From NCBI GenBank assembly GCA_027459505.1, contig DAIDIE010000021.1, positions 92,504-156,503 of the forward strand: a stretch of 64,000 nt of DNA. Reading direction: 5' to 3'. Each line of letters starts with the position of its first letter. Positions within the stretch are counted from its first letter, which is position 1. Source of the DNA: Acidobacteriota bacterium. Its GTDB lineage: Bacteria; Acidobacteriota; Terriglobia; Terriglobales; SCQP01. A program made the translations under genes and the position numbers. Positions 1-64,000 of this stretch are shown one piece after another. The notes under the pieces were generated by a model. It saw nothing but the letters and a program-made list of their open reading frames with translations, ran no database searches and was not told where the DNA came from.

Positions 1-1270
1 GGAAAGTGCTGATCAACTGCCCTTGGCGGGAGACGCGCGAGTAGGCCAGCAAGTCGTCCAGAAGCGCCGACATGCGCGCGGCGCCGCCCTGGATAAAGCC
101 CATGAACTCGCGGGCTTCCTCGTCGAAGCGCTCCGTATAGCGCTCGCTGATGAGGTCGATGAAGCAGGCAATGGTGCGCAGCGGCTCTTTCAAGTCGTGC
201 GAAGTCAGATAGGCGAAGCTTTCCAACTCACGATTGGAGCGCTGCAAAGCGTCGTTGCTGGCCTGCAGCGCCGCGGTGCGCTCCTCCACTTTGCTTTCCA
301 GGGTGCGGGAAAGCCGCTGCAACTCCTCTTCGGCGCGCAACCGGAACCAAGTGGCAGCAATAATGCTGGCGGCGGCGCGCAAAAATTCCGGTTCACCGGC
401 CTCCCAGGCGATGGCGGTTTCATTCCGCTCCCGGCGCCAGTAGATCCCTATCGTGCCAAACTCCTCCCCGCTGGCACTAATTGGCAGGTAGGCGGCGTCC
501 CAATTGTCTTCCAAGCCGGACACAGAGTTGATTTCAGGAACCGCGAGGCGGCCGGCTGGTTCGGGAAGACTGGAGGAAGCCGTGACGCCCTGCGACGGGC
601 GCGCTCCCGGCGTCCAGTACTGCTGAACGGGGGAAAGATTCACGGGAGGAGGCGCCTGCTCCTGCACCGCCAAGCCGCGCGCGCCGCCGCCCGCAGCCTC
701 GGCGGCCACCGCCGCGGTGGCGTGCGTTTCCGGTAAAGGTTCGACTTTGCAGTAAACCACCCCGCCATTGGCGGCAAGGGTTTGGCTGACCATCTGCAGC
801 GCCGCGGTGAGAAAGGAGTCGAGGTCTTTGCAGTTCAGCGCCAGCAAACCCATTTCCGCAAGCACGCGCTGCCGTTCTTCGCCGCGTCTGGAGCGCAACA
901 GCGAGCCCACCGTGGCCAGCAGGATCTCCGGCTCCACGGGTGCGGTCAAATACGCGTCGGCGCCATGCTTGAGCCCGTGGGTGCGGTCAGCGACATCGAC
1001 AAAGCTGGCCGAAATGTGCAGCACCGGGATAGAGGAGGTGTCCGGGTTGCTCTTCACGCGGCGGCACAAATCGAAGCCGCTGCTGTCGGGCAAATTGATA
1101 TCGAGCAGCACCAGATCGACTGGCTGGCGCGTGAGATGTTCCCACATCTCCTTGCCGCTGGCCGCCTCCAAAATGTGATAGCCAGCCTTCCGCAACACAC
1201 GTGTGAGCGCGTAGCGATGGGCCGGATTGTCTTCCACCGTCAGTAGGGTTCGTTGAGGCCAAGACCGCAT
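1..1270 (-). CDS. Receiver (REC) + GAF-like + HisKA sensor histidine kinase, truncated by the left window edge
   Basis: Absent from the ORF track because it is open at the window edge. Hand translation of the minus strand from ATG at 1270 gives MRSWPQRTLLTVEDNPAHRYALTRVLRKAGY...VDLVLLDINLPDSSGFDLCRRVK (REC). It continues to ...RELESFAYLTSHDLKEPLRTIACFIDLISERY (H-box) and reaches nt 1 without a stop. There is a 3-nt gap to the stop of the upstream gene 1274..3364. Confidence 0.85.
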   Translation of the reverse strand, partial: MRSWPQRTLLTVEDNPAHRYALTRVLRKAGYHILEAASGKEMWEHLTRQPVDLVLLDINLPDSSGFDLCRRVKSNPDTSSIPVLHISASFVDVADRTHGLKHGADAYLTAPVEPEILLATVGSLLRSRRGEERQRVLAEMGLLALNCKDLDSFLTAALQMVSQTLAANGGVVYCKVEPLPETHATAAVAAEAAGGGARGLAVQEQAPPPVNLSPVQQYWTPGARPSQGVTASSSLPEPAGRLAVPEINSVSGLEDNWDAAYLPISASGEEFGTIGIYWRRERNETAIAWEAGEPEFLRAAASIIAATWFRLRAEEELQRLSRTLESKVEERTAALQASNDALQRSNRELESFAYLTSHDLKEPLRTIACFIDLISERYTERFDEEAREFMGFIQGGAARMSALLDDLLAYSRVSRQGQLISTF

Positions 1271-1273
1271 ATG

Positions 1274-3364
1274 CTATTCGCCTATTCCCCAGTTCAGACC
1301 GGCTCGGGCAAGGGCCTGAACCAGTGCATGATGGCTGCCGTTGGCAGCCGCGGCGCTTTTCGAAACAGCATCGACGACCTGCGGCGGAAATCGCTTTCTC
1401 ATTTCCGGCGTTAGAGTCGTCTGGGTATGGATAATGACTGGAACCGTTTTGGTGTGAGGCTGTGAAGCAAGCTGACGCAACACCTCAAAGCCATCCATTT
1501 GAGGCATTTCCATATCCAGCACGATGGCGGCGGGGCCGGCGGCATCGGCCATTTGCAAGCCGACAGCGCCATCCGCCGCTTCGCGGATGAGGTAGGGAGA
1601 ATCGTTGAGCGCCTCGCGCACGATGTAACGCGCGGTGGGTTCGTCATCAATGACCAGCAGGTGCGGCCTTCCGGCCGGCCGGGGCAGTTGGGAAACCCAG
1701 TTGCGCAGCCAGGCGCGATCCACCGGTTTGCGCGCAAACACGTCGGCGCCGAGTTCTTCCGCCTTGGCGCGATTGTCAACATCGGTAACGACCGCGACCG
1801 GAATCTGGCGGGTCAGAGGATGGTGCTTCAGTTCGGCCAGCAGTGACCAGCCGCTGCGATAGGGTAGCAGCACCTCCAGCAGCACCGCTACGGGGTCCAG
1901 CAACTGCAGAGCGCGGCGGGCATCGCGGACGCTGCGCGCCTGCTGCACGGAAATGCCCAGGGGTTGCAGGGCCGTTTTGTAGGCCAACAACACGTCATTA
2001 TCCGGTTCAACGGCCAGAACCACGGACTCGGATTGGCGCTCGGTGCTGGTGATCAGCGCCGGGGCGGCGCCGATGGCCACCGGAATGGACAGGAAAAATG
2101 TGGAGCCGGTCCCCAGTTCGCTCTCCACCCACAGGCGGCCACCTAACATCTGCGCCAGCCGGCGGGACAAGGACAAACCCAGACCGGTGCCATGCAACTT
2201 GGCTTGTAGAGGGCTATCCACCTGGGTGAAGTCTTCAAACAGCCGGGCCTGATCCCGCGGGGAAATACCCACGCCGGTATCGCTTACCGCCAAGACAAGC
2301 TGATCGTTTTCCGTGCTGAGCACGCGCAAACGGACCTCGCCTTCGGGGGTGAATTTCAAGCCGTTGCTGAGCAGGTTGCGCAGGATCTGATTCAGCTTGC
2401 GTTCGTCGGTGCGCAGACGCAGCGGCGGGGGATCGTCGAAAATGAGCTGGGTGGCGCCGGTCAGCAGTGGCCGCAACATGCCGCGCAGGCCGGTCCAGAT
2501 GTCCTCCAGATCGAACTCGGTGATGCGCAGGCTCATCTTCCCGGCTTCCGTCTTGGCCAGATCCAGCAGATCGGTGACCAATTGCGTCAGGGCCACTGCG
2601 CTGGAACGGATGAACTCCACCTGGCGCTCCTGCTCATCGCTCAAGTCGCCGTCGGTGCGGTCCAGAAGCAGACGGCTGATCGCGAGAATGGAATTCAGAG
2701 GTGTGCGCAACTCGTGGCTGACTTCGGAGAGGAAGCGCGTTTTCAGTTCGGCGAGATTCTGATAGTTTTCGGCGCGCTCATTCAGCTCGGCGTAGAGAGC
2801 CATGACGCCGCGATTGGTTTCTTCCAGTTCGAGGTTGAGGCGCTGCAACTCGCGCTCGCGCTGCGCGGCGCTCTCCAGCAACTGCAGCAACTGCTCGCTC
2901 TGATCGCGCAACTCCTGCTCAGCGGTGGGAGGCAGCGTGCGCTGCACAGCGAGCTGGAGACGCAACAAACACTCGCTGTCGGGAACCCGCGCTGTTACCG
3001 GGAGGCGCTTAACAAGCCAGACGCGGGTACCTTGGCCTGGCGCCGAGTCAATCCGCAGGGCGTCGACGAGACGGCTCACCCCGGCGAGAGAGCGTCCCTG
3101 CAGCGCGGCCTCTGGATCGGCGATGCCGGGGCCCTGATCCCGCACCAGCACGGCAAGTTCGCGCTCGTCGCGAAACCAGAACTCTACCCTGCCCCCGCGC
3201 GCGTGATCGAGCGTGTTGCGGCCCACATCGGAAACGGCCGAGGCCAGACGAATCTGGTCCTGCTTCTCCAGACCCAATTCGCGGCCCAGCAGCGTACACA
3301 TCTGCCGGGCGCGCAGCAGGTCGGCCGGTGTTTTCAGTTCAAGGCTGGAGATTCGTGTAGACAT
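1274..3364 (-). CDS. Hybrid sensor histidine kinase: N-terminal RsbW/RsbT-like GHKL module, coiled coil, HisKA, HATPase_c, two receiver domains
   Basis: 696-aa ORF. H-box is FLSEVSHELRTPLNSI. ATP-binding boxes are LRNLLSNGLKFT, VSDTGVGI and GTGLGLSLSRRLAQMLGG. Two REC-like segments are present (VLAVEPDNDVLL..., LLVIDDEPTARYIV...LDMEMPQMDGFEVLR). The N-terminal roughly 120 aa resemble the anti-sigma kinase fold (DQGPGIADPE...DSAPGQGTRVW). Confidence 0.9.
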   Translation of the reverse strand: MSTRISSLELKTPADLLRARQMCTLLGRELGLEKQDQIRLASAVSDVGRNTLDHARGGRVEFWFRDERELAVLVRDQGPGIADPEAALQGRSLAGVSRLVDALRIDSAPGQGTRVWLVKRLPVTARVPDSECLLRLQLAVQRTLPPTAEQELRDQSEQLLQLLESAAQRERELQRLNLELEETNRGVMALYAELNERAENYQNLAELKTRFLSEVSHELRTPLNSILAISRLLLDRTDGDLSDEQERQVEFIRSSAVALTQLVTDLLDLAKTEAGKMSLRITEFDLEDIWTGLRGMLRPLLTGATQLIFDDPPPLRLRTDERKLNQILRNLLSNGLKFTPEGEVRLRVLSTENDQLVLAVSDTGVGISPRDQARLFEDFTQVDSPLQAKLHGTGLGLSLSRRLAQMLGGRLWVESELGTGSTFFLSIPVAIGAAPALITSTERQSESVVLAVEPDNDVLLAYKTALQPLGISVQQARSVRDARRALQLLDPVAVLLEVLLPYRSGWSLLAELKHHPLTRQIPVAVVTDVDNRAKAEELGADVFARKPVDRAWLRNWVSQLPRPAGRPHLLVIDDEPTARYIVREALNDSPYLIREAADGAVGLQMADAAGPAAIVLDMEMPQMDGFEVLRQLASQPHTKTVPVIIHTQTTLTPEMRKRFPPQVVDAVSKSAAAANGSHHALVQALARAGLNWGIGE

Positions 3365-3468
3365 CCCGTTCCTCAGACTTCAAAGCGGCTTGGCTCTCTC
3401 CAGAAATTACACCGTTTCCATCAAAACTGTTGCCGTAGCACAAAGCGACGTCACCAGCGGCTGCCACA

Positions 3469-4476
3469 TCAGGCAGCGCGCGCCACCAGTACGGTGGCAT
3501 CGTCATTGCCACGCGCGAAATCGCGATACAGGACGGCCGCAACCACCGCCGGATGCCGGTTCCGCAACCCGGGGTATGGGTCCAGACTGATCTGACTGGA
3601 TAGACCGTCAGTGTACATCATCAACAACCAATCCTGGTCCACGGGAACTTCAAAGCGTTGTGGGCGGCGCATCTGGTGACCGGCAATGCCATTGATGGAA
3701 ACCAGGCTCCGGCGCTTACCGCTCCCCATGAGCATGCCGGCAGTGTTCCCGATGCCGGAAAAATACACCGGACCACCCGGAAGTTCGGCCTCCAGCAGGC
3801 CAAGCGCTGCGCCCCGCGTAGAGGCTAGCGCGGCATGAAGGCTTTGCAGCATATCCAAGCCGACGTCAGAGCTTTGCCGGATGCGATGCTTGGCGGCCAA
3901 GGCGGCGCGCTCCGCCTCCGGTCCATGACCCAATCCGTCCACCAGCAGCACAAGCGCGTGGTTTCCCACCAATTTCACATCCCAGCTATCGCCACAGGCT
4001 GTTTCACCCGGCTTGGGCACGCACACCGCGCCATAAGCCAATGGCTCGCTGCGGGGCTCCGCCGTCCAAACACGGGAGAAAAAAACCGTCCCTTTGCCGG
4101 GCTGCGAATAGTAATCGAAGACATGCGAGAGCCGGCGCATGGCGCCCAAGCCGATGCCGGATGTCCCAGCAGTGGAGAAGCCATCGCGCAAATTTCGCTC
4201 CGGGTCCGCCATGCCGGGCCCGCGATCAATAACCAGCATCTCGACACCGGCAGCCACGCCGGCGTCCAGAGGGCGGAGGAGGATCTCTCCGCGGCCGGCA
4301 TGGCGCACCAGGTTCGTGGCGCCTTCCGTAGCCACCAGCGCGGCGCGCTCGGCCAGAACCTCATCGAGCTGCTGTTGCCTGGCCAACTCGCGGACGGCGC
4401 GCCGCGCCACGCCTACGTGGCTCATATCGGTGATCAGAAGGCGCTGATGAGCAACTACTTCCATCGGGTGATACAA
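3469..4476 (-). CDS. GHKL (anti-sigma-kinase-like) domain fused to PP2C/SpoIIE phosphatase (RsbX/RsbU-type)
   Basis: 335-aa ORF. The N-terminus has ALVATEGATNLVRHAGRGE...IDRGPGMADPE...TSGIGLGAMRRL...QPGKGTVFF. The C-terminus has PP2C-like motifs GDSWDV, LLVDGLGHGPEAERAA, MMYTDGL and NDDATVLV. Its start overlaps the end of rsbT. Confidence 0.85.
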   Translation of the reverse strand: MYHPMEVVAHQRLLITDMSHVGVARRAVRELARQQQLDEVLAERAALVATEGATNLVRHAGRGEILLRPLDAGVAAGVEMLVIDRGPGMADPERNLRDGFSTAGTSGIGLGAMRRLSHVFDYYSQPGKGTVFFSRVWTAEPRSEPLAYGAVCVPKPGETACGDSWDVKLVGNHALVLLVDGLGHGPEAERAALAAKHRIRQSSDVGLDMLQSLHAALASTRGAALGLLEAELPGGPVYFSGIGNTAGMLMGSGKRRSLVSINGIAGHQMRRPQRFEVPVDQDWLLMMYTDGLSSQISLDPYPGLRNRHPAVVAAVLYRDFARGNDDATVLVARAA

Positions 4477-4859
4477 ACGGTTGTGCCCTTTCCTGGTGCG
4501 GAATCAATGTGAAATTCATCGGAGAGGCGGCGCGCCCCGCCGAGGCCCAGCCCCAAACCCTGCCCGGTGGTGTAGCCATCCTTCAGGGCTAAGGCGATGT
4601 CGGCAATGCCGGGGCCATTATCGGCAAAGGTCAAGCGCAAACCGGTACGCCCGCTTTCGTGCACCTCCTCCAGCAGCATATTGCCGCCGCCGCCGTAGAC
4701 CAGAGTATTGCGCGCCAGTTCGCTGGCCGCGGTGACCAGCTTGGTGAGCCCAACGATGCTGAAGCGCACATCTTCGGCCGCCGAGCGCACGCGCTGCCGG
4801 ATCACCACCACATCGCCGGAACTGCGAATGGGAAGCGATTCACTCCGGGAAATGGTCAT
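4455..4859 (-). CDS. rsbT: RsbT-like serine kinase / switch protein
   Basis: Trimmed from ORF 4455..5006 to the internal ATG at 4859 (MTISRSESLPIRSSGDVVVIRQR...). GHKL motifs are ELARNTLVYGGGG, ADNGPGIAD, GQGLGLGLGGARRL and APGKGTTV. It overlaps the rsbS stop by 20 nt. Confidence 0.8.
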   Translation of the reverse strand: MTISRSESLPIRSSGDVVVIRQRVRSAAEDVRFSIVGLTKLVTAASELARNTLVYGGGGNMLLEEVHESGRTGLRLTFADNGPGIADIALALKDGYTTGQGLGLGLGGARRLSDEFHIDSAPGKGTTVCITRWK

Positions 4860-5226
4860 TGAAGACGGTTTCCTCCAGGCGATCGCGCAACAGCTCCATG
4901 CCCAGTTCGACGTTAAGCGCCGTCTGCACCCCGGGCAGCGACATACCCAACTCCACCAAGGTAATGGCCACAGCCGGGCGCATGCCGACCACCACGGTAG
5001 CCACATCCAGCACGCGGGCCGTGGCGGCGATATTGCCGATCATGCGCCCAATGAAGGAGTCCACCAACTCCAGCGCGGAGATGTCCAGCAAAACACCGCG
5101 CGCGCCGGTCTGCACGATCTTTACCGCCAGGTCTTCCTGCAGCTGCTGGGCCAACTGATCGTGCATGTCCACCTGCACCGTGACAAGCAGATAGGAGCCC
5201 ATGCGAAGAATAGGAATACGTTCCAC
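4840..5226 (-). CDS. rsbS: RsbS-like single STAS domain protein
   Basis: 128-aa ORF, MERIPILRMGSYLLVTVQVDMHDQ...GVLLDISALELVDSFIGRMI. STAS fold with the conserved Ser in the DSF motif. It lies immediately downstream of rsbR. Confidence 0.85.
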   Translation of the reverse strand: MERIPILRMGSYLLVTVQVDMHDQLAQQLQEDLAVKIVQTGARGVLLDISALELVDSFIGRMIGNIAATARVLDVATVVVGMRPAVAITLVELGMSLPGVQTALNVELGMELLRDRLEETVFNDHFPE

Positions 5227-5229
5227 GGC

Positions 5230-6132
5230 TTAGAACTCCTTGGCGCCACTCTTGGCCCGCTCAAACTCGTGCAAAGCCGCCGCATTCAATTTGGTCCGCT
5301 GCAAAGCAAGTTGAAAGGCCCCAGCGAGAGTCGCCCGGGTGGTCACGTCGGTTAATTCAATGCCCAAATGCACGATGGTCTGGGCGATCTGCGGACGAAT
5401 TCCACTGATGATGCAATCAGCACCCATCAGGCGGGCGGCGGTTACCGTTTTCAGCAAATGCTGGGCAACAAGCGTATCGACGGTGGGAACGCCGGTAATG
5501 TCAATAATGGCGACGCGCGATTCGGTCTCGACGATTTTCTGCAGCAGCGTCTCCATGACGACCTGGGTCCGAGCGCTGTCGAGCGTACCAATCAAGGGCA
5601 GGGCCAGAATGCCTTTCCAGAGCTGCACGACGGGCGTCGACAACTCCAGCATGTCCTGCTCCTGGCGCTTGATGAGTTCCTCGCGGCTGCGGAGAAAGGC
5701 ATTGAGCGTGTGCAGCCCCAGGCCATCAATCAATTCCGTGGCAGCCCAAATCTCGGCGCTGAGCTGGTCGGCGCCGTTGGCCAGCTTCTCCAGGCGGAGG
5801 AAAACAGGGCGCTTCAGGCTGAAAGTAAGGGCTGCGATTTCGCTGGGAGTGAATCCCTGCCGGGCGCGTGCATCGGCGACGTCCACCAGGAACTGGCGCA
5901 CCCTGCTCATCGCTGGCGCATCCACCATGGCGTTGCCGTCCTGCTGCAGGGCGTCGCGCAGGTATTCCAGCAACATTTTCGACTGGTTGGCAATCTCTTT
6001 TTCGCTGAGGCCGTTGGTGCGCGTCTGGTTCACCAAATCGCGGTTCCAGTCCGACAGCAAATCGGCCTGCTGCTTGGTCAGGATCTCAACAAGTAGGCTC
6101 ATTGCGGGGGTTCCAAACGAAGTAAGGTTCAA
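5230..6132 (-). CDS. rsbR: RsbR-like stressosome sensor (N-terminal sensory domain + C-terminal STAS)
   Basis: 300-aa ORF. The C-terminal half is typical of RsbR STAS: LSTPVVQLWKGILALPLIGTLDSARTQVVMETLL...VAIIDITGVPTVDTLVAQHLL. The start may be the second Met at 6102. Confidence 0.85.
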   Translation of the reverse strand: MNLTSFGTPAMSLLVEILTKQQADLLSDWNRDLVNQTRTNGLSEKEIANQSKMLLEYLRDALQQDGNAMVDAPAMSRVRQFLVDVADARARQGFTPSEIAALTFSLKRPVFLRLEKLANGADQLSAEIWAATELIDGLGLHTLNAFLRSREELIKRQEQDMLELSTPVVQLWKGILALPLIGTLDSARTQVVMETLLQKIVETESRVAIIDITGVPTVDTLVAQHLLKTVTAARLMGADCIISGIRPQIAQTIVHLGIELTDVTTRATLAGAFQLALQRTKLNAAALHEFERAKSGAKEF

Positions 6133-6383
6133 TCAACCGGTTCAATCCAAAAGGAAAGTGCTCTCCAACTCTAGGCAGTATAGCAGGGCGGCCAAAGTGG
6201 CTTGGGGTGGGTAAGTAGGGTATGTCACGGGGATTGCGGCCGGGAAAGCGGAGAGGCTGGGCATGGTCGCTGCGGCGCGTCCGTGCAAGAGGTGCGGGAG
6301 CGGCGAGACCGCTCCTATCGGTTCTATCCACCCGCTTCGATTACCCCGGCCCGCTCAGCCATTCGTCCGGCTCAGCCGGAGGC

Positions 6384-7841
6384 CTATCCCAAGCCGGGAA
6401 CAATACAGCGGAAACCGATCGCGGGTGTGATGACGGTGCCGTCGCCGGGCTGGCGCGCGGAAAGCCGTAATTGTTCATAGGGGCTATTCCAGGCGCCCCC
6501 GCGCAGTACGTGATAGGTGCCGTCGGCAGGGCCGTGGGGGTCCTGGTCCGGGGAAATGGCGTAGTAAGACGGCCCGTAGAAGTCGCGCGTCCATTCCCAC
6601 ACGTTTCCGGACATGTCGTAGAGGCCCAGCGAGGTCGGGTCGAAACTGCCAACGGGAGAGGTTTCGCGCCACTTGTCCTTACCACTCTTTTTGCCATGGC
6701 AGCAACTGTGCGTTCCATAGTTGGCGTGATCATGGTCGATGCGCTTGGCGGTGAGATAGATCTGCCCGCTGGGTAATCCGTAACGGGCGGCGTATTCCCA
6801 TTGCGCCTCGCTGGGAAGGTGCCCCCCCATCCATTGGCAGTACTGCGCGGCCTGATCATAGGAGACGCCAACTATGGGGTGATCGGTCAGCGACCATGAA
6901 GGATTGAAGCTCTCATCGCTGTGATCCGGATCGACCGGATCGGAGGGCATCGGCAGATGCTGAGCGGCGGCGAAGTTGGTGTAGGCCTCCACGCTCACTG
7001 GGCGAGCGCCGATCCAGAAACCGTGGCTCAGGATGACGGTATGGGAGGGCTTTTCGTCATCGCTGCAGGCCTGGTCACCGGTGACGCAGCCCATTTGAAA
7101 CGAGCCGGCGGGCACCCAGACGTAAATATTTTTGTCCGTGGCATTGACCTGGGCGGTACCAGCGGGGCGGATGGCGTCCGCATGGGCCAACTGAGCACGC
7201 TCCTCCCTGACCTCCTCTTCGTGCATACGGGCGCGAGCGGCTCGCAGTTTACGCTGGTAGTCGCTATCGGTCTGTGCGCCGGCGGCCACGGCGGAGGCGA
7301 CACTGGGCACAACCTGTTGCTGCTGAGCGGCCTTCAGCTTTTGCCGCAACTTCTGCAAGCGGTCTTGCGAGTCCTTGGCATCCTGCATCTGGCGCATCTG
7401 GGCCGCAATTTCCGCTTGGGTGATTTGCGAAGTGGCGGGCTGCGGCGCCGGTGCCGGGGCGGGAGGGCGCACGGCCTGACGCGCCGGAAAAACGGCGCGC
7501 AGCTCCAGCGGTTTGTTCCCAGCCGTCAAATGCACAGAGTGCGTCCATTCGCGGCCATCGCGCGTCTCGGCGCGCAGCTCATGGTCGCCAGGCTCCGCCT
7601 TAAAACGCAAGCGCCCACCGGCGTGCACCACGCCTACCGATTCGTCGTCAACGTAGACGCGGCAATGGACCGAGGAATGGATGGTGACGCGCGGCTTGTC
7701 CGTGGAGGAACTCTCACGCGTGTTACGGGCAGAACGATGGTGCTCAGGCGCCCCGCGGTGTCCCCCCGGCGGCGGAGGCAGGCTCTGCGCCGATGCCAGG
7801 CAGCTGAGCAACAGCGGCACACAACAGAAGCGCAGCGACAT
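6384..7841 (-). CDS. Secreted FGE-sulfatase (SUMF1) domain protein
   Basis: ORF 6384..7949 trimmed to the ATG at 7841, which gives a signal peptide MSLRFCCVPLLLSCLASAQS. The C-terminal FGE-type domain has VWVPAGSFQMGC, DEKPSHTVILSHGFWIG, YCQWMGGHLPSEAQWEYAAR, GLYDMSGNVWEWTRD and LRGGAWNS. Confidence 0.85.
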   Translation of the reverse strand: MSLRFCCVPLLLSCLASAQSLPPPPGGHRGAPEHHRSARNTRESSSTDKPRVTIHSSVHCRVYVDDESVGVVHAGGRLRFKAEPGDHELRAETRDGREWTHSVHLTAGNKPLELRAVFPARQAVRPPAPAPAPQPATSQITQAEIAAQMRQMQDAKDSQDRLQKLRQKLKAAQQQQVVPSVASAVAAGAQTDSDYQRKLRAARARMHEEEVREERAQLAHADAIRPAGTAQVNATDKNIYVWVPAGSFQMGCVTGDQACSDDEKPSHTVILSHGFWIGARPVSVEAYTNFAAAQHLPMPSDPVDPDHSDESFNPSWSLTDHPIVGVSYDQAAQYCQWMGGHLPSEAQWEYAARYGLPSGQIYLTAKRIDHDHANYGTHSCCHGKKSGKDKWRETSPVGSFDPTSLGLYDMSGNVWEWTRDFYGPSYYAISPDQDPHGPADGTYHVLRGGAWNSPYEQLRLSARQPGDGTVITPAIGFRCIVPGLG

Positions 7842-8020
7842 GAACCAGCCCTCCTCAAAAGCGCAATTCATGCGGCCCAAAGCCGCATACCAGGGAATCT
7901 TTATGGGTGGACAGATTGTAGAGGAGTGCCGAATGTACGTCAAGGGCACTCGAAACGGGGGAGCGGGAGAGAAGGTTTCCGCTTGCCGGTACCCTGGGTT
8001 GGCGGTCCTTCAGAGTGTGC

Positions 8021-8193
8021 GCGGCACGGCCGCTTTTATTCCACTCGCTTCGGTGTCCGGCCGAAGCTCACGGATGGTGGCCGCGCTTTACTAGTCGCCA
8101 GCGGTGCGGGACCTGAACGGCAACCCCGGACCTTCGCTACGACTTCGGCCTGCGATCTCGAACTCGAAGGCAGTTCGACTCGGCCCTGGCTCG
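8021..8193 (+). repeat. Structured intergenic element, family 1, copy A (minimal core, about 173 nt)
   Basis: Starts with the hairpin GCGGC-ACG-GCCGC followed by TTTTATTCC and ends with ...CAGTTCGACTCGGCCCTGGCTCG. It aligns end to end with copies at 21327, 23693, 33739 and 44154 and lacks both optional modules. It ends 1 nt before the trmO stop codon. Confidence 0.9.
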
Positions 8194-8194
8194 T

Positions 8195-8668
8195 TTAGTT
8201 CCCGTTGGGCGGTTTGGCTGCCACCCGCGCCTCGGCCTCTCCAACCCAACCGCGGCGCAGGCGCTCGGCGGGAACGCTGGAAAGGTAGGGCTTAATGTCG
8301 AGCACAGGTGTGCCGTCCAGCATGTCCACGCCGCGGACGTGGAGTTGAGCTCCGTCGACCCGCAGCAGTTCCACGACGGTAAGGCCAAGCGGATTGGGGC
8401 GCATGGGAGAACGCGTGGCAAAGACGCCATGGGGCCGGTTGTCGAAGGGAGGACAGGCGATCAGCTCGGGCTCACCCTTGCGGCGGTCAAACACCCAGAT
8501 CACGAACAGGTGGGAGAAGCCCGCAATATCGGCCAAACCCGGCGCCAGTTCGGGTTTGAGTTGCAGTATGCCTTCAGCGTCGTGCCGGGCGCCGAGTCCG
8601 CGGGGAATTTGCGTGGTGTCAGAAAAAGGGGTGTGCGCGAAAGCAATGGGGTCCATGGCAAATGTCAT
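8195..8668 (-). CDS. trmO: tRNA (t6A37-N6)-methyltransferase TrmO / TsaA (YaeB) family
   Basis: ORF trimmed to the ATG at 8668 (MTFAMDPIAFAHTPF...). Characteristic motifs are FATRSPMRPNPLGLTVVELLRVDG...GVDMLDGTPVLDIKPY. ATGA start/stop overlap with the upstream gene at 8665-8668. Confidence 0.8.
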   Translation of the reverse strand: MTFAMDPIAFAHTPFSDTTQIPRGLGARHDAEGILQLKPELAPGLADIAGFSHLFVIWVFDRRKGEPELIACPPFDNRPHGVFATRSPMRPNPLGLTVVELLRVDGAQLHVRGVDMLDGTPVLDIKPYLSSVPAERLRRGWVGEAEARVAAKPPNGN

Positions 8669-11652
8669 TGTGTCTCTCCGTGTTGCCGTTCCGGCGCTCC
8701 ATCCAACACTTCGGCTAGATGCAAGGCGCGGCGTTGAGAATTCTGTGCCACCTGTTCCCGGCAACTGAAGCCGTTCGCCACGATCAGATCGCCGGGGGCG
8801 GCGGCGCGCACGTTGGGCAACAACACGCGTTCACCCAGCGCCTGGGAAACGGCATAGGCCTTCTTTTCAAAACCAAACGGGCCGGCCATACCGCAGCAGC
8901 CGGAATCGAGTAGTTCCACGTCCGCGCTGGTCTGGCGCAGCAAGTGCAAATCGTTGTCCAGCGAGAGCACCGCACGCTGATGACAGTGCGCTTGAACCAG
9001 GATGCGCCGTCCGTTGAGCTGAGGCGGCGTCCAGGACCGCCCCTCCGGGTAGAGGTGGTCCCGCTCCTGAGCGCGGCAAAGAACGTCGCTCAACATCTGC
9101 GTCTGCAGGCTGAGGCGCTTCGCACGGTCGTCATGCGGGAAGAAGTTCAAAAGCTCATCCCGGAAGACGCTGGCGCAACTCGGTTCGAGCATGACTACGG
9201 GAATGCCGGCGTCGATTTGCGGCGCCAGTTCCGTCAGAACGCGGCGCAGGTAACGGCGAGCCTCATCGAGAAAGCCGAAATCGTAAAGCGGACGTCCGCA
9301 GCAGATGTGCCGGGGCGAAATTCGCACGCGCTTGCCTTGCGCATGCAACAGGCGGGCGGCAGAGGCGAGCGCTTGCGGCTGAAAATAGTTGTTCCAGGTA
9401 TCGGCCCAGAGCAGGACCTCTTGTTCCGGCGGTGCATCCTGGCCGCGCTGGGAAGCGGCTTCCGCGGCGAGAAACCGCTTGCGGAAGCTCATGCCCGCCA
9501 GCAGCGGTAATGAGCGCTGGGGCGCGATTCCTAACAGCTTCTTGACGGCGCTGTTCACGCCCGGCAGACGACCGGGGAGATTCGCCAGCCAGGGGAGGTG
9601 GGAGCCCAGGTGAGCCCAGCGATCCATGAATCCAAATGCGTAGTGACTCAAGGGGTGGAGACGGCCCTGGTAATAGTGGGCGAAAAACTCGGCTTTCCAC
9701 GTCGCCATGTCCACATTGACGGGGCACTCGGTCTTGCAGGCTTTACAGGAGAGGCACAGATCGAGCGCCTCTTTTACTTCAGGACTCCGCCAACCTTGAT
9801 TCAGGACGCCGCCCTGGAGCATTTCCCAGAGCAGGCGCGCGCGACCGCGGGTGGAGTGCTTCTCCTCAAGCGTCACCATGTAACTGGGGCACATGACGCC
9901 GTGATCACGCTTCCGGCAGGCGCCAACGCCAACACAGCGCGTGGTGGCCTCGGCGAATGAGCCCTGATCGGCGGGATAGCGGAACCAGGTCTCGACTTGC
10001 GCCGGTTTGTATCCCGGACCAATGCGCAGATTTTCCGTGGCGTGGTAGACGGCGACCGGATCGATCAGCTTGCCCGGATTCATACAGTTGCCGGGATCCC
10101 AAAGGGCTTTGAACTCGGCAAAGGCGCGCATCAGCTCCGGGCCAAACATCTTTGGTAGCAGGTGGGCGCGCGCCTGCCCGTCACCATGCTCGCCGGAAAA
10201 GGAGCCCCCATGGCGCAGGACCAAATCGGCGGCCTTGTCGATAAACGCGCTGTACTTGTCCACTCCCTCGTTTGTCTGCAGATCGAAGGAGATGCGCAGG
10301 TGAACGCAGCCCTGGCCGAAGTGGCCGTACATGGGCGAGACATAACCGAACTGGCGCATGAGGGCGTTCAACTCGCGTAAATAGGCGCCGAGTTGCCCGG
10401 GGCGCACGGCCGAGTCTTCCCATCCCTCCCAACCGCTGGGTTCTCCGGGGACAAAGACCGAAGCGCCCAGGGCGGCTTCACGCACTTTCCAGATGCGCAG
10501 CGCCTCGGCTACGGTATAGCGGCCCCAGCCGGTCAATCCTGAAAGCCGCTTGGCGTCAGCGAGAAACGCGTCGACGGCGGCCTCAACGGCTTGATCAGAG
10601 TTGGCGCCAAACTCGCATAACAGAAAGCCGTCACCCTGGGGCAATAACTTCACGTCGTCGACGACCAGGTTCTTCTTCAACATGGACCGCACGAGGCGTC
10701 CATCGAAACCCTCCAATCCGATGGGAGCGTGCGCCAACACCGCCGGAACATGATCGGCGGCAATGAAAGCGTCGGTAAAGCCCAGCACCACCAGACGCCG
10801 GCATTGCGGACTCGGCTTCAAGGCGCAAAGCGCCCGCAGTACGGTAACGCAGGTACCCTCCGTGCCCACCAGGGCGCGAGCAACATGAAAGCCGTTTTCC
10901 GGCAGAAGCTGGTCGAGGTTGTAACCGGAAACCCGCCGTGGAATATCGGGGAAACGTTCCCGCACCAGATGCGCGTACTGATCGCGAATACGGCGCAGAC
11001 CGGCGTAGAGTTCACCGCGGCGACCGCCGCTCCGAATCATCGAATCGAGTTCAGCGTCCGTGGTGGCGCCTACCCGCATGCGCGTTCCGTCATAGAGAAG
11101 AACGTCGAGTTCTTCAATATTGTCGACGGTTTTGCCGCCCATTAAGGCGTGGACGCCGCAGGAGTTATTGCCGATCATGCCCCCGATGGTGCAGCGGCTG
11201 TGGGTGGCGGGATCAGGCGCAAAAGTCAGGCAATGCGCTTCCGCCTGGCGGCGCAGTTCATCGAGAACGACGCCGGGTTGGACCCAGGCGTTGCGCCGCC
11301 CGGCATCGAGTTCGGTCACCTGATTGAGGTACTTGGAAAAGTCGAGCACAACGGCGACGTTGCAGCACTGTCCCGCAAGGCTGGTGCCACCGCCCCGCGA
11401 AAGTAACGGCGCGTTGAATTCGCGGCAGGCGGCAACAGCGGTAACCACATCCTCGATATCCAGCGGCAACACTACTCCCAAAGGCACTTGCCGGTAGTTG
11501 GAAGAGTCGGTGGAATACAGCGCTCGTGAGCCCGCATCGAAGCGCACTTCGCCGCGAACGTTTTTTCGCAGCAGGGATTCCAGCGCCGCGCTCGCGGCAA
11601 AGCCTTCATGACTGTGGGCGGAGCGCGATGAAGAGGTAGGGCGGGATGACAT
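8665..11652 (-). CDS. FAD-linked oxidase fused to 4Fe-4S and CCG domains (GlcD-GlcF fusion, YdiJ-like 2-hydroxyacid dehydrogenase)
   Basis: 995-aa ORF. FAD_binding_4-type N-terminus (VVLPLDIEDVVTAVAACREFNAPLLSRGGGTSLAGQ), ferredoxin motif CLSCKACKTECPVNVDM, and a cysteine-rich C-terminal domain (HCHQRA...LLDSGCCGMAGPFGFEK). Confidence 0.88.
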   Translation of the reverse strand: MSSRPTSSSRSAHSHEGFAASAALESLLRKNVRGEVRFDAGSRALYSTDSSNYRQVPLGVVLPLDIEDVVTAVAACREFNAPLLSRGGGTSLAGQCCNVAVVLDFSKYLNQVTELDAGRRNAWVQPGVVLDELRRQAEAHCLTFAPDPATHSRCTIGGMIGNNSCGVHALMGGKTVDNIEELDVLLYDGTRMRVGATTDAELDSMIRSGGRRGELYAGLRRIRDQYAHLVRERFPDIPRRVSGYNLDQLLPENGFHVARALVGTEGTCVTVLRALCALKPSPQCRRLVVLGFTDAFIAADHVPAVLAHAPIGLEGFDGRLVRSMLKKNLVVDDVKLLPQGDGFLLCEFGANSDQAVEAAVDAFLADAKRLSGLTGWGRYTVAEALRIWKVREAALGASVFVPGEPSGWEGWEDSAVRPGQLGAYLRELNALMRQFGYVSPMYGHFGQGCVHLRISFDLQTNEGVDKYSAFIDKAADLVLRHGGSFSGEHGDGQARAHLLPKMFGPELMRAFAEFKALWDPGNCMNPGKLIDPVAVYHATENLRIGPGYKPAQVETWFRYPADQGSFAEATTRCVGVGACRKRDHGVMCPSYMVTLEEKHSTRGRARLLWEMLQGGVLNQGWRSPEVKEALDLCLSCKACKTECPVNVDMATWKAEFFAHYYQGRLHPLSHYAFGFMDRWAHLGSHLPWLANLPGRLPGVNSAVKKLLGIAPQRSLPLLAGMSFRKRFLAAEAASQRGQDAPPEQEVLLWADTWNNYFQPQALASAARLLHAQGKRVRISPRHICCGRPLYDFGFLDEARRYLRRVLTELAPQIDAGIPVVMLEPSCASVFRDELLNFFPHDDRAKRLSLQTQMLSDVLCRAQERDHLYPEGRSWTPPQLNGRRILVQAHCHQRAVLSLDNDLHLLRQTSADVELLDSGCCGMAGPFGFEKKAYAVSQALGERVLLPNVRAAAPGDLIVANGFSCREQVAQNSQRRALHLAEVLDGAPERQHGETQ

Positions 11653-11770
11653 AAACGGCAGTCGCAGCCGCCTACTACGTTAGCAGCCCGGAAGGAAGCT
11701 GTGGAAGGGGCGGGGAGAACAGAGCGCAAGGGGCGCCCGTCGCAATAGGCCTGCGGCCATTGCGAAGGGC

Positions 11771-13129
11771 TTACCAGACGCGGAAGGCGACCACATGCGC
11801 GGGACCAACTACCCCGTCGGTGATTGTGGTTTTAATCACCAACTGCAGGTTGTGCCTGGACCAATCGTTGGGGAGCTCGCGGAGCACGGTGGCGAGTGCC
11901 GCGGAATCGCTCAAGAGGTTCCCTGCCGCTTCCGTTCCATACGGTCCAATGCCCCCCGCCATGAGCACAAACTGGCCGGTGGGGGCATTCAGCAGACGCG
12001 TGATGAGCCCATAATCGGTGTCGATCGGCTTACCAGTGTCCCAGTGCTGTTGCCAGAGGCGATGGGCCGAAGAGGAATCGAGAATCATTCCTGCGCCATC
12101 GCGTTCGACCCAGCGGAAAGGAAGGCTGGCGTTGAGCTGCAGGGCCCAATCATTATCAAAGGCGCCCACCAGAACGCTGGGGCTATTGCGCAGGTCGGCG
12201 AGACTCCAGTTGTCGCCCAGACGCACCTGGGCGGGTTTGTGCAGTTCACTCATCACCGCGCTGTAGCGAGCGGCGGCATAGGCGTCTCCCCCCGCCACAT
12301 AGAAATTTTTAAAGGGCATCATCTCCGACCAGCGCAGGCTGGTGCGTGGAGGAAGATGCAATTCATGGCGGGTACGATCAAGCTGGGTAGCAAACTCCTG
12401 GGCAAAACGCGGCGACTTCTGATAGACGTTCAGGCGCGGTTGATACACGATCGGCGAAGCCAGGCAGATCAACACCGGCTGCCGGGTGGTACTCACTGGC
12501 GCCCAAAATTGCTGCAATGAACCGGCCGAGGCGGCCACGCGCTGTGCTTCCAAATAGCGGAAGCCGGCGATCGCGAGCGTGGCAGTCAAGAGCAGAGCGG
12601 CTAAGAGCAGCCAGGAATAATTGCGTCGCGATCCCGCCGCATCGCCCGGGTTCTCCTGTGGCCGGGCGGATACAGGAACGGGAGCGAGATGAGGCTGCGG
12701 CTTGGGGTTCAAGACATCTTCATAACGAAAATGGGGGCGGTAGGCGCCAACCGGCAGTTCGATCCGTACCGGGGGAGTGCCAGCACCAGTTTCGGCGTAA
12801 AACTGAATTAGCCGCCGCCGCACTTCCGAAGCGGTAATGCGCACGATGGGATGGTCGCCGGTGTTGTAATCCGCGGGGCGGTGAAAGACTTCCACGCCGA
12901 TACGCCGCTCCTTCAGATCCTCTTCTTCCCCGGCCAGGGTACGTTCGACGATATAAGTCAGAAAACGGCGGCAGCGCTCGCTGGAACGGAAGAGGTGGTT
13001 GGCGAGAATCTCTTGCAGATGCTCGCGAATGAGCACTTGGGCAGCCTGCTCAGGGCTATCCGCCGCAGCGCTTGACTCCGCTGTGGATGGTAATGCAACC
13101 GCTTTCACGGCTATCGACTTTTCACTCAT
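11771..13129 (-). CDS. Membrane-anchored ToxR/CadC-like regulator (OmpR-type winged helix, one TM helix, extracytoplasmic domain)
   Basis: 452-aa ORF. The N-terminus RFLTYIVERTLAGEEEDLKERRIGVEVFHRPADYNTGDHPIVRITASEVRRRLIQFY...IELPVGAYRPHF fits the OmpR/PhoB effector-domain pattern. A TM segment WLLLAALLLTATLAIAGF follows. The N-terminus is paralogous to that of 24086..25690. Confidence 0.6.
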   Translation of the reverse strand: MSEKSIAVKAVALPSTAESSAAADSPEQAAQVLIREHLQEILANHLFRSSERCRRFLTYIVERTLAGEEEDLKERRIGVEVFHRPADYNTGDHPIVRITASEVRRRLIQFYAETGAGTPPVRIELPVGAYRPHFRYEDVLNPKPQPHLAPVPVSARPQENPGDAAGSRRNYSWLLLAALLLTATLAIAGFRYLEAQRVAASAGSLQQFWAPVSTTRQPVLICLASPIVYQPRLNVYQKSPRFAQEFATQLDRTRHELHLPPRTSLRWSEMMPFKNFYVAGGDAYAAARYSAVMSELHKPAQVRLGDNWSLADLRNSPSVLVGAFDNDWALQLNASLPFRWVERDGAGMILDSSSAHRLWQQHWDTGKPIDTDYGLITRLLNAPTGQFVLMAGGIGPYGTEAAGNLLSDSAALATVLRELPNDWSRHNLQLVIKTTITDGVVGPAHVVAFRVW

Positions 13130-13607
13130 GGGATTTTGCCCTGGCTGGATGTGCCGCGATTTCTACCGCTCACAGAATGAGTGCTGAGTACTGGAGGCGA
13201 GGCCGCGCCCAACTACCTGCCGGCCATTTTGCAATCGTCCGGAGCACAATGTTCTCCGCATTCGAGAATCTACTCCCAACCCGCGGTAAGTTCAAGCCAA
13301 GAATTTACATTTTGCGCAACGCAAGGGGTGTTTTGGTCCTGCTCCCATACCGTTCTATACCGTACAAAGCCTAGCTTCGGTGCGGCTCCGGGGCTTTGCT
13401 TGGGAGAGCCGGGAGAACTGGCGGGAGTCAATGGCCGGAACAGGCGCAGAACTTGAATAATCGAGTTCGTGCCCGAGTTGCGCAAACCGCGTTCGGCTCG
13501 CGAGAGCCGCGGGGCAAGAGGCAATGGCATTGCTTGCGCTAAAGATGCGCAAGGCGCTCCGTCTAGTTTCCGTCAGAGCATTCCCGGCACCATGAGGAGA
13601 TGACTCA

Positions 13608-15953
13608 ATGTCCAATCAAGATAGACGCAAAGCGTGGCGCGGATTAGGAATGCTGGTCGCTTTGGGACTCTTGTTATTGAGCACGGGGCGCAGCGCTTCC
13701 GCGCAGGTAACGCAAGTGGCCTACAACTGGAACAACGTACAGATCGTCGGCGGTGGATTTGTGGACGGTATTGTGTTCAGCCATGCCGCCGCCAACCTGG
13801 TCTACGCGCGAACCGATATCGGCGGATGCTACCGCCTCGACCCCACCACCAACCGCTGGATCCCGTTGAATGATTGGGCAGGCTGGAACAATTGGGATCA
13901 ATTAAGCTGCGTGAGCCTGGCAGCCGATCCGCTCAACGCCAACAACGTTTGGGCGGCGGTGGGCATGTACACCAATTCCTGGGATACGAACAACGGCGCG
14001 ATTTTGAAGTCCACCAACCAGGGCGCGAGTTGGACTGTGGTTCCGCTGCCCTTCAAGCTGGGCAGCAATATGCCGGGCCGGGGTAACGGCGAGCGGCTGG
14101 CGGTCGATCCCAATGACGACAATATCCTCTACCTGGGCGCACCCAGCGGGCACGGGCTCTGGCGCAGCACCGACGCCGGCAGCACCTGGTCGCAGGTGAC
14201 CAGCTTTCCCGACAGTGGTCCCTATGTGCAGGACGCCACGGACACAACTGGATATTTGAGCGATCCGCAAGGCGTCTACTTCGAAACCTTCGATCCGCGC
14301 ACCGGCAGCAAGGGATCGGCAACGCAAACCATTTACGTTGGCGTAGCCGACAGCAGCGCGCCGCTATGGGTCAGCCATGACGGCGGCAGCACCTGGGCGA
14401 CGGTTGCAGGCCAGCCCACGGGATTTCTGCCACGGCAGGCCCGGCTGGACACCACGAATGGATATTTGTATGTGGCATATGCCGACAAGGCGGGACCCTA
14501 TGATGGCGGCAGCGGTGACGTATGGCGCTACACGACGGCCACGGGGGTGTGGACGCTCATTAGCCCCGATCCTTCCACCGACACCAGCAATGACTACTAC
14601 GGCTACAGCGGTTTGACCATTGACGCGCAGCACCCCAACACAGTGATGGTGGCTTCCGCAGTGTCCTGGTGGCCGGACATGTTCCTGTACCGCAGTCTGA
14701 ACAACGGCGCCACCTGGACGAACATCTGGCATTGGACCACCTATCCGACCATGTATTACAAGGACACCTTGGATATCACAGCGGCGCCCTGGCTGAAATT
14801 GCCGCCCAGTCCATGCCGCACGAAGAGCCGTCCGGGCCCCAACCCCGATCCTAAACTCGGCTGGATGAATGAAGCGGTGAAGATCGATCCCTTCAACTCC
14901 AACCGGCTCATGTATGGAACAGGCGCCACCATGTATGGCACCAACGACTTGACCGACTGGGACATCAGCAGCACCAGCCAGATCAATATCTCGGTGTTTG
15001 CTCCCGGAATCGAGGAAACCTCGGTGCTGGGTTTAATCAGCCCGCCAAGCGGTTCGAATCTGCTCAGCGCGCTGGGCGACGTTGCCGGGTTTGACCACAC
15101 CAGCCTGACTACTGCTCCTTCCACGACGTATTACCCGGTAGAAGGGACCAACACCAGCATCGACTTCGCGCAGAGCAATCCGAGCTTCGTGGTGCGCGTG
15201 GGCTTCCCTGGTTCCAACAACAGTTGCGAAACCAATGGCGCCTACTCCACCAACGGCGGCAGTTCGTGGACCGGGTTCCCCAACAACCCAGGAACATTCA
15301 GCAGTTCTTCGAGCACGGGGACGGTAGCGGCGTCGGCAAATGGCTCAACGATTGTTTGGAGTTCGTCGCTGGGCGTCTTCTACAGCAGCAACAATGGCCG
15401 CGGCTGGACACAATCCACCGGCGTGCCAACCGGCGCGATCGTCGCCTCCGATCGCGTCAACGCCAGCACGTTTTACGCGCTCAGCAGCGGGAGCTTTTAC
15501 GTCAGCACCAACAGCGGCAAGAGCTTTAGCGTTGTCTCCAGTGGGCTGCCCAGCAGCGGCTATGTCAACCTCAAGCCGATCTGGGTGGCAGCCGGCGACA
15601 TCTGGATTGCGGGTGGATCCCCGACCGATCCCGCCGGTTACGGTCTGTGGCACTCGACCAATGGCGGCCAGACCTGGACCATGGTCAGCAGCGTCCAACA
15701 AGGCGACAACATCGGGTTTGGCGCGGCTGCCAGCGGCGCCACTTATCCCACGCTGTTCCTGGTGGGCGAGGTTGGCGGCGTACGCGGCATCTTCCGCTCG
15801 GTTGACGAGGGCAGTACCTGGGCGCAGATCAACGACGCCCAGCACCAGTGGGGACAGGCAGGGGGACCGGCCATTACCGGCGATCCCCGCATCTTCGGCC
15901 GCGTGTACGTGGGCACCAATGGCCGCGGCATTGTTTACGGCGATGCGCAGTAA
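13608..15953 (+). CDS. Secreted GH74-like (xyloglucanase-type) double beta-propeller with BNR repeats
   Basis: 781-aa ORF with a signal peptide (GMLVALGLLLLSTGRSASA). It has many S-x-D/N-x-G-x-S/T-W repeats (STNQGASW, STDAGSTW, SHDGGSTW, STNGGQTW, SVDEGSTW) and the GH74-like N-terminus VQIVGGGFVDGIVFSH...YARTDIGGCYR. Confidence 0.82.
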   Translation: MSNQDRRKAWRGLGMLVALGLLLLSTGRSASAQVTQVAYNWNNVQIVGGGFVDGIVFSHAAANLVYARTDIGGCYRLDPTTNRWIPLNDWAGWNNWDQLSCVSLAADPLNANNVWAAVGMYTNSWDTNNGAILKSTNQGASWTVVPLPFKLGSNMPGRGNGERLAVDPNDDNILYLGAPSGHGLWRSTDAGSTWSQVTSFPDSGPYVQDATDTTGYLSDPQGVYFETFDPRTGSKGSATQTIYVGVADSSAPLWVSHDGGSTWATVAGQPTGFLPRQARLDTTNGYLYVAYADKAGPYDGGSGDVWRYTTATGVWTLISPDPSTDTSNDYYGYSGLTIDAQHPNTVMVASAVSWWPDMFLYRSLNNGATWTNIWHWTTYPTMYYKDTLDITAAPWLKLPPSPCRTKSRPGPNPDPKLGWMNEAVKIDPFNSNRLMYGTGATMYGTNDLTDWDISSTSQINISVFAPGIEETSVLGLISPPSGSNLLSALGDVAGFDHTSLTTAPSTTYYPVEGTNTSIDFAQSNPSFVVRVGFPGSNNSCETNGAYSTNGGSSWTGFPNNPGTFSSSSSTGTVAASANGSTIVWSSSLGVFYSSNNGRGWTQSTGVPTGAIVASDRVNASTFYALSSGSFYVSTNSGKSFSVVSSGLPSSGYVNLKPIWVAAGDIWIAGGSPTDPAGYGLWHSTNGGQTWTMVSSVQQGDNIGFGAAASGATYPTLFLVGEVGGVRGIFRSVDEGSTWAQINDAQHQWGQAGGPAITGDPRIFGRVYVGTNGRGIVYGDAQ

Positions 15954-15970
15954 CGGCTAGCCCTTTCCGG

Positions 15971-16010
15971 CGGGCCGGAACCTCCTGGGTTCCGGCCCGT
16001 CGCTTCTGCT
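15971..16010 (+). terminator. Intrinsic terminator candidate after the GH74 gene
   Basis: 11-bp GC-rich stem CGGGCCGGAAC / GTTCCGGCCCG with a 7-nt loop, followed by the pyrimidine/T-rich tract TCGCTTCTGCTTC. It sits 18 nt after the stop codon. Confidence 0.55.
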
Positions 16011-16056
16011 TCATCGCGGTTCACCATCCCGCTCTTGTCCGTGGAGGGACGTTTTC

Positions 16057-16959
16057 ATGCTCACAGTTTTCCGCCGCACCCAGTGGAAACCGTTGTTACC
16101 GTTTTTAGTTCCCTTTCTGATGCTTGGATCGGGACGCGCCGCTTCCAATCCTAAATCCGACCCCGTCGTGATCCGGGTCGGGTCTCAGGTGATCCATCGT
16201 TCGGAATTTGAAGCGTTTCTTGCCACGCTGCCGATGGACCAGGCGCAACATCCGGCGGCGTTGGCGCGGCATTTGGGAGGCCTGCTCGGCGTTGCCGACG
16301 CAGCCACGCGCGCTGGCATTGCCAACGACCCGCGCCACCGCCTGCAACTGCTCCTCAATCAAGACCAGTTGCTGGGCCAGTTGTACATGGCGCGCATGCA
16401 GGCGGATATTCACAGTTCCGCCGCGCAGCGCCATGCCTATTACCAAAACCACTTGAGCGAGTTTCAACAGCGTAAAATCCGGCAAATCCTGATCACACCA
16501 GAACAGGGACGCAATATGACCCAGGCCGTTGCGCTTGCCTCCCGGCTCAGCGCGGAGCTCAATCGGACTGGTAATAGCAGCAAAGCCTGGGGCCGGCTGG
16601 CGAAGCAGTACTCCAGCGACCTTATTTCCAGGCCCAGAGGCGGTGAACTCGGCTGGCTTGCCTTCAACAACCTGCAGCCTCCGTTGGCCAGCCGCTTTTG
16701 GGGACTGAAGCCAGGCTCCGCTCGCCTGCTCCGAACGAAATCCGCTGTGCGGGTGGTGGAAGTTGAGGCGGTACGTACCACCCCCTACGCTCAGGTCAGA
16801 GCGTGGGTCAAAGCGGAGTTGCACAGCGCACTCCTACAGCAAAAACGGCGCCAGTTGAGACGCCAGGAGCCGATTATTCTGAATCCGAGTTACTTCCACA
16901 AGTTTTCGACCGCGCTCAACGCCGCAAGCGAGCCCGCCCTCCCCCGCCATGGGGCGTAA
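16057..16959 (+). CDS. Secreted parvulin-type peptidyl-prolyl isomerase (SurA/PrsA-like)
   Basis: 300-aa ORF with an N-terminal signal-like segment. The PpiC-type core is RKIRQILITPEQ...LAKQYSSDLISRPRGGELGWLAFNNLQPPLASRFWGLKPGS. Confidence 0.6.
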   Translation: MLTVFRRTQWKPLLPFLVPFLMLGSGRAASNPKSDPVVIRVGSQVIHRSEFEAFLATLPMDQAQHPAALARHLGGLLGVADAATRAGIANDPRHRLQLLLNQDQLLGQLYMARMQADIHSSAAQRHAYYQNHLSEFQQRKIRQILITPEQGRNMTQAVALASRLSAELNRTGNSSKAWGRLAKQYSSDLISRPRGGELGWLAFNNLQPPLASRFWGLKPGSARLLRTKSAVRVVEVEAVRTTPYAQVRAWVKAELHSALLQQKRRQLRRQEPIILNPSYFHKFSTALNAASEPALPRHGA

Positions 16960-17012
16960 GCCGCGCCGGCAGGCGCGCATGCCTGACAGAAATGCGTAAT
17001 GGAGAATATCGA

Positions 17013-17056
17013 GCCGGGCTCGCAAACAGCACTGCTGTTATGGCGAGCCCGGTTTG
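17013..17056 (+). terminator. Terminator-like compound hairpin after the PPIase gene
   Basis: CCGGGCTCGC ... GCGAGCCCGG is a 10-bp stem with an inner CAGCA/TGCTG hairpin, followed by TTTGCTGCC. Confidence 0.4.
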
Positions 17057-17300
17057 CTGCCAGTCCAACCCGCCATCTGACTTTCCCTCACGCTGCGCCC
17101 AACGCCAGGGCCCTCTTGCCTCCAACAAAAAGTCAGGCACCGGGCAGCACTTCGCGATTGAGAAGCACTCCAAGCCCGCTGAGCCAACCCGGAACCAGAG
17201 ATGTTCCCATCCTCGCTTAAACACAATTTCGGCCGCAGCGCCGCAAGCGCACAGATGTGCGCCTCACACGCATGCGGCTGTCCACCACAGGTGAGAGCTG

Positions 17301-17517
17301 GAGGCACGGCCTCGTCTCCTGAGCCGCCCGCTGGCATTGCTTTCCGTTGGGTCACTGGCACGTTCTCCAGTGAGAACGTGAAGCCGCCGATGCCGGGCTC
17401 CTCTTCCGCGCGAGGGGGCCGCCCTTCCCACCCCAACAAAGCAAACTGCGCTTTGTTGGGGACCCCGGGAGAATTTCGCGGCCCTCCACCTGCGATCTCC
17501 TCCCGGTGGCTCGCTCC
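17301..17517 (+). repeat. Structured intergenic element, family 2, copy 1 (about 217 nt)
   Basis: Near-identical to 40478..40665 over its shared modules. It starts with the hairpin GAGGC-ACG-GCCTC and ends ...CCTGCGATCTCCTCCCGGTGGCTCGCTCC. It contains the 9-bp helix CACGTTCTC-CAGT-GAGAACGTG and an extra hairpin CCCCAACAAAGC...GCTTTGTTGGGG that copy 2 lacks. Confidence 0.9.
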
Positions 17518-17624
17518 TATCGCGCACCGCTAGTAGGCCGATGGAGCATTGATCCACTCATTGTTGGAAAGTGAAAAGTGCTGCACAATGATGGGAACGT
17601 CCGTGCCTCAGCCCGAGCATCCTC

Positions 17625-18092
17625 TTGAATAAAACCACCACGATTCTTCTTGTTGAAGACAGTCAGTCGGACGCTCGCCTCCTGGTGGAAGCGATTAAGC
17701 AGCGCCAACTGACGGGTCTGTGCGTGCTTCGGGTTGAAGACGGAGAATTCGCATTGCAGCTTCTGAAAGGTGCATCCCCGGCAAACACAAGAACGGCCAT
17801 CGCCGCCACGTCACCTGCCCAAGCACCACAGGAGCCATGCTCCAATCCCGATTTGATTGTTTTGGACTTGAACCTGCCGCGCAAGGATGGTCGCGAACTC
17901 CTTGCGGATCTACAGGCCGATCCGGAATTAAGCGGCATTCCCGTTGTGGTGCTTTCAACCTCGAACGCGGAGAGCGACTTGGCCTATTGCTCGGCGCATG
18001 GGGTACGCTGCTACCACTCCAAGCCCTTTCGCCTCTCCGACTACGGCGATGTTGTGAGCAGCATTCTACGCAACCTGCCCCTGGCCAGCTAA
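17625..18092 (+). CDS. Stand-alone CheY-like response regulator receiver
   Basis: 155-aa ORF with a TTG start: NKTTTILLVEDSQSDARLLVEAIKQ...DLIVLDLNLPRKDGRELLADL...PVVVLSTS...HSKP. Confidence 0.85.
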   Translation: MNKTTTILLVEDSQSDARLLVEAIKQRQLTGLCVLRVEDGEFALQLLKGASPANTRTAIAATSPAQAPQEPCSNPDLIVLDLNLPRKDGRELLADLQADPELSGIPVVVLSTSNAESDLAYCSAHGVRCYHSKPFRLSDYGDVVSSILRNLPLAS

Positions 18093-18188
18093 TCGAACGT
18101 CAGTAACCCCGTGCGGTCAACGCCTCTGGTTCTCCCTTAGATGCCAACTCTGGCGCCGCTCATGCTGTCCAGCCGCGGCGCTGCGGGG

Positions 18189-20057
18189 CTAGCGCTTCTT
18201 CCCTTTTTTGGCGACGGCTTTTACCTGCGGCTTCTTTGCGGAACCGTTAGCGGCTGCGGCCGCGGCTTTCACCTTGAGCGGCGCAGTGGCTTTGGGACGT
18301 GCCGCGGGGGCGTTGGCCGCCGGTTTGCCATGCGCTTTGGCCGCAGGTTTACCGGCCGGCTTGCTGGCCGCCTTACTCGCTGTTTTAGCCGGCTTGGAGG
18401 CGGTCTTGCCCGCTGCGGGCTTCGCCGGCGCTTTGCCGGCCTTGACCGGGCTCTTGCCGGAAACAGGTTTTGCCGACGGCTTGCCGGGTTTTCCGGCAGG
18501 CGGCGCTGCTTTGGTCTGGGGTGCGGTTTTGGCTTTGGCGGGTTTCGCTTGCGGTGGAGCTGGGGCTTTCGCCTCCTTCGCCACTTCCTTGGAAATGGGC
18601 TGGGCTACGGCCGGCGGGGTTGCAGGCGCGGCCGGCGCCGGTTCCTTGGGAGTTGGCTTCATCGTGCCCCGGGGGCGGCCCACTCCGCGGCCGCGGGGTT
18701 TCTCTTCTTTCTCGCGCGCCGCTTTTTCCCTTGCCGCCTTTTCACGCGCCGCATTGGGATCGATTCCCAGAGCAATGGCCTCTTGCCGCAGCGCCTCCAA
18801 GCGCTCCTCTTCGGTGCGCAACTTTCCTTCCATCAGCTTGTGATAAATGCGGTCGAGGATGGTGTGGAACTCGGGAGCGCTGGGGTTCACACCAAGCTGT
18901 TGCAACTCCCGCAGCGGCAATTGCAACTTCAGTTCGGGAAGACGCTGCGTGTACTCCTCCAGCTTCTTTTGCACCGGGGCGCTGCCGCACAGGGCCAGGT
19001 AGAGCACCGCGGAGGAGGGCGAATGGCGCAGCAGGTCATGGACCTGAGCCAGATTTGCTGCGTTTTTCCCCAACAGCGTCTTTTCCAGGTTTTTAGCGGC
19101 ACTGAGCAAGTTTCGTGAGCCCTCCACCAGCGGCCCGCTCATAGGCAACTCGGTCAATGCCCCCTGATCTTTGGACGGCAGGGACCCGAACATCAGGTGC
19201 AGGACCACCGGCCCCTGGTCGGGACTGATGCCGGCGTCTTCCAGACGCTGCACCGTGTTGGGGAGGCGGGAAAGCGGCTCCATGGACATTTTTGACGTGA
19301 GCACGTTCTTGCCAAAGGCGGTGTCGAGCAGGTGCTGCTCTTCAAGCTGCTTGAGAACCGGCGCTGGGTCGGGCTCATAGGCCAGCGCTTCCAGTTCGCG
19401 CGCCAGCCCAGCGCGGATGAGGTCGCGGTTAGCCTCCTCCAGATAGCGGTTTTCACGCGCCGATGTAATGCGCGCCTGCGTCCGCTCCTCGATGGTGAAT
19501 CCCAAACGGGTCTGCAAACGCACCGCGCGCAGGCACAACACCGGGTCCTCCAGGAACACGTAGTTGTGGATCATGCGAATCTGCCGCGCCTCGATATCCG
19601 CCATTCCGTTGGTGGGATCCAGCAGCAGGCCGCGCGAGCCCGGATTGAGCGATAACCCAATGGCGTCAATGGTGAAGCCGCGGCGGCGCAAATCATCAAT
19701 GATGGGGGCAGGGCGCCTTACCGGAGGCTTGTTGGGCTTCTCGTGGAACTCGGCATGCGCGCCACTGATGCGGAAGCGCACCCCGCGCATGCGCAGCCGC
19801 AACGTCTGCTGCTGCTGGTCGGCAAACAATAGTTGCACTTCCGCGTGGGCCAATAACGTCTTCTGCATGTGCAGCGGATTGCCCTCGACGCAGAAGTCCA
19901 GTACGCGCACCGGGGCGCCTGCCAACAGGTCGCGCATGGGACCGCCGATTAGATACAGGTTCATGCCCGCCTGTCGGCAGGTGGTCTCCAGATAGTTCAC
20001 CACCGCCTGTTGTTCAGAGGTGAAACGGGTCTCCAGCAGAAAAATGTAATCCGCCAT
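18189..20057 (-). CDS. Class II nucleotidyltransferase (CCA-adding / poly(A) polymerase family) with a long Lys/Ala/Pro-rich C-terminal tail
   Basis: 622-aa ORF. The N-terminal head-domain motif is LYLIGGPMRDLLAG...LDFCVEG. The C-terminal roughly 190 aa are a low-complexity AKP-rich repeat (KPAKAKTAPQTKAAPPAGKPGKPSAKPVSGKSPVKAGKAPAKPAAGK...AKKGKKR). Confidence 0.75.
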   Translation of the reverse strand: MADYIFLLETRFTSEQQAVVNYLETTCRQAGMNLYLIGGPMRDLLAGAPVRVLDFCVEGNPLHMQKTLLAHAEVQLLFADQQQQTLRLRMRGVRFRISGAHAEFHEKPNKPPVRRPAPIIDDLRRRGFTIDAIGLSLNPGSRGLLLDPTNGMADIEARQIRMIHNYVFLEDPVLCLRAVRLQTRLGFTIEERTQARITSARENRYLEEANRDLIRAGLARELEALAYEPDPAPVLKQLEEQHLLDTAFGKNVLTSKMSMEPLSRLPNTVQRLEDAGISPDQGPVVLHLMFGSLPSKDQGALTELPMSGPLVEGSRNLLSAAKNLEKTLLGKNAANLAQVHDLLRHSPSSAVLYLALCGSAPVQKKLEEYTQRLPELKLQLPLRELQQLGVNPSAPEFHTILDRIYHKLMEGKLRTEEERLEALRQEAIALGIDPNAAREKAAREKAAREKEEKPRGRGVGRPRGTMKPTPKEPAPAAPATPPAVAQPISKEVAKEAKAPAPPQAKPAKAKTAPQTKAAPPAGKPGKPSAKPVSGKSPVKAGKAPAKPAAGKTASKPAKTASKAASKPAGKPAAKAHGKPAANAPAARPKATAPLKVKAAAAAANGSAKKPQVKAVAKKGKKR

Positions 20058-20220
20058 GGCTTTGCTGCCTCGCGGCAGTTCGCTCCTCTTATTAAATGCA
20101 CTGCCCGGCGCCGGGGGCCACTCGCTCGCACTCCACTTGGCCTTGCCCGGTTACTACGTCTCGCGGGGCCAACCGTTGCATGGCCCCCTGTGGCAGGGAT
20201 GCAACCCTGCCGCCCCACGC

Positions 20221-21246
20221 TCAGGCGCGGGGATGATGCGCTTTGTACACCTGTCGCAAGCGCTGCGACACGACCTGGGTATAGATTTGCGTGGTCGAAA
20301 TATCGGCGTGCCCCAGCATGGTCTGTAGACTGCGCAGATCGGCGCCACGCTCCAACAAATGTGTGGCAAAACTGTGTCGCAGTAGATGCGGCGTCAGATG
20401 TTGCCGTATTTGAGCCTGGCGGCCGTAGGCCCCCAAACGCTTCCAAAAGGCTTGCCGCGTCATGGCCGCTCCGCCCCGGCGGGGGAACAGAAACGGGGTG
20501 GTTTTCCCACCCAAAATGCGCCCCCGCGCGGTACGGACAAAGCTCATGATGGCGCGCAGGGCCGATTGTCCTACCGGCACCAGACGCTCTTTATCGCCCT
20601 TGCCATGGCAGCGAACCACGCCCATCTCCGGGTCCAGGTCGCTATCCCGCAGCCGCACCAGTTCGCTGACCCGCAGGCCGCTGGCGTAGAGCAGTTCCAG
20701 CATGGCACGATCGCGTTGCGCCAGAGCCCAACTCAGACTCTGGGGAGCGCAGCGTAGTTGGCACGGCGCTTGCAGCAGCCGCTCCACTTCGTCCTGCGAC
20801 AAATACTTGGGCAGAGTGCGCCAGCTACGCGGCGATTCCAGGCCTTCACTGGGATCGTCGGCCCGTAGGCCGTCCAGGCGCAGATAGCGGAACAGGTTGC
20901 GCAGGGTAACAAGATGCCGGGCGGCGCTACGCGCGCTCAGCCCCTGGCCATAGAGCCAGAGCAGGAATTCCTGCAACTCGGTCCGGCCGCACACCAACAA
21001 GTGCCTTTCGGGTACATCTCCAGCCCAGCGCTGAAAATGTGCCAAGTCGAACGCATAGGACTTGAGCGTGTTGTCGGCCAGCCCCTTCTCGACCCGCGCA
21101 TAGTGCAGAAACGCTCCAGCTTCGGGCGGCAGCACGACTCCCGCATCTTCCCCTTTTCTGCTGCGCGACAACGGAAGACGCGATTCGCCCCGCGCTCCCG
21201 TAGCGCGCGGGCCACGGCTGGGCGAACTGGTCGCTTGCTCTGGCAT
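20221..21246 (-). CDS. Tyrosine site-specific recombinase, XerC/XerD type
   Basis: 341-aa ORF. It has an N-terminal SAM-like core-binding domain (FLHYARVEKGLADNTLKSYAFDLAHFQRW), catalytic-domain motifs GLRVSELVRL and HLLRHSFATHLL, and LGHADISTTQIYTQV. Confidence 0.85.
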   Translation of the reverse strand: MPEQATSSPSRGPRATGARGESRLPLSRSRKGEDAGVVLPPEAGAFLHYARVEKGLADNTLKSYAFDLAHFQRWAGDVPERHLLVCGRTELQEFLLWLYGQGLSARSAARHLVTLRNLFRYLRLDGLRADDPSEGLESPRSWRTLPKYLSQDEVERLLQAPCQLRCAPQSLSWALAQRDRAMLELLYASGLRVSELVRLRDSDLDPEMGVVRCHGKGDKERLVPVGQSALRAIMSFVRTARGRILGGKTTPFLFPRRGGAAMTRQAFWKRLGAYGRQAQIRQHLTPHLLRHSFATHLLERGADLRSLQTMLGHADISTTQIYTQVVSQRLRQVYKAHHPRA

Positions 21247-21326
21247 GAGGACCCGGGGCCAAGCCTTGGCGAGGCCCGAAAACCGAATGATATTAACATC
21301 TTACGCGATGGCTTGTACACGAAAAA

Positions 21327-21653
21327 GGCGGCACGGCCGCTTTTATTCCACCCGTTTCGGTGTCCGGCCCCACCCCAAGCCGCGCCGCGCGGCTCGGGGA
21401 CCCCGGCCGAAGCTCACAGATGGTGGCCGCGCTTTACTAGCCCGCGTTCGTCGCATAGAGGCGCTTCTACAATCCAGCGGCATGCGGCTTTTTCTGTTAA
21501 AAAAAGCCGCACTCTTCTCCGTCCCAACGCCTCGCCCGGTGACGAACCCGGGCGTCGCCAGCGGTGCGGGACCTAAACGGCAACCCCGAGCCCTTTCTAC
21601 CCCTTCGGCCTGCGATTTCGACCTCGAAAGCAGTTCGACTCGGCCCTGGCTCG
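21327..21653 (+). repeat. Structured intergenic element, family 1, copy B (core + optional hairpin 1 + optional module 2, about 327 nt)
   Basis: Same termini as copy A. It carries the inserted hairpin CCCCAAGCCGCG-CCG-CGCGGCTCGGGG and a roughly 115-nt module bounded by CCCGCGTTCGTC...GACGAACCCGGG that contains the hairpin GCGGCTTTTT-CTGTTAA-AAAAAGCCGC (21484-21510). Confidence 0.9.
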
Positions 21654-21694
21654 TATGGCACTCGCCAGGCAGTGCCACATCTGGCCCCCCCTCC

Positions 21695-22078
21695 TCAGCC
21701 GTTGTAGTTGGCCCACATCCGTACTACCTGGCCTTGATCGTCCAACTGCATCACCTCGGCCGTCATGCTGCCGCGCTGGTTGCGGTAATAAAGCACCACG
21801 GTATTGATTCCCCACAAAACATCGCGCAGGTCGAACTGGACGTTGGGAAACGCTTGCAGTCCGCGGGAGAAGTATTGCCGCAGCGCCGCTTTGCCCTCAA
21901 TTGTGCCCGAAGGCAGCGACATCAGGCTGGCCAACACCGGCGAGGTGACAACGACGTCATCGGAGTAATGGGAGAGAATACGCTCCAGGTCGTGGCTGTT
22001 CCAGGCTTCCACCCATTCGCGGGCGAAGAGATGAGCGGTTTCAGTGGAAAGCGGCAGTGGATCGGAATTGGTATCCAT
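21695..22078 (-). CDS. SnoaL-like / NTF2-fold small protein
   Basis: 127-aa ORF: AHLFAREWVEAWNSHDLERILSHYSDDVVVTSP...GKAALRQYF. This is the typical SnoaL_2 pattern. Confidence 0.65.
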   Translation of the reverse strand: MDTNSDPLPLSTETAHLFAREWVEAWNSHDLERILSHYSDDVVVTSPVLASLMSLPSGTIEGKAALRQYFSRGLQAFPNVQFDLRDVLWGINTVVLYYRNQRGSMTAEVMQLDDQGQVVRMWANYNG

Positions 22079-22219
22079 AGGGAAGCGTAGAACCTTGCCG
22101 CGTCCTGTTCAAAACGCAAATTTCAAATCGCATCGATTTGCGAAAGCGGCACCGGGGGCTCCGCCCTGGCTGGCGCTGGGGGAGTGTAATTCAATCTGAG
22201 CTTTGCTAGATTTGCGGGC

Positions 22220-22849
22220 ATGCCGAAAACCTCCAAACGCGGCCGGCCGCCCTATGCCGACGTCTTGACCCCCGCCGAGTGGCGCGTCGTTGAAGCCGTC
22301 CGGCATGGCATGAGCAGCCGCCAGATTGCCACGCGGCGCGGCATCAGCGTTGACGCGGTGAAGTACCACGTTTCCAACGCGCTGCAGAAGCTCGGCTTGG
22401 CCAGCCGCAAAGAACTGCGTCAGTGGGATGGCATCGCACGCGCTTCCGCGCTGCACACGAAAGGGGTTGGAATGGGGGCGCCAACGCGAATCACGAGCGT
22501 GGGCCAGATCGCCCGTCAGGTGAGTGACATTGAGGCGGCGCGCCGCTGGTATGGCGAGGTACTGGGGTTACAACACCTCTACTCGTTTGGCGAGATGGCC
22601 TTTTTCGATTGCGGCGGGCTGCGCCTGCTGCTCTCGCGTGAAGAGAGTGCAAGGCGGGGCGAATCGATTCTCTATTTCCGGGTAAACGACATCCAAGCGG
22701 CACACAAGCTCCTGCTGGAGCGGGGGGTGACATTCATCAATGCGCCGCATATGATCCACCGCCATGCGGATGGGAGCGAGGAATGGATGGCGTTCTTCAA
22801 CGATCCCGAGCAGCGGCCCCTGGCCATCATGGCGCAGGTGAAGCCGTAA
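22220..22849 (+). CDS. LuxR-type HTH fused to a glyoxalase/VOC domain
   Basis: 209-aa ORF. The N-terminus LTPAEWRVVEAVRHGMSSRQIATRRGISVDAVKYHVSNALQKLGLASRKEL is a GerE/LuxR HTH. The C-terminus VGQIARQVSDIEAARRWYGEVLGL...FFDCGGLRLLL...HADGSEEWMAFFNDPEQRPLAIM is a VOC fold. Confidence 0.8.
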   Translation: MPKTSKRGRPPYADVLTPAEWRVVEAVRHGMSSRQIATRRGISVDAVKYHVSNALQKLGLASRKELRQWDGIARASALHTKGVGMGAPTRITSVGQIARQVSDIEAARRWYGEVLGLQHLYSFGEMAFFDCGGLRLLLSREESARRGESILYFRVNDIQAAHKLLLERGVTFINAPHMIHRHADGSEEWMAFFNDPEQRPLAIMAQVKP

Positions 22850-22859
22850 CCGTTGCCGC

Positions 22860-23231
22860 TTAGATGGAGCGTGCCAGCGCGGCGCCGGCCAGCACCGCCA
22901 ATAACGAGACGACATTGCTGAGCAGCAGATTGCTGATCGCGCCAATCCAGCGGCCTTGCTCAAACAAGGCGAAGGTCTCGAAGGCGAAGCTGGAAAAAGT
23001 GGTATAGCCGCCGCAAAACCCAATGGCCACCAGCAGCCGCCAGCGCGGGTCGGCAATCGCCCGTTCGCTGGTCCAGATCATGAAAAAACCCAGGATCAGA
23101 CTGCCAGTGACGTTAATCAGCAAAGTGCCATACGGCAGCAGACTGCTGGCGCGGTTCAACAGCGTGGCCAGCCAATAGCGCGCATTCGCGCCCAGAATGG
23201 CGCCCAATGAGATCCAGAAAATCGTCCGCAT
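22860..23231 (-). CDS. crcB: Fluoride ion channel CrcB/FluC
   Basis: ORF trimmed to the ATG at 23231: MRTIFWISLGAILGANARYWL...GTLLINVTGSLILGF...GFCGGYTTFSSFAFE. These are canonical CrcB motifs. Confidence 0.9.
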   Translation of the reverse strand: MRTIFWISLGAILGANARYWLATLLNRASSLLPYGTLLINVTGSLILGFFMIWTSERAIADPRWRLLVAIGFCGGYTTFSSFAFETFALFEQGRWIGAISNLLLSNVVSLLAVLAGAALARSI

Positions 23232-23280
23232 AGCCGTTCGGGTTGCCCTGCTATTATGCATGAGGAACGGTGAAACGCCC

Positions 23281-23607
23281 ATGTCAGTCGCAGTGCAAGT
23301 CACGCTTTACCTGAACGCTTCCGATCACTGGCACAACCGGCCGCTGCACCTGGCCATTCTTGAAATGCTGCGCCAGGAAGGCGCCTACGGCGCGGTCGCG
23401 CTGCATGGCGTGGCGGGCTTTCTGGGACGCGGGCCGCTGCACAGCGCTCACCTTGTGGACGTCAAGGGCGATCTGCCCGTGGTCGTCGTTTTCGTCGATT
23501 TGCCCGAGCATGTGGAGCGCCTGCTGCCGCGCTTGCGCGAGATGGCGCCGGGACGATTGCTGGTGCGCGAGAACGTGCAACTCGAGCAGGAAGTGGAACA
23601 CCTGTAG
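23281..23607 (+). CDS. DUF190 (UPF0166) family protein, the usual crcB neighbour
   Basis: ORF trimmed to the ATG at 23281: MSVAVQVTLYLNASDHWHNRPLHLAILEMLRQEGAYGAVALHGVAGFLGRG...LPVVVVFVD. It is divergent from crcB across a 49-nt spacer. Confidence 0.7.
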   Translation: MSVAVQVTLYLNASDHWHNRPLHLAILEMLRQEGAYGAVALHGVAGFLGRGPLHSAHLVDVKGDLPVVVVFVDLPEHVERLLPRLREMAPGRLLVRENVQLEQEVEHL

Positions 23608-23692
23608 GGCGCCTGGTGGTCGCCGCGGCTGGCAATGGCGGTGGTTTCCTCACCCAGAAAAGCAGCGCTCCTGCCAGCAGGCGGACCGTAGA

Positions 23693-24019
23693 GGCGGCAC
23701 GGCCGCTCTTATTCCACCCGCTTCGGTGTCCGGCCCCCCCCAAGCCGCGCGGCGCGGCTTGGGGGGCCCCGGCCGAAGCTCACGGATGGTGGCCGCGCTT
23801 TACTAGCCCGAGTTCGTCCCATCAGGGCGCTTCTTCGATCCAGCGGGATGCGGCTTTTCCTGTTGAGAAAAGCCGCACTCTTCTCCGCCCCAACGACTCG
23901 CCTGGTGACGAACTCGGGCGTCGCCAGCGGTGCGGGACCTGAACGGCAACCCCGGACCTTGGCTACGACTTCGGCCTGCGATTTCGAACTCGAAAGCAGT
24001 TCGACTCGGTCCTGGCTCG
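23693..24019 (+). repeat. Structured intergenic element, family 1, copy C (core + both optional modules)
   Basis: Same architecture as copy B. Hairpin 1 is a perfect 14-bp stem, CCCCCCAAGCCGCG-CGG-CGCGGCTTGGGGGG (23736-23766). The module 2 stem CCCGAGTTCGTC/GACGAACTCGGG is perfect, and its inner hairpin is GCGGCTTTTC-CTGTTGA-GAAAAGCCGC (23850-23876). The copy is flanked by 57-59-nt imperfect direct repeats. Confidence 0.9.
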
Positions 24020-24085
24020 CCATGGCAGTGGCTTCCTCACCCAAAGGCAGCGCTCCTGCCCACAGGCGGACCGTAGAGATTGTAA

Positions 24086-25690
24086 TTACTCGGCCTGTAC
24101 TTGAATGGCGTTTACCAGGGGATAGTTCACCACCGGGAGAAAGCGCAGCATCAGCTTGCCTTGCGCGTTGGGCCGCAGGTCGCGGAAACGGATTGCGACG
24201 CCATTGGCCTTGCCCTGGGTCTTGTACAGATCGAAGTTCCGCAGCAGGTCCAGGCCATTGCAGCGCACGTCGAAGACGCGGCTCCCCACGCCTCCCAAGC
24301 CGGAATTTTCCGGACCCCAATAGTGCTCGGCCATATAGAGCGTCACCTGGTAGCGGTAGCCGGCGGCAACGGGAATGGCGTAGCTGAAATTGCCGTAATG
24401 TTCACGGCTAAACAGCCCCGCGGACGCGCCGTTGGGGAACATGGCAGCGGTCTCGCGTCCACCGCGATAGTAACGGTCAGGGAGCCAGTGGCGGCCACCG
24501 GTGTCGGTAAACAGAGTGGGCTGCGCAATCACCCGCACCGGGTTGGGCAGCTTATCGGTCTGGGGCATGATCTCGATGGCGTTCACGAAGGCTTGCAATG
24601 ACCAGAAGCTGATGTGAATACGGCCATCCGTGCCGGGGTGGATGTTGGGGTAGACCTTTTCGGCGGCGGTGCGCACGCCTCCGGCGTCGGAAACGACATC
24701 CAAACTGACCGCCGGTCCGCCCCCAATGGTGAACGAGTCATCGCGCTGAGCGTCACGAATACCCGGCTTGGACTCGGCAAAGAATAGGTGCAGCTCGTAG
24801 CTCCCCGGTCTCACTGGTATGGCGTAGCGGAACACGCCCTCACGCCCCCAGGAATAAAGCTGCGGATCCTGGCTGCGCGCCACGCGAGGCAAAGGGCGAT
24901 GAAACGCCGTTCCGCCGGTAAAGTCCCGATCCGGCAGCCAGGTGAAGCCAGCGCTATCTTTGTACGGTTGGTTGGCGCCGCAACGGATCCGAATCGCCTG
25001 ATCGAGGGCATCGGGCGCGCCCCAGTTAAAGTGGTGCAGAATCTCCGCCGCCAGACTTGCGCCTCCGGCTGGCGCCCCGGCCAGCACCGCCAGGCCAGGT
25101 TGCGCGTAACGATGAACGCCGACAGCGCTGAAGACGCCGGCTGCAACTCCACAAACGGCAATGGCGCCGGCCGCCAGCCAGCCCAGGCGGGGGCGGTTCA
25201 ACCTGCGCCACAGACTCTCAGCCGCCTCCGCTGTGGATACCGGGAGCAGCAGACTCTGCCCCGTCTCCGGTAGCGCGGCTGGCAAGCCGCCGTCAGACTC
25301 CTGGGAATCAGCGCCTTCCACCCGGAGGAATTCCGGAGTGTAACTACCGCGCGGCAGCTCAATCTGAATCCGATGAGAAGCGCCCTCACTGGCGTAATAG
25401 TCCTGCAGGCGTTTCCTGAGCAGGTGCAAATCGACGCGGACGATGGAGTCCGCCTGCGGATCGAAATCGTTGCCCCGGCCCAGCGCCTCCACCGCAATTG
25501 AGTACTCTTTGACCTGTTCAGCCTGACCGTTGAAGTACTCGTTACAGATGTAGGTGAGGATGCGCGACAAGCTGGGGGCGCGTTGAAACGATTGCGAACT
25601 CAGCACCGCCTGCAGTTCGGCGCGCTCGGTGGCGTAAGCGCTTCCAGACGTGTTGCCTTTGCCGCGGCGGATGGTAGGGGAAGTAGCCAT
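24086..25690 (-). CDS. Membrane-anchored ToxR/CadC-like regulator with tandem extracytoplasmic malectin-like carbohydrate-binding domains
   Basis: ORF 24086..25900 trimmed to the ATG at 25690 (MATSPTIRRGKG...). The winged-helix segment is RILTYICNEYFNGQAEQVKEYSIAVEALGRGNDFDPQADSIVRVDLHLLRKRLQDYY...IELPRGSYTPEF, followed by the TM segment WLAAGAIAVCGVAAGVF. Two malectin-like repeats are present (FTWLPDRDFTGG...YELHLFFAE and RHWLPDRYYRGG...YQVTLYMAEHYW). Confidence 0.65.
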   Translation of the reverse strand: MATSPTIRRGKGNTSGSAYATERAELQAVLSSQSFQRAPSLSRILTYICNEYFNGQAEQVKEYSIAVEALGRGNDFDPQADSIVRVDLHLLRKRLQDYYASEGASHRIQIELPRGSYTPEFLRVEGADSQESDGGLPAALPETGQSLLLPVSTAEAAESLWRRLNRPRLGWLAAGAIAVCGVAAGVFSAVGVHRYAQPGLAVLAGAPAGGASLAAEILHHFNWGAPDALDQAIRIRCGANQPYKDSAGFTWLPDRDFTGGTAFHRPLPRVARSQDPQLYSWGREGVFRYAIPVRPGSYELHLFFAESKPGIRDAQRDDSFTIGGGPAVSLDVVSDAGGVRTAAEKVYPNIHPGTDGRIHISFWSLQAFVNAIEIMPQTDKLPNPVRVIAQPTLFTDTGGRHWLPDRYYRGGRETAAMFPNGASAGLFSREHYGNFSYAIPVAAGYRYQVTLYMAEHYWGPENSGLGGVGSRVFDVRCNGLDLLRNFDLYKTQGKANGVAIRFRDLRPNAQGKLMLRFLPVVNYPLVNAIQVQAE

Positions 25691-25783
25691 ACCTGGAAGA
25701 GATTTCCCCGAGGGGAGCGCATCGACATGCGGCCGGTCTCGTGGAGCCCGGCCCATTGGGGGGAGAATAGCACAGGACGCCGG

Positions 25784-25924
25784 GCAACGTTTGCGCGGCT
25801 GGTGCACGCCCAGGTGTTCCTGCTGACCAGCGATTGCGGACATATCTCCAATGGCTGCCAGAGCGCGCAGCTCAACCCGGTGGTCAGGCGTTTCTGGCAC
25901 GGTAGCGGAACCTCTTCTCCGTAA
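25784..25924 (+). pseudogene. Relic C-terminus of a third MetX-like alpha/beta hydrolase paralog
   Basis: The frame of ORF 25583..25924 reads ...TFARLVHAQVFLLTSDCGHISNGCQSAQLNPVVRRFW. This aligns with the C-termini of 27395..28438 (HFAKLIHARIYMLTGDCGHLAFVCQSDQLSRVVGRFLA) and 28471..29496 (RFANLTHARVLLLTSDCGHLANGCQQPLIRAAVARFLA). No upstream hydrolase body is present. Confidence 0.7.
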
Positions 25925-25972
25925 CCGTAATTTGGGTTAATTTGGGGGCTGGGCAACATCGAGGGTTCTCCT

Positions 25973-27088
25973 ATGAGCCAGGTTCGAGTTCTTGTCGGCA
26001 CCCGCAAGGGCGCCTTTATCCTCAGCGCCGACGGCAAACGCAAAAACTGGGAGGTGCGGGGCCCCTTCTTCGGAGGCTGGGAAATGTACCACCTCAAGGG
26101 CTCTCCCGCCGACCCCAACCGGATCTACGCCTCGCAATCCAGCGGCTGGTTCGGGCAACTGATTCAACGTTCCGATGATGGCGGCGAGAGCTGGAATCCG
26201 GTGGGCAACAAGTTTGCCTATGATGGCGTAGCCGGCACCCACAAGTGGTATGACGGCACCCCTCACCCCTGGGAGTTCAAGCGCGTCTGGCATCTGGAGC
26301 CGTCATTGACCGATCCCGACACCGTTTATGCCGGGGTAGAAGACGCCGCCATGTTCAAGACCACCGACGGCGGCCAGACCTGGGCGGAACTGCCCGGCCT
26401 ACGCGGCCATGGCAGCGGGCCCAACTGGCAACCCGGCGCCGGCGGCCTCGGGCTGCACACTATCGTGCTGGACCGCGCCAACCCCGGACGCATCTACATC
26501 GCCATCTCCGCCGCCGGAGCGTTTCGCAGCGACGATGACGGCGCCTCCTGGAAGCCGATCAATCGCGGTCTGCGCTCCAACTACATTCCCGATCCCGAGG
26601 CGGAAACCGGTCATTGCGTGCACCGCATCGCCATGCATCCCAGCCGTCCCCAGACGCTGTTTATGCAGAAGCACTGGGACGTGCTACGCACCGACGATTG
26701 CGGCGAGTCCTGGCGCGAGGTTAGCGGAAACCTGCCCACCGATTTCGGCTTTGTCGTGGACGTGAACAGCAACGAACCCGAAACCATTTACGTGGTGCCC
26801 ATCAAAAGCGATTCGGAACATTACCCCATGGACGGACAGCTTCGCGTTTATCGCAGCCGTACCGGCGGTGATGAGTGGGAGGCGCTCAGCAAGGGCTTAC
26901 CGAAGAATAACTGTTACGTGAACGTACTGCGCGAGTCCATGGCAGTCGATCAGATGGACCCCTGCGGCGTCTATTTCGGAACCACCGGCGGCCAGGTTTA
27001 CGCCTCTCCAGATGGGGGCGAAAGCTGGTCCGCGATTGTGCACGATTTGCCCGCGGTGCTTTCCGTCGAGGCGCAGACGCTGCCATGA
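25973..27088 (+). CDS. BNR/Asp-box beta-propeller protein (sialidase-fold, no signal peptide seen)
   Basis: 371-aa ORF with five Asp-box repeats: [32 protein letters not shown] and SPDGGESW. Confidence 0.8.
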
Positions 27089-27384
27089 TCCGGATCGGGT
27101 TGCCCGCTCACCTGCGCACGCTGGCACGCGTCGCCGGCGAAGTCGAACTCGATCTCACCGGCGCCGTGACAACCCGGCAACTGCTGGACGCGCTGGAGGA
27201 GGCCTACCCGGCGCTGCGCGGCACGATTCGCGACCAGGTCAGTTTTGAACGGCGGCCTTTTGTCCGCTTCTATGCCTGCGAGGAGGATCTCTCGCACGAT
27301 TCGCCGGACGCGGTGCTGCCGGAAACGGTACTGAACGGCAGTGAACCATTCTGGATCATCGGCGCCATCGCCGGTGGCGCATAA
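27085..27384 (+). CDS. MoaD/ThiS-like beta-grasp (ubiquitin-like) small protein ending in GGA
   Basis: 99-aa [49 protein letters not shown]...[15 protein letters not shown] overlap with the preceding BNR gene. Confidence 0.75.
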
Positions 27385-27394
27385 TCCAAAGATC

Positions 27395-28438
27395 ATGTGC
27401 TTTCGCCGCGTGACTCTCTCACTCTCTTTTGTCCTGGTGCTGGCGGGTATCCGCCTATGGCCGCAATGCAGTGCCCGCCAGCAGTTCGGCAAGCTCGGCA
27501 ATTTCAGGCTGCAAAGCGGCGCGGTGATTCAAAACCTCCAACTCGGCTACCGCGTCTGCGGCAAGCTTAAGGGAGACGGCGTCAACGCGGTGCTCTTCCC
27601 CGCCTGGTTCAAGGGCATCTCCAAACAACTGCTCGCCCATATTGGCCCCGGACGTTTAGTCGATGACAGCCGCTATTACGTGATCGCGATTGATCCCATC
27701 GGGGATGGCATCTCGACTTCTCCATCCAACAGCGCCACCCAGCCGCGTATGCAGTTCCCCCGCTTCACCATGGCCGATATGGTGCACGCCGAACACCGTC
27801 TCGCCGTGCGAGTTCTCCACCTGCCCCACGTGCACGCGGTCATCGGCATTTCCATGGGCGGTTTTCAGAGCTTCCAATGGGCGGTGCAGTATCCCACCTA
27901 CATGGACGAGGTCATCCCCATTGAGGGCTCGCCGCGGCTGACCTCCTACGATCTTTTCAAGCTGCGCACGCAACTGGCCATAATCCGCGAATCCAGTCTG
28001 TGGGACGGCGGCAATTACAGCGGCAATCCGGTGCTGCCCGGCCTGGAGCAGTTTGACTTTCTCACCCTGACCACTCCCGCGCGCCGCGTGGAGCGCACAC
28101 CGAGAGGGCAAACGGCCGCGCTGCTGCGCCGCGTGGATCAACCGAGCGGCACCCCGTTTGATCTCAACGACTATCTGCGCGTGCAACAGGCGATCGCGAC
28201 CACGGATGTAGCCGCGCCCTTTGGCAAGAATATGATCCGCGCCGCCGCACAGGTCAAAGCGCGCATGCTGATCATCCCCAGCCGCCAGGACCACGCCGTC
28301 TTCCCTGGCCCGGCGGAACACTTCGCAAAACTGATTCACGCCCGCATTTACATGCTGACGGGCGATTGCGGCCACCTTGCGTTCGTCTGTCAGTCCGATC
28401 AATTGAGCCGGGTGGTTGGCAGGTTTTTAGCGAAATGA
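27395..28438 (+). CDS. Secreted alpha/beta hydrolase of the homoserine O-acetyltransferase (MetX) family, paralog 1
   Basis: Trimmed to the ATG at 27395 (MCFRRVTLSLSFVLVLAGIRLW, signal-like). It has the MetX-like LQLGYRVCGKL...NAVLFPAWF and the nucleophile elbow GISMGGFQSFQWAVQYP. Confidence 0.8.
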   Translation: MCFRRVTLSLSFVLVLAGIRLWPQCSARQQFGKLGNFRLQSGAVIQNLQLGYRVCGKLKGDGVNAVLFPAWFKGISKQLLAHIGPGRLVDDSRYYVIAIDPIGDGISTSPSNSATQPRMQFPRFTMADMVHAEHRLAVRVLHLPHVHAVIGISMGGFQSFQWAVQYPTYMDEVIPIEGSPRLTSYDLFKLRTQLAIIRESSLWDGGNYSGNPVLPGLEQFDFLTLTTPARRVERTPRGQTAALLRRVDQPSGTPFDLNDYLRVQQAIATTDVAAPFGKNMIRAAAQVKARMLIIPSRQDHAVFPGPAEHFAKLIHARIYMLTGDCGHLAFVCQSDQLSRVVGRFLAK

Positions 28439-28470
28439 TTGAAGATATCCACATTCCTTAACGAGGCGCC

Positions 28471-29496
28471 ATGTATCGACGTTGGATCCGCACCCTAGCT
28501 GTTTCGCTGCTGCCCGCATCTCTTTTCGCCGCCGGCGGCTGCACCGCACCGCAACAATTTGCGCAGCTCGGCAATTTTGCGCTGCAAAACGGCAAGACCA
28601 TTCAAAATCTGCGGCTCGGGTACCGCATCTGCGGCCAGCTCAAGCCGGACGGCTCCAACGCTATCCTCTTCCCCGCCTGGTTTACCGGGCGCAGCGAACA
28701 ATTGCTGGGGCTGGCGGGAGATCAGGCACTGGTCAGCGATAAGCGTTACGCGATCGTCTTTATTGATCCGATTGCCGACGGGGTCTCCACCTCGCCATCC
28801 AATAGCGCTTCGCAACCTCGCATGCAGTTTCCGCGCTTCACCATGGAGGACATGGTTCACGCCGAGCATCGCCTGGCGACCAGGGTGCTGCACCTGCCGC
28901 ATGTGCGCGCCGTAATGGGCATCTCCATGGGAGGCATGCAGACATTTCAGTGGATGGTCTCCTATCCGCGCTACATGTCAATGGCAATTCCCATCGTGGG
29001 TTCACCGCGGCTGACGGCTTTTGACCGGATGCTGTGGAGCACTGAAATTGGCGTGATCCGGCAGACGCCGGGCTGGAACAACGGCAACTACCAGAGCAGC
29101 CTCAACCTCAGCCTCCTGGACCAGATCCACAACATGTTCCTGCGGACACCAGCCTGGTACGCCACTCACCCGTTCACGCCCACACCACAGGCGCACAAGG
29201 TGTTCGACGCCAATGACTGGATCCGCCAGGCGCAGGCCATGCTGTCGCTCAACGTTGGCGGCCCATACGGCAATCATCTGGCGGGCGCGGCAGAGCGGGT
29301 CAAGGCGCGGCTGCTGATCGTGCCCTCCAAACAGGACCACATGGTCAACCCACTGCCCGCCGAACGTTTCGCCAACCTGACCCATGCCCGGGTTCTACTG
29401 CTCACCAGCGATTGCGGGCACCTGGCGAACGGCTGCCAGCAGCCGCTGATCCGCGCCGCCGTGGCCCGCTTCCTGGCTACGCCACCAAAGAAGTAG
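28471..29496 (+). CDS. Secreted/lipoprotein alpha/beta hydrolase of the MetX family, paralog 2 (tandem duplicate)
   Basis: 341-aa ORF collinear with paralog 1 along its length, with the motif GISMGGMQTFQWMVSYP. The N-terminus LLPASLFAAGGC resembles a lipobox. Confidence 0.8.
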   Translation: MYRRWIRTLAVSLLPASLFAAGGCTAPQQFAQLGNFALQNGKTIQNLRLGYRICGQLKPDGSNAILFPAWFTGRSEQLLGLAGDQALVSDKRYAIVFIDPIADGVSTSPSNSASQPRMQFPRFTMEDMVHAEHRLATRVLHLPHVRAVMGISMGGMQTFQWMVSYPRYMSMAIPIVGSPRLTAFDRMLWSTEIGVIRQTPGWNNGNYQSSLNLSLLDQIHNMFLRTPAWYATHPFTPTPQAHKVFDANDWIRQAQAMLSLNVGGPYGNHLAGAAERVKARLLIVPSKQDHMVNPLPAERFANLTHARVLLLTSDCGHLANGCQQPLIRAAVARFLATPPKK

Positions 29497-30062
29497 CTGA
29501 TTGAACGGTAAACTTGCATCCCAAGTTCAGCAGAATCCGCAACGGCTGCGCGGACTGCTCCACGCCGCTGAACCCCGCTTGCTCGCTCTCGCCGGGCCAC
29601 ACCGGCGCGCCGGCCGGGGGCAAGCGGTCCTCTTCGCAACCTTAGTGGATTCAGCACTGAACAATCACTGGCTGCGGGTACCGGCGCATGATCCTCACGT
29701 ACCCCGAGCTGGGCGGTTACGGCGATGCCGCAGCGGTGCTGTTGCGGGTTTATGTCCGCCAGTGCTGGAGCGCAAGGGGGACCGTTTCGTCAAATCGCCT
29801 TCGGTCCACTGTACCGTCAGGACGCCGGCGTGAACACATTTTCGGGTACAGTTAAAGCGTGCATGTCGCGATCAAACTTGCGGAGGCGGCGTAACCCTCA
29901 ATTGCTGCCCTGGCTGCTCACCGCCCCGTCGCTTCGATCCTCCGCGGGGAGATGATTGGGGGGGGCGCACCGATCTCACCTCACTGCCGCTCAGCCCGCC
30001 GGCAGCGTTCCGCGCGCTTGTCCCGCACAGCGATCTTCCAGCTGAGCGCATGGATTCAGAAT

Positions 30063-30244
30063 CAGCCAGACCCGAGTCGAACTGATTTCGAGTTCGAGAT
30101 CGCAGGCCGAAGTGAGCCGGTTGCCCTTCAGGTCCCGCACCTCTGGCGACTCGTCAAACCCGGTGAGCCGCTAGTCAAACCCGGTGAGCCGAGTGTGAAC
30201 CTCGGCCGGTGTCCAAGCGGCTGGCAAAAAGGGGGCCGTGCCGC
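30063..30244 (-). repeat. Structured intergenic element, family 1, diverged copy F (only copy in minus orientation)
   Basis: The reverse complement reads AGCGGCACGGCCCCCTTTTTGCC...GTCGCCAGAGGTGCGGGACCTGAAGGGCAACCGG...CTTCGGCCTGCGATCTCGAACTCGAAATCAGTTCGACTCGGGTCTGGCTG. It contains an internal 21-nt tandem duplication (30153-30170 and 30174-30191). Confidence 0.8.
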
Positions 30245-30312
30245 TTTGAGAAGGGCGAGGTGGGGTGGACCGGTTCCGAAGCGGGAGCGGGCGCGACTGA
30301 AAGGTTTTACGA

Positions 30313-31560
30313 ATGGCGACCAAAGTAGTGACGTTCGTTCTTGCTGGCGGCGCCGGGAATCGGCTCCTGCCCCTCACGGAAGATGGAGCAAAGCCGGCCG
30401 TGCCGTTCGGAGGCAGATACCGGATCATCGATTTCGCGTTGAGCAATCTGATCAACTCTGGCCTGTGCTCGATTTACGTTCTCGTGCAATATCGGAGCCA
30501 TTCGCTGTTGCGGCATTTACGCGACGGCTGGCAGTTCGGCGGGCTTCTCCAGGAACAGTTCATCATTCCCGTGCCCGCGCAGATGCGGACGGAAGACGAT
30601 TTCTGGTACCGCGGGACGGCCGACGCCATTTATCAAAACCTTTCCCTGCTTGACGTTCCGGAAGACGGACTGGTAGCAATTTTCAGCGCGGATCATATCT
30701 ATCGAATGAATATCCGGCATATGATCGACTTCCACGAGCGGATGGGTGCGGATGTGACCGTGGCGGCCATCCCGGTCCCGCAGCACATGGCAACCGCCTT
30801 TGGCGCCATTGAAGCTGATGCGAGCGGGGCCATCCACGGCTTTCACGAAAAGAGAGAGAGCGCGCCCTCAATCCCTTCCGACCCCGGAATGATCTATGCC
30901 TCCATGGGCAATTATGTTTTTACTGCCAAGGCCTTATACCGGGAGTTGCAGGCCAATGCCGAACGGCCAAGCAGTCAGCACGATTTTGGGCGAGACATCC
31001 TGCCGCAAATGGTGGGGCGCTACAATATGCGCGCCTACGATTTTCGAACGAATGAGATCCCTGGCGAACCCGTTCCGGCGCCGGCGTATTGGCGTGATGT
31101 GGGCACACTTGACGCCTATTACGAGGCCCAAAGGGACTTGTGCGGCCCGCTGCCTTTGCTCAACCTTTATAACCCGCGTTGGCCGATTCGGACGGCGAGC
31201 TACCCGGATCCCAGTGCGAAGTTCACGATTGACGAGCATGGCCGCCCTGGCCGTGCCACCGGCTCAATCGTTTCCGGCGGATGCATCCTGTGCGGCGGCT
31301 CGGTAACCGGGTCTGTCCTGGGCCGCAATGTCAGGATTCAATCGGAGGCGAGCGTTGAAGACTCCATTCTGTTCGACAACTGTACCGTGGGAGCCAGAAG
31401 CGTGATCAGGCGCGCGATCATTGACGAGGGGGTCCAGATCCCTGAAGGAGTGTCGGTCGGGGTTGACCGCGCCGCGGACGTGTCGCGCTATCCCATCACG
31501 AACGCCGGCGTTGTTGTCGTCACAAAAAAGGCAATTAACACCAGCGGCGGGGCGGGCTAG
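30313..31560 (+). CDS. glgC: Glucose-1-phosphate adenylyltransferase
   Basis: 415-aa ORF: VLAGGAGNRLLPLTEDGAKPAVPFGGRYRIIDFALSNLINSG...VLVQYRSHSL, with a C-terminal left-handed beta-helix region. Confidence 0.92.
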   Translation: MATKVVTFVLAGGAGNRLLPLTEDGAKPAVPFGGRYRIIDFALSNLINSGLCSIYVLVQYRSHSLLRHLRDGWQFGGLLQEQFIIPVPAQMRTEDDFWYRGTADAIYQNLSLLDVPEDGLVAIFSADHIYRMNIRHMIDFHERMGADVTVAAIPVPQHMATAFGAIEADASGAIHGFHEKRESAPSIPSDPGMIYASMGNYVFTAKALYRELQANAERPSSQHDFGRDILPQMVGRYNMRAYDFRTNEIPGEPVPAPAYWRDVGTLDAYYEAQRDLCGPLPLLNLYNPRWPIRTASYPDPSAKFTIDEHGRPGRATGSIVSGGCILCGGSVTGSVLGRNVRIQSEASVEDSILFDNCTVGARSVIRRAIIDEGVQIPEGVSVGVDRAADVSRYPITNAGVVVVTKKAINTSGGAG

Positions 31561-31619
31561 GAGCCGGCGCCGATCTCCCGGCGGGGGCACGACGGCCATT
31601 GGCGGTCGCGGAAACTCAC

Positions 31620-33191
31620 TCAGTGCGTCTGCGTTTTGATCTGAAAAAGGTCCAGTGCCGGAGATGGTGTACTGAGTCCCGGCGCCCACTGCGGGAAGGG
31701 CAGATCCGGCATGGGTTTAGCTTGGAAAAACCGGCGGCATAGGCGCGCGGTCCAGCGTGCCCGGCGCTTGGACCTTTCAGAGCGGGCACTGTCGGTGGAG
31801 ATGCCGCTTTCAGCATACATCTGCCGGTAGAGCTTCGAAATGATGATAAAGGCGAGGCGGGAGCGCATATTAGGTGCGCAAGCGGAACGCTTCCAGATGA
31901 CCTTCCAGCCATAGAACTTGTCCCACGCCCACTGCGTCCGCGCGCGGATCTCGTCGGAGGTCATGGACGGATGCGGGGTGAACATCTTGGGACGGACCGC
32001 GATAGGGATAAGCCAGTAGCGGGTAATGGGCACGTCGTGAACCATGGCCGGCGAGGTGGACTGCTCCTTTTCCCAGCGGGTAAAGTCGACGGTGCCGGGA
32101 AACGGAGTCATCATGACGAACTGCGCGAAGGTCACACCGGCCCGGACGGCCATATCGACGGTGGCACCGAATGTGGAGGGTTTGTCGGTCGGCAGACCGA
32201 AGATGAATGAACCGAGCACATGAACGCCGTACCGCCTGAAGGTCTGGAGCTGGGAGGCCAGTGCATCGCCAGAGCAGTTCCAGTCTTTGAAGACGGCTTT
32301 GAGTCCTTCTGGGGTTACCGCTTCCACCCCCACCAGGGCACCTTTGATGTTGGCCCGGCGCATTGCTTCGAGGTACGCGACATCTTCACCCGCCTCCATG
32401 GTGATCTGGGTGAAGAAGACCATATCTTTTGGCAATTTCGCGAGTTCGGCCATTAGATGGAAGCGGTCAGCACGGATCGCAGTGAGCTCGTTGAGGCGAG
32501 CGGTGTTGTTCTGCTCGCGCGCCAAGCGAAGGTCAGTAAGCGTGACGGGGTAGAAATTGTCGTCAGCAAGCGCGATGTAGCGGAAGCCGATGCGGCGCAA
32601 GGTGACGATCTCGTCGATGACGGTTTGGTAATTTCGCTGTCGCGGCTGCTGCCCGTCAGTGCGCCACACGCTGCAGAAGGAGCAATGCTTGGGGCATCCG
32701 CGGGTGGTTTGCACCGAAGCCCACATATAGCGATTGGGCTGAATCAGATCCCAGCGGGCAGGCAGGAACTCATCTCCGGAGATGCGGCCACCATCGTAGA
32801 ATTTGGCGGGCCCGCCAGCAAGGCAATCTCTAACGACTGTGGCCCAGACGAGGTCGCCATCGCCCTTGACAACGGCGTGAGCGTGTCCTCGTTCAAGTGC
32901 TTCCTCCGGAAACAGGGAGGCGTGGATGCCGCCGTAGACGACCCATGCACCGCGTTGCCGCGCCATGCGGCCAACCGCATATCCGCGCAAAGCATTGCCT
33001 GTATGGATACTAATGCCGACAATATCTCCGGGCTGCACCGTGGCGTCGTCGATACGCTCCAACGATTCATCCACCAAGATTGGATCGCCGACTGTGGCCG
33101 GCGTGGCAGCCGCCAGAACAAACAGCCAGCGTGGCGTGATTACGGCAGCGCCAAACGAATTATCACTTGGATTTACAAGATGAACTCTCAT
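31620..33191 (-). CDS. B12-binding domain radical SAM protein
   Basis: 523-aa ORF. It has an N-terminal cobalamin-binding-like Rossmann segment (DIVGISIHTGNALRGYAVGRMARQRGAWVVYGGIH) and a radical SAM cluster motif, TRGCPKHCSFCSV. Confidence 0.85.
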   Translation of the reverse strand: MRVHLVNPSDNSFGAAVITPRWLFVLAAATPATVGDPILVDESLERIDDATVQPGDIVGISIHTGNALRGYAVGRMARQRGAWVVYGGIHASLFPEEALERGHAHAVVKGDGDLVWATVVRDCLAGGPAKFYDGGRISGDEFLPARWDLIQPNRYMWASVQTTRGCPKHCSFCSVWRTDGQQPRQRNYQTVIDEIVTLRRIGFRYIALADDNFYPVTLTDLRLAREQNNTARLNELTAIRADRFHLMAELAKLPKDMVFFTQITMEAGEDVAYLEAMRRANIKGALVGVEAVTPEGLKAVFKDWNCSGDALASQLQTFRRYGVHVLGSFIFGLPTDKPSTFGATVDMAVRAGVTFAQFVMMTPFPGTVDFTRWEKEQSTSPAMVHDVPITRYWLIPIAVRPKMFTPHPSMTSDEIRARTQWAWDKFYGWKVIWKRSACAPNMRSRLAFIIISKLYRQMYAESGISTDSARSERSKRRARWTARLCRRFFQAKPMPDLPFPQWAPGLSTPSPALDLFQIKTQTH

Positions 33192-33539
33192 TGGCGAAGA
33201 CCCTTTCTCGATCTGGCGAACAGGGCAGCGCCACTACTTCGGCAACATGCTCCCCATGGGAAAAGACTCTCCGCCAGCATTTCCATGAGGCTGAGCTTAT
33301 CATCATTATTGATTCCCACGAGGTGAGCCGAGTGCCGAAGGGGACGGAATCAATCATCTTGCCGCCGCGCACCGCAGTAAATGTGAGTGAACCCCGGGGG
33401 CTGCCGCAGAACCATATTGAGGAACAAAGGTATCGATGCAGAAGCTCCAGTTCAGGTTGCCGTTGGCGGGTGTACGCTCAGCGCCGCAGCCGCTCATCTC
33501 AGGATTGGAACCGGTTCGATCTCACTGCCGTTCAAGCTG

Positions 33540-33731
33540 GATGTCCAGACAAAGAATCCGCCAGAACTGCTCACTTCTCTTCGCTTTCCCAGATGCCTGT
33601 GCAAGCAACTCAGGGTCGCCGACCTCATTGAACGCATGTTCGTGGAGGTTCGGCGCAGAACCCGGCCCGTGGTCCGCTGCTTCGATATCGACTGCGCTGA
33701 CCGGATGCTTTTCTCGATCTTGCGCCGCTAG
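33540..33731 (+). pseudogene. 3' fragment of an IS256/Mutator-family transposase
   Basis: The frame of ORF 33387..33731 ends ...PPELLTSLRFPRCLCKQLRVADLIERMFVEVRRRTRPVVRCF. This matches the conserved C-terminal IS256 pattern (..LLtFfdFP..hw..lRTtN.IErlf.E.RRRTrvv..F). No intact upstream transposase body is present. Confidence 0.6.
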
Positions 33732-33738
33732 GAGCTAA

Positions 33739-33950
33739 GCGGCACGGCCGCTTTTATTCCACCCGCTTCGGTGTCCGGCCCCACCCCACGCCCCGCGGCG
33801 CGGCGTGGGGACTCCGGCCGAAGCTCACGGATGGTGGCCGCGCTTTACTAGTCGCCAGCGGTGCGGGACCTAAAGGGCAACCCCGGATCTTCGCTACGAC
33901 TTCGGCCTGCGATTTCGAACTCGAAAGCAGTTCGACTCGGCCCTGGCTCG
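33739..33950 (+). repeat. Structured intergenic element, family 1, copy D (core + optional hairpin 1 only)
   Basis: Identical termini to copies A-C. Hairpin 1 variant is CCCCACGCC...GGCGTGGGG, and module 2 is absent (CTTTACTAG directly joined to TCGCCAGCGGTGCGGG, as in copy A). Confidence 0.9.
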
Positions 33951-34093
33951 TTACGCGCAGCCGCACTCTCTGTTTTTTTTACACAAGCTGCTAAACATCA
34001 CTTTCACGGCGCCTCATAGCCCCGCTTACAAAAAGGGTCTAGACTTGGCGTAGGTGTTGGGGTGTTCGAACGCCCAGGGCCTTAGGAGTAAGC

Positions 34094-37000
34094 TTGCGAA
34101 AAAGATCTGACGCCAAAGTGCGCTCTTCCCGTTCTGTTTCGCAGCGCTTGCCGCTTCCCTTTCCCATTGCCGGCATCGGCGCCTCGGCGGGCGGATTGGA
34201 GGCGTTCACGGAACTGTTAAAACACCTTCCGCCGGATACAGGCATCGGCTTTGTGCTGGTGCAGCATCTCGCGCCAGAGCGCAGCAGCGCACTTACTCAA
34301 CTGCTTTCCAGAGCAACGCCCATGCCCGTGCTAGAGGCTGCGGACAACCAGCGGGTTGCTCCGAATTGCGTTTATGTGATCCAGCCCTCTACGACGTTAA
34401 CGATCAAGCGGGGGCTGTTGAAACTTCGTCCGCGCCGGAACGCCCCTTCGCCAATTGGTTCAATTGATTGTTTTCTTGAATCTCTCGCCCACGATCAGCA
34501 CCAACACGCAATTGGTGTAGTTCTGTCCGGCACGGCTAAAGACGGCACACTTGGGCTGGAAGCCATCAAAGCCGAGGGCGGTATTACCTTCGCACAGGAC
34601 GATTCGGCCAAGTACGATTCAATGCCACACCACGCAATCGCCACAGGATGCGTGGACTTCGTTCTCAACCCGGAGGACATTGCCAAAGAGCTGGCCCGCA
34701 TCGCGCAACACCCGTACGTGGCTGGTCAGCAAGCCGGGGTGGTCAGTTCAGGGGACGCAAAACGAGAGCCGCTGGCGCCCAGCGCGCAACCGCCGCCCAT
34801 CGCTCGCCAAGGCAAGGCTTCCGCCATCAACGGCGGACAGGACTGGCGTCAACAGATTCTGCTTCTGCTGCGCAACTATTCCGGAGTAGATTTCTCCCTC
34901 TACAAACCCACCTCCATACAGCGGCGTATTGCGCGGCGCATGGTCTTGAAGAAACAAGATACCCTCCAGCAATATGCCGACCTCCTGCGGGCCAGCGCCG
35001 ATGAGCTGGCCGCTCTGAATTCGGACCTGCTGATCAGCGTGACCAGCTTCTTCCGCAACCCGGAAGCATTCGAGGTTCTTCAAGCCAAGGTATTTGCCAA
35101 ACTGCTGCAGGAGCGCGGAAACCATCCCCTTCGGGTCTGGGTGCTCGGATGTTCCACTGGGCAGGAGGCGTACTCGATTGCCATGGCGTTTGCCGAAGTG
35201 GCGGAGAAAGCTGCTCGCAACCGCACGCTGCAAGTGTTTGCCACCGATGTCAACGCGAACCTGTTGGACAAGGCGCGGCGGGGGCTTTATAGCAAGTCTT
35301 TGGTACAGGAAATATCACCGGAACGTTTGCGGCGCTTCTTCGTTGAGGAAGATGGAGGTTACCGGGTCGTAAAGTCATTGCGCGAGTCGATTGTTTTTGC
35401 CCGGCAGAATCTGATTACCGACCCACCCTTCTCGCGCATGGACCTGATCAGTTGCCGCAACTTGTTGATCTACCTTGAACCCAAAGTGCAAGCAAAGGCG
35501 CTGGCAACGTTTCATTACGCGCTCAACCCGGGTGGATTCCTCTTTCTAGGCGCGTCGGAATCCACTGACGGCTTCGCCGGGATGTTTGAAGCGGTTGATA
35601 AAAGACAGAAACTATATTGCAGGAAGCCGGCGCCGCTTGCGATGTCACTTCTGCCCCTCAAGGGCGACCGCCGGCAGCACAACGTTCGCGGACAAGAAGC
35701 TAACACGGGCAGTCCGCTTTCAGCCCCGGACGTAGTGGAGGACCACCTGCAAGGGGTCCGCGGAGACCTGGACGCGCAGCGCGAGGCCGATCGCGTCACG
35801 GTGAACCAATTCTCACCGCCAGGCGTGCTGATCAACTCCGAAATGCAGATTCTGCAATTTCGCGGACCCACGGACCCCTATCTTCAGCCCCCCTCCACCG
35901 GTAAGGCGCGTTTCGATCTTTTGAAGATGGCCCGCGAGGGCTTGATGGTTCCGCTGCGCGACGCGATCAACAAAGCGAAGAAGGTCAACAAACCTGTCCG
36001 TAAGGAGAACGTGGCCATCTACGAAGACCACAAGGTCCGGAGGGCGCATGTGGAAGTCGTGCCGCTGAAGAATCTGAAGGCGCACCGCTATCTTGTTTTT
36101 TTTGAGGACGCGGAGAAAGCACCTCCCCGCACCGGGTCCGGCCGCAAAATGGGGAACACCGCCAGCACGCGGCGGGCAAGCGGGAAAGACTGGCATGATG
36201 AGGGCGGCTTAGAGCGCCAGCTCGCCGAAACGCGCGATTACCTGGAGTCCATTCTGGAACAGCGCGAGGCGGCCAACCAGGAACTGCAGGTCTCCAGCGA
36301 GGAGGCTCAATCCGCGAACGAGGAATTGCAAAGCATCAATGAAGAATTGGAAACCTCCAAAGAAGAACTGGAAACCACCAATGAAGAATTGATCGCCACA
36401 AACGAAGAGTTGGCGCGGCGAAACACCGAGCTGAGCCATCTCAATGCGGATTGGGGCAATCTTTTAACCGCGACCGCGCTGCCGATAGTGCTGTTAGCGC
36501 GTGATTTGACGGTCCGCCGCTTCAGCCCCCAGGCGGAGCGGCAGTTCAACCTGCAAGCCGGCGACGCGGGGCGCCCTCTCCGCGGCCTCCGCCATGGCAT
36601 CGAGCTGCCCGAACTGGAAAGCCTTTTACAGGCAGTGGTGGCGGAGGGACGCGGCTTCGAACGTGAGATTCAGGACCAAAGTGGACGTTGGTTTTCCTTA
36701 CGCGTCTCCCCTTACCTGACACAGGAGAGAAAAGTGGAGGGGGCGGTGGTCGTGCTTCTGGACGTCGACGCCCTGAAGCGGGCCGAACGGCAGGCCACCG
36801 AAGCCCATCTTTATGCCCAGGCCGTGGTCGATGACGCGCCCCCGTTGCTGATTCTGGATGAACACTTGCGCGTGGTCTCAGCCAACGAACAGTTTTGCAA
36901 TCACTTCAAGGTATCGCGAGCCGAAACGACCAACACTCTGGTCTATAAGTTGGGCAACGGCCAATGGAACATTCCCAAATTGCGGAAGTTCCTGGAAGGG

Positions 37001-38296
37001 ATTCTGCCGCGTAACAGTTCTTTCACCGACTTCGAGGTTGTTCACGACTTCGCAACCATCGGGCGGCGGACGATGCTCCTCAGCGGACGCCGCCTGGATC
37101 ACCTGCGGCACATTATATTGTTTATTGCGGACATTACCGAACGGGTTGAGGCCCGTGAGAACGTGCGGGTTTCCGAACTGCGTTTCCGCCGGCTGTTTGA
37201 AAGCACCAAGGACGGAATTCTTATGCTCGACGCGGAAACCCGGCGCATCACGAATGCGAACCCATCCGCCGAGGCGATGCTCGGCTACTCCCGCGATCAG
37301 TTGAATGGGAAAGGGCTCTGCTCGCTCGGCTTACTAAGGGACATTGGCGAGGAAGAGGCCGCTTTCCAGCGGATGAGAGAAGGCAAGGTCGCTTGCTACG
37401 ACCATATTCCACTATCGACCAAGGATGGACGCGCACTTCTGGTAGAGCTAGTGGGCACCCTTTACCATGAACAAACCAATGAAGTGGCCTACTTCAATCT
37501 CCGCGACATCACCGAACGCAGTCAAATTGAAGCAGAACTCCTGCGGACCAGAGATGCGCTCGCCAATGAAGCTGCCACTCTGGAGCGTCTGGTCCGGGAG
37601 CGCACGGCGGACCTGAGCGCATCGACGGAACAGTTGGAAACGTTCGTATATTCGATGGCGCACGACCTGCGCGCGCCACTGCGGGCGATGCAGGGTTTTG
37701 CCGTGATGCTGGCCAGCGACGCCGGCACGGCGCTGAGTGAAACCGGCAAGGATTGTGTGGAGCGCATCGATAAGTCGGCACAATTCATGGACGCCTTATT
37801 GATCGACCTCTTGGCGTTTAGCCGCGTCAGCCAGCAACCAGTCGAACTTGCGGCCGTGCCCCTGGAAAACGTGGTCGACTCGGTCCTCAGCCGTCTGCAG
37901 GGGCAAATTGACGAGTTGCGTGCTCAAACGGAAATCTCCGGCCCGTGGCCGTCGGTGCTGGCCCATCAGCCGACGTTGATGCAGATGTTGTTCAATCTAG
38001 TAAGCAATGCCCTGAAATTTATCAGCCCTGACAGGGAACCCCGGGTGTGTTTGCGGGCCGAGGAACAGGGAGCATTCATTCGCCTTTGGGTGGAAGACAA
38101 CGGCGTAGGTATCGCACCCAATCATCAAGAGCAGATATTCCGGGTATTTACCCGTTTGCATGGTGAACGGTATCCCGGCACCGGTGTTGGCCTTGCGATC
38201 GTTCAAAAGGGAGCGCACCGCATGGGAGGCCGAGCGGGCGTGGAGTCCGCCGCGGGAGAGGGCAGCCGTTTTTGGATTGACCTGCGGAAGGCATGA
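34094..38296 (+). CDS. CheB methylesterase - CheR methyltransferase - coiled coil - PAS x3 - histidine kinase fusion protein
   Basis: 1400-aa ORF. CheB-like FPIAGIGASAGGLEAFTELLKHLPPDTGIGFVLVQHL, CheR-like LRVWVLGCSTGQEAYSIAMAF...DLISCRNLLIYL, heptad region ELQSINEELETSKEELETTNEELIATNEEL, H-box FVYSMAHDLRAPLRAM, and ATP-binding boxes FNLVSNALKF, VEDNGVGI and GTGVGLAIVQK. Confidence 0.9.
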   Translation: MRKRSDAKVRSSRSVSQRLPLPFPIAGIGASAGGLEAFTELLKHLPPDTGIGFVLVQHLAPERSSALTQLLSRATPMPVLEAADNQRVAPNCVYVIQPSTTLTIKRGLLKLRPRRNAPSPIGSIDCFLESLAHDQHQHAIGVVLSGTAKDGTLGLEAIKAEGGITFAQDDSAKYDSMPHHAIATGCVDFVLNPEDIAKELARIAQHPYVAGQQAGVVSSGDAKREPLAPSAQPPPIARQGKASAINGGQDWRQQILLLLRNYSGVDFSLYKPTSIQRRIARRMVLKKQDTLQQYADLLRASADELAALNSDLLISVTSFFRNPEAFEVLQAKVFAKLLQERGNHPLRVWVLGCSTGQEAYSIAMAFAEVAEKAARNRTLQVFATDVNANLLDKARRGLYSKSLVQEISPERLRRFFVEEDGGYRVVKSLRESIVFARQNLITDPPFSRMDLISCRNLLIYLEPKVQAKALATFHYALNPGGFLFLGASESTDGFAGMFEAVDKRQKLYCRKPAPLAMSLLPLKGDRRQHNVRGQEANTGSPLSAPDVVEDHLQGVRGDLDAQREADRVTVNQFSPPGVLINSEMQILQFRGPTDPYLQPPSTGKARFDLLKMAREGLMVPLRDAINKAKKVNKPVRKENVAIYEDHKVRRAHVEVVPLKNLKAHRYLVFFEDAEKAPPRTGSGRKMGNTASTRRASGKDWHDEGGLERQLAETRDYLESILEQREAANQELQVSSEEAQSANEELQSINEELETSKEELETTNEELIATNEELARRNTELSHLNADWGNLLTATALPIVLLARDLTVRRFSPQAERQFNLQAGDAGRPLRGLRHGIELPELESLLQAVVAEGRGFEREIQDQSGRWFSLRVSPYLTQERKVEGAVVVLLDVDALKRAERQATEAHLYAQAVVDDAPPLLILDEHLRVVSANEQFCNHFKVSRAETTNTLVYKLGNGQWNIPKLRKFLEGILPRNSSFTDFEVVHDFATIGRRTMLLSGRRLDHLRHIILFIADITERVEARENVRVSELRFRRLFESTKDGILMLDAETRRITNANPSAEAMLGYSRDQLNGKGLCSLGLLRDIGEEEAAFQRMREGKVACYDHIPLSTKDGRALLVELVGTLYHEQTNEVAYFNLRDITERSQIEAELLRTRDALANEAATLERLVRERTADLSASTEQLETFVYSMAHDLRAPLRAMQGFAVMLASDAGTALSETGKDCVERIDKSAQFMDALLIDLLAFSRVSQQPVELAAVPLENVVDSVLSRLQGQIDELRAQTEISGPWPSVLAHQPTLMQMLFNLVSNALKFISPDREPRVCLRAEEQGAFIRLWVEDNGVGIAPNHQEQIFRVFTRLHGERYPGTGVGLAIVQKGAHRMGGRAGVESAAGEGSRFWIDLRKA

Positions 38297-38357
38297 GGTC
38301 TATCCGGCTGTGGTGAGGGTCGGTTCATCCGAGCTTTAGCTGCTTCGAGGCACTATT

Positions 38358-38867
38358 ATGAACCGCGAATATAGCATTCTTGTAGTCGACGACAGCGAAA
38401 ATGACCGGTTGCTCCTGCGTGCCGCATTCGAGAGGGCCGGCTTGAAAAAGCCGCTGCGCGAAGTCCCGGACGGGGAGCAAGCCATTGCGTATTTGAAAGG
38501 TGAGGGCGCCTACAGCGACCGCGCCGGGAATCCGCTGCCAACAGTGATGCTGCTGGATCTCAACATGCCGCTGAAGAACGGCTTCGAAGTGTTGCAGTGG
38601 GTACGCCAGCAGCCTGGATTGAAGCGGATGACCATTATCGTCCTCACCGCCTCCACGCGGGAGGAGGATGTGGAGCGAGCGTTTGATCTGGGAGCGAATG
38701 CCTTTCTTCTTAAACCCACCAAGTTAGAGACGTTGGTAGCCATGGTGCGCAGTCTGCACCATTGGATGGAGTTTAATCGTTTCCCTTCTCTGAACGAATT
38801 TGCGCCGTCCGGCGATTTTACGCGTTCCGCCGCGTCGAGCGCTTTCCGGCAAGACCCGCCCATGTGA
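38358..38867 (+). CDS. CheY-like response regulator receiver
   Basis: 169-aa ORF: ILVVDDSENDRLLLRAAFERAG...VMLLDLNMPLKNGFEVLQWV...IIVLTAS...LLKP. Confidence 0.88.
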   Translation: MNREYSILVVDDSENDRLLLRAAFERAGLKKPLREVPDGEQAIAYLKGEGAYSDRAGNPLPTVMLLDLNMPLKNGFEVLQWVRQQPGLKRMTIIVLTASTREEDVERAFDLGANAFLLKPTKLETLVAMVRSLHHWMEFNRFPSLNEFAPSGDFTRSAASSAFRQDPPM

Positions 38868-39096
38868 GCGGGTGAGCACAGGACCGCGTCACGGCCGGCG
38901 GCAGCTTCTCAGAGACCAGCAAGACCATGTCAGGCGTGACATCAGATGGCGCTCCCGCCGGTGATGAAGGCGCGGTTGGCCTCCTCAACGCCGCCGCCGC
39001 GCTAATGAGTACTTTACCGGGAAGTGTGTCGAGAGAGTGGGCCGAGCGCTTCAGTTTCCCAAAGCGGAAATACCTTGCCTATGGGAACATTGGAAC

Positions 39097-39399
39097 ATGT
39101 TTGTTCACACTGTCTATTTCTGGCTTAACGACTCGGCCCGGGCCGAGGCGCAACCAAACCTGCTGCGCGACTGCCACGAATTGCTGGGGAAAATTCCCAC
39201 TGTGAAATCGCTCTGGGCGGGCAAGCCCGCGATGACGCCGCGCGAAGTGGTCGACAACTCCTACGCCGTGGGGCTGACCGTGTTGCTGGAAGATGAACCG
39301 GGCCACCGGATCTATCAGGACCACCCGCTGCATCTGCAGTTCATTGAGCGCAACAAGGCCAACTGGAAGCGGGTGCAGGTGTACGACTTTAATTTTTAG
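39097..39399 (+). CDS. Dabb (stress-responsive dimeric alpha/beta barrel) protein
   Basis: Trimmed to the ATG at 39097: MFVHTVYFWLNDSARAE...LLGKIPTVKSLWAGKP...YAVGLTVLLEDEPGHRIYQDHPLHLQF. Confidence 0.75.
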   Translation: MFVHTVYFWLNDSARAEAQPNLLRDCHELLGKIPTVKSLWAGKPAMTPREVVDNSYAVGLTVLLEDEPGHRIYQDHPLHLQFIERNKANWKRVQVYDFNF

Positions 39400-39450
39400 C
39401 GCCAGACTCGCAAGGCTCAGGCGCCGGTGGCGCCCTGCGGAAGGGCGCCG

Positions 39451-39534
39451 CTTCACTATCGAGACTTCACCAGCTAGACTTCACCATCTAGACTTCACCA
39501 GCTCGACTTCACCGGGTAGGCTTCACCAGGCAAG
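39451..39534. repeat. Tandem repeat, six units of 14 nt (consensus CTTCACCAGCTAGA)
   Basis: Units start at 39451, 39465, 39479, 39493, 39507 and 39521 with an exact 14-nt period. The CTTCAC(C) core is invariant and the 3' half drifts. The array is intergenic, between convergent genes. Confidence 0.9.
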
Positions 39535-39735
39535 GACGCCCGCGCCCTTCCAGCACGAGAGGCGGGCCAGAGCGCGGCTCCTCCAGGAAAGGGACGCGCA
39601 GGCTTAGCTCCACACATCTGCCTCCCTGCGCCGTGTAGAACACCTGTGCCGCCGTGTTCTGCTCCAGGGCCCCAGAGGTAGAGCTTGCGCCTGCCGCTCC
39701 CGATCCCGCGTCCAGCGATCACCCCTTCTCTTCAC

Positions 39736-40377
39736 CTACCCCACGGGGATGATGCCGCTCGTTCCGGGATGCTCCGCGTTGCGATCGTGAGGGCCGGTGG
39801 GGCCGCCGCTACGCGTTTTGCCGCTCCAGGCATCGAGGTCGACGGCCACCACCTCGGTAATGTCGAGATGTTGGGGGGTGGCCGCCTCATAGTCACGTCC
39901 CGCGGCGCGCTGCGGAAAATAGCGGTCTATCATTGCCGCCAGGACGCGCGCCTTTTCGCTCTGTTCGGTAACCAGCCGCCCTTTGCCAAAGCAGACTACG
40001 CTCCGGTAGTTCATGGAGTGATTCAACGCCGTCTTGGAAGCAATCAGCGCGTCCAACTCGGTGACGGTCACGCACAGGGGCTGACCATTGGCCATCTGCG
40101 CCATTGCCCGGCTCTCCAGGCCGCCATGCAGATACATCGTTCCCAGCCCCGCGGCGTCGGCCTCAAAGTGATACGTAAAGGGAATAACAAAGGGCTGACC
40201 GTCCTGCACGAAACCGGCATGCGCGACTCTGCCCGCGAGCAGGAACTCCGCGCAACGCTCCGGTACCGAGCGCTCCTTGTGCTGCTTCATGCTGGCGCGC
40301 AGTTCAGCACTCGAAACCGGACATTGACCGGTGGCGCGAGGGGTATTGTTGTTGAGTTCTGCCGAACGCGTGGACAT
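39736..40377 (-). CDS. Pyridoxamine 5'-phosphate oxidase-family flavoprotein (Pyridox_ox_2 / NimA-like)
   Basis: Trimmed to the ATG at 40377, preceded by AGGAG. Sequence: FLLAGRVAHAGFVQDGQPFVIPFTYHFE...MYLHGGLESR...NYRSVVCFGKGRLV...AMIDRYFPQRA. Confidence 0.75.
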   Translation of the reverse strand: MSTRSAELNNNTPRATGQCPVSSAELRASMKQHKERSVPERCAEFLLAGRVAHAGFVQDGQPFVIPFTYHFEADAAGLGTMYLHGGLESRAMAQMANGQPLCVTVTELDALIASKTALNHSMNYRSVVCFGKGRLVTEQSEKARVLAAMIDRYFPQRAAGRDYEAATPQHLDITEVVAVDLDAWSGKTRSGGPTGPHDRNAEHPGTSGIIPVG

Positions 40378-40477
40378 GGGATTCTCCTGAACTGAATTCC
40401 CTTTCAACGTTACGCCGGAAGTGGCACTATGTACACGTCCACTTTTGCCGGCATTGATGGTGCCACTTCCGGCAGGC

Positions 40478-40665
40478 GAGGCACGGCCTCGTCTCCTGAG
40501 CCGCCCGCTGGCATTGCTTTAGGTTGGGTCGCTGGCATGTTCTCCAGTGAGAACGTGAAGCCGCCGATGCCGGGCTCCTCTCCCACACGAGAGAGCCGCC
40601 CTTCGGAATTTCGCGGCCCTCCACCTGCGATCTCCTCCCGCAGGGAGGACTCGGTGGCTCGCTCC
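40478..40665 (+). repeat. Structured intergenic element, family 2, copy 2 (about 188 nt)
   Basis: Aligns with 17301..17517. It lacks the CCCCAACAAAGC hairpin but has a complete terminal hairpin TCCTCCC-GCA-GGGAGGA. Its last base is 2 nt before the mocR-like start codon. Confidence 0.9.
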
Positions 40666-40667
40666 TT

Positions 40668-42266
40668 ATGGCGACACGCGCAACCGCATTTCCGCTGCAC
40701 CTCCGTCTGGACCACGGCAAGCCGCTCCAGCAGCAGCTCTACTGGCGTCTCCGGGAAGCCATCCTGCAGGGCCGCCTGCGCGCCGGGCTGCGCCTGCCCT
40801 CGTCGCGCAGCCTGGCGCAAGAACTGGGAGTGGCGCGCAACACGGTGACCGCGGCCTTCGAGATGCTGGTGGCGGAAGGATACGTGCGCTGCCGCGGCGG
40901 GGCGGGAACATTTGTCTGCGCGGAACTGCCGGAAGCGCTTCTGCACGCCGCCACTCCCGCGCCGCCGCCATCCAGGCCCCAGCCGCACGACAACGTTTCT
41001 GGGAACGGCAGCTTGCCCGCGCGCGGCAACAGCCCCGCGCCCAGGCTGCGGGTCTCGTTGCGCGGCCGCACCCATTTACAGGACTGGCCGGGAGCGGATC
41101 GCGGCGGCCAGCTCGCTGTACGGCACCGCCCGGCCCAAGCTCCCGGTAAAGACACAACGCCCAGCTTGCCGCCGCTTCTGCCCGCGGGACCCGCGCTGGA
41201 ACACTTCCCCGTCGAACTGTGGGGACGGCTGCTGGCGCGCTGCTGGCGCCGCAGCCCCTTGCGGCTGCTCGCCTCCGGCGATCCCCAGGGCGATTGCGAC
41301 CTGCGTCAGGCAATTGCCGCCTACCTGGGCAGCGCGCGCGGCGTGCGCTGCGAAGCCGGACAGGTGGTGATCACTTCCGGTTCACAACAAGCCATCGACC
41401 TGGCCGCGCGGGTGCTGCTCAACGGAGGGGAACAGGCCTGGCTGGAGGACCCTGGTTACTGGGGCGCGCGCACCGCTTTGCGCGCCGCCGGGGCCGAACT
41501 GATTGCGGTTCCCGTCGATGAAGAAGGCTTGAACCTCGGCGACGCGCTGCGGCGCGGCCCCCAAGCCCGTTTGGCTCTGATTACCCCCTCGCATCAGTTT
41601 CCCCTCGGCGTCACCATGAGCCTGGCGCGCCGTTTTGAGCTGTTGCAGTGGGCAGCCTCCCACGATGGCTGGATACTGGAAGACGATTTCGACAGTGAAT
41701 TCCGCTACACCGGGCTGCCGCAAACCGCCCTGCAGGGCCTGGATACGGAAGGGCGCGTCATCTATCTGGGGACCTTCAGCAGGGTGCTATTCCCCGCCCT
41801 GCGCATTGGGTATCTGGTGCTGCCGCCCGATCTGGTGGATGCGTTTGTCGCCGCACGGGCTGCCGCCGGCTGGCAATCCGCCGTGCTGGAACAACAGGTA
41901 TTGGCCCGCTTCATCGCCGAGGGCCACTTTGGACGCCACCTGCGGCGTATGCGCCATATCTATGGGGAGCGCCGCCAGGCGCTGCTGGACGCTCTGCAGG
42001 CTCTCTCCGGCTGGCTGGAGGCGCCGCCGCCGGATTGCGGTCTGCACGCCATCGGATGGTTGCGGGCGCCGCGCGCCGCAGCCCGCCTAGTGCGCATGCA
42101 GGAGGCCGCCCGCACCTGTGGCTACGGGCTGGTTTCGCTGGCTCGTTTTTGCGGCGCGGCGCAACCGCCCCCCGCCCTCGTCTTGCCCTTCAGCGCGGAA
42201 GACGTCCGCACGATTCGCCGCCGCATTCATCTTTTGGCGCGCACCCTGCAGGGAGCGACGCCATGA
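40668..42266 (+). CDS. MocR/PdxR-type regulator (GntR winged helix + class I aminotransferase-like PLP domain)
   Basis: 532-aa ORF. The N-terminus YWRLREAILQGRLRAGLRLPSSRSLAQELGVARNTVTAAFEMLVAEGYV is a GntR HTH, and a long aminotransferase-fold C-terminus follows (ITPSHQFPLGVTMSLARR...YLGTFSRVLFPALRIGYLV). Confidence 0.88.
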   Translation: MATRATAFPLHLRLDHGKPLQQQLYWRLREAILQGRLRAGLRLPSSRSLAQELGVARNTVTAAFEMLVAEGYVRCRGGAGTFVCAELPEALLHAATPAPPPSRPQPHDNVSGNGSLPARGNSPAPRLRVSLRGRTHLQDWPGADRGGQLAVRHRPAQAPGKDTTPSLPPLLPAGPALEHFPVELWGRLLARCWRRSPLRLLASGDPQGDCDLRQAIAAYLGSARGVRCEAGQVVITSGSQQAIDLAARVLLNGGEQAWLEDPGYWGARTALRAAGAELIAVPVDEEGLNLGDALRRGPQARLALITPSHQFPLGVTMSLARRFELLQWAASHDGWILEDDFDSEFRYTGLPQTALQGLDTEGRVIYLGTFSRVLFPALRIGYLVLPPDLVDAFVAARAAAGWQSAVLEQQVLARFIAEGHFGRHLRRMRHIYGERRQALLDALQALSGWLEAPPPDCGLHAIGWLRAPRAAARLVRMQEAARTCGYGLVSLARFCGAAQPPPALVLPFSAEDVRTIRRRIHLLARTLQGATP

Positions 42267-43324
42267 GCGGCCGCAAGATTGTCCACGTCGATATGGACGC
42301 CTTTTACGCCTCGGTGGAACAGCGCGACAAACCGGAATTGCGCGGGCGCCCGGTGGTGGTCGCCTGGCGCGGCAATCGTTCCGTGGTCTGCGCCGCCTCT
42401 TATGAAGCGCGGCGCTTCGGCGTGCACTCGGCGATGCCCGCGCTGCGCGCCGAACGCCTCTGCCCCGCGGCGATCTTCGTGCCTCCCGATTTTTCCCGCT
42501 ACCGCGCCGTCTCCCAGCAGGTCCGCGAGATTTTCCGCCGCTACACCGACCTTATTGAACCCCTCTCGCTGGACGAGGCCTACCTTGACGTCACGGTTAA
42601 CAAGCCCGCCCTGGAGACCGCAACCCAGGTCGCGCGGCTCATTCGGCAGCAGATCCGCGAAGAGCTGCGGCTGACCGCTTCAGCGGGCGTGGCGCCCAAT
42701 AAATTTCTGGCTAAGATCGCCTCGGACTGGCGCAAACCGGATGGGCTGTTCGTCATCCGCCCCGAGCAGGTCGACGGCTTTCTCGCGCCCCTGCCAGTCG
42801 AACGCCTGCCCGGTGTTGGCAAGGTCACGGCGGACCGGCTCAATGTACTGGGGATCAAGTCAGTTGCCGATCTGCGCACCTTCACCCTGGAGGAACTGGA
42901 GCAGCGCTTTGGGCGCTATGGGCAGCGGCTCTACGAGTTGGCGCGCGGCATCGACGAGCATCCGGTTACCCCCAACCGCCCCACCCGTTCGATTTCCGCG
43001 GAAGACACCTTTCCCAACGATCTCACCCTGGCGGAGTTGGAGCCGGTCATCCGCACGCTGGCGCAAAAGGTCTGGGCAGCCGCGAGGCGCGAACAGCGGC
43101 CGGCGCGCACGGTGGTGCTGAAGTTGAAGACGCCGGAGTTCAAGATCCTTACCCGCAGCTACACGCCGCCGGCGCCCCCCGCCAGTGTCGAGGAGGTCAT
43201 CGCCATCGCGCTGGAGTTGCGCGCCCGCGTCCTGGCGCTGCCGCGCCAACGCTATCGTCTGGCCGGGGTGGGACTGAGCAACTTCATTGATCCCAATACG
43301 TATTTCCCGCCCCGGCTGTTTTGA
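42263..43324 (+). CDS. dinB: DNA polymerase IV (Y-family)
   Basis: ORF trimmed to the ATG at 42263: MSGRKIVHVDMDAFYASVEQRDKPELRGRPVVV...EPLSLDEAYLDVT...AGVAPNKFLAKIASD. ATGA overlap with the mocR-like stop. Confidence 0.92.
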   Translation: MSGRKIVHVDMDAFYASVEQRDKPELRGRPVVVAWRGNRSVVCAASYEARRFGVHSAMPALRAERLCPAAIFVPPDFSRYRAVSQQVREIFRRYTDLIEPLSLDEAYLDVTVNKPALETATQVARLIRQQIREELRLTASAGVAPNKFLAKIASDWRKPDGLFVIRPEQVDGFLAPLPVERLPGVGKVTADRLNVLGIKSVADLRTFTLEELEQRFGRYGQRLYELARGIDEHPVTPNRPTRSISAEDTFPNDLTLAELEPVIRTLAQKVWAAARREQRPARTVVLKLKTPEFKILTRSYTPPAPPASVEEVIAIALELRARVLALPRQRYRLAGVGLSNFIDPNTYFPPRLF

Positions 43325-43335
43325 GGCGTGGCCAG

Positions 43336-43380
43336 CGCGGCACGGCCGCTCTTGTCCACACGCTCAGGGAATCCGGCCAG
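43336..43380 (+). repeat. Solo 5' stub of the family 1 element (P1 hairpin + about 30 nt) acting as the dinB 3' hairpin
   Basis: GCGGCACGGCCGC-TCTTGTCCACACGCT..TCCGGCC matches the first roughly 45 nt of family 1 (GCGGCACGGCCGC-TTTTATTCCACCCGCT..TCCGGCC). The rest of the element is absent. It begins 12 nt after the dinB stop. Confidence 0.6.
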
Positions 43381-43411
43381 CAACCGCGCGAGCCGCGAGC
43401 AGCATGCCACG

Positions 43412-43774
43412 TTAGAGTGTCAGCGGCAAGTCGAGTTCAACGCGATCATAAACGACCTTTGGTGTGATACGCCCCCGTTCGCCCCGTTCCAACCCGACTA
43501 GACCATAGCCTTCCATGGTCCGCAGCGTGCGCGAGAGGTTTGACTTCGCCCGGCCAGTGATCCTGGCCAGTTCCTCCAACGAACCTGGCGCCCTTTCTGC
43601 GATAACTCGAAGCAACTCGCGATTTCCGGCGGACAGCACCCTGGCAAACGACTCCGTTGAGGTAAACCAGACCTTCGGCTCGTCCGCGGACACGCGTCGC
43701 TTGCCAGCGGCTACCGCCATCGTGCGAGCCTTCATTTGCTCATAGCTGGCAATACCAACTTTCAGGGTGCTCAT
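43412..43774 (-). CDS. MarR/winged-helix DNA-binding protein, putative antitoxin partner of the upstream TumE-like gene
   Basis: Trimmed to the ATG at 43774 (MSTLKVGIASYEQMKARTMAVAAG...NRELLRVIAERAPGSLEELARITGRAKSNLSRTLRTMEGYGLV). There is a 4-nt gap after the upstream gene and a GAGGAG RBS. GC is lower than in the flanks by eye. Confidence 0.65.
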   Translation of the reverse strand: MSTLKVGIASYEQMKARTMAVAAGKRRVSADEPKVWFTSTESFARVLSAGNRELLRVIAERAPGSLEELARITGRAKSNLSRTLRTMEGYGLVGLERGERGRITPKVVYDRVELDLPLTL

Positions 43775-43778
43775 AAAA

Positions 43779-44117
43779 TTACTCCTCGCTCTCGCAAAAC
43801 CGAATCCAAAAGTCCGCAAGCAAAGCCGCCGCATCCCGGTATTTGTAAGGTTTGATCGTCTGGAGTCGATGACGATGATCATAAGGTTCTTCAGACTTTT
43901 GTCGCCCAATCCGATGTGCGTTATCGAAGCCTACCAACCGCTCGCCACCCGGACCATGAAGGGTCAGGGAATAATCAATTCCGTGTGGCTTCTCTGGCGT
44001 AACCGGTACCCGTGTAACTACGAAACGCACCCAGTATTCACCAGCAGCATCGACGACAAACACCTGGCCATCGAGATCAAGCAGCAGATTGAGCGTTGGA
44101 TCGCGCGGCCTAGCCAC
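43779..44117 (-). CDS. DUF6516 / TumE-like putative toxin
   Basis: 112-aa ORF with a GTG start: ...YWVRFVVTRVPVTPEKPHGIDYSLTLHGPGGERLVGFDNAH...YDHRH. The pattern is as I recall it for TumE-family proteins and needs an HMM check. Confidence 0.5.
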   Translation of the reverse strand: MARPRDPTLNLLLDLDGQVFVVDAAGEYWVRFVVTRVPVTPEKPHGIDYSLTLHGPGGERLVGFDNAHRIGRQKSEEPYDHRHRLQTIKPYKYRDAAALLADFWIRFCESEE

Positions 44118-44153
44118 CCCTCATAGTTATCACAACGACATAACGGACGCAAG

Positions 44154-44415
44154 GCGGCACGGCCGCTTTTATTCCACTGCTTCGTCGTCTGGCCCCCACC
44201 CCGGCCGAAGCTGACGGGTGGTGACCGCGCTTCACTAGCCCGAGTTCGTCACACCACGGCGCTTCAGCAATCGAGCGGCATGCGGCTTTTCCTGTTGGTA
44301 AAGGCCGCACTCCTCTCCGTCCCAACGATTCGTCTGATGACGAACTCGGGCGTCGCCAGAGGTGCGGGACCTAAACGGCAACCCCGGTACAGCAGTTCGA
44401 CTCGGCCCTGGCTCG
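44154..44415 (+). repeat. Structured intergenic element, family 1, copy E (module 2 present; penultimate hairpins deleted)
   Basis: Same P1 hairpin and 3' end (CAGTTCGACTCGGCCCTGGCTCG). The module 2 stem CCCGAGTTCGTC/GACGAACTCGGG is perfect. It lacks the segment CTTCGCTACGACTTCGGCCTGCGATTTCGAACTCGAAAG found in the other copies. Confidence 0.85.
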
Positions 44416-44457
44416 CTATGTTTGCAAAACACATTATTAATAGTGTAGTTTAAAATC

Positions 44458-45237
44458 ATGATTCTACAAGATCGCCTTGAGCACTACCGGCTGAGGGGCT
44501 TTCAAAGGGACGAGGCCGAAATTCTCGTATTGATGGAGCGGGCTGCCAGTCGATTATTTACTGCTTTTCCTGACAGGTTCGTGTTGATTGGCGGGGCAAC
44601 GCTCGTGCTGCTTTATGAGAGCCAACGAGTGTCCCACGACATTGATTTAGCGCTGTTGCAAATTGACCTTCCGCCGCTGGAAGAGGTCGCAGCAACGATC
44701 CGCGAAGCCCTTCTGCCGATTACGAGGCTTCTGGGAGTAGGCGAAGTGGAAGTTTCCAACCAATCGAGTTTTGGCACCGAGCAGACCAGATTGTGGGTTG
44801 AGACGAGCGCCCGCAAACTCTTTAGCGTGGACCTGACGCGGATCGGAGGCGCAGTCCTTCAAACTGAAATCGTCAATCAAAAGCTCTGCGATGACGTGCA
44901 GGTCATTGCCCCCTCGGCCAACTATCTGCTTCTTCAGAAATGTGAGGCTTTTCTGGGGCGCGCAGGAGTCAAAGCGCGCGATGCCTTCGATATCCACTGG
45001 CTGCGGGTGCGCGGGGCGCGGCTCGAAGCTTCACTCGATTCGCACTTGGGAGATTTCATAATGCTTCGCGAGATAGACGTGGAAGACATCCGTGCACGCA
45101 TTGCGATGATCGACGGCAAACGATGTGCCCTCGAACTGAAGAACGTGCTTCCCGTCGCCGTCTATCAGCGGATATCAAAGGAAGATTTCTCTGGATTGCG
45201 CCGCAGCCTCGAAGACGTTTTTGCACCTTGGCTATGA
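44458..45237 (+). CDS. AbiEii/AbiGii-family nucleotidyltransferase (type IV TA toxin, DUF1814)
   Basis: 259-aa ORF: FVLIGGATLVLLYESQRVSHDIDLAL... plus the typical later region ANYLLLQKCEAFLGRAGVKARDAFDIHWL. Confidence 0.75.
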   Translation: MILQDRLEHYRLRGFQRDEAEILVLMERAASRLFTAFPDRFVLIGGATLVLLYESQRVSHDIDLALLQIDLPPLEEVAATIREALLPITRLLGVGEVEVSNQSSFGTEQTRLWVETSARKLFSVDLTRIGGAVLQTEIVNQKLCDDVQVIAPSANYLLLQKCEAFLGRAGVKARDAFDIHWLRVRGARLEASLDSHLGDFIMLREIDVEDIRARIAMIDGKRCALELKNVLPVAVYQRISKEDFSGLRRSLEDVFAPWL

Positions 45238-45244
45238 GAACCAC

Positions 45245-45844
45245 ATGAACTGGCCCGCGATATTCGCCAAAGAGGCGCAAAAGCACAGTTTGCTGCGGCT
45301 GGATGACGTGGCCTACCGGCATGGAGTCCAGGAAGCGGTGGCGCGTAATGCGTTTCACCGTTGGGAAGAGCGCGGCTTTGTGGAACGTGTCTCCTCAAAA
45401 GCCTACATCAACCGCCTCAACCAGTTCTTCACGCCTCAAGACCTGGTGAACGTGCTGCGGCCCGAATCCTATGTCTCATTAGACTCGGTGCTCGTCGACA
45501 GCGGCATCAGCACGCAGAGCCCTTCCGTGCTCACCTGTGTCACAACTGGCTACCCCAGGGCTTTCCGCTCGCCCTCCGCCCGCATCGTGTACCGTGGCAT
45601 TGCGCCCGCACTATTCTGGGGCTTTCAGGAGAAGCCCACTCGCTACGGCCAATGCCGCGTCGCCGAAGCAGAAAAGGCTCTGCTCGACTGGATATACTTG
45701 AGCCGCCAGGACGGCCTTGGTCCGCCGCTCGACGAGATCAATTTGCATTTTCTGGATCGCTGCAAGCTGATCGAATATTCCCGGCGGTTTCCGCGAACTG
45801 TCCAACGCGATGTAGAGCGCCTCCTCGCGGCCGCGCCCGGGTGA
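45245..45844 (+). CDS. AbiEi-like antitoxin/transcriptional regulator
   Basis: Trimmed to the ATG at 45245 (MNWPAIFAKEAQKHSLLRLDDVAY...FHRWEERGFVERVSSKAYI...SYVSLDSVLVDSGISTQSPSVLTCVT...AEAEKALLDWIYL). It starts 7 nt after the AbiEii stop. Confidence 0.65.
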   Translation: MNWPAIFAKEAQKHSLLRLDDVAYRHGVQEAVARNAFHRWEERGFVERVSSKAYINRLNQFFTPQDLVNVLRPESYVSLDSVLVDSGISTQSPSVLTCVTTGYPRAFRSPSARIVYRGIAPALFWGFQEKPTRYGQCRVAEAEKALLDWIYLSRQDGLGPPLDEINLHFLDRCKLIEYSRRFPRTVQRDVERLLAAAPG

Positions 45845-45913
45845 TCCCGGTTGAGGGAGCCGGTCTCCGGGCCGGCGCACGGCCCCGGCCGGCCGTTTCC
45901 GGTAGAGTGAATC

Positions 45914-46432
45914 ATGACGCCAGGCCGCCCCGAGTCCAGCGAATCGAACCCGTTCTACCACAACTACATTGCACTCACCCCCGGAGACGATCCGGTGGCT
46001 GCCGCGCGCCTGCAGCTTACCGAGGCGAGGCAATTGTTCGGCAACATCTCCGAACAGATATCGCAGGCCCGCTACGTGCCTGACAAATGGAGTCTCCGTG
46101 AGGTCTTGAATCACGTGAACGACACCGAGCGTATGTTCGCCTTCCGCCTGATGTGGTTCGCGCGCGGACTTGCGGACCCGCTGCCCAAATTCGATCAGGA
46201 ACTCGCCAGCCGCTCCGCGGGCGCGGATCGCACGCCCTGGTCCGCTCACGTTGATGAGTTCGTCTCCATTCGCCAGGCGACGATCGCGCTTCTGGCGCAG
46301 CTCCCAACCGAGGCTTGGGGCCGCACAGGAGTGGCCAGCGGCTTTCCCGTGACCGTGCGCGCCCTGGCGTTCATCATTCCGGGACACACCGCGCATCACT
46401 TGCGTGTGATCGGTGATCGCTACCTGCGCTAA
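45914..46432 (+). CDS. DinB/YfiT-family four-helix-bundle metalloprotein
   Basis: 172-aa ORF: KWSLREVLNHVNDTERMFAFRLMWF...IIPGHTAHHLRVI. These are the His triad positions typical of DinB_2. Confidence 0.7.
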   Translation: MTPGRPESSESNPFYHNYIALTPGDDPVAAARLQLTEARQLFGNISEQISQARYVPDKWSLREVLNHVNDTERMFAFRLMWFARGLADPLPKFDQELASRSAGADRTPWSAHVDEFVSIRQATIALLAQLPTEAWGRTGVASGFPVTVRALAFIIPGHTAHHLRVIGDRYLR

Positions 46433-46527
46433 TGCGGGAGCAGCGCATCGGTGGTGGATGTGACTGCGGCGCATAGCGCGGCAGCGCGCCCCTGGGGTAA
46501 GGTGAGCTCTGTTAGACTCGGATTTCC

Positions 46528-47298
46528 ATGCCGTTTTCTTCCGCCAATCCCGCGCCGGGCAGCCGCCCCGAGGGCGTTGAGCACGAGCAGGTGCCGCAGT
46601 TTGTGCGCGGCATGTTTGACCGCATCGCGCCGCGCTATGACCGCGCTAACCACTGGCTATCGCTGGGCGTAGATCACTACTGGCGCCGGCGCGCGGCGGT
46701 GGAAGTGTGCCGCCTGTTACCGCGCCGGGGAGTATTGCCCTTGCTGGACGTCTGTTGCGGCACCGGCGACATGGCACTGGCGTTGTGGCGCCGGGTGCGC
46801 CACATCCCTGGCGCGCCGCTCCTGCTTGGCGCGGATTTTTCCGGTGAAATGCTGCGCCGCGGCCAGCGCAAAGCGCGCCAGCGCGCCGCGGCGATCCAAT
46901 GGCTGAACGGCGACGCCATGCAACTGCCGTTCGCGGCTGCTGGCCTCGCCGCCATCAGCACCGCCTTCGGCTTCCGCAATCTCGCCGATTACCGGCGAGC
47001 GCTAGGGGGATTTCACCAACTGCTCACGCCCGGCGGAGTTCTGGCCATTCTGGAATTTTCACAACCCAGTGTGCCGTTGATGGGACCGCTCTTCCGCTGG
47101 TATTTTCACCACGTACTGCCGTTTCTCAGCGGCTTGCTGGGCGGCGATAAAAGCGCTTACCGCTATCTGCCCGCTTCGGTGGATCGCTTTCCCAGCCCGG
47201 CGGAATTAGCGGACTGGATGCGCGATGCCGGTTTCAGCCATGTTCGCTATTTGCGCCTTACCGGCGGCATCGCCGTGTTGCACCTTGGCGTGAAATAA
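46528..47298 (+). CDS. ubiE: Demethylmenaquinone/ubiquinone C-methyltransferase
   Basis: 256-aa ORF: VRGMFDRIAPRYDRANHWLSLGVDHYWRR...LDVCCGTGDMAL...GDAMQLPF...FGFRNL...VLAILEFSQP. Confidence 0.85.
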   Translation: MPFSSANPAPGSRPEGVEHEQVPQFVRGMFDRIAPRYDRANHWLSLGVDHYWRRRAAVEVCRLLPRRGVLPLLDVCCGTGDMALALWRRVRHIPGAPLLLGADFSGEMLRRGQRKARQRAAAIQWLNGDAMQLPFAAAGLAAISTAFGFRNLADYRRALGGFHQLLTPGGVLAILEFSQPSVPLMGPLFRWYFHHVLPFLSGLLGGDKSAYRYLPASVDRFPSPAELADWMRDAGFSHVRYLRLTGGIAVLHLGVK

Positions 47299-47303
47299 AT
47301 ACC

Positions 47304-47963
47304 TCAGCCCTGGCTGAAGGGCACTTCCCGCACCCCCGCCGGCAGCTTCATCCGGAACAGATCGCTCCGCAACGGCGGATTGTACTGAATCGAGGAAAAC
47401 ACAATCTCGATCTGCGATCCGTCGACCATACGCAAGGTGATCGCGCGAATCTTGTAGTCCGGCGAAATCTCCAGCCGCACGCTCCGGTATTCGTTTTTAT
47501 AAGCCTTCGGAATCCCTTCCAGCACCCAATCTCCCGGCCGCAGCGCAGGTGTGTTGCTGAAGTGCAGATTCGTCAATTCCTTGGCCAGATTGGTGTGGCC
47601 CAGTAGAAAGCGCAGTGGGTTGCGGTAGTCATCCATCTGCTTCAGGCTGCCCACCTCGACAGTGTCCTGCCCCGGAATGTAGAGCCACTGGCGCTTGCCA
47701 TCGACCAGGAAGAGCTTGGGACGAGGCTGCTGATACTCCCAGCGCATGCGGCCCGGCTTGCGCAGCCATAGCACCCCACTCTCTACCTGCCGGTCCCCGG
47801 AAATGGAATACGTCTCGGTGAACGCGGCCCGCATGGATTGAGCGTGGTTGTAACGCCCATTCACCGCCTGCTCCACCTGATGCAAGGAAGGCCGAGCTGC
47901 CCACCCCACAGCGGCCAGCCCGCAAAAAAGAATCAGCAACACGAGAAGATGGCGGGATCGCAT
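47304..47963 (-). CDS. LolA-like outer-membrane lipoprotein carrier protein
   Basis: Trimmed to the ATG at 47963 (MRSRHLLVLLILFCGLAAVGWA, signal peptide). Sequence: MRAAFTETYSISGDRQVESGVLWLRKPGRMRWEYQQPRPKLFLVDGKRQWLYIP. Confidence 0.75.
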   Translation of the reverse strand: MRSRHLLVLLILFCGLAAVGWAARPSLHQVEQAVNGRYNHAQSMRAAFTETYSISGDRQVESGVLWLRKPGRMRWEYQQPRPKLFLVDGKRQWLYIPGQDTVEVGSLKQMDDYRNPLRFLLGHTNLAKELTNLHFSNTPALRPGDWVLEGIPKAYKNEYRSVRLEISPDYKIRAITLRMVDGSQIEIVFSSIQYNPPLRSDLFRMKLPAGVREVPFSQG

Positions 47964-48071
47964 GCATCTATTTTCGGGCATTCCTCCGTCGCAGAAGGCA
48001 AAAACGGAGCATTCCAGCAGCAACGTTATTCCTCTTGACATTATTCGTTGCAACTACTATTGTTTAGACAG

Positions 48072-48548
48072 ATGAACGCCTCGCAACAGCAACGGCCGTC
48101 TGCTTCTGGCCCGGAACGCTCGCCAGCGGCGGTGGCCTTTGTGGAACTCATCCGCACTGCTGACCTGCTGGCAAGCGAGATCTCCGCCGTCCTGAAGGCG
48201 GAGAAGATTTCCGCCACGCAGTTCAACATCCTGCGCATTCTGCGTGGTGCGCCCGAAGGGCTGGCTTGTGGAGAGATTGCGGCGCGCATGATCACGCGCG
48301 ATCCCGACGTGACGCGTCTGCTGGATCGCCTCGAAAAGCGGGGGCTGGTGAGCCGCTGCCGCGAGAATCAGGATCGACGGCTAGTGCTTACCCGAATCAC
48401 CGAGGCTGGATTGGCAACGCTGGGCCGCCTCGACGATCCGGTTGAGAACGCTCACCTCAGACAGTTGCAACATCTGGGGCCAGCCCGGCTGGAGCAGTTG
48501 ACCACCTTGCTGCGCGCCGCGCGCCAGAAACGGTCCGATCAGGTTTGA
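48072..48548 (+). CDS. MarR-family transcriptional regulator
   Basis: Trimmed to the ATG at 48072: ISATQFNILRILRGAPEGLACGEIAARMITRDPDVTRLLDRLEKRGLVSRCRENQDRRLVLTRITEAG. Confidence 0.85.
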   Translation: MNASQQQRPSASGPERSPAAVAFVELIRTADLLASEISAVLKAEKISATQFNILRILRGAPEGLACGEIAARMITRDPDVTRLLDRLEKRGLVSRCRENQDRRLVLTRITEAGLATLGRLDDPVENAHLRQLQHLGPARLEQLTTLLRAARQKRSDQV

Positions 48549-48567
48549 ATTCAGAAAGGAGTCCGTT

Positions 48568-49125
48568 ATGAGCACATTGACCAATACCGTACCCGCAGTC
48601 AGCACCTGGAAAATTGACCCGGCACATTCGGTTGCCGAGTTCAAGATCAAGCACATGATGATTTCCAACGTGAAGGGGCACTTCACGGGGGTGAGCGGCT
48701 CGCTCAGCTACAACGAAAATGACATCAGCCGGTCTTCGGTGGAGGCGGCGATCGAAGCAGCCACGATCAACACGGGGGACAACCAGCGCGATGGACATCT
48801 CAAGAGCGGCGATTTCCTGGACGTGGAGAAATTCCCTGCCCTGACCTTCCGCTCGACCAGCATCGAAAATACCGCTCCCGGCGAACTGAAATTGCGCGGA
48901 GATTTGACCATCCATGGGGTGACCCGTCCAGTGGTGTTCGACGTGGAAGGGCCAACGGCCCCCGCCAAAGATCCCTGGGGCAAGACGCGTGTGGGCGTCT
49001 CCGCGACAACCCGGATCAATCGCAAGGACTTCGGGCTGGCCTGGAATGCTCCGCTGGAGGCGGGGGGAATTCTCGTCGGCGAAGAGGTCACCATCATGCT
49101 GGATCTGCAGTTTGTCAAAGATTGA
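48568..49125 (+). CDS. YceI-family polyisoprenoid-binding protein
   Basis: 185-aa ORF: WKIDPAHSVAEFKIKHMMISNVKGHF...NQRDGHLKSGDFLDVEKFPALTFRST...LTIHGVTRPV. Confidence 0.88.
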   Translation: MSTLTNTVPAVSTWKIDPAHSVAEFKIKHMMISNVKGHFTGVSGSLSYNENDISRSSVEAAIEAATINTGDNQRDGHLKSGDFLDVEKFPALTFRSTSIENTAPGELKLRGDLTIHGVTRPVVFDVEGPTAPAKDPWGKTRVGVSATTRINRKDFGLAWNAPLEAGGILVGEEVTIMLDLQFVKD

Positions 49126-49264
49126 GGGCGCACCCAAGTAATGTTTTGAAACGCGGCGGCTGAAGCCCAGGTTCGTGAAGCGCGGCGCGGCACGAACTTG
49201 GCAGCCGGCGCGGGGACCGCCGCAAATCAACCGGCACGCTTCAGGCTGTATTCAGGAGGTTGCC

Positions 49265-50170
49265 ATGTCACTTCGACCGGTCAAAGAAATCATCACCGCA
49301 CAACCAACACTGGAAGGCGCGGGAGTGAAGCTGCAACGCGCCTTCGGCTTCGGCAAGACCAGGGAGTTCGATCCGTTCCTCCTGCTGGACGATTTCCGTA
49401 ACGATCATCCCGAGGATTACCTGGCCGGGTTTCCCTGGCATCCGCATCGCGGCATCGAGACCATCACCTACGTGCTGGCTGGCGAGGTGGCGCACGGCGA
49501 CAGCCTGGGCAACAAGGGCCGCATGACCGCCGGCGATGTGCAGTGGATGACCGCCGGGAGCGGCATTCTGCACCAGGAGATGCCCAAAGGCGACGAGCAC
49601 GGCCGCATGCACGGCTTCCAGTTGTGGGCCAACCTGCCCGCGGCGCTCAAGATGACCGACCCGCGCTACCAGGACATTCCTTCGGCGGCGATCCCCGAGG
49701 TGACCGAGGACGACGGGACGAAGGCGCGCATCATCTGCGGCGAGTTCTGGGGGCAGCGTGGCCCCGTTGAAGGCGTGGCGGCCGATCCCAGTTACGTCGA
49801 CATCTCCGTGCCGCCGAACCGCAAACGGCGCATCAAGGTCGACGTCACCCGCAACGCCTTCGCCTACGTCTTCGCCGGCGCCGGCACCTTCCGCGACGCC
49901 AGCCAGCCCCAGGCCGTCCTCACCGAGTCAGGCGCAGACCCCAACGCGGCGCCGCAGTACGACGCCAAAAACCACTCGCTTGTTCTCTTTGATCGCGGCG
50001 ATGAAATCGTCGTCCAGGCCGGCCCCGAGGGCATCCGCTTCCTGCTCGTCAGCGGCAAGCCCCTCGAAGAGCCCGTCGCCTGGTACGGCCCCATCGTGAT
50101 GAACACCCAGGCGGAATTGCAGCAGGCCATGAAAGAACTGCAATCCGGCAAGTTCATCAAGCACCCGTGA
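49265..50170 (+). CDS. Pirin-family bicupin
   Basis: Trimmed to the ATG at 49265: DPFLLLDDF...GFPWHPHRGIETITYVLAGEVAHGDSLGN...GDVQWMTAGSGILHQEMP. Confidence 0.9.
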   Translation: MSLRPVKEIITAQPTLEGAGVKLQRAFGFGKTREFDPFLLLDDFRNDHPEDYLAGFPWHPHRGIETITYVLAGEVAHGDSLGNKGRMTAGDVQWMTAGSGILHQEMPKGDEHGRMHGFQLWANLPAALKMTDPRYQDIPSAAIPEVTEDDGTKARIICGEFWGQRGPVEGVAADPSYVDISVPPNRKRRIKVDVTRNAFAYVFAGAGTFRDASQPQAVLTESGADPNAAPQYDAKNHSLVLFDRGDEIVVQAGPEGIRFLLVSGKPLEEPVAWYGPIVMNTQAELQQAMKELQSGKFIKHP

Positions 50171-50171
50171 G

Positions 50172-50317
50172 GACAGGTGACAGGTGCCAGGGATCAGGTG
50201 TCAGGGTCGTTGGCCGACGCAGTGTTCCAGGTTCCTGCGATGGGAACTCAGGGTAGCGCAGCGTTCCAGCGCGCTAGACTTTTCTGAAACCTGAAACCTA
50301 AAACCTGACACCTGTCT
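50172..50317. repeat. 146-nt unit bounded by 15-nt imperfect terminal inverted repeats (GACAGGTGWCAGGT.) with internal CAGGT/ACCTG arrays
   Basis: The left end GACAGGTGACAGGTG (50172-50186) matches the reverse complement of the right end (50303-50317, GACAGGTGTCAGGTT) at 13/15. There is also a perfect 11-nt inverted repeat, CAGGTGTCAGG (50195-50205) / CCTGACACCTG (50304-50314), and a heptamer run GAAACCTGAAACCTAAAACCTGA. It lies between convergent genes. Confidence 0.7.
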
Positions 50318-50321
50318 TGCG

Positions 50322-51341
50322 TCAGCTGCCCGAAATCTGCACCAGCCCGCCCGGGCTCACCGTCTTATCCTGCGGCGCGCGCCAGTGGTCGATATAGCTG
50401 ATGCGGTGCACGCATCCGATCGTGCAATTCGGCGAGCAGCTCTTCGCCGTCAAAAACTCCCGCTTCACATCCGCCGTCGTATACTCCGCCAGCGGAACCC
50501 CCGGGTACCCGCGCTGCTGGCTGCAATAATGCACCAGCCCGTCCTCGCAAACATACAGATACCGCGACCCCGCCCGGCAACGCCAGTCGTTCGGCCGCCC
50601 CTCCGCAATCGCCTGCTGAAACTTTTCGAACTGCGCGTAGTTCGACTTTTTCCGGTCGTTGATCGCGTGATACACCTGCGCCTCTTCCGGCTTCAGCGGC
50701 TTCAGTTGCCCGTCGCCGTCGTGGATAATCCCGATCGTCGACTCAAACCCCAGCTCCAGCGCGCGGCGGCTGATCGTCAGCGCGTCCTGCGGGTCTTTGA
50801 TCCCCCCGCCCACCACCGAATTGATGTTCACGTGGAACTCGGCATGCTCGGCCAGCATCTGTAGCTTCTTGTCCAGCACCTTCAGGCTCTTCTTCGAAAC
50901 CTCGTCCGGGTTCACGTTATCAATCGAGATCTGCATGTGATCCAGGCCGGCCTTATTCAGCCGCTCAATCCGCTCCACATTCAGCAGATAGCCGTTCGTG
51001 ATCATCCCCGCAATCGCGCCCGTCCGCCGCATCCGGCGAATAATCTCGTCCAGCTCGGGGTGCGTCAGCGGCTCCCCGCCCGAGATCCCGATCATCGCCG
51101 TCCCCAGGCGTCCCAGGTGGTCGATGCGCCGCAGCATCTCTCCGAGCGGCACTGGCTCGCTTACCTTGTCGTATTCATTGCAATAAGCGCAGCTCAGGTT
51201 GCAAAACCGCGCCGGCACAATCTGCGCCAGCACCGGATGCGAAGTCGACGCCAGCGCCCGCGCCACCATGGCATACTCCCGCGCCTTGCGCCGCGCCGCA
51301 ATCAACCGACCCCGAACCGTATCCCGCCGAAACTGTCCCAT
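50322..51341 (-). CDS. Radical SAM protein with Cys-rich SPASM/twitch-like C-terminus
   Basis: 339-aa ORF. Cluster motif VPARFCNLSCAYCNEYD, GGEPL motif ISGGEPLTHPE, and C-terminal cysteines WRCRAGSRYLYVCEDGLVHYC...KSCSPNCTIGCV. Confidence 0.85.
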   Translation of the reverse strand: MGQFRRDTVRGRLIAARRKAREYAMVARALASTSHPVLAQIVPARFCNLSCAYCNEYDKVSEPVPLGEMLRRIDHLGRLGTAMIGISGGEPLTHPELDEIIRRMRRTGAIAGMITNGYLLNVERIERLNKAGLDHMQISIDNVNPDEVSKKSLKVLDKKLQMLAEHAEFHVNINSVVGGGIKDPQDALTISRRALELGFESTIGIIHDGDGQLKPLKPEEAQVYHAINDRKKSNYAQFEKFQQAIAEGRPNDWRCRAGSRYLYVCEDGLVHYCSQQRGYPGVPLAEYTTADVKREFLTAKSCSPNCTIGCVHRISYIDHWRAPQDKTVSPGGLVQISGS

Positions 51342-51387
51342 TCTCTATCTATTGAAACACAAGGTCATCCAGATTTGGTGTTCGCAC

Positions 51388-51771
51388 CTATTTCGCCTGG
51401 TCGGCTGTCTCGCTTGCCCGGAGACTGATGTAATCAAGAGGGTAGTTCTTGTAAGTCATCGCATTGTAAAGGCTGAACTCCTCGTCTGACGCAATGTCAC
51501 ACTTCACGAGTTCTACGCCTTTCCAAATGTTCTGAACCCGGTATTTTGTCGTCAGCTTTGTTGTGATCTTTTCGGCTGCCTGCTCGGCTATTTCGCGAGA
51601 CCCCTCAATGAGGTGATCGTGGACGACAACAAAAAACAACTCGTAAGGCTCCTCAGAATTCTCGATCTCGCGGTCAGGCTCGAAGTACAGAAAGAATCCA
51701 ATGATCGCGCTCGGATTCTTCTTGCCAAGGCTCTGCAGGACATCCCGAAGAGGCGAGAGGTAACGTTGCAA
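51388..51771 (-). CDS. Low-GC orphan ORF of unknown function (TTG start or 5'-truncated)
   Basis: 127-aa ORF, visibly AT-richer than its surroundings. The only in-frame start is TTG at 51771, and the frame stays open a further 16 codons upstream into GC-rich repeat DNA. I recognise no motif. Confidence 0.45.
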   Translation of the reverse strand: MQRYLSPLRDVLQSLGKKNPSAIIGFFLYFEPDREIENSEEPYELFFVVVHDHLIEGSREIAEQAAEKITTKLTTKYRVQNIWKGVELVKCDIASDEEFSLYNAMTYKNYPLDYISLRASETADQAK

Positions 51772-52057
51772 CGTGTCCGGGAACGCAGACCGGCGGGTGG
51801 CCCAGGTCTTGGGAATGAATTATTTAGCTGAGGGTGCCCCCGGTCCCTCGCACTTGGGGACCGGGGTGGGAATTCGGGCGGGTGGGCAGGTGGCCCGGTC
51901 ATCCCAATCGCATCTCCCCGTGCTGTGCCCCGGTCATCGCGCTTTTTGCGATGAGCGGGCGCTAGCCCCGCCTTCCTGGCCGGCACCCGCCCGCCGCCAC
52001 CCCGCGCGTTCATCCCAACTGTTCTTAACTATTGTTATACTTGGGCAGGAGGTCCCC

Positions 52058-52336
52058 ATGACCACCCTCACCATCTCCCTCCCCGACTCCCTCCGGGAGT
52101 TCATCGAACGCGAGGTCGAAACCAAGGGCTATGGCAACGTGAGCGAGTACGTTCGCGGCCTTCTGCGCCAGGCCCAGGAGCGCGAGGCCGCCCAGCGCCT
52201 CGAAACCCTGCTCCTCGAGGGGCTCGCATCCGGCAAAGTTGAGACGACACCGGAGTTCTGGCGCGACCTGCGCCGCGATGCCGCTACAATGCTGGCGAGG
52301 CATAAGCAGCCTCGAAAGTCCCGCTCCCGCAAGTGA
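52058..52336 (+). CDS. parD: ParD/CopG-type ribbon-helix-helix antitoxin
   Basis: ATG at 52058 preceded by AGGAGG: MTTLTISLPDSLREFIEREVETKGYGNVSEYVRGLLRQAQEREAAQRLETLLLEGL. Confidence 0.85.
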   Translation: MTTLTISLPDSLREFIEREVETKGYGNVSEYVRGLLRQAQEREAAQRLETLLLEGLASGKVETTPEFWRDLRRDAATMLARHKQPRKSRSRK

Positions 52337-52659
52337 ACGTCCACATTCGCACGATCGCCCGCGAAGACATCCTCCGCCAATACCGCTGGTATCTCGACGA
52401 ATCCGGCCCTGAACTCGCCGAAAGATTCCTCAATGCAATCGAAGCGGCCATCGAAACCCTCCGTCGGCGTCCCGATATTGGCGCACCGCAACCCTTCCAG
52501 AATCCACTCCTCGCCGGTCTGCCCAGCTGGCCGGTCCCCGGCTTTACCATCATCCGCGTTTATTACCTTCGCGCCGCCGGCAGCATCCTTGTCGTCCGTG
52601 TCCTCCACGGCAAACGCGACATCCACTCCATCCTGGAGGGAGACCAGGAGGGCGAGTAG
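52333..52659 (+). CDS. parE: ParE/RelE-family toxin
   Basis: 108-aa ORF with a GTGA overlap with parD: IAREDILRQYRWYLDESGPELAERFLNAIEAAIETL...IIRVYYLRAAGSILVVRVLHGKRD. Confidence 0.85.
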   Translation: MNVHIRTIAREDILRQYRWYLDESGPELAERFLNAIEAAIETLRRRPDIGAPQPFQNPLLAGLPSWPVPGFTIIRVYYLRAAGSILVVRVLHGKRDIHSILEGDQEGE

Positions 52660-52966
52660 CAGGCGCCCAGGCCCGCCCCAAGCTCGACGAAGGGGCCCCT
52701 CGCCCTCGGGGACCGGGGCGGCGACGCCTTCTACTCCCTGCTCCCTCATCACACCCTCCCGTACCCGCCATCACATACCGCCATCCCCACCGGATCTATC
52801 TTGAATACACCTGAGCCCGCAGGTAGGGGTAAGTGTTTCCCCGAAAACACCTGCCCAGCAAAAAAGCAAGGACCCCACCCCCCTATGGTTCGCAACCTCT
52901 TCGCCCCACAACCCACCTCCGCCGACGGCCTCCCCTCCCGGCTGCAAATCCGCCGCCCCTCCCCGC

Positions 52967-53032
52967 AAGGATTCCTTACGCTTTCAATTTCTCCGAAACC
53001 GTTAGGACATGCATTTTGTAAGGATTCCTTAC
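52967..53032. promoter_or_regulatory. Pair of palindromic operator-like sites AAGGATTCCTT(AC), 53 bp centre to centre
   Basis: AAGGATTCCTTAC occurs at 52967-52979 and again at 53020-53032. The second copy extends to a perfect 7-1-7 palindrome, GTAAGGA-T-TCCTTAC. The sites lie about 290-350 nt upstream of the GGDEF-EAL gene start. Confidence 0.5.
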
Positions 53033-53318
53033 TGCCGGCCGAAATCCGCGCCGCTAAATCCAGCAGAATCAACACCGGTTTTTCTCGGAGACGAGACGAA
53101 CCCCACTCAACGACGCGGCTTCTATTTTCGAAAAAGCTCCTTGTTTCCTTACCGCCGCCAAAAACCGGGCCCGGAACCGCCGCCCTGCGGTCCCCAAATC
53201 GTGTGATTTACCTGCCCGTTTCCGGGGTGTAACCTGATCGGAGTCCACCGAAGTTAATTTGGCGGCCGTTGTGCGACATTTCCCGAGGATCGGGGTCACA
53301 ATAGGCCATGGGGCAGGG

Positions 53319-56300
53319 ATGAGGCACAGAACCCGGGGGAAGACGTTTCCATTTTGGGCGGCCTCTGTCCGCAAATCGTATCTGACGTGGTGCTGCGGAC
53401 TGCTGGCCCTCGTTGCAACGCTGGTTCTCTCCCCGGCCATCCGCGCGGCCACACCGCAAACGCTCCATTCCATCGCAGCCATCCGCCACGTTGCGCCATC
53501 GCCCGGCGCCCCGCCCATCCCCATCCATGTCCGCGCCGTCGTCACTTATTTCGACACCGTCGCGCCCAATCTCTTCGTGCAGGATCACAGCGGCGGCATC
53601 TGGGTGGATCTGCGCGGCAACAAGCTCACGCCACCTCGTCCCGGGCAGCTTCTCGACATCGAGGGCACCGTCGGCGCAGGCTTTGCCCCCTACATTGCAA
53701 ATCCCCGCTGGAAGGTCCTCGGCAACGCGCCGCTTCCCACGCCCACACGGCTGACCTACGCGCAGGCATCCACCGGCCATTACGACAGCCAGTGGGTGGA
53801 GATGGACGGAGTGGTCCGCTCCTTTGTGCAGGAGGTCGAAGGCAACGTGCTGGTGATGGACGTGGTCACCGGGACCGGCAGCTTCAAGGTGCGCGTCCCT
53901 GGCTATCGCGCTCGCTTCCCGATGTACCTAGTGGATGCCAGCGTGCGGTTCCGCGGCGTCTGCGGAAGCTCGTTCAACAGCAGGGATCAGCTCGTCGCGA
54001 TGCATTTGATGATGCCGTCTCTGGACGACCTGAAGATCCTGAAGCCGGCGCCGGCCGATCCGTTTTCAATGCCCGTCTCGCCCATTAACAGCATTCGGCG
54101 ATTCAGCGCGGATGCCTCTGACGTGCACCGCGTTAAGGTCGAGGGGATTGTCACGGCACGATTTCCAGGCAGGGGCCTCTATCTGGCCGATTCCACGGGC
54201 GGAGTCTATGTAGAGTCGCAAGACGGGGCGGCAGTGAAGCCGGGCGACGGAGCGACGGTGATTGGCTTTCCTGCCGCGGGGCCTTACAGCCCCATCCTCC
54301 GATCAGGCAGTATCAAGTCAACGTTCCACCATGTGCTGCTGAAGCCGGTCAGCATTCATGCCGCGCAGGCGCTGCACGGTGCATTCGATGCGCAGCTTGT
54401 CAGCATCCAGGGCACGGTCCATGCCCAATATGCGGAACAGGGGGATCAGGTGCTGGCGCTGCAGTCGTCCAGCGGCATCCCGTTTGAAGCCTCGCTTGCA
54501 CAGGGCCTGTCCGGCACGTTGCAGATCGTCCCGGACAGCGTAGTACGGCTGACTGGAATCTGCTCGGTAAAGGCGGACGACAACGGAAACCCCTCTGAAT
54601 TCCGCATCATTCTGCGATCTCCCGCTGACGTTCAAGTCATCTCCGCGCCGCCGTGGCTCACCTCGCGGCGCGCCCTGCCCCTGCTGGCATCGCTGGCGCT
54701 GCTCACCATCGCCGTAATTGTCTGGGTGGTTCTGCTGCGCCGGCGCGTTGCAAAGCAGACGCAAATGATTCATGCGCGTCTCAAGTCCGAGGCAGCGCTT
54801 GAAGAGCGCTACCGCCGCGTCTTCGAGCGCAATATTGCCGGCCTCTATATCGCCGATGCGGAGGGCCGCATCCTTGATTGCAACGAGGCGTGCGCGCGCA
54901 TTCTTGGATTTCCCAACCGCGACGCCCTGCTGGAGAAGCGGGAGCAGGTGCGCGGTGTCATCCGACAGTTCTGGGAGAATCAGCCGGCAGGCGATCCGAT
55001 CGGCAGTTCCGAGCAACGCTTCCAGCGCCACGACGGCGCGTGGGCGTGGGCGCTGGCCAACGCGCGACAGGTTGCGGGCGGTCATATCGAAGGCGCGGTG
55101 CTCGACATCACGGACCGCAAGCTCGCCGACGAGCAGGTCAAGTTTCTGGCTTACTACGATTCCCTTACCGGTCTACCGAATCGCGCGCTGCTGCAGGACC
55201 GGCTGTCACAAGCCCTCGCGGCCTCGCGCCGGAATCACGAGAAGGTAGCGGTCCTGTTCCTCGACCTGGACCGCTTCAAGAACATCAACGATTCGCTCGG
55301 CCACTCCCACGGCGACCATCTGCTGCAGAAAGTGGCGCGGCGCCTGGAGCTCTGCGCGCGTGAAGAGGATACCGTGTGCCGGCTCGGCGGGGACGAGTTT
55401 GTGATCGTGCTCAAATCGATCGCCTGCTCCGCCGATGCAGCCCGTGTTGCCGAAAGGATTTGCCATGATATCGCCGCAGTTTTCAAAGTCCTGGGCCAGA
55501 GTCTCAATGTAAGCTGCAGCATCGGCATCAGCCTCTCTCCCGAGCACGGGAACAACGCAGAGGCCCTGATCAAGAACGCCGACGCCGCGATGTATCGGGC
55601 GAAAGAGGAAGGTCGCAATACCCACCGCTTCTTCACAGAGGAGTTGACCACGCGCGCCACGGAGCGCCTGATCCTCGAGAGCAGCCTGCGTTGCGCGCTC
55701 CAGGAAAATCAGTTCTCCCTCCGGTTCCAGCCAGAGTTGGATCTTGGCTCGGGGGCGATCATCTGCTGTGAGGCTCTGCTGCGCTGGAATCACCCTGTAT
55801 TGGGGCCGGTTTCTCCGGATCGCTTTATCCCCATCGCGGAGTCCACGGGCATCATCGTGCAGATCGGGGAATGGGTTTTGAGCGCCGCTTGCCGCCAGGC
55901 GAAGAAGTGGCACCAGGAAAGCCAGATCGCCCTTCCCGTCGCAGTGAACGTCTCGGCGGTGCAGTTGAATCACCCGGGATTCTGCGCCACTCTCGAGCGC
56001 ATTCTTGAGGAAACGGGTCTCGACGCAAAGTACCTGGAGATCGAGCTCACGGAAAGCGTTCTTCTCGACCATCAGGATCTCACGTTCCAGGTGTTCCGCG
56101 ATCTAAAGGCTCTGGGCGTTAGCATCGCGATCGATGACTTTGGGACCGGTTACTCCAGCCTGAGTTATCTTAAGCAGTTCCCTGTTCGTAAGCTCAAGAT
56201 CGATCGCAGCTTCATCCGCGAGATCGACACAGATGCCGACAACGCCGCCATCACCGCGGCGGTTATCCACATGGCAAAGTGCCTCCAGATTGAGGCGGTT

Positions 56301-56555
56301 GCCGAAGGCGTGGAGACGCAGGCGCAACTCTCGCGCCTGCGCGGCATGGCTTGCGACCACGTGCAGGGATTCCTGCTAGGAGAGCCGATGCTCGGCGATC
56401 TTATCCCGTGCCGGGTGCGCGAAAGCGGCTCCTTTGCATGCGTGGAGACGTTGCAGCGCCCGCCTGCCGCTGCTCCATCACAAGCCGCCCAGTCGCGCCG
56501 TGCCGCCGACGAGCGTGTCGATGGTCCCCTGAAGACGATTCCCGAAACCGCCTGA
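53319..56555 (+). CDS. Membrane GGDEF-EAL protein with large N-terminal extracytoplasmic domain and PAS domain
   Basis: Trimmed to the ATG at 53319 (MRHRTRGKTFPFWAASVRKSYLTWCCGLLALVATLVL). A second TM segment is LPLLASLALLTIAVIVWVVLL. A PAS segment follows, then GGDEF (YDSLTGLPNR...RLGGDEFVIV) and EAL (ICCEALLRWNHP...DDFGTGYSSLSYL). Confidence 0.9.
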   Translation: MRHRTRGKTFPFWAASVRKSYLTWCCGLLALVATLVLSPAIRAATPQTLHSIAAIRHVAPSPGAPPIPIHVRAVVTYFDTVAPNLFVQDHSGGIWVDLRGNKLTPPRPGQLLDIEGTVGAGFAPYIANPRWKVLGNAPLPTPTRLTYAQASTGHYDSQWVEMDGVVRSFVQEVEGNVLVMDVVTGTGSFKVRVPGYRARFPMYLVDASVRFRGVCGSSFNSRDQLVAMHLMMPSLDDLKILKPAPADPFSMPVSPINSIRRFSADASDVHRVKVEGIVTARFPGRGLYLADSTGGVYVESQDGAAVKPGDGATVIGFPAAGPYSPILRSGSIKSTFHHVLLKPVSIHAAQALHGAFDAQLVSIQGTVHAQYAEQGDQVLALQSSSGIPFEASLAQGLSGTLQIVPDSVVRLTGICSVKADDNGNPSEFRIILRSPADVQVISAPPWLTSRRALPLLASLALLTIAVIVWVVLLRRRVAKQTQMIHARLKSEAALEERYRRVFERNIAGLYIADAEGRILDCNEACARILGFPNRDALLEKREQVRGVIRQFWENQPAGDPIGSSEQRFQRHDGAWAWALANARQVAGGHIEGAVLDITDRKLADEQVKFLAYYDSLTGLPNRALLQDRLSQALAASRRNHEKVAVLFLDLDRFKNINDSLGHSHGDHLLQKVARRLELCAREEDTVCRLGGDEFVIVLKSIACSADAARVAERICHDIAAVFKVLGQSLNVSCSIGISLSPEHGNNAEALIKNADAAMYRAKEEGRNTHRFFTEELTTRATERLILESSLRCALQENQFSLRFQPELDLGSGAIICCEALLRWNHPVLGPVSPDRFIPIAESTGIIVQIGEWVLSAACRQAKKWHQESQIALPVAVNVSAVQLNHPGFCATLERILEETGLDAKYLEIELTESVLLDHQDLTFQVFRDLKALGVSIAIDDFGTGYSSLSYLKQFPVRKLKIDRSFIREIDTDADNAAITAAVIHMAKCLQIEAVAEGVETQAQLSRLRGMACDHVQGFLLGEPMLGDLIPCRVRESGSFACVETLQRPPAAAPSQAAQSRRAADERVDGPLKTIPETA

Positions 56556-56592
56556 CACTTCATCCGGGCGTCGAAAGTGGACAATAGATCTC

Positions 56593-56973
56593 ATGTTCGA
56601 TTTCCTGCGCGGAATCGTTGTCCTGCTGGCTTTCTTTTTCGGCGGTTCATGGCTGCATCGCTGGGGTGTTCCAATCCCGGGCGGCGTGCTGGGCTTGCTG
56701 CTGTTCTACTTCGCCATGGTGACCGGCGTTCTCAAGCTTCGCTGGGTGGAAAGCGCGGCAGATTTCCTTCTCCGTCACATGGTCCTGCTTTTTGTCCCGC
56801 TGACGGTGGGGCTCATGGACCTGGGCCCCCTGCTGTCGCGCCAGGCGGCGGCGATCCTGGCAAGTCTCGTCGTGAGCTTTATCGCCGTTCTTTTCACCGC
56901 GGGCCTGCTGGCGCGCTGGCTTCTCGCCGATGTGCCGGCCGAGGAATGCGCAGCAACGGAGCCGCTGCCGTGA
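56593..56973 (+). CDS. lrgA: CidA/LrgA-family holin-like membrane protein
   Basis: 126-aa ORF: MFDFLRGIVVLLAFFFGGSWL...IPGGVLGLLLFYFAMVTG...LLFVPLTVGL. Confidence 0.8.
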   Translation: MFDFLRGIVVLLAFFFGGSWLHRWGVPIPGGVLGLLLFYFAMVTGVLKLRWVESAADFLLRHMVLLFVPLTVGLMDLGPLLSRQAAAILASLVVSFIAVLFTAGLLARWLLADVPAEECAATEPLP

Positions 56974-57659
56974 TCCGTTCCCTGCTCGCCAGTCCCGCTG
57001 TCAGCGTGGCCCTCAGCATCGCGTTTTATGGGATTGCGCTGGCCCTGCATCGCCGCTGGCGGGCATTGCCACCGATCATCGTGGCGAGTATTCCGATCGT
57101 CGCCCTACTGCTAATAACAAATGAGTCCTACCGGATCTACAACCGAGGTGGCGACCTGCTCACCTGGTGGCTGGGGCCCGCTACGGTTGCGCTGGCCGTT
57201 CCCATGTATCGCAACGGGCTTGCGCTCCGCCGCTCGCTGCCGCGGCTGGGGATTATCGTGTTCTGCGCTGCGCTCGTCGGCATGATCACCGCCGGCGTCG
57301 TGGCGTGGCTGCTGGGAGCACCCCGCGCCGTGGTCATGTCGGCAATTCCAAAATCCGTGACCACCCCGATTGCCGTCGAAGTATGCCAGGAACTGCACGG
57401 GATTCCACAGATCACAGTAGGCATGGTCATCCTCGCGGGTATTCTCGGCGCCAGCCTGGGGCAACTCTTATTGCGGCTCATCAGGGTGAGAGACGACCGC
57501 GCCATTGGCGCCGCAATCGGCAGCGCCTCGCACGGCATCGGCACCGCCAGCCTGGTTCGCCACTCGGAGATGCAGACCAGTGTTTCCTCCTGGGCGATGG
57601 CTGCATGTGGTGTGTTCACGTCGCTGCTGGCGGCGATCTTATCGCTGTATCTTCGGTGA
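56970..57659 (+). CDS. lrgB: LrgB-family membrane protein
   Basis: Lies in the frame of ORF 56577..57659. I place the start at GTG 56970 (GTGA overlap with the lrgA stop); ATG 56946 is an alternative. Sequence: LGPATVALAVPMY...AIPKSVTTPIAVEV...GAAIGSASHGIGTA. Confidence 0.75.
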   Translation: MIRSLLASPAVSVALSIAFYGIALALHRRWRALPPIIVASIPIVALLLITNESYRIYNRGGDLLTWWLGPATVALAVPMYRNGLALRRSLPRLGIIVFCAALVGMITAGVVAWLLGAPRAVVMSAIPKSVTTPIAVEVCQELHGIPQITVGMVILAGILGASLGQLLLRLIRVRDDRAIGAAIGSASHGIGTASLVRHSEMQTSVSSWAMAACGVFTSLLAAILSLYLR

Positions 57660-57768
57660 GACGAGCAACTGAAAATCAGCCGTGCCGCATGCGCGAAACC
57701 TTACACTGGGATTTGACTATCTGGAGCAAAACGGCACCCAGGCGGCGACTCGCATCAAGGGGTAAGTT

Positions 57769-59355
57769 GTGAGCACCACAGCCACCGCCGAGCATGCCCT
57801 GTGGAAGCCTGCGGCCAATCCATGGGCCATCGCCATCTCCGTCATGACCGCCACGTTCATGGTGGTTCTGGACTCGTCCGTGGCCAACGTGGCTTTGCCG
57901 CATATTGCCGGGAATCTCTCCGCCTCCACCGACGAAGCCACATGGGTCCTGACCAGCTACCTGGTGTCGAACGCCATCATGCTGCCTGCCACAAGCTGGA
58001 TCACGCGCCGTATGGGCCGCAAGCGCCTGCTCATGCTCTCGATCATGATCTTCACCGGAGCGTCGATGCTGTGCGGCGCAGCCATCAACATGCCGATGCT
58101 GATCGTGGCGCGCATCTTCCAGGGCATCGGCGGCGGGGGCATGCAGCCTCTTTCGCAGGCGATCCTGCTGGAGAGCTTTCCGCCCACCGAGCACGGCAAG
58201 GCCATGGCGGTCTACGGAACGGGCATTGTGGTGGCGCCCGTGATCGGGCCCACGCTGGGCGGCTGGATCACTGACAGCTACTCCTGGCGTTGGATCTTCT
58301 ACATCAACCTGCCGGTCGGTATGCTGGCTCTGTTTCTCGCCAGCCTGTACATCGAAGATCCGCCGTATATCAAACTCGACCTGGCAGGCAAGATCGATGT
58401 CCTGGGTTTCAGCTTCATGGCTCTCTGGCTGGGCAGCCTGCAACTGACGTTGGATAAAGGTCAGGAGGCCGACTGGTTTGGCGCGGTATGGATTCGCTGG
58501 ACCGTGGCGATCTCGTTCATGGCGTTCCTAATCTTTGTGTGGCGCGAGCTCTCGATCAGGCATCCGATTGTGGAGTTGCGGGTGCTGCTCAATCGAAATT
58601 TTTCCGTCGGCACGCTCATCACGGGCCTCTATGGCGTCGTGCTCTACAGCGTGACTGCCCTTCTGCCGCTCTATTTGCAAACGCAGATGGGCTATCCCGC
58701 GCTGCAAAGTGGGCTTGCCGTGAGTCCCCGCGGCCTGGGGTCGATGGCCTCGATGATCATCGCCGGCGCGCTTGCTAACCGCGTCGAGAACCGTCTGCTG
58801 CTGATGTTCGGATTTCTTGTGCTTGGCGCGTCCACGTTGATGCTCGGGCATGTGGATCTGAGCATCGGCATGGCATCGGTGGTCTGGCCCTGCATCCTGA
58901 ATGGGTTTGCCAGCGGCTTCATCTTCGTGCCTCTTACCACCATGGCGATGGGCCGCCTGCAAAAGCAGGAGATCGGCAACGCCGCCGGCATCTACAACCT
59001 GGTCCGCAACATCGGCGGAAGTATCGGAATCGCGGTCGCCACCGCACTGCTCGTCCGCCGCAGCCAGATTCACCAGAGCTATCTCGCCGCGCATCTGACC
59101 CCCGACAGCCCGCTGGTGGGCCAGACTGCCGCGGGCATCGCAGGGTATCTGGCGCAGTCGGGCGCAAACCCGGCCAATACCCACTATGCCGCACTGGGAG
59201 CGATCCACCAACTCCTGCAGCAGCAGGCATCCCTCATGTCCTACGTGGACAACTTCCGCCTGCTTGGGTATCTTTCGCTGCTCTGCATCCCGGTGGTGTT
59301 GCTCTTCCAGGGAGTGCGGCGCCACGCCGGCCGGACCATTTCCATCGAGGAATAG
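57769..59355 (+). CDS. MFS transporter, DHA2 (EmrB/QacA) drug-efflux family, 14-TM type
   Basis: 528-aa ORF: FMVVLDSSVANVALPHIAGNLSAS...WVLTSYLVSNAIMLPATSWITRRMGRKR...ARIFQGIGGGGM. Confidence 0.88.
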   Translation: MSTTATAEHALWKPAANPWAIAISVMTATFMVVLDSSVANVALPHIAGNLSASTDEATWVLTSYLVSNAIMLPATSWITRRMGRKRLLMLSIMIFTGASMLCGAAINMPMLIVARIFQGIGGGGMQPLSQAILLESFPPTEHGKAMAVYGTGIVVAPVIGPTLGGWITDSYSWRWIFYINLPVGMLALFLASLYIEDPPYIKLDLAGKIDVLGFSFMALWLGSLQLTLDKGQEADWFGAVWIRWTVAISFMAFLIFVWRELSIRHPIVELRVLLNRNFSVGTLITGLYGVVLYSVTALLPLYLQTQMGYPALQSGLAVSPRGLGSMASMIIAGALANRVENRLLLMFGFLVLGASTLMLGHVDLSIGMASVVWPCILNGFASGFIFVPLTTMAMGRLQKQEIGNAAGIYNLVRNIGGSIGIAVATALLVRRSQIHQSYLAAHLTPDSPLVGQTAAGIAGYLAQSGANPANTHYAALGAIHQLLQQQASLMSYVDNFRLLGYLSLLCIPVVLLFQGVRRHAGRTISIEE

Positions 59356-59425
59356 CGTACGCACCGAACAGAATGCTGGACCCGCATGGCAGGCTGGGCC
59401 CAATGGTCCAAAAGTTGAAGTGGAT

Positions 59426-60106
59426 CTATCCCCGCACGGAGACTCCGGAGAATGACAGAACCGCCAATCCGCGAACCGGCTGCCCCCAGAAACGGGCCGG
59501 CGCGAAGACGCTCTCCAGCAGCAGATTTTCCACCTGCGAGCGCGTGGCTGGATCATTGGGTCCGGAGACAATGCGGAAATCGTACACCTGGCCGGTGTCG
59601 TTCACGTAGGCCTCCACCACCACTGGCGCAGGCAAGCGCGCCATGTCGTTGTCGCCGGTTCCCCCGAGAGAGTACAGCAGGCGCGGCGCGGTGGCCATGC
59701 CCAGAGGCTCGTCGCCCGCACTTGCAGCAGGGGGCTGCGCCATGATTCCAATGAGAACCGCCACCGTCCCGATGAGCAGCACGGCGCTGGCAAATCCGGC
59801 CGCGGCCTGCAGAACAAAGGGAGCCACCGTGTTCTGCCATGCGAGCTTAACTCCATGGAAACGCCCCTGCGATCGCCTGGCGCGCTCCTGACTTACGGCC
59901 ACGCGAATGCGCAGCAGCAGGTCCTTGGGCTCGGGTACGGACCCCAGGCCCGCCAGCGCGGACTGTGTCTCGCGCAGGGCCCTCCACTCAGCGGCACAAC
60001 GGGCGCATTCCTCCAGGTGAGCCGCTACGCGTTGCATCTCCACGCCGGTCAGCCGGCTGTCGAGATACTCGGAGAACCTTGCCCGGATCGTGCTGCAGCC
60101 ACTCAT
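59426..60106 (-). CDS. Anti-sigma factor (zf-HC2 N-terminus, one TM helix, TonB-C-like C-terminus)
   Basis: ORF 59426..60490 trimmed to the ATG at 60106 (MSGCSTIRARFSEYLDSRLTGVEMQRVAAHLEECARCAAEW). ATGA overlap with the sigma gene stop. TM segment is FVLQAAAGFASAVLLIGTVAVLIGI. Confidence 0.8.
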   Translation of the reverse strand: MSGCSTIRARFSEYLDSRLTGVEMQRVAAHLEECARCAAEWRALRETQSALAGLGSVPEPKDLLLRIRVAVSQERARRSQGRFHGVKLAWQNTVAPFVLQAAAGFASAVLLIGTVAVLIGIMAQPPAASAGDEPLGMATAPRLLYSLGGTGDNDMARLPAPVVVEAYVNDTGQVYDFRIVSGPNDPATRSQVENLLLESVFAPARFWGQPVRGLAVLSFSGVSVRG

Positions 60107-60795
60107 TGTGCCTCCTCCCCGAGGGAGAACCGGAGTTCGGGGTTGGCGGCTGCGCGCTCCTCGCGCTTCTCGCCGCTCAAACAGGACTTGAGGAACGCGC
60201 GTCCGCGTACCAGCCGCGACTTCACCGTTCCCAGGTTCACCCCTTGCATCTCCGCGACTTCTTCGTACACAAACCCCTCGATATCGCGCAGGATCAACGT
60301 GGTGCGGTACGGTTCCGGCACGCGCGCCAGAGCGGCTTCCACCCGCGCGCGATTCTCGGCGTGGACGGCGGCATCGAACGGCGATTCGGCCGGGTCCACG
60401 AGCATCTCCTTCAGCCGGATGGGCGTGGAGCTGTCGCTTTCCGCGACCTCCTGCTCGATCGGAATCTCCTGCTGCTTGTGGCGCATCCACCAGCGGCGCT
60501 GATTCGAAGCTTCCCGCAGCGCGATACGGTAAATCCAGGTGCGGAGCGAGGATTCACCATGGAAACTGCCGACTCCCCGGAAGACCTTTACAAAGACCTC
60601 CTGGGTCAAATCTGCTGCGTCCGCCCGGTCCTGGACCGTACGGGCGAGAAGCGAGTAAATGGGTTGATGATAGCGCGCGATGAGCCACGCAAACGCTTCT
60701 TCTGATCCCGCTCTGAGTTCTGCTACCAGAGCGGTTTCATCGGATTGAAGCGTGAGCGCGCTGGCAAGATTGCCCATGGTGAGATCCGCCTGCAC
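60103..60795 (-). CDS. ECF (group 4) RNA polymerase sigma factor
   Basis: 230-aa ORF: LIARYHQPIYSLLARTV.DRADAADLTQEVFVKVFRGV..F...SLRTWIYRIA (region 2) and PEPYRTTLILRDIEGFVYEEVAEMQGVNLGTVKSRLVRGR (region 4). Confidence 0.9.
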   Translation of the reverse strand: MQADLTMGNLASALTLQSDETALVAELRAGSEEAFAWLIARYHQPIYSLLARTVQDRADAADLTQEVFVKVFRGVGSFHGESSLRTWIYRIALREASNQRRWWMRHKQQEIPIEQEVAESDSSTPIRLKEMLVDPAESPFDAAVHAENRARVEAALARVPEPYRTTLILRDIEGFVYEEVAEMQGVNLGTVKSRLVRGRAFLKSCLSGEKREERAAANPELRFSLGEEAQ

Positions 60796-61177
60796 TTCCA
60801 GTATCCTCCCACCTTACTGCAACCAGCCCCCCATGGTCATCCATCCCACGGCTGACCACGTTCCGGGGTCGTTCCTCGGCCGCTTGTTCAGGCGGCTGAG
60901 TCGCGGCTCCGGAATTCAAGGCAACGGCGCAGAAAGCATCGGCCGGTTAGCGCTCAACGTTCTCCGCGCAGCTATGTTGTTAGACACCGGCCCCAGGCCA
61001 AAATGTTCCCGACGGCCTTGGAATTTTCTGCGGGAAAATGTCATCGCGGGTAGGAGCCGCGCCGGAATCGCCGAAGCGACTTTCCCGTCGGAGAGGGGTA
61101 GTGGCCACCGGCCGAAGGCATTTCGGCGTGTTCCGCGAGAGGTAGATTTCGGCGTTTCCCTGCAAATCGCCCGTTCA

Positions 61178-61206
61178 TTGACGAATTCTGCCGCGCAGGT
61201 GAAAAT
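61178..61206 (+). promoter_or_regulatory. Candidate sigma-70 promoter for tRNA-Ala
   Basis: TTGACG (61178-61183), a 17-nt spacer, then GAAAAT (61201-61206), ending about 24 nt upstream of the tRNA 5' end. The -10 match is weak. Confidence 0.3.
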
Positions 61207-61230
61207 AGGAACGTTGCATCCGCAACGAGT

Positions 61231-61306
61231 GGGCCTGTGGCGCAGCTGGGAGCGCGCTTCCATGGCATGGAAGAGGTCGTCGGTTCGATCCCGACCAGGT
61301 CCACCA
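61231..61306 (+). tRNA. tRNA-Ala (anticodon GGC), CCA encoded
   Basis: Hand-folded 76-nt cloverleaf. Acceptor stem GGGCCTG/CAGGTCC includes the G3:U70 alanine identity pair. D arm GCGC-AGCTGGGA-GCGC, anticodon arm CTTCC-ATGGCAT-GGAAG, T arm GTCGG-TTCGATC-CCGAC, discriminator A and CCA. Confidence 0.93.
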
Positions 61307-61317
61307 AAATCAATAGC

Positions 61318-62490
61318 TTACGAGACTACCAATTCCGTCGAGGGTGCGAAGGGGTGCTGAACTCTTTCCATTTCCGCCGGCAGCATCATTGCGACAACTC
61401 TATCGCTGGCATCCCGCTTCTGCTCGGATACGGCACGAGTGTAAACGTCGAGCGTCGTTCGGCAACTCGCGTGCCGCAACAATTCCTGAGCCACCTTTAT
61501 GTCGATGCCCAACGCCCGCAGATTCGTCGCGAGCGAATGACGGAAGCTGTGCCACCCGACTTGTTTGCCCGTAATGCCAGTCCGCGCAAGAGCAGGGCGA
61601 ATGCTCTTCTTCAATACGCTATCCGGACTGAGAGGTCTGGTGCCTTTGAGCCGAATTGAGGGAAAGAGAAAATCGGTTTCCGCAGCGTAACGCGACTCTG
61701 GCCGCCAATTCAAAAGCGCGCTGAGTACGATCGGATGGAGAGGTACAGGGTGACGAGAAGACTCTGTCTTGGTCTTCCCAATTCGGTTGCGCACACAGGA
61801 CCTCAGTACACTGACCTCCATCGTCCTGGTGTCCACATCCGACCAAGTCAAGGCGATCATCTCCGAACGGCGCAGGCCAGTGCTTCCAGCAAGCAATACC
61901 ATTGCCCGATCGCGTACGGAAAGCTGTTCCGCCAGGCGCTGAAACTCCTCTGGAGTGAGAACGTCCTTGTCATGGAGACGTTTCGATGAAGTCGTGACGC
62001 GGCTGATTGGATTGAAAGTGAGCCATTCATACCGGATGGCGTGGTCGTACAGCGTCCATAGAATGCTCTTCAGTTTGGCCTTCGAGCTTGGCGCCAGCAC
62101 AAGAGAATCCAGCCATTCCTCGACCTGAATCGTTCGAACGGCGCCGAGCCGGTAGTGTCCCCAGCGAGGTTCAATGTAGCGCTCAAACAAGAATCGATGG
62201 CCTTCGAGCGTTGAAAATGCCTTTTTCTCAACGGTAAGTTCGTGCAGTCGATAATGAGCAGCGAGATCGCACACACATCTCGGAATTCCGACATCGGCAT
62301 TGATCGAACTCCGGAGAGCGATGACGGACCTTTCTGCTTCTCGGCGATTTCGGAGATCAAAAACGCTCCCTATGATTTGCTTCTTGTATTTGCGCGATCC
62401 GGAACTATTGTCATACCACCTGAAGACCCAAACGTCAGGGCGGCTTTTGCGCTCCAATTTGAATAGACTTCCTTGCTGAAACCTGCTCAT
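61318..62490 (-). CDS. int: Phage-type tyrosine integrase adjacent to tRNA-Ala
   Basis: 390-aa ORF. Catalytic-domain motifs are GSTGLRRSEMIALTWSDV, GWHSFRHSLATNL, AQELLRHASCRTTLDVYT. Its 3' end is 12 nt from the tRNA 3' end. GC is lower than in the flanks by eye. Confidence 0.9.
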   Translation of the reverse strand: MSRFQQGSLFKLERKSRPDVWVFRWYDNSSGSRKYKKQIIGSVFDLRNRREAERSVIALRSSINADVGIPRCVCDLAAHYRLHELTVEKKAFSTLEGHRFLFERYIEPRWGHYRLGAVRTIQVEEWLDSLVLAPSSKAKLKSILWTLYDHAIRYEWLTFNPISRVTTSSKRLHDKDVLTPEEFQRLAEQLSVRDRAMVLLAGSTGLRRSEMIALTWSDVDTRTMEVSVLRSCVRNRIGKTKTESSRHPVPLHPIVLSALLNWRPESRYAAETDFLFPSIRLKGTRPLSPDSVLKKSIRPALARTGITGKQVGWHSFRHSLATNLRALGIDIKVAQELLRHASCRTTLDVYTRAVSEQKRDASDRVVAMMLPAEMERVQHPFAPSTELVVS

Positions 62491-62632
62491 GTTATCTCCT
62501 TTCCGTCTTCTTAATAGGCGTCGCCGACCGGAAGACTGTGGCGATAGGGATCGAAGATCGACGATGGGGAACGGCTCCGGCCACCCCGCGTTGCATGATC
62601 GGCTAGATTGAATTCAGAGCAGCAGAAATCGC

Positions 62633-64000
62633 ATGAGTATAACCCTTTCCGTTTCCCCGCAAGGCCGGTTGCTGGTTCTCGATGTAGTTTCCGAGCCGAC
62701 GCTGCCGGACGGTTCCTGGTGCGAACGAGTCCGGCGGGCATTCTCGGAGTCGCAGGCCAACGGCCTGCTCGAACTCGGAGCGCGCGAACTTGCGTCTCCG
62801 TTACCGCCGGAGTTCGTCTGGGCGCGTGACTTCGCCTGCCGCTATCTGACTGCCCTCTGCCGTTCCCCGGAGATTTCCGGTGGCTCTGAACTGCCGGCTT
62901 CGCCTACGCCTGACATGGTGGAGTTTGCGGCCGCGACGCTCGAGGCCCCACCCATGCGCGGGTTGGAATACCTGAGCCCAGATTGCCTTGTCCGTTGGTG
63001 GCAGGAGCTCGACAGCCTGGTACGCCTGGAAGCGCGTGCATCTGGACTGAGCGCCCGGGATTATTTACACCAGCTCAATCCCGCCTGGCGGGCCGTGGGA
63101 CGCTTGACCTTTCACCTAGCCGAGAACAAGCGGGATCCCGACTCGCCGTTTGCCTTTCTCGCCACCTATGCCACGCGGCTCTCCGCGCAGGGCAAGGCGC
63201 AGCACCTGCCGCTGAACCGCGCGCTTCAGGAGTACGCAGGCGCGAGGAACCGGGCGGCGCTGCTTGCCCTGCTGCAGCCGATCCAGCAGGCAGCAGAATC
63301 CGTTGCCTGGGTGAAAGAGCTGGCGGACTCGGGCGGGATCTATCAGCCTCTGGCCTGGTCGCCGCGTGAGGCCTATCAATTTCTTCAGTCGATACCAGCG
63401 CTTGAGTCGAGCGGCCTCATCGTTCGCGTGCCCGATTGGTGGAAGGCCGCGCATCCGCCACGGCCAGTCGTGAGCGTGAAGATCGGCCAGCAGTTGAAGG
63501 GGAAGCTTGGCGTGGATGCACTGCTCGATTTCTCGGTAGGTGCGGTGCTGGCCGGCGAGACGCTGAATGCGCGGGAGATCGAGCAGCTCCTCGGAGCCGA
63601 GAGTGGGCTGGTTCTCTTGCGCGGCAAGTGGGTGGAGGTGAACCGGGAGAAGCTGGCCGAGGCGCTGAAACAGTGGAAGAAGGTGGAGCGCGAGGCGCGG
63701 GACGGCGGTCTCACCTTCTTTGAAGGGATGCGCCTGCTTGCCGGCGTGCAAATGCGGCAGGATGCAACGCAGGAACGGGCGGAAGCTGCGCGCGAATGGG
63801 CGGGCATCTCCGCTGGTAGAGACCTGGAGCAGTTGCTCTGCGAGTTGCGCGAGCCTAACGGTGAACACGACGCCGTCCCGGCTGGTCTTTGCGGCGATCT
63901 GCGCCCGTACCAGAAGGCCGGAGTCCATTGGCTCCGATTTCTCACGCGGCTTGGCCTGGGTGCATGCCTTGCCGACGATATGGGGCTGGGCAAGACCGTG
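62633..64000 (+). CDS. SNF2-family helicase with N-terminal SNF2-associated domain (HelZ-like), truncated by the right window edge
   Basis: Absent from the ORF track because it is open at the right edge. Hand translation from ATG 62633 gives [19 protein letters not shown]...[28 protein letters not shown]...[34 protein letters not shown]. The last segment is helicase motif I, and it falls at the window end. Confidence 0.85.

Follow-up and report, generated by a model that had tools for sequence, protein, structure and literature searches.

What kind of element is the hairpin-rich sequence that recurs between the genes of this Acidobacteriaceae segment: a family of structured RNAs read from one strand, or a DNA repeat that has spread from one intergenic region to the next? 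The question arises from a 64-kb stretch of one genome (the window, meaning the whole stretch analyzed), in which the original prediction described a dense, modular, strictly intergenic family at seven loci and interpreted its hairpins as RNA (or single-strand) structure. Here, we examine the reality of the copies, their architecture, distribution and folding, and any signs of mobility.

Results

Nine copies of an intergenic repeat

The presence in this segment of a nine-copy, hairpin-rich, non-coding, modular intergenic repeat is confirmed (Table 1). Over the whole window, family 1 is represented by six complete copies plus a 5′ stub, and a second group, "family 2", comprises two. A model built from the six full copies and run with nhmmer recovered exactly A–F in the window (E = 1e-42 to 1e-70), and a window search with a covariance model (CM) of the core returned the same loci and no additional ones; the seven family-1 loci originally proposed are all present. 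Diagnostic 12–13-mers occur 6–8 times where 0.1–1 occurrences are expected, and across 45 kb there is about one copy per 5 kb, with 0.8–9 kb between copies. The description of a dense, modular and strictly intergenic family therefore holds, with matches far above chance.

Table 1. Copies of the repeat in the window, with their composition and the means of detection.
Copy	Composition	Position	Strand	Evidence
A	Family 1, bare 173-nt core	8021..8193	+	nhmmer E=1e-53; CM 212.7 bits
B	Core + module 1 (39 nt) + module 2 (114 nt)	21328..21653	+	nhmmer
C	Core + module 1 + module 2	23694..24019	+	nhmmer
D	Core + module 1	33739..33950	+	nhmmer, CM
E	Core + module 1 remnant + module 2	44154..44415	+	nhmmer
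F	Inverted; 79–80% identity to other copies	30063..30244	-	nhmmer
5′ stub	Hairpin + ~30 nt	43337..43380	+	blastn E=4e-4; nhmmer (43337–43377) E=0.086; CM E=2.6
G1	"Family 2", shared termini, other interior	17301..17513	+	End and module comparison
G2	"Family 2", shared termini, without module 1	40478..40661	+	End comparison

Placed on a GC3-based, Pfam-supported gene map, all copies are intergenic, and the claim that they are strictly so stands. They occupy convergent, divergent, sense and antisense contexts, with no tie to gene direction. Copy A is flanked by the FGE-sulfatase start (7949) on one side and by the stop codon of TrmO (8195), which it approaches to 1 nt, on the other, and it runs antisense to the two genes; copy B lies between the XerD start (21246, minus strand) and the SnoaL stop (21695, minus strand). 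The neighbors of copy C are convergent genes for a DUF190 and a malectin-domain protein, and this copy is bordered by an imperfect direct repeat of 57–59 nt (23635–23693 and 24022–24078). Copy G2 stops 6 nt short of the start codon of a GntR/aminotransferase gene. Eight of the nine copies share one orientation, a weak bias (two-sided p ~0.04), and the GC skew of the window (-0.018) is too weak for relating copy orientation to replication.

A constant core with removable modules

When the modules are stripped from copies A–D, each leaves exactly 173 nt, and these cores are 92–96.5% identical; those of A, C and D are 96.5% identical, such that core similarity is independent of module content. 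Across both families, the core of the repeat unit measures ~170–185 nt. Its 5′ end is a hairpin of 5 bp with a 3-nt loop, G(C/A)GGC-ACG-GCC(G/T)C, and its 3′ end reads CCTGCGATYTC, a subterminal hairpin, then GACTCGG..TGGCTCG; the outermost sequences are GNGGCACGGCC at the 5′ end and TGGCTCG at the 3′ end. Nested within the core are palindromic modules that are gained or lost cleanly. The modular architecture originally described is borne out, although the module sizes require amendment: module 1 totals 39 nt and consists of a 33-nt hairpin with a duplicated CCGGCC, and module 2 is 114 nt, with inverted terminal arms that are perfect over 13–14 bp in C and E.

Other copies depart from this plan in ways typical of decaying mobile DNA, by truncation, deletion or duplication. 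Over its first 27–29 nt the stub matches the family 5′ end at ~85–90% identity; the rest of it is unrelated. Copy E has a 37-nt deletion in its 3′ domain; it carries module 2, as had been stated, but most of module 1 is missing as well, a loss that had gone unmentioned, and what remains is CTGGCC-CCCACC-CCGGCC. Copy F, the oldest, contains an internal 21-nt tandem duplication.

Comparison of their sequences indicates that families 1 and 2 are a single superfamily with two interiors. Both begin with the same 5′ hairpin, GAGGC-ACG-GCCTC in "family 2" and GCGGC-ACG-GCCGC in family 1, the second pair changing from C:G to A:T between them, and GGCACGGCC occupies positions 3–11 in all nine copies (12 matches, 2 expected). 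The last 45 nt at the 3′ end (CCTGCGATCTC...GACTCGG..TGGCTCG) are likewise common to both (alignment p<0.001), with a subterminal hairpin at the same position built from different letters, TTTCGA/TCGAAA in one and CTCCTCCC/GGGAGGA in the other; copy G2 has an additional 3′ subterminal hairpin arm (40641–40653). The optional CCACCCCA..TGGGGACCCC hairpin also occurs in both families on the same module foot, and in G1 it lies at 17427–17470. Neither the shared termini nor the shared module had been noticed in the original prediction.

The family outside the window

Searches of other sequence collections returned no relative of the repeat. In the closest relatives (~160 kb, with GlgC 82–83% identical), nhmmer, motif scans and the covariance model found no copies; the covariance-model search that had been proposed thus recovers the window set and leaves this relatives' DNA empty. 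Synteny with the relatives is lost 22 nt upstream of glgC, and in the comparison of putative empty sites upstream of glgC and downstream of a radical-SAM gene, the relatives' intergenic DNA does not align. Plasmid and phage collections gave no blastn matches. An exact scan with a core 20-mer gave one chance match among genome contigs, in a Desulfovibrionaceae coding region, and none among metagenome contigs; the 3′ end pattern matched metagenome contigs ten times, always in coding DNA (once inside a TonB_C ORF), and viral contigs not at all. The translation of a spurious ORF across B matched nothing among 5.8 billion proteins and 1.84 billion representatives, and nothing relevant emerged when the full text of the literature was searched for the diagnostic sequences or for repeats described in Acidobacteria. 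One relative, L020, carries its own unrelated REP-like hairpin family, which suggests that lineage-specific palindromic repeats are normal in this bacterial family.

Folding and the case for an RNA

The original prediction took compensatory changes and T-G wobbles as signs of an RNA structure read from the plus strand. The three compensatory changes that it cited, all double changes in hairpins, are present, but the conclusion drawn from them fails. Each strand folds as well as the other, the antisense being equal or better in six of eight copies, and the argument from wobbles is not supported; shuffling the 173-nt core yields sequences of comparable stability (z-score about -1); and the covariation is not significant, broken pairs being at least as numerous as compensated ones. 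Specifically, one of the 47 core pairs shows a double change, and 90 of 500 shuffles score as high, although six sequences afford little power, and module 2 has double changes in two of 38 pairs, with about six broken.

It is nonetheless worth considering that the copies could be a multicopy structured noncoding RNA family, either small RNA genes or cis-acting modules, with a two-domain 173-nt core and optional loop stems. The insertions lie at hairpin tips or between domains, and the two most conserved blocks, GCCAGNGGTGCGGG and CTCGGNNCTGGC, are complementary and form a 12-bp helix that is retained in the deleted copy E. Furthermore, the substitutions among A–D cluster in predicted unpaired columns (14/79 versus 4/94), a bias also expected of a functional RNA, but the predicted structure itself comes from these sequences. 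Other observations weigh against such a family. At gathering score, an Rfam cmscan of the whole window found only tRNA, and scans of B–C, A and G1 at E<=10 gave noise of 9–20 bits, far under the cut-offs, such that the earlier failure to match the repeat to any known noncoding RNA is upheld, with Acido-1, Acido-Lenti-1, HEARO and ribozymes among the families compared. No sigma-70-like promoter or 3′ terminator is found at the copies, and the sole terminator-like element is the 5′ hairpin followed by TTTTATT. The orientation of the copies is independent of neighboring genes, truncated copies occur, and the relatives are without the family. We consider the RNA reading unlikely, if the best of the alternatives.

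Possible signs of mobility

At none of eight copies is there a target-site duplication of at least 3 nt, even when the boundaries are allowed to shift by as much as 3 nt, and the ends (GCGGCACGGCC... and ...CCTGGCTCG) form no convincing terminal inverted repeats. A flank motif, TATGG, is found at five of eight copies with at most one mismatch, no better than at random intergenic sites (p ~0.67). No GTAG/CGTC tag of the REP type is conserved before the hairpins, and the copies are single. What the two families have in common is a 5′ hairpin and a 3′ subterminal hairpin whose stem is kept despite sequence change, with neither terminal inverted repeats nor target-site duplications.

Among the ~60 ORFs of the window scanned against Pfam or NCBIfam, there is no intact transposase, TnpB/IscB, reverse transcriptase or Cas gene and no RAYT/Y1 gene, and neither a full-length master copy nor a mobilizing enzyme was seen in the 64 kb. 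The claim that no transposase accompanies any copy thus survives for intact genes but not for fragments: a degenerate C-terminal remnant of an IS256/Mutator transposase (NCBIfam E=3.6e-5; Pfam PF00872 E=0.045) has its stop codon 7 nt before copy D.

This remnant raises the prospect that the copies are classical MITEs (miniature elements with terminal inverted repeats), derived from a DDE insertion sequence such as the IS256-like element by D and moved by cut-and-paste. Module 2, with its 13-bp perfect inverted ends, would suit such an origin, and read by eye, the 5′ end matches the reverse-complemented 3′ end at 8 of 11 positions in family 1 and 10 of 14 between families. However, the two ends resemble each other only weakly, and the 5′ end forms a palindrome on its own; the 8–9-bp or other duplication that the mechanism predicts is absent at all eight copies; and the remnant adjoins only one of nine copies and yielded no matches in a search for its relatives, hence there are no insertion sequence ends to compare. 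We regard a DDE origin as improbable, and somewhat more so than an RNA family.

An integron was also considered and rejected because the recombinase adjoining the repeats is an XerD equivalog (TIGR02225, 334.9 bits versus a cut-off of 329.6) and the R″/R′ core sites (RYYYAAC...GTTRRRY) of an attC/Xer site are absent from the sequence. The spacing of 0.8–9 kb and the housekeeping genes on both strands are likewise unlike a cassette array.

Discussion

A probable lineage-specific dispersed repeat

The copies are probably non-autonomous, lineage-specific, dispersed mosaic DNA repeats, similar in kind to BIME, RIME, BOX and MITE elements, whose spread depends on a hairpin-end-recognizing enzyme encoded elsewhere; we hold this with reasonable, though not high, confidence. 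The close identity of the cores, the recurrence of composite variants at several loci and the lack of copies in the nearest relatives show that the copies multiplied recently within this lineage. Taken together with the termini and module common to both families, the identity and the absence from relatives favor recently spread DNA repeats over conserved RNA genes. Copies survive between genes only.

The spread would have been driven in trans, by a protein that recognizes the conserved hairpin-bearing ends and whose gene lies outside the window. Given that there are no target-site duplications and no real terminal inverted repeats, and that eight of nine copies are co-oriented, a site-specific mechanism or one that recognizes single-stranded hairpins (HUH/Y1-type, similar to IS200/IS605 or RAYT systems) may fit better than movement as a cut-and-paste DDE MITE. 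Known Y1 transposases bind hairpins longer than the 5-bp terminal hairpin seen here. Within neighboring mRNAs the hairpins would fold and may terminate or stabilize transcripts, presumably as a side effect and not as the reason for the existence of the family. As the material is 64 kb of one genome, a regional duplication history may also be an alternative.

Punctuation roles, such as terminators, insulators and protein binding, have been proposed for REP and BIME sequences, and one can imagine that the copies here are punctuation maintained by the host (bidirectional terminators, insulators, or sites for nucleoid proteins or topoisomerase) and homogenized by gene conversion rather than transposition. 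The 5′ hairpin with its TTTTATT is terminator-like and lies 7–90 nt past a plus-strand stop codon at four of the seven family-1 loci, and the uniformity of the A, C and D cores whatever their modules is compatible with conversion. Yet the terminator-like end is wrongly oriented at A, B and F, the other 160 nt are left without explanation, and the same genes in relatives lack the repeat, making this account more doubtful still than a DDE origin. Least likely of all, by a little, is that the 173-nt core acts in trans for an enzyme elsewhere, as a guide- or bridge-like RNA scaffold or as the single-stranded DNA substrate of a new hairpin-recognizing recombinase, in which case the copies would represent orphan units, devoid of cargo, of a transposition system that produces no duplications and does not require inverted repeats, and the mobility mechanism would be one so far undescribed in Acidobacteriota.

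Comparison with known repeats

It is informative to set the repeat, as dispersed mosaic DNA, beside known families. Like the BIMEs of E. coli and the RIMEs/Sm-repeats of rhizobia, it is strictly intergenic, dense, non-coding, confined to one lineage and assembled from combinable palindromic and non-palindromic modules; unlike them, its ends are fixed and asymmetric and its constant core is long (173 nt), with no GTAG/CGTC-tagged REP unit, no alternating inverted REP pairs and no sequence similarity. With BOX of Streptococcus pneumoniae and bcr of the Bacillus cereus group it shares constant ends, optional internal modules, a length of ~100–350 nt, stable predicted hairpins with some compensatory changes, the lack of a transposase and both orientations relative to genes. 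However, the sequences are unrelated, and the mutual complementarity of the BOX A and C ends and the TTTAT duplications generated by bcr1 are both absent here.

The IS200/IS605-derived PATEs and the REPIN/RAYT system provide a further parallel, in that they too lack terminal inverted repeats and target duplications, show an orientation bias, have hairpins at or near both ends and keep a stem by compensatory change between subfamilies. The repeat differs from them in having no conserved 4–5-nt target beside an end, a 5′ hairpin of just 5 bp, two dissimilar end hairpins and no Y1 gene in the window. Likewise, classical MITEs (Correia/NEMIS, ERIC, RUP, Nezha) are small, non-coding, multicopy and intergenic, and they include nested insertions and copies in decay, as here, but they are marked by clear terminal inverted repeats and by short duplications of the target, neither of which is found in this family. 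The repeat family itself is previously undescribed, while its kind is ordinary.

Implications

At present, the repeat is one more family in a well-known class and does not alter any concept. Acidobacteriota abound in soil, their mobile DNA is poorly catalogued, and the superfamily would serve as a marker for strain typing and assembly quality. Some copies are as near as 1–7 nt to stop codons and 6 nt to a start codon, and the repeats could promote rearrangements and affect expression. Should a partner enzyme be identified, they would offer a tractable case for the movement of elements that have neither terminal inverted repeats nor target-site duplications.

Results

The loci named in the original prediction are present and lie close to where and how they were described, by profile search, covariance model and word counts alike. 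An nhmmer profile built on the six full family-1 copies (A–F) retrieves all of them at E-values between 1e-42 and 1e-70, matches the 5′ stub weakly (43337-43377, E=0.086) and finds nothing else in the 64-kb window; a covariance model of the core, the element without its two optional modules, returns the same list. The diagnostic words of the family are strongly over-represented in the window: GGTGCGGGACCT occurs six times against 0.5 expected, CAGTTCGACTCGG six times against 0.1, and GCGGCACGGCCGC eight times against 1. All copies are intergenic on a GC3-based gene map backed by Pfam, and we consider the earlier description of the repeats, including their strictly intergenic placement, to be accurate. 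The host belongs to the Acidobacteriaceae; the proteins closest to its glgC product, from metagenome-assembled genomes (MAGs) of Acidobacteriaceae and Terracidiphilus, reach no more than 82–83% identity.

Repeat copies and other features of the window
Feature	Position	Strand	Remarks
Possible relative	6290-6345		Intergenic; AGAGGTGCGGGA (core-like), followed by hairpin GGAGCGG-CGAGA-CCGCTCC and by TCCACCCGCTTCG, which matches the 5′ region of family 1 exactly; under both nhmmer and covariance-model thresholds; may be rearranged or degenerate
Copy A	8021-8193	+	Neither module
G1 (family 2)	17301-17513		
XerD equivalog	20221-21246	-	81 nt from 5′ end of B
Copy B	21328-21653	+	
Copy C	23694-24019	+	Both modules
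Direct repeat around C	23635-23693, 24022-24078		Imperfect, 57–59 nt, ~88% identical; abuts both ends of C
Conserved 57-nt segment	25805-25861		Related to the hydrolase paralogues
Alpha/beta-hydrolase paralogues	27341-28438, 28471-29496	+	Tandem; about 72% DNA identity
Copy F	30063-30244	-	Inverted
glgC	30313-31560		
IS256/Mutator transposase remnant	33387-33731	+	Degenerate, C-terminal; ends 7 nt ahead of D
Copy D	33739-33950	+	
Tandem repeats	39451-39520		Five 14-nt units (CTTCACCAGCTAGA-like) between Dabb-domain and pyridoxamine-oxidase-like genes; possible array of iteron-like or regulator-binding sites
G2 (family 2)	40478-40661		At 40655-40670, stops 6 nt short of the ATG of a MocR-type regulator gene (GntR/aminotransferase), whose ribosome-binding region thus lies inside the repeat
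Stub	43337-43380		5′ end only
Copy E	44154-44415	+	42 nt upstream of AbiEii
AbiEii, AbiEi-like gene downstream	44458-45237, 45221-45844	+	Toxin-antitoxin pair
ParD/ParE	51773-52659	+	Toxin-antitoxin pair
tRNA-Ala(GGC)	61231-61306	+	With the integrase, probably the boundary of an integrated island or prophage reaching past 62.5 kb
Tyrosine integrase	61318-62490	-	Directly follows the tRNA

Taking out the two optional modules leaves exactly 173 nt in each of A, B, C and D. Module 1 is a GC-rich 33-nt hairpin together with a second copy of CCGGCC, a word found once in A and twice, on either side of the hairpin, in B, C and D; E retains the duplication without the hairpin (CTGGCC-CCCACC-CCGGCC). 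Module 2 comprises 114 nt with perfect inverted ends of 13–14 bp (GCCCGAGTTCGTC...GACGAACTCGGGC); its insertion between CTA and GTCGCC is clean. E also carries a 37-nt deletion, and F an internal tandem duplication of 21 nt. Core identity is 96.5% among A, C and D, 92–93% for B, 90–92% for E and 79–80% for F, and it does not track module content, C being equally close to A and D. The modules have therefore been gained or lost repeatedly, or else the cores have been homogenised by conversion.

Judged by their termini, the two family-2 copies belong to the same superfamily, as both ends are common to G1, G2 and family 1. The 5′ hairpin reads GAGGC-ACG-GCCTC in G1 and G2 and GCGGC-ACG-GCCGC in family 1, with an identical loop and a stem that differs by one compensated change (C:G to A:T), and GGCACGGCC stands at positions 3–11 in all nine copies (12 matches in the window against 2 expected). 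At the 3′ end, where G1 and G2 read CCTGCGATCTC...GACTCGG..TGGCTCG, the last 45 nt of the two families align at p<0.001 relative to shuffles. The interiors differ: the stretch from CCTGCGAT to GACTCGG is occupied by the hairpin TTTCGA-AC-TCGAAA in family 1 and, in the same place, by CTCCTCCC-GCA-GGGAGGA in G2. G1 also has a hairpin that shares the foot of module 1 (CCACCCCA...TGGGGACCCC) and differs at the tip. Units whose ends are recognised by one enzyme usually show this pattern of asymmetric, conserved ends around differing interiors.

Outside the window, the family was not detected in any genome, metagenome, viral, plasmid, phage or protein set searched. A 20-mer invariant in the six copies has a single match among 185,579 species genomes, which falls in coding sequence of a MAG that is not related, and none in the JGI metagenomes; an invariant 3′ pattern has ten metagenome matches, all within coding sequences. 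Viral contigs, plasmids and phages gave no family match, nor did protein collections searched with the translated element for spurious ORFs. In about 160 kb around glgC of the closest relatives, nhmmer, the covariance model and motif searches found no copy, and comparable repeats are missing there except on one Acidobacteriaceae contig (L020), where an unrelated REP-like hairpin, CGAGTGACCGGCAACTCGGACAT, occurs in at least eight copies within 4 kb (35-3760), in both orientations, adjoining an IS110-type transposase fragment.

Discussion

Several features agree with a superfamily of non-autonomous DNA repeats of the BIME/RIME/BOX/MITE kind that has been amplified recently. The dispersed copies are highly identical, composite variants turn up at more than one locus, and some copies are decaying. 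Copies sit in all kinds of intergenic setting and are absent from relatives, and their conserved ends enclose swappable interiors.

It is worth considering whether the structure is that of a plus-strand RNA, as originally argued. The three compensatory changes cited for this are indeed present, and the predicted fold pairs GCCAGNGGTGCGGG with CTCGGNNCTGGC, the two most conserved blocks. Variation among A–D is concentrated in columns predicted to be unpaired (14 of 79 against 4 of 94), although the structure was itself derived from these sequences. However, only one of 47 core pairs shows a double change, a covariation score reached by 90 of 500 shuffles, and module 2 has two compensated pairs out of 38, with about six broken. 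Furthermore, the antisense strand folds equally well or better in six of eight copies, the bare cores of A and F (z of -1.2 and -0.8) do not exceed dinucleotide shuffles in stability, and strong folding z-scores come only from the near-perfect palindromic modules. Evidence for RNA structure is thus weak; the data say that the hairpins matter, on either strand, as DNA or RNA, and do not indicate plus-strand RNA as the functional form. No Rfam family matched, even in permissive scans, no sigma-70-type promoter lies within or ahead of the copies, and no 3′ terminator was found for them, the sole terminator-like feature being the 5′ hairpin followed by TTTTATT. There is a small chance that an undescribed mobility system uses the core as its nucleic-acid component.

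The claim that no transposase, TnpB/IscB, reverse transcriptase or Cas gene accompanies the copies holds for intact genes, none of which was found among ~60 window ORFs with Pfam or NCBIfam, but has to be qualified by the IS256-like remnant beside D (NCBIfam NF033543, E=3.6e-5; Pfam PF00872, E=0.045, profile positions 316–369 of 379). A second frame of this remnant faintly matches DBD_Tnp_Mut, and no homologue was found in the protein collection searched. IS256 elements make duplications of 8–9 bp; since the copies have none and D alone has such a neighbour, we read the remnant as co-location in a permissive intergenic region. The recombinase near B scores as a XerD equivalog (TIGR02225, 334.9 bits; cut-off 329.6) and looks like the housekeeping enzyme rather than cargo of the element.

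Target-site duplications are absent in all eight copies examined, and the direct repeat bracketing C exceeds by far the length of any target duplication made by a transposon. Neither a TATGG-like motif in the flanks (p about 0.67) nor a relation of orientation to replication (GC skew of -0.018, too weak) was supported. The lack of duplications and of convincing terminal inverted repeats, the terminal or subterminal hairpins and the orientation bias (eight of nine copies the same way, two-sided p about 0.04) suggest a mechanism other than DDE cut-and-paste, in which the elements would have been spread in trans by an enzyme that recognises hairpins or is site-specific. We regard these elements as a genuine and previously undescribed repeat superfamily.

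What the first reader, a model, noticed from the sequence alone, without database searches (positions are those of the whole stretch)
17301..17517. Second subfamily (17301-17517 and 40478-40665) sharing only the terminal modules with family 1, with a compensated P1 hairpin
Two nearly identical elements have an internal sequence unrelated to family 1 but the same ends.

- The 5' hairpin is GAGGC-ACG-GCCTC, against GCGGC-ACG-GCCGC in family 1. That is a double C:G to A:T change preserving the stem and the ACG triloop.
- The 3' block is CCTGCGATCTC-[hairpin]-ACTCGGTGGCTCG, against CCTGCGATYTC-[hairpin]-(G)ACTCGGCCCTGGCTCG in family 1.

The subfamily is internally highly structured:
- A long-range GGCAT/ATGCC pairing.
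- A 9-bp helix CACGTTCTC-CAGT-GAGAACGTG (17359-17380), which becomes CAT...GTG (a U-G pair) in copy 2.
- The stem GGCTC(C)TCT/AGGGGGCC in copy 1 versus GGCTC(C)TCTC/GAGAGAGCC in copy 2, an exchange of G-U for A-U pairs.

It is modular like family 1. Copy 1 has an extra hairpin CCCCAACAAAGC...GCTTTGTTGGGG. Copy 2 has a completed terminal hairpin TCCTCCC-GCA-GGGAGGA.

Conserved ends with swappable interiors is what one expects if a common machinery (processing, mobilisation or protein binding) recognises the termini.
Basis: seen in the sequence. Interest (0 to 1): 0.72.

Follow-up and report, generated by a model that had tools for sequence, protein, structure and literature searches.

The report
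Modular intergenic repeat, second subfamily
Two copies of a 190-220-base non-coding repeat in an acidobacterial chromosome share only their end pieces with a commoner repeat family, and the 3' end piece recurs in other bacteria, so this looks like an undescribed family of small, probably mobile, elements whose ends are the functional part.

Summary
Elements at 17301-17517 and 40478-40665 are two copies of one repeat: 93% identical over 127 nt, with a 42-nt hairpin insert and a 13-nt deletion in copy 1. Their interior has no detectable similarity to family 1, which has six copies and one fragment in the window. Both ends match family 1 far beyond chance.

The 3' module (CCUGCGAUYUC, hairpin, ACUCGG, GGCUCG) is not local. 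It occurs in another Acidobacteria MAG (L074) and inside an unrelated 161-nt MITE with inverted ends and TA duplications (five metagenome contigs). The hairpin and a long-range closing helix are fully compensated between these families.

All copies are intergenic and show no fixed orientation to neighbouring genes. They have no inverted terminal repeats, target duplications, promoter, terminator or Rfam match. Eight of nine lie on one strand. About four of nine are damaged. The termini diverge less than the interiors. The nearest relative lacks the element at the orthologous site, and three Acidobacteriaceae loci have none.

Best reading (about 0.45): non-autonomous mobile elements whose end modules are cis sites read on the + single strand. 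The enzyme is unknown. A functional RNA module is the main rival. I rate it a new variant of a known kind, of moderate interest.

The parts
17301..17517 (+). Family 2 copy 1, a damaged copy with a 42-nt insert and a 13-nt deletion in the 3' module
   Evidence: model R1 22.2 bits
17301..17313 (+). P1 hairpin GAGGC-ACG-GCCTC of copy 1
17428..17469 (+). Optional 42-nt GC-rich hairpin module (CCACCCCA..GGGGACCCCGG), the same module type as in family 1 copies
17489..17513 (+). Truncated 3' module of copy 1: CCTGCGATCTC, then the 5' arm of hairpin B, then GGTGGCTCG
40478..40665 (+). Family 2 copy 2, the complete copy
   Evidence: model R1 41.9 bits
40478..40490 (+). P1 hairpin of copy 2
40497..40505 (+). 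5' strand of closing helix Y (UGAGCCGCC), pairing with 40653-40661 (GGUGGCUCG)
40624..40661 (+). 3' module: CCTGCGATCTC, hairpin B (TCCTCCC-GCA-GGGAGGA, 40633-40649), CTCGG, GGTGGCTCG
8021..8193 (+). Family 1 copy, basal form without optional modules
21328..21653 (+). Family 1 copy with the GC hairpin and the ~117-nt arm
23694..24019 (+). Family 1 copy with both optional modules, flanked by a 59-nt imperfect direct repeat
30063..30244 (-). Diverged family 1 copy, the only copy on the minus strand
33739..33950 (+). Family 1 copy with the GC hairpin
44154..44415 (+). Family 1 copy with a deletion that removes CCTGCGAT and the 5' arm of hairpin B
43337..43390 (+). 5' fragment of family 1 (P1 plus about 40 nt)

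Best explanation
Family 2 is a second lineage of a superfamily of small, non-coding, non-autonomous mobile elements in this acidobacterial genome. The elements have no inverted terminal repeats and make no target duplication.

Shared architecture:
- A terminal 5' hairpin (P1).
- A body closed by a long-range helix (helix Y) whose 3' strand is the element's own 3' end.
- A 3' module just inside that end: CCUGCGAUYUC, hairpin B, ACUCGG, GGCUCG.

Shown:
- The repeats are multicopy and intergenic.
- The one orthologous site available in a relative lacks the element.
- Distribution across relatives is patchy.
- Termini are more conserved than interiors.
- Base pairing works on the + strand only.
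- The interior is interchangeable, and optional hairpin arms come and go.

Inferred:
- The two end modules are the cis-acting sites recognised on the + single strand (ssDNA or RNA) by an enzyme supplied in trans.
- Any sequence placed between the end modules is therefore carried along.
- Family 2 arose by exchange of the interior.

The enzyme, and whether the intermediate is DNA or RNA, are unknown.
For: - Two family 2 copies, six family 1 copies and one fragment lie in 64 kb, all intergenic.
- There is no common orientation to flanking genes. Three of nine copies are antisense to both neighbours, yet 8 of 9 lie on the + strand (binomial p = 0.04).
- The orthologous Pyridox_ox_2/MocR intergenic region of the closest available relative (68% identical MocR) has no element.
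- 69 kb from three Acidobacteriaceae relatives has none. A diverged family 1 member exists in another Acidobacteria MAG.
- The family 2 interior is unrelated to family 1, while both ends are significantly similar.
- Termini are the least diverged parts of family 1.
- About four of nine copies are damaged (17301, 44154, 43337, and the diverged 30244), as expected of decaying selfish copies.
- Conserved G-U pairs, and substitutions that keep pairing only through wobble, place the structure on the + strand.
- Published precedent for short conserved end boxes around interchangeable cargo mobilised in trans: the ISPpu9 A/B boxes around tnp or the ssr9 sRNA gene (PMC12288879).
Against: - No autonomous partner or candidate enzyme was seen in the window.
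- No precise empty site from a close relative is available, so insertion boundaries are inferred from where copy similarity ends.
- No target-site motif was found. The similarity of the two family 2 3' flanks beyond CTCC is marginal (p about 0.03).
- Copies are 80-96% identical, so there is no sign of recent bursts.
- The same 3' module, including helix Y, lies inside an unrelated MITE with inverted ends and TA duplications (family S). That element would not need it as a transposition end.
- Conserved G-U pairs fit RNA better than DNA.
Confidence: 0.45

Rival explanations
1. The conserved unit is a functional structured RNA module made of helix Y, CCUGCGAUYUC, hairpin B and ACUCGG. It would bind a conserved protein or act as a guide-like RNA, in the way transposon-encoded omega or bridge RNAs do. 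Different mobile backbones carry it (the P1-type elements and the family S MITE). Family 2 would then be one more carrier, or a paralogous RNA gene.
For: - The module is conserved as identical 6-12-nt blocks in four otherwise unalignable element families from at least three lineages.
- Hairpin B and helix Y are compensated between families.
- Invariant G-U pairs occur in helix Y.
- The + strand folds better than the minus strand.
- The module sits inside a MITE that has its own transposition ends.
- The 5' strand of helix Y covaries with the element's own 3' terminus. This could equally be RNA-to-DNA end recognition.
Against: - No sigma-70 promoter or intrinsic terminator lies at the family 2 copies.
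- Orientation is unrelated to neighbouring transcription.
- There is no Rfam match, even at E <= 10.
- Several copies have lost essential parts of the module.
- The covariation comes from very few independent lineages.
- ACUCGG is paired in family 1 but not in family 2.
Confidence: 0.27
2. Family 2 is only a chimeric relic. An old family 1 copy had its interior replaced by illegitimate recombination and was then duplicated once. On this reading the shared ends reflect descent, not present function.
For: - Only two copies were seen, and one is damaged.
- No other family 2 copy was found in any fetched locus, in plasmids or in viral contigs.
- There are no compensatory changes within family 2.
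Against: - Hairpin B of family 2 has a completely different but perfectly complementary stem in the same register, flanked by invariant blocks. Neutral decay would not produce that.
- P1 carries a compensated pair.
- The two copies differ at 10 interior positions but at none in P1 or in the retained 3' blocks.
- The source genome beyond this window could not be searched, so the copy number is unknown.
Confidence: 0.15
3. The elements are host-domesticated DNA-level repeats of the REP/BIME or ERIC kind. They would serve as binding sites for nucleoid or topology proteins, or as transcript-end stabilisers, and would spread by recombination rather than transposition.
For: - They are intergenic, GC-rich and hairpin-rich with a mosaic make-up, and the window density is about one per 7 kb.
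- Optional hairpin modules are present.
Against: - At 170-330 nt with a non-palindromic multi-helix architecture, they are far more complex than REP.
- Pairing is strand-specific and uses G-U pairs.
- They are absent from related Acidobacteriaceae loci.
- The module is conserved across distant lineages inside different backbones.
Confidence: 0.1
4. The terminal similarity between the two families is chance resemblance in GC-rich DNA.
For: BLAST alone gives no significant family 1 to family 2 hit.
Against: - Anchored tests give 3 of 1000 shuffles for the 5' end and 0 of 1000 for the 3' module.
- The blocks sit at the exact repeat boundaries in the same order.
- The covariance model built on the module finds only the known copies in the window, with the next hit below 12 bits.
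- The module recurs in L074 and in family S.
Confidence: 0.01

Closest known systems
ISPpu9 (IS110 family) A/B-box modules of Pseudomonas putida KT2440 (PMC12288879)
   Same: Short conserved boxes at the two ends flank either the transposase gene or an unrelated small-RNA gene (ssr9). The 5' box contains an inverted repeat. The sRNA module exists as free-standing copies and is mobilised in trans. These points are from the paper.
   Different: - ISPpu9 inserts into specific REP targets. Here the flanks show no common target.
- No DEDD transposase copy bounded by P1 and the 3' module was seen.
- No sequence similarity between the two systems was tested.
- The 3' module here is a roughly 50-nt structured unit that also occurs in an unrelated MITE.
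Non-autonomous single-strand or rolling-circle elements (IS200/IS605-derived PATEs; IS91- and Helitron-type non-autonomous copies). Features recalled from my own knowledge.
   Same: - No terminal inverted repeats and no target duplication.
- Hairpins close to the ends.
- Strand-specific structure, with an orientation bias along the chromosome.
- Non-autonomous copies share only the termini with their partners.
   Different: - The two end hairpins here are unrelated in sequence, unlike the IS608-type left and right ends.
- There is no conserved 4-5-nt target next to either end.
- No HUH transposase was seen.
- The conserved G-U pairs are more RNA-like.
BOX elements of Streptococcus pneumoniae and ERIC/BIME mosaic repeats of enterobacteria. 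Recalled from my own knowledge.
   Same: - Intergenic, multicopy and non-coding.
- Predicted to fold.
- Built from modules, with conserved terminal modules and optional or variable internal ones.
- No known dedicated transposase.
   Different: - No sequence relation is known, and none was tested here beyond Rfam.
- These elements are longer and have a closing long-range helix.
- One of their modules is conserved across distant lineages and element types.
Transposon-encoded guide RNAs (TnpB/IscB omega RNA, IS110 bridge RNA). Recalled from my own knowledge.
   Same: - A multi-helix RNA-like unit of 150-250 nt that abuts a transposon end.
- Free-standing copies occur.
- An internal segment is complementary to the element's own terminus (helix Y).
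   Different: - No TnpB, IscB or IS110 gene lies nearby.
- HEARO and all other Rfam models give no match.
- No TAM-like motif is conserved in the flanks.
Classical MITEs, such as the family S element found here in metagenome contigs
   Same: Small, non-coding, intergenic and multicopy. Family S carries the same 3' module and helix Y.
   Different: Family 2 and family 1 have no significant terminal inverted repeats and no target duplication. Family S has 20-nt inverted ends and TA duplications.

Membership tests
Any Rfam 15 RNA family | Covariance-model score at or above the family's gathering threshold | tested here: not met
   The whole window at the gathering threshold and at E <= 10 gave only the tRNA. 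Small-region searches on 40460-40690 and 33720-33970 gave only hits far below threshold. Family S and L074 loci gave none.
Classical MITE | Terminal inverted repeats | tested here: not met
   Family 2's best match is 7 of 14, equalled in about 60% of shuffles. Family 1 reaches 9 of 14, p about 0.05-0.06.
Classical MITE | Target-site duplication flanking each copy | tested here: not met
   No direct repeat of 2-10 nt abuts any of the 8 copies. Only the 23694 copy has a 59-nt imperfect flank repeat.
Classical MITE | Short, non-coding, multicopy and intergenic | tested here: met
   The indels between copies (42 nt and 13 nt) are incompatible with a conserved reading frame.
IS200/IS605-derived element (PATE) | Similar subterminal hairpins at both ends, bound by one Y1 transposase | tested here: not met
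   P1 is GAGGC-ACG-GCCTC and hairpin B is TCCTCCC-GCA-GGGAGGA. In family 1 they are GCGGC-ACG-GCCGC and TCGAACT-CGAAAGC-AGTTCGA.
IS200/IS605-derived element (PATE) | Conserved tetra- or pentanucleotide target abutting one end | tested here: not met
   The 5' flanks end GTGC, AAAG, AGAG, CTAA, CAAA, CAAG, GCTG and AGGC. The 3' flanks show only a loose TAYG-like tendency.
IS200/IS605-derived element (PATE) | Y1 transposase or TnpB encoded in the same genome | not testable with these tools
   None was found in the window's ORFs scanned by Pfam.
IS110-type end-box modules (ISPpu9-like) | The same short boxes at both ends of modules with different cargo | tested here: met
   P1 and the 3' module are shared by families 1 and 2, whose interiors are unrelated.
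IS110-type end-box modules (ISPpu9-like) | Insertion into one specific target sequence | tested here: not met
   No common flank sequence exists among the copies. The family 2 3' flanks are only marginally alike (151 of 5000 shuffles).
IS110-type end-box modules (ISPpu9-like) | A DEDD transposase gene bounded by the same boxes | not testable with these tools
   It is not in the window. Collection scans were exhausted.
Rolling-circle (IS91/Helitron-like) non-autonomous element | Subterminal hairpin 10-20 nt from the 3' end, with only the termini shared between copies | tested here: met
   Hairpin B ends 12 nt before the end of GGCTCG in copy 2 (40649 against 40661). The interior is unrelated to family 1.
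Rolling-circle (IS91/Helitron-like) non-autonomous element | Fixed terminal nucleotides next to a specific target tetranucleotide, and a Y2 HUH transposase partner | tested here: inconclusive
   The 3' end GGCTCG is fixed, but no flank motif is. No partner enzyme is visible.
Free-standing structured ncRNA gene | Secondary structure supported by covariation | tested here: inconclusive
   For family 1 plus L074, 6 pairs change on both sides and 0 of 500 shuffles reach this. Hairpin B and helix Y are compensated across four families. All of this comes from about four lineages, and none from within family 2.
Free-standing structured ncRNA gene | Own promoter and terminator, or a constant position and orientation relative to genes | tested here: not met
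   No sigma-70-like promoter or intrinsic terminator lies at either family 2 copy. Gene contexts are mixed.

The most novel reading that the evidence does not exclude
The helix Y / CCUGCGAUYUC / hairpin B / ACUCGG unit is the recognition core of a so-far undescribed mobilisation system in Acidobacteriota and other soil or sediment bacteria. An element-encoded RNA would mark the element's own 3' end through helix Y for an unknown enzyme, so that any cargo placed between P1 and this module is moved. The system would be analogous to bridge-RNA or omega-RNA systems but unrelated to them.
Probability: 0.15. Interest if true: 0.85.

Novelty: new variant of a known kind. Interest (0 to 1): 0.5.

Why it matters
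- If the ends alone are enough for spread, these elements are a natural 'cassette' system in a poorly studied phylum. P1 and the 3' module would then give a handle for finding the responsible enzyme.
- The 3' module is conserved in otherwise unalignable elements, one of which is a MITE with its own transposition ends. This points to a structured nucleic-acid module with its own function, one that mobile elements acquire repeatedly.
- The module is absent from Rfam.
- At about one copy per 7 kb in this window, such repeats would also matter for assembly, binning and annotation of acidobacterial genomes from metagenomes.

Tried and rejected
- **Rfam**: searched at the gathering threshold and at E <= 10 on the window, on small regions and on related loci. 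Nothing was found.
- **Genome-collection scan**: the 3' pattern I used was too loose. Only L074 was real.
- **Metagenome scan**: a stricter pattern gave 28 loci, mostly chance. Five hold family S. L122 and L063 scored 28-30 bits but look like chance matches in a 5' leader.
- **Viral contigs**: four patterns gave no hit.
- **Plasmid collection**: family 1, family 2 and family S gave no match.
- **Source contig**: it is not retrievable.
- **Homologue search**: the PPIase gene next to copy 1 found only itself.
- **Acidobacteriaceae relatives**: three loci hold no module.
- **Terminal inverted repeats and target duplications**: absent.
- **Flank-based ideas**: a direct repeat between the post-P1 region and the 3' end is not significant. 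Similarity of the 3' flanks as a sign of target specificity is marginal. Alignment to the relative's 'empty site' is too diverged to fix the junction.
- **Promoter ideas**: a sigma-54 -24/-12 reading of P1 (GGCACG) was rejected because no -12 GC follows. The sigma-70 and terminator scans were negative.
- **XerD**: the gene next to the 21328 copy is the housekeeping equivalog, so the adjacency is judged coincidental.
- **Family S neighbours**: they are ordinary genes, not transposases.
- **Replication direction**: GC skew is too weak to assign it.

Full report
**1. What is there**

The window is about 62% GC. Its proteins are closest to Acidobacteriaceae (Granulicella, Terriglobus, Acidipila), at about 70% identity at most. 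The source is therefore a poorly sampled member of the Acidobacteriota. Its own contig (160,876 bp) is listed but cannot be retrieved.

The two elements of the finding are real.
- 17301-17517 and 40478-40665 align over their whole length.
- Identity is 93% over the first 127 nt and 100% over a further 35 nt.
- Copy 1 has an extra 42 nt (17428-17469) containing a perfect 12-bp hairpin.
- Copy 1 lacks 13 nt (CAGGGAGGACTCG) of the 3' module.

A 5' fragment lies at 43337.

**2. Are the shared ends more than chance?**

Yes.
- The family 2 interior gives local alignment scores below the mean of shuffles against three family 1 interiors.
- The first 20 nt reach the observed score in 3 of 1000 shuffles, and the 3' module in 0 of 1000.
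- A covariance model of the 3' module (R1) scores family 1 copies at 64-74 bits, family 2 copy 2 at 41.9 and the truncated copy 1 at 22.2.
- With filters off, nothing else in the window exceeds 12 bits. The window therefore holds no third subfamily.

**3. The ends are conserved beyond this genome**

My first genome-collection scan used too loose a pattern and was largely wasted. It did bring in L074, from an Acidobacteria MAG, which holds a diverged family 1-like element. That element has P1 (GCGGC-UCG-GCCGC), GGUGCGGGACCU and the 3' module (51.5 bits).

The metagenome scan found five contigs carrying a 161-nt repeat, which I call family S.
- It has 20-nt inverted ends (GAGCCCGTCTCATAAACCCC) and TA duplications.
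- It sits among ordinary genes.
- Its interior contains GUCGCCAG ... CCUGCGAUUUCG, a hairpin, ACUCGG ... CUGGCUCG. These are the same blocks as the family 1 3' domain (61-66 bits).

P1, however, was seen only in the acidobacterial elements.

**4. Structure**

Hairpin B always starts with the UC that ends CCUGCGAUYUC and always ends with the GA before CUCGG. Its stem differs in every family:

| Family | Hairpin B stem |
|---|---|
| Family 1 | UCGAACU/AGUUCGA |
| Family 2 | UCCUCCC/GGGAGGA |
| L074 | UCGGA/UCCGA |
| Family S | UCG(C)GCC/GGCCGA |

A long-range helix (Y) pairs the element's 3' terminus with an upstream strand:

| Family | Helix Y |
|---|---|
| Family 1 and family S | GCCAG/CUGGC |
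| L074 | UUAAU/GUUAA |
| Family 2 | UGAGCCGCC/GGUGGCUCG |

On the family 1 plus L074 alignment, 96% of cells pair and 6 pairs change on both sides. None of 500 shuffles reaches either value, and sliding the partners destroys the pairing. All the double changes come from L074, so they represent few independent events.

Within family 2 the consensus fold contains P1, helix Y, the GGCAUU/GAUGCC helix and the GGCUC(C)UCU stem.
- All five substitutions in stems keep pairing through G-U, and none is compensated on both sides.
Each has one wobble-compatible change.
- Folding energies are only mildly unusual. The z-score is -1.7 for copy 2, -4.3 for copy 1 with its perfect insert, and -0.09 for the minus strand of copy 2.

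The conserved G-U pairs place the structure on the + strand.

**5. Context**

- All copies are intergenic. The flanking genes are ordinary: PPIase, a response regulator, Pyridox_ox_2, MocR, dinB, XerD and others.
- Orientation relative to neighbours is mixed, and three copies are antisense to both neighbours. Even so, 8 of 9 lie on the + strand (p = 0.04).
- No sigma-70-type promoter or intrinsic terminator is predicted at the family 2 copies.
- There are no terminal inverted repeats and no target duplications.
- The 3' flank similarity between the two family 2 copies beyond CTCC is marginal.
- The nearest relative of the MocR gene (68% identity, L117) keeps the Pyridox_ox_2/MocR arrangement and the conserved operator-like GTGGCACTATGTAYACGTCC. 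Its intergenic region has no element. The region is too diverged to define the junction.
- 69 kb from three Acidobacteriaceae relatives contains no module.
- Among family 1 copies, P1 diverges 0-2.6%, the 3' module 4.5-7% and the interiors 9-16%.
- About four of nine copies are defective.

**6. Modularity**

- The 42-nt insert of family 2 copy 1 (CCACCCCA..GGGGACCCCGG) is the same kind of GC hairpin found in the loop of the 5' hairpin of three family 1 copies. The 44154 copy holds a remnant. It never stands alone in the window.
- Its upper stem differs in each copy but always pairs.
- Three family 1 copies also carry an arm of about 117 nt closed by 12-bp inverted ends.

The elements are therefore mosaics of self-contained arms hung on a conserved frame.

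**7. Interpretation**

High density, patchy distribution, absence at the one orthologous site available, decay of many copies and lack of expression signals all fit selfish, non-autonomous mobile elements. So does the greater constraint on the ends than on the interiors.

I infer that the end modules are cis sites read on the + single strand by an enzyme supplied in trans. Family 2 would then be the same frame with a different interior. The ISPpu9 system gives published precedent for conserved end boxes around interchangeable cargo, including an sRNA gene mobilised in trans (PMC12288879).

Three points count against a purely 'transposition end' role:
- The module sits inside a MITE that has its own ends.
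- G-U pairs are conserved.
- ACUCGG is sequence-conserved even where it is unpaired.

The main rival is therefore a functional RNA module carried by several mobile backbones. The two readings are not exclusive.

Membership of classical MITEs, of IS200/IS605 derivatives and of any Rfam family was tested and not met. For IS110-like and rolling-circle-like systems, some features are met and the decisive one, a partner enzyme, cannot be tested here.

**8. Verdict**

- The elements belong to an undescribed, modular superfamily of repeats without inverted terminal repeats. Its 3' module is conserved across lineages.
- This is a new variant of a known kind (bacterial non-autonomous interspersed repeats), of moderate interest.
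- The mechanism remains inferred.

Noticed in passing
window 23635-23693 and 24022-24078: The family 1 copy at 23694-24019 is bracketed by a 59-nt imperfect direct repeat (about 90% identical). The repeat includes a small CCTGC..GCAGG hairpin. No other copy has a flank duplication. It could be a long staggered-cut duplication or an older tandem duplication.
   Followed up: partly
window 43337-44415: A 5' fragment of family 1 (43337-43390) lies directly after dinB. A minus-strand two-gene cassette follows: an HVO_A0114-like HTH protein at 43412-43909 and a 112-aa ORF at 43779-44117 with no family match. A full family 1 copy follows at 44154. This may be a toxin-antitoxin-like cassette caught between element pieces.
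   Followed up: partly
window 17428-17469; about 21368-21406, 23734-23772, 33779-33817; remnant about 44193-44204: An optional GC-rich hairpin module (CCMCCCCA ... GGGGACCCCGG) occurs in both families at non-homologous hairpin loops next to a YCGG. Its upper stem differs in every copy but always pairs. It never stands alone in the window. It is either a nested mini-element or an exchangeable arm.
   Followed up: partly
window about 21434-21550, 23800-23916, 44232-44348: An arm of about 117 nt closed by 12-bp inverted ends (CCCGAGTTCGTC / GACGAACTCGGG) is inserted at CTAG|TCGCCAG in three family 1 copies.
   Followed up: no
L121, L126, L133, L138, L142 (metagenome contigs): Family S is a 161-nt MITE with 20-nt inverted ends (GAGCCCGTCTCATAAACCCC) and TA duplications, which looks IS630/Tc1-like. 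It sits in five different gene contexts. Its interior carries helix Y and the CCUGCGAUUUCG/ACUCGG/CUGGCUCG module. Three short patches are hypervariable between copies.
   Followed up: partly
L074 7488-7503 and 7560-7575: In the Acidobacteria MAG element, the 3' half of P1 plus its tail (GGCCGCTTTTACTTTT) is duplicated 72 nt upstream of the element.
   Followed up: no
window 39451-39528: A tandem array of a 14-nt unit (CTTCACCATCTAGA, 5.6 copies, 82% matches) lies in the intergenic region upstream of the Pyridox_ox_2 gene. It may be an iteron-like or regulator-binding array.
   Followed up: no
window 40425-40446 and L117 1557-1580: The sequence GTGGCACTATGTAYACGTCC is conserved between the window and the 68%-identical relative, in the divergent Pyridox_ox_2/MocR intergenic region. 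It is probably the MocR operator. Family 2 copy 2 lies between it and the MocR start.
   Followed up: no
window 20221-21246 (-): A XerD equivalog (TIGR02225, 334.9 bits against a cut-off of 329.6) starts 82 nt from the family 1 copy at 21328. I judged the adjacency coincidental.
   Followed up: yes
window 27341-28438 and 28471-29496: These are tandem paralogous alpha/beta-hydrolase genes (repeat families D3, D6 and D8, about 72% DNA identity).
   Followed up: no
L122 282-331: A pattern hit with a perfect 8-bp hairpin in the register of hairpin B (TCCACGCG..CGCGTGGA) scores 30 bits with R1. It lies in the 5' leader of a minus-strand membrane-protein gene on a high-GC contig and has no upstream element. 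It is either a chance match or a solitary module.
   Followed up: partly
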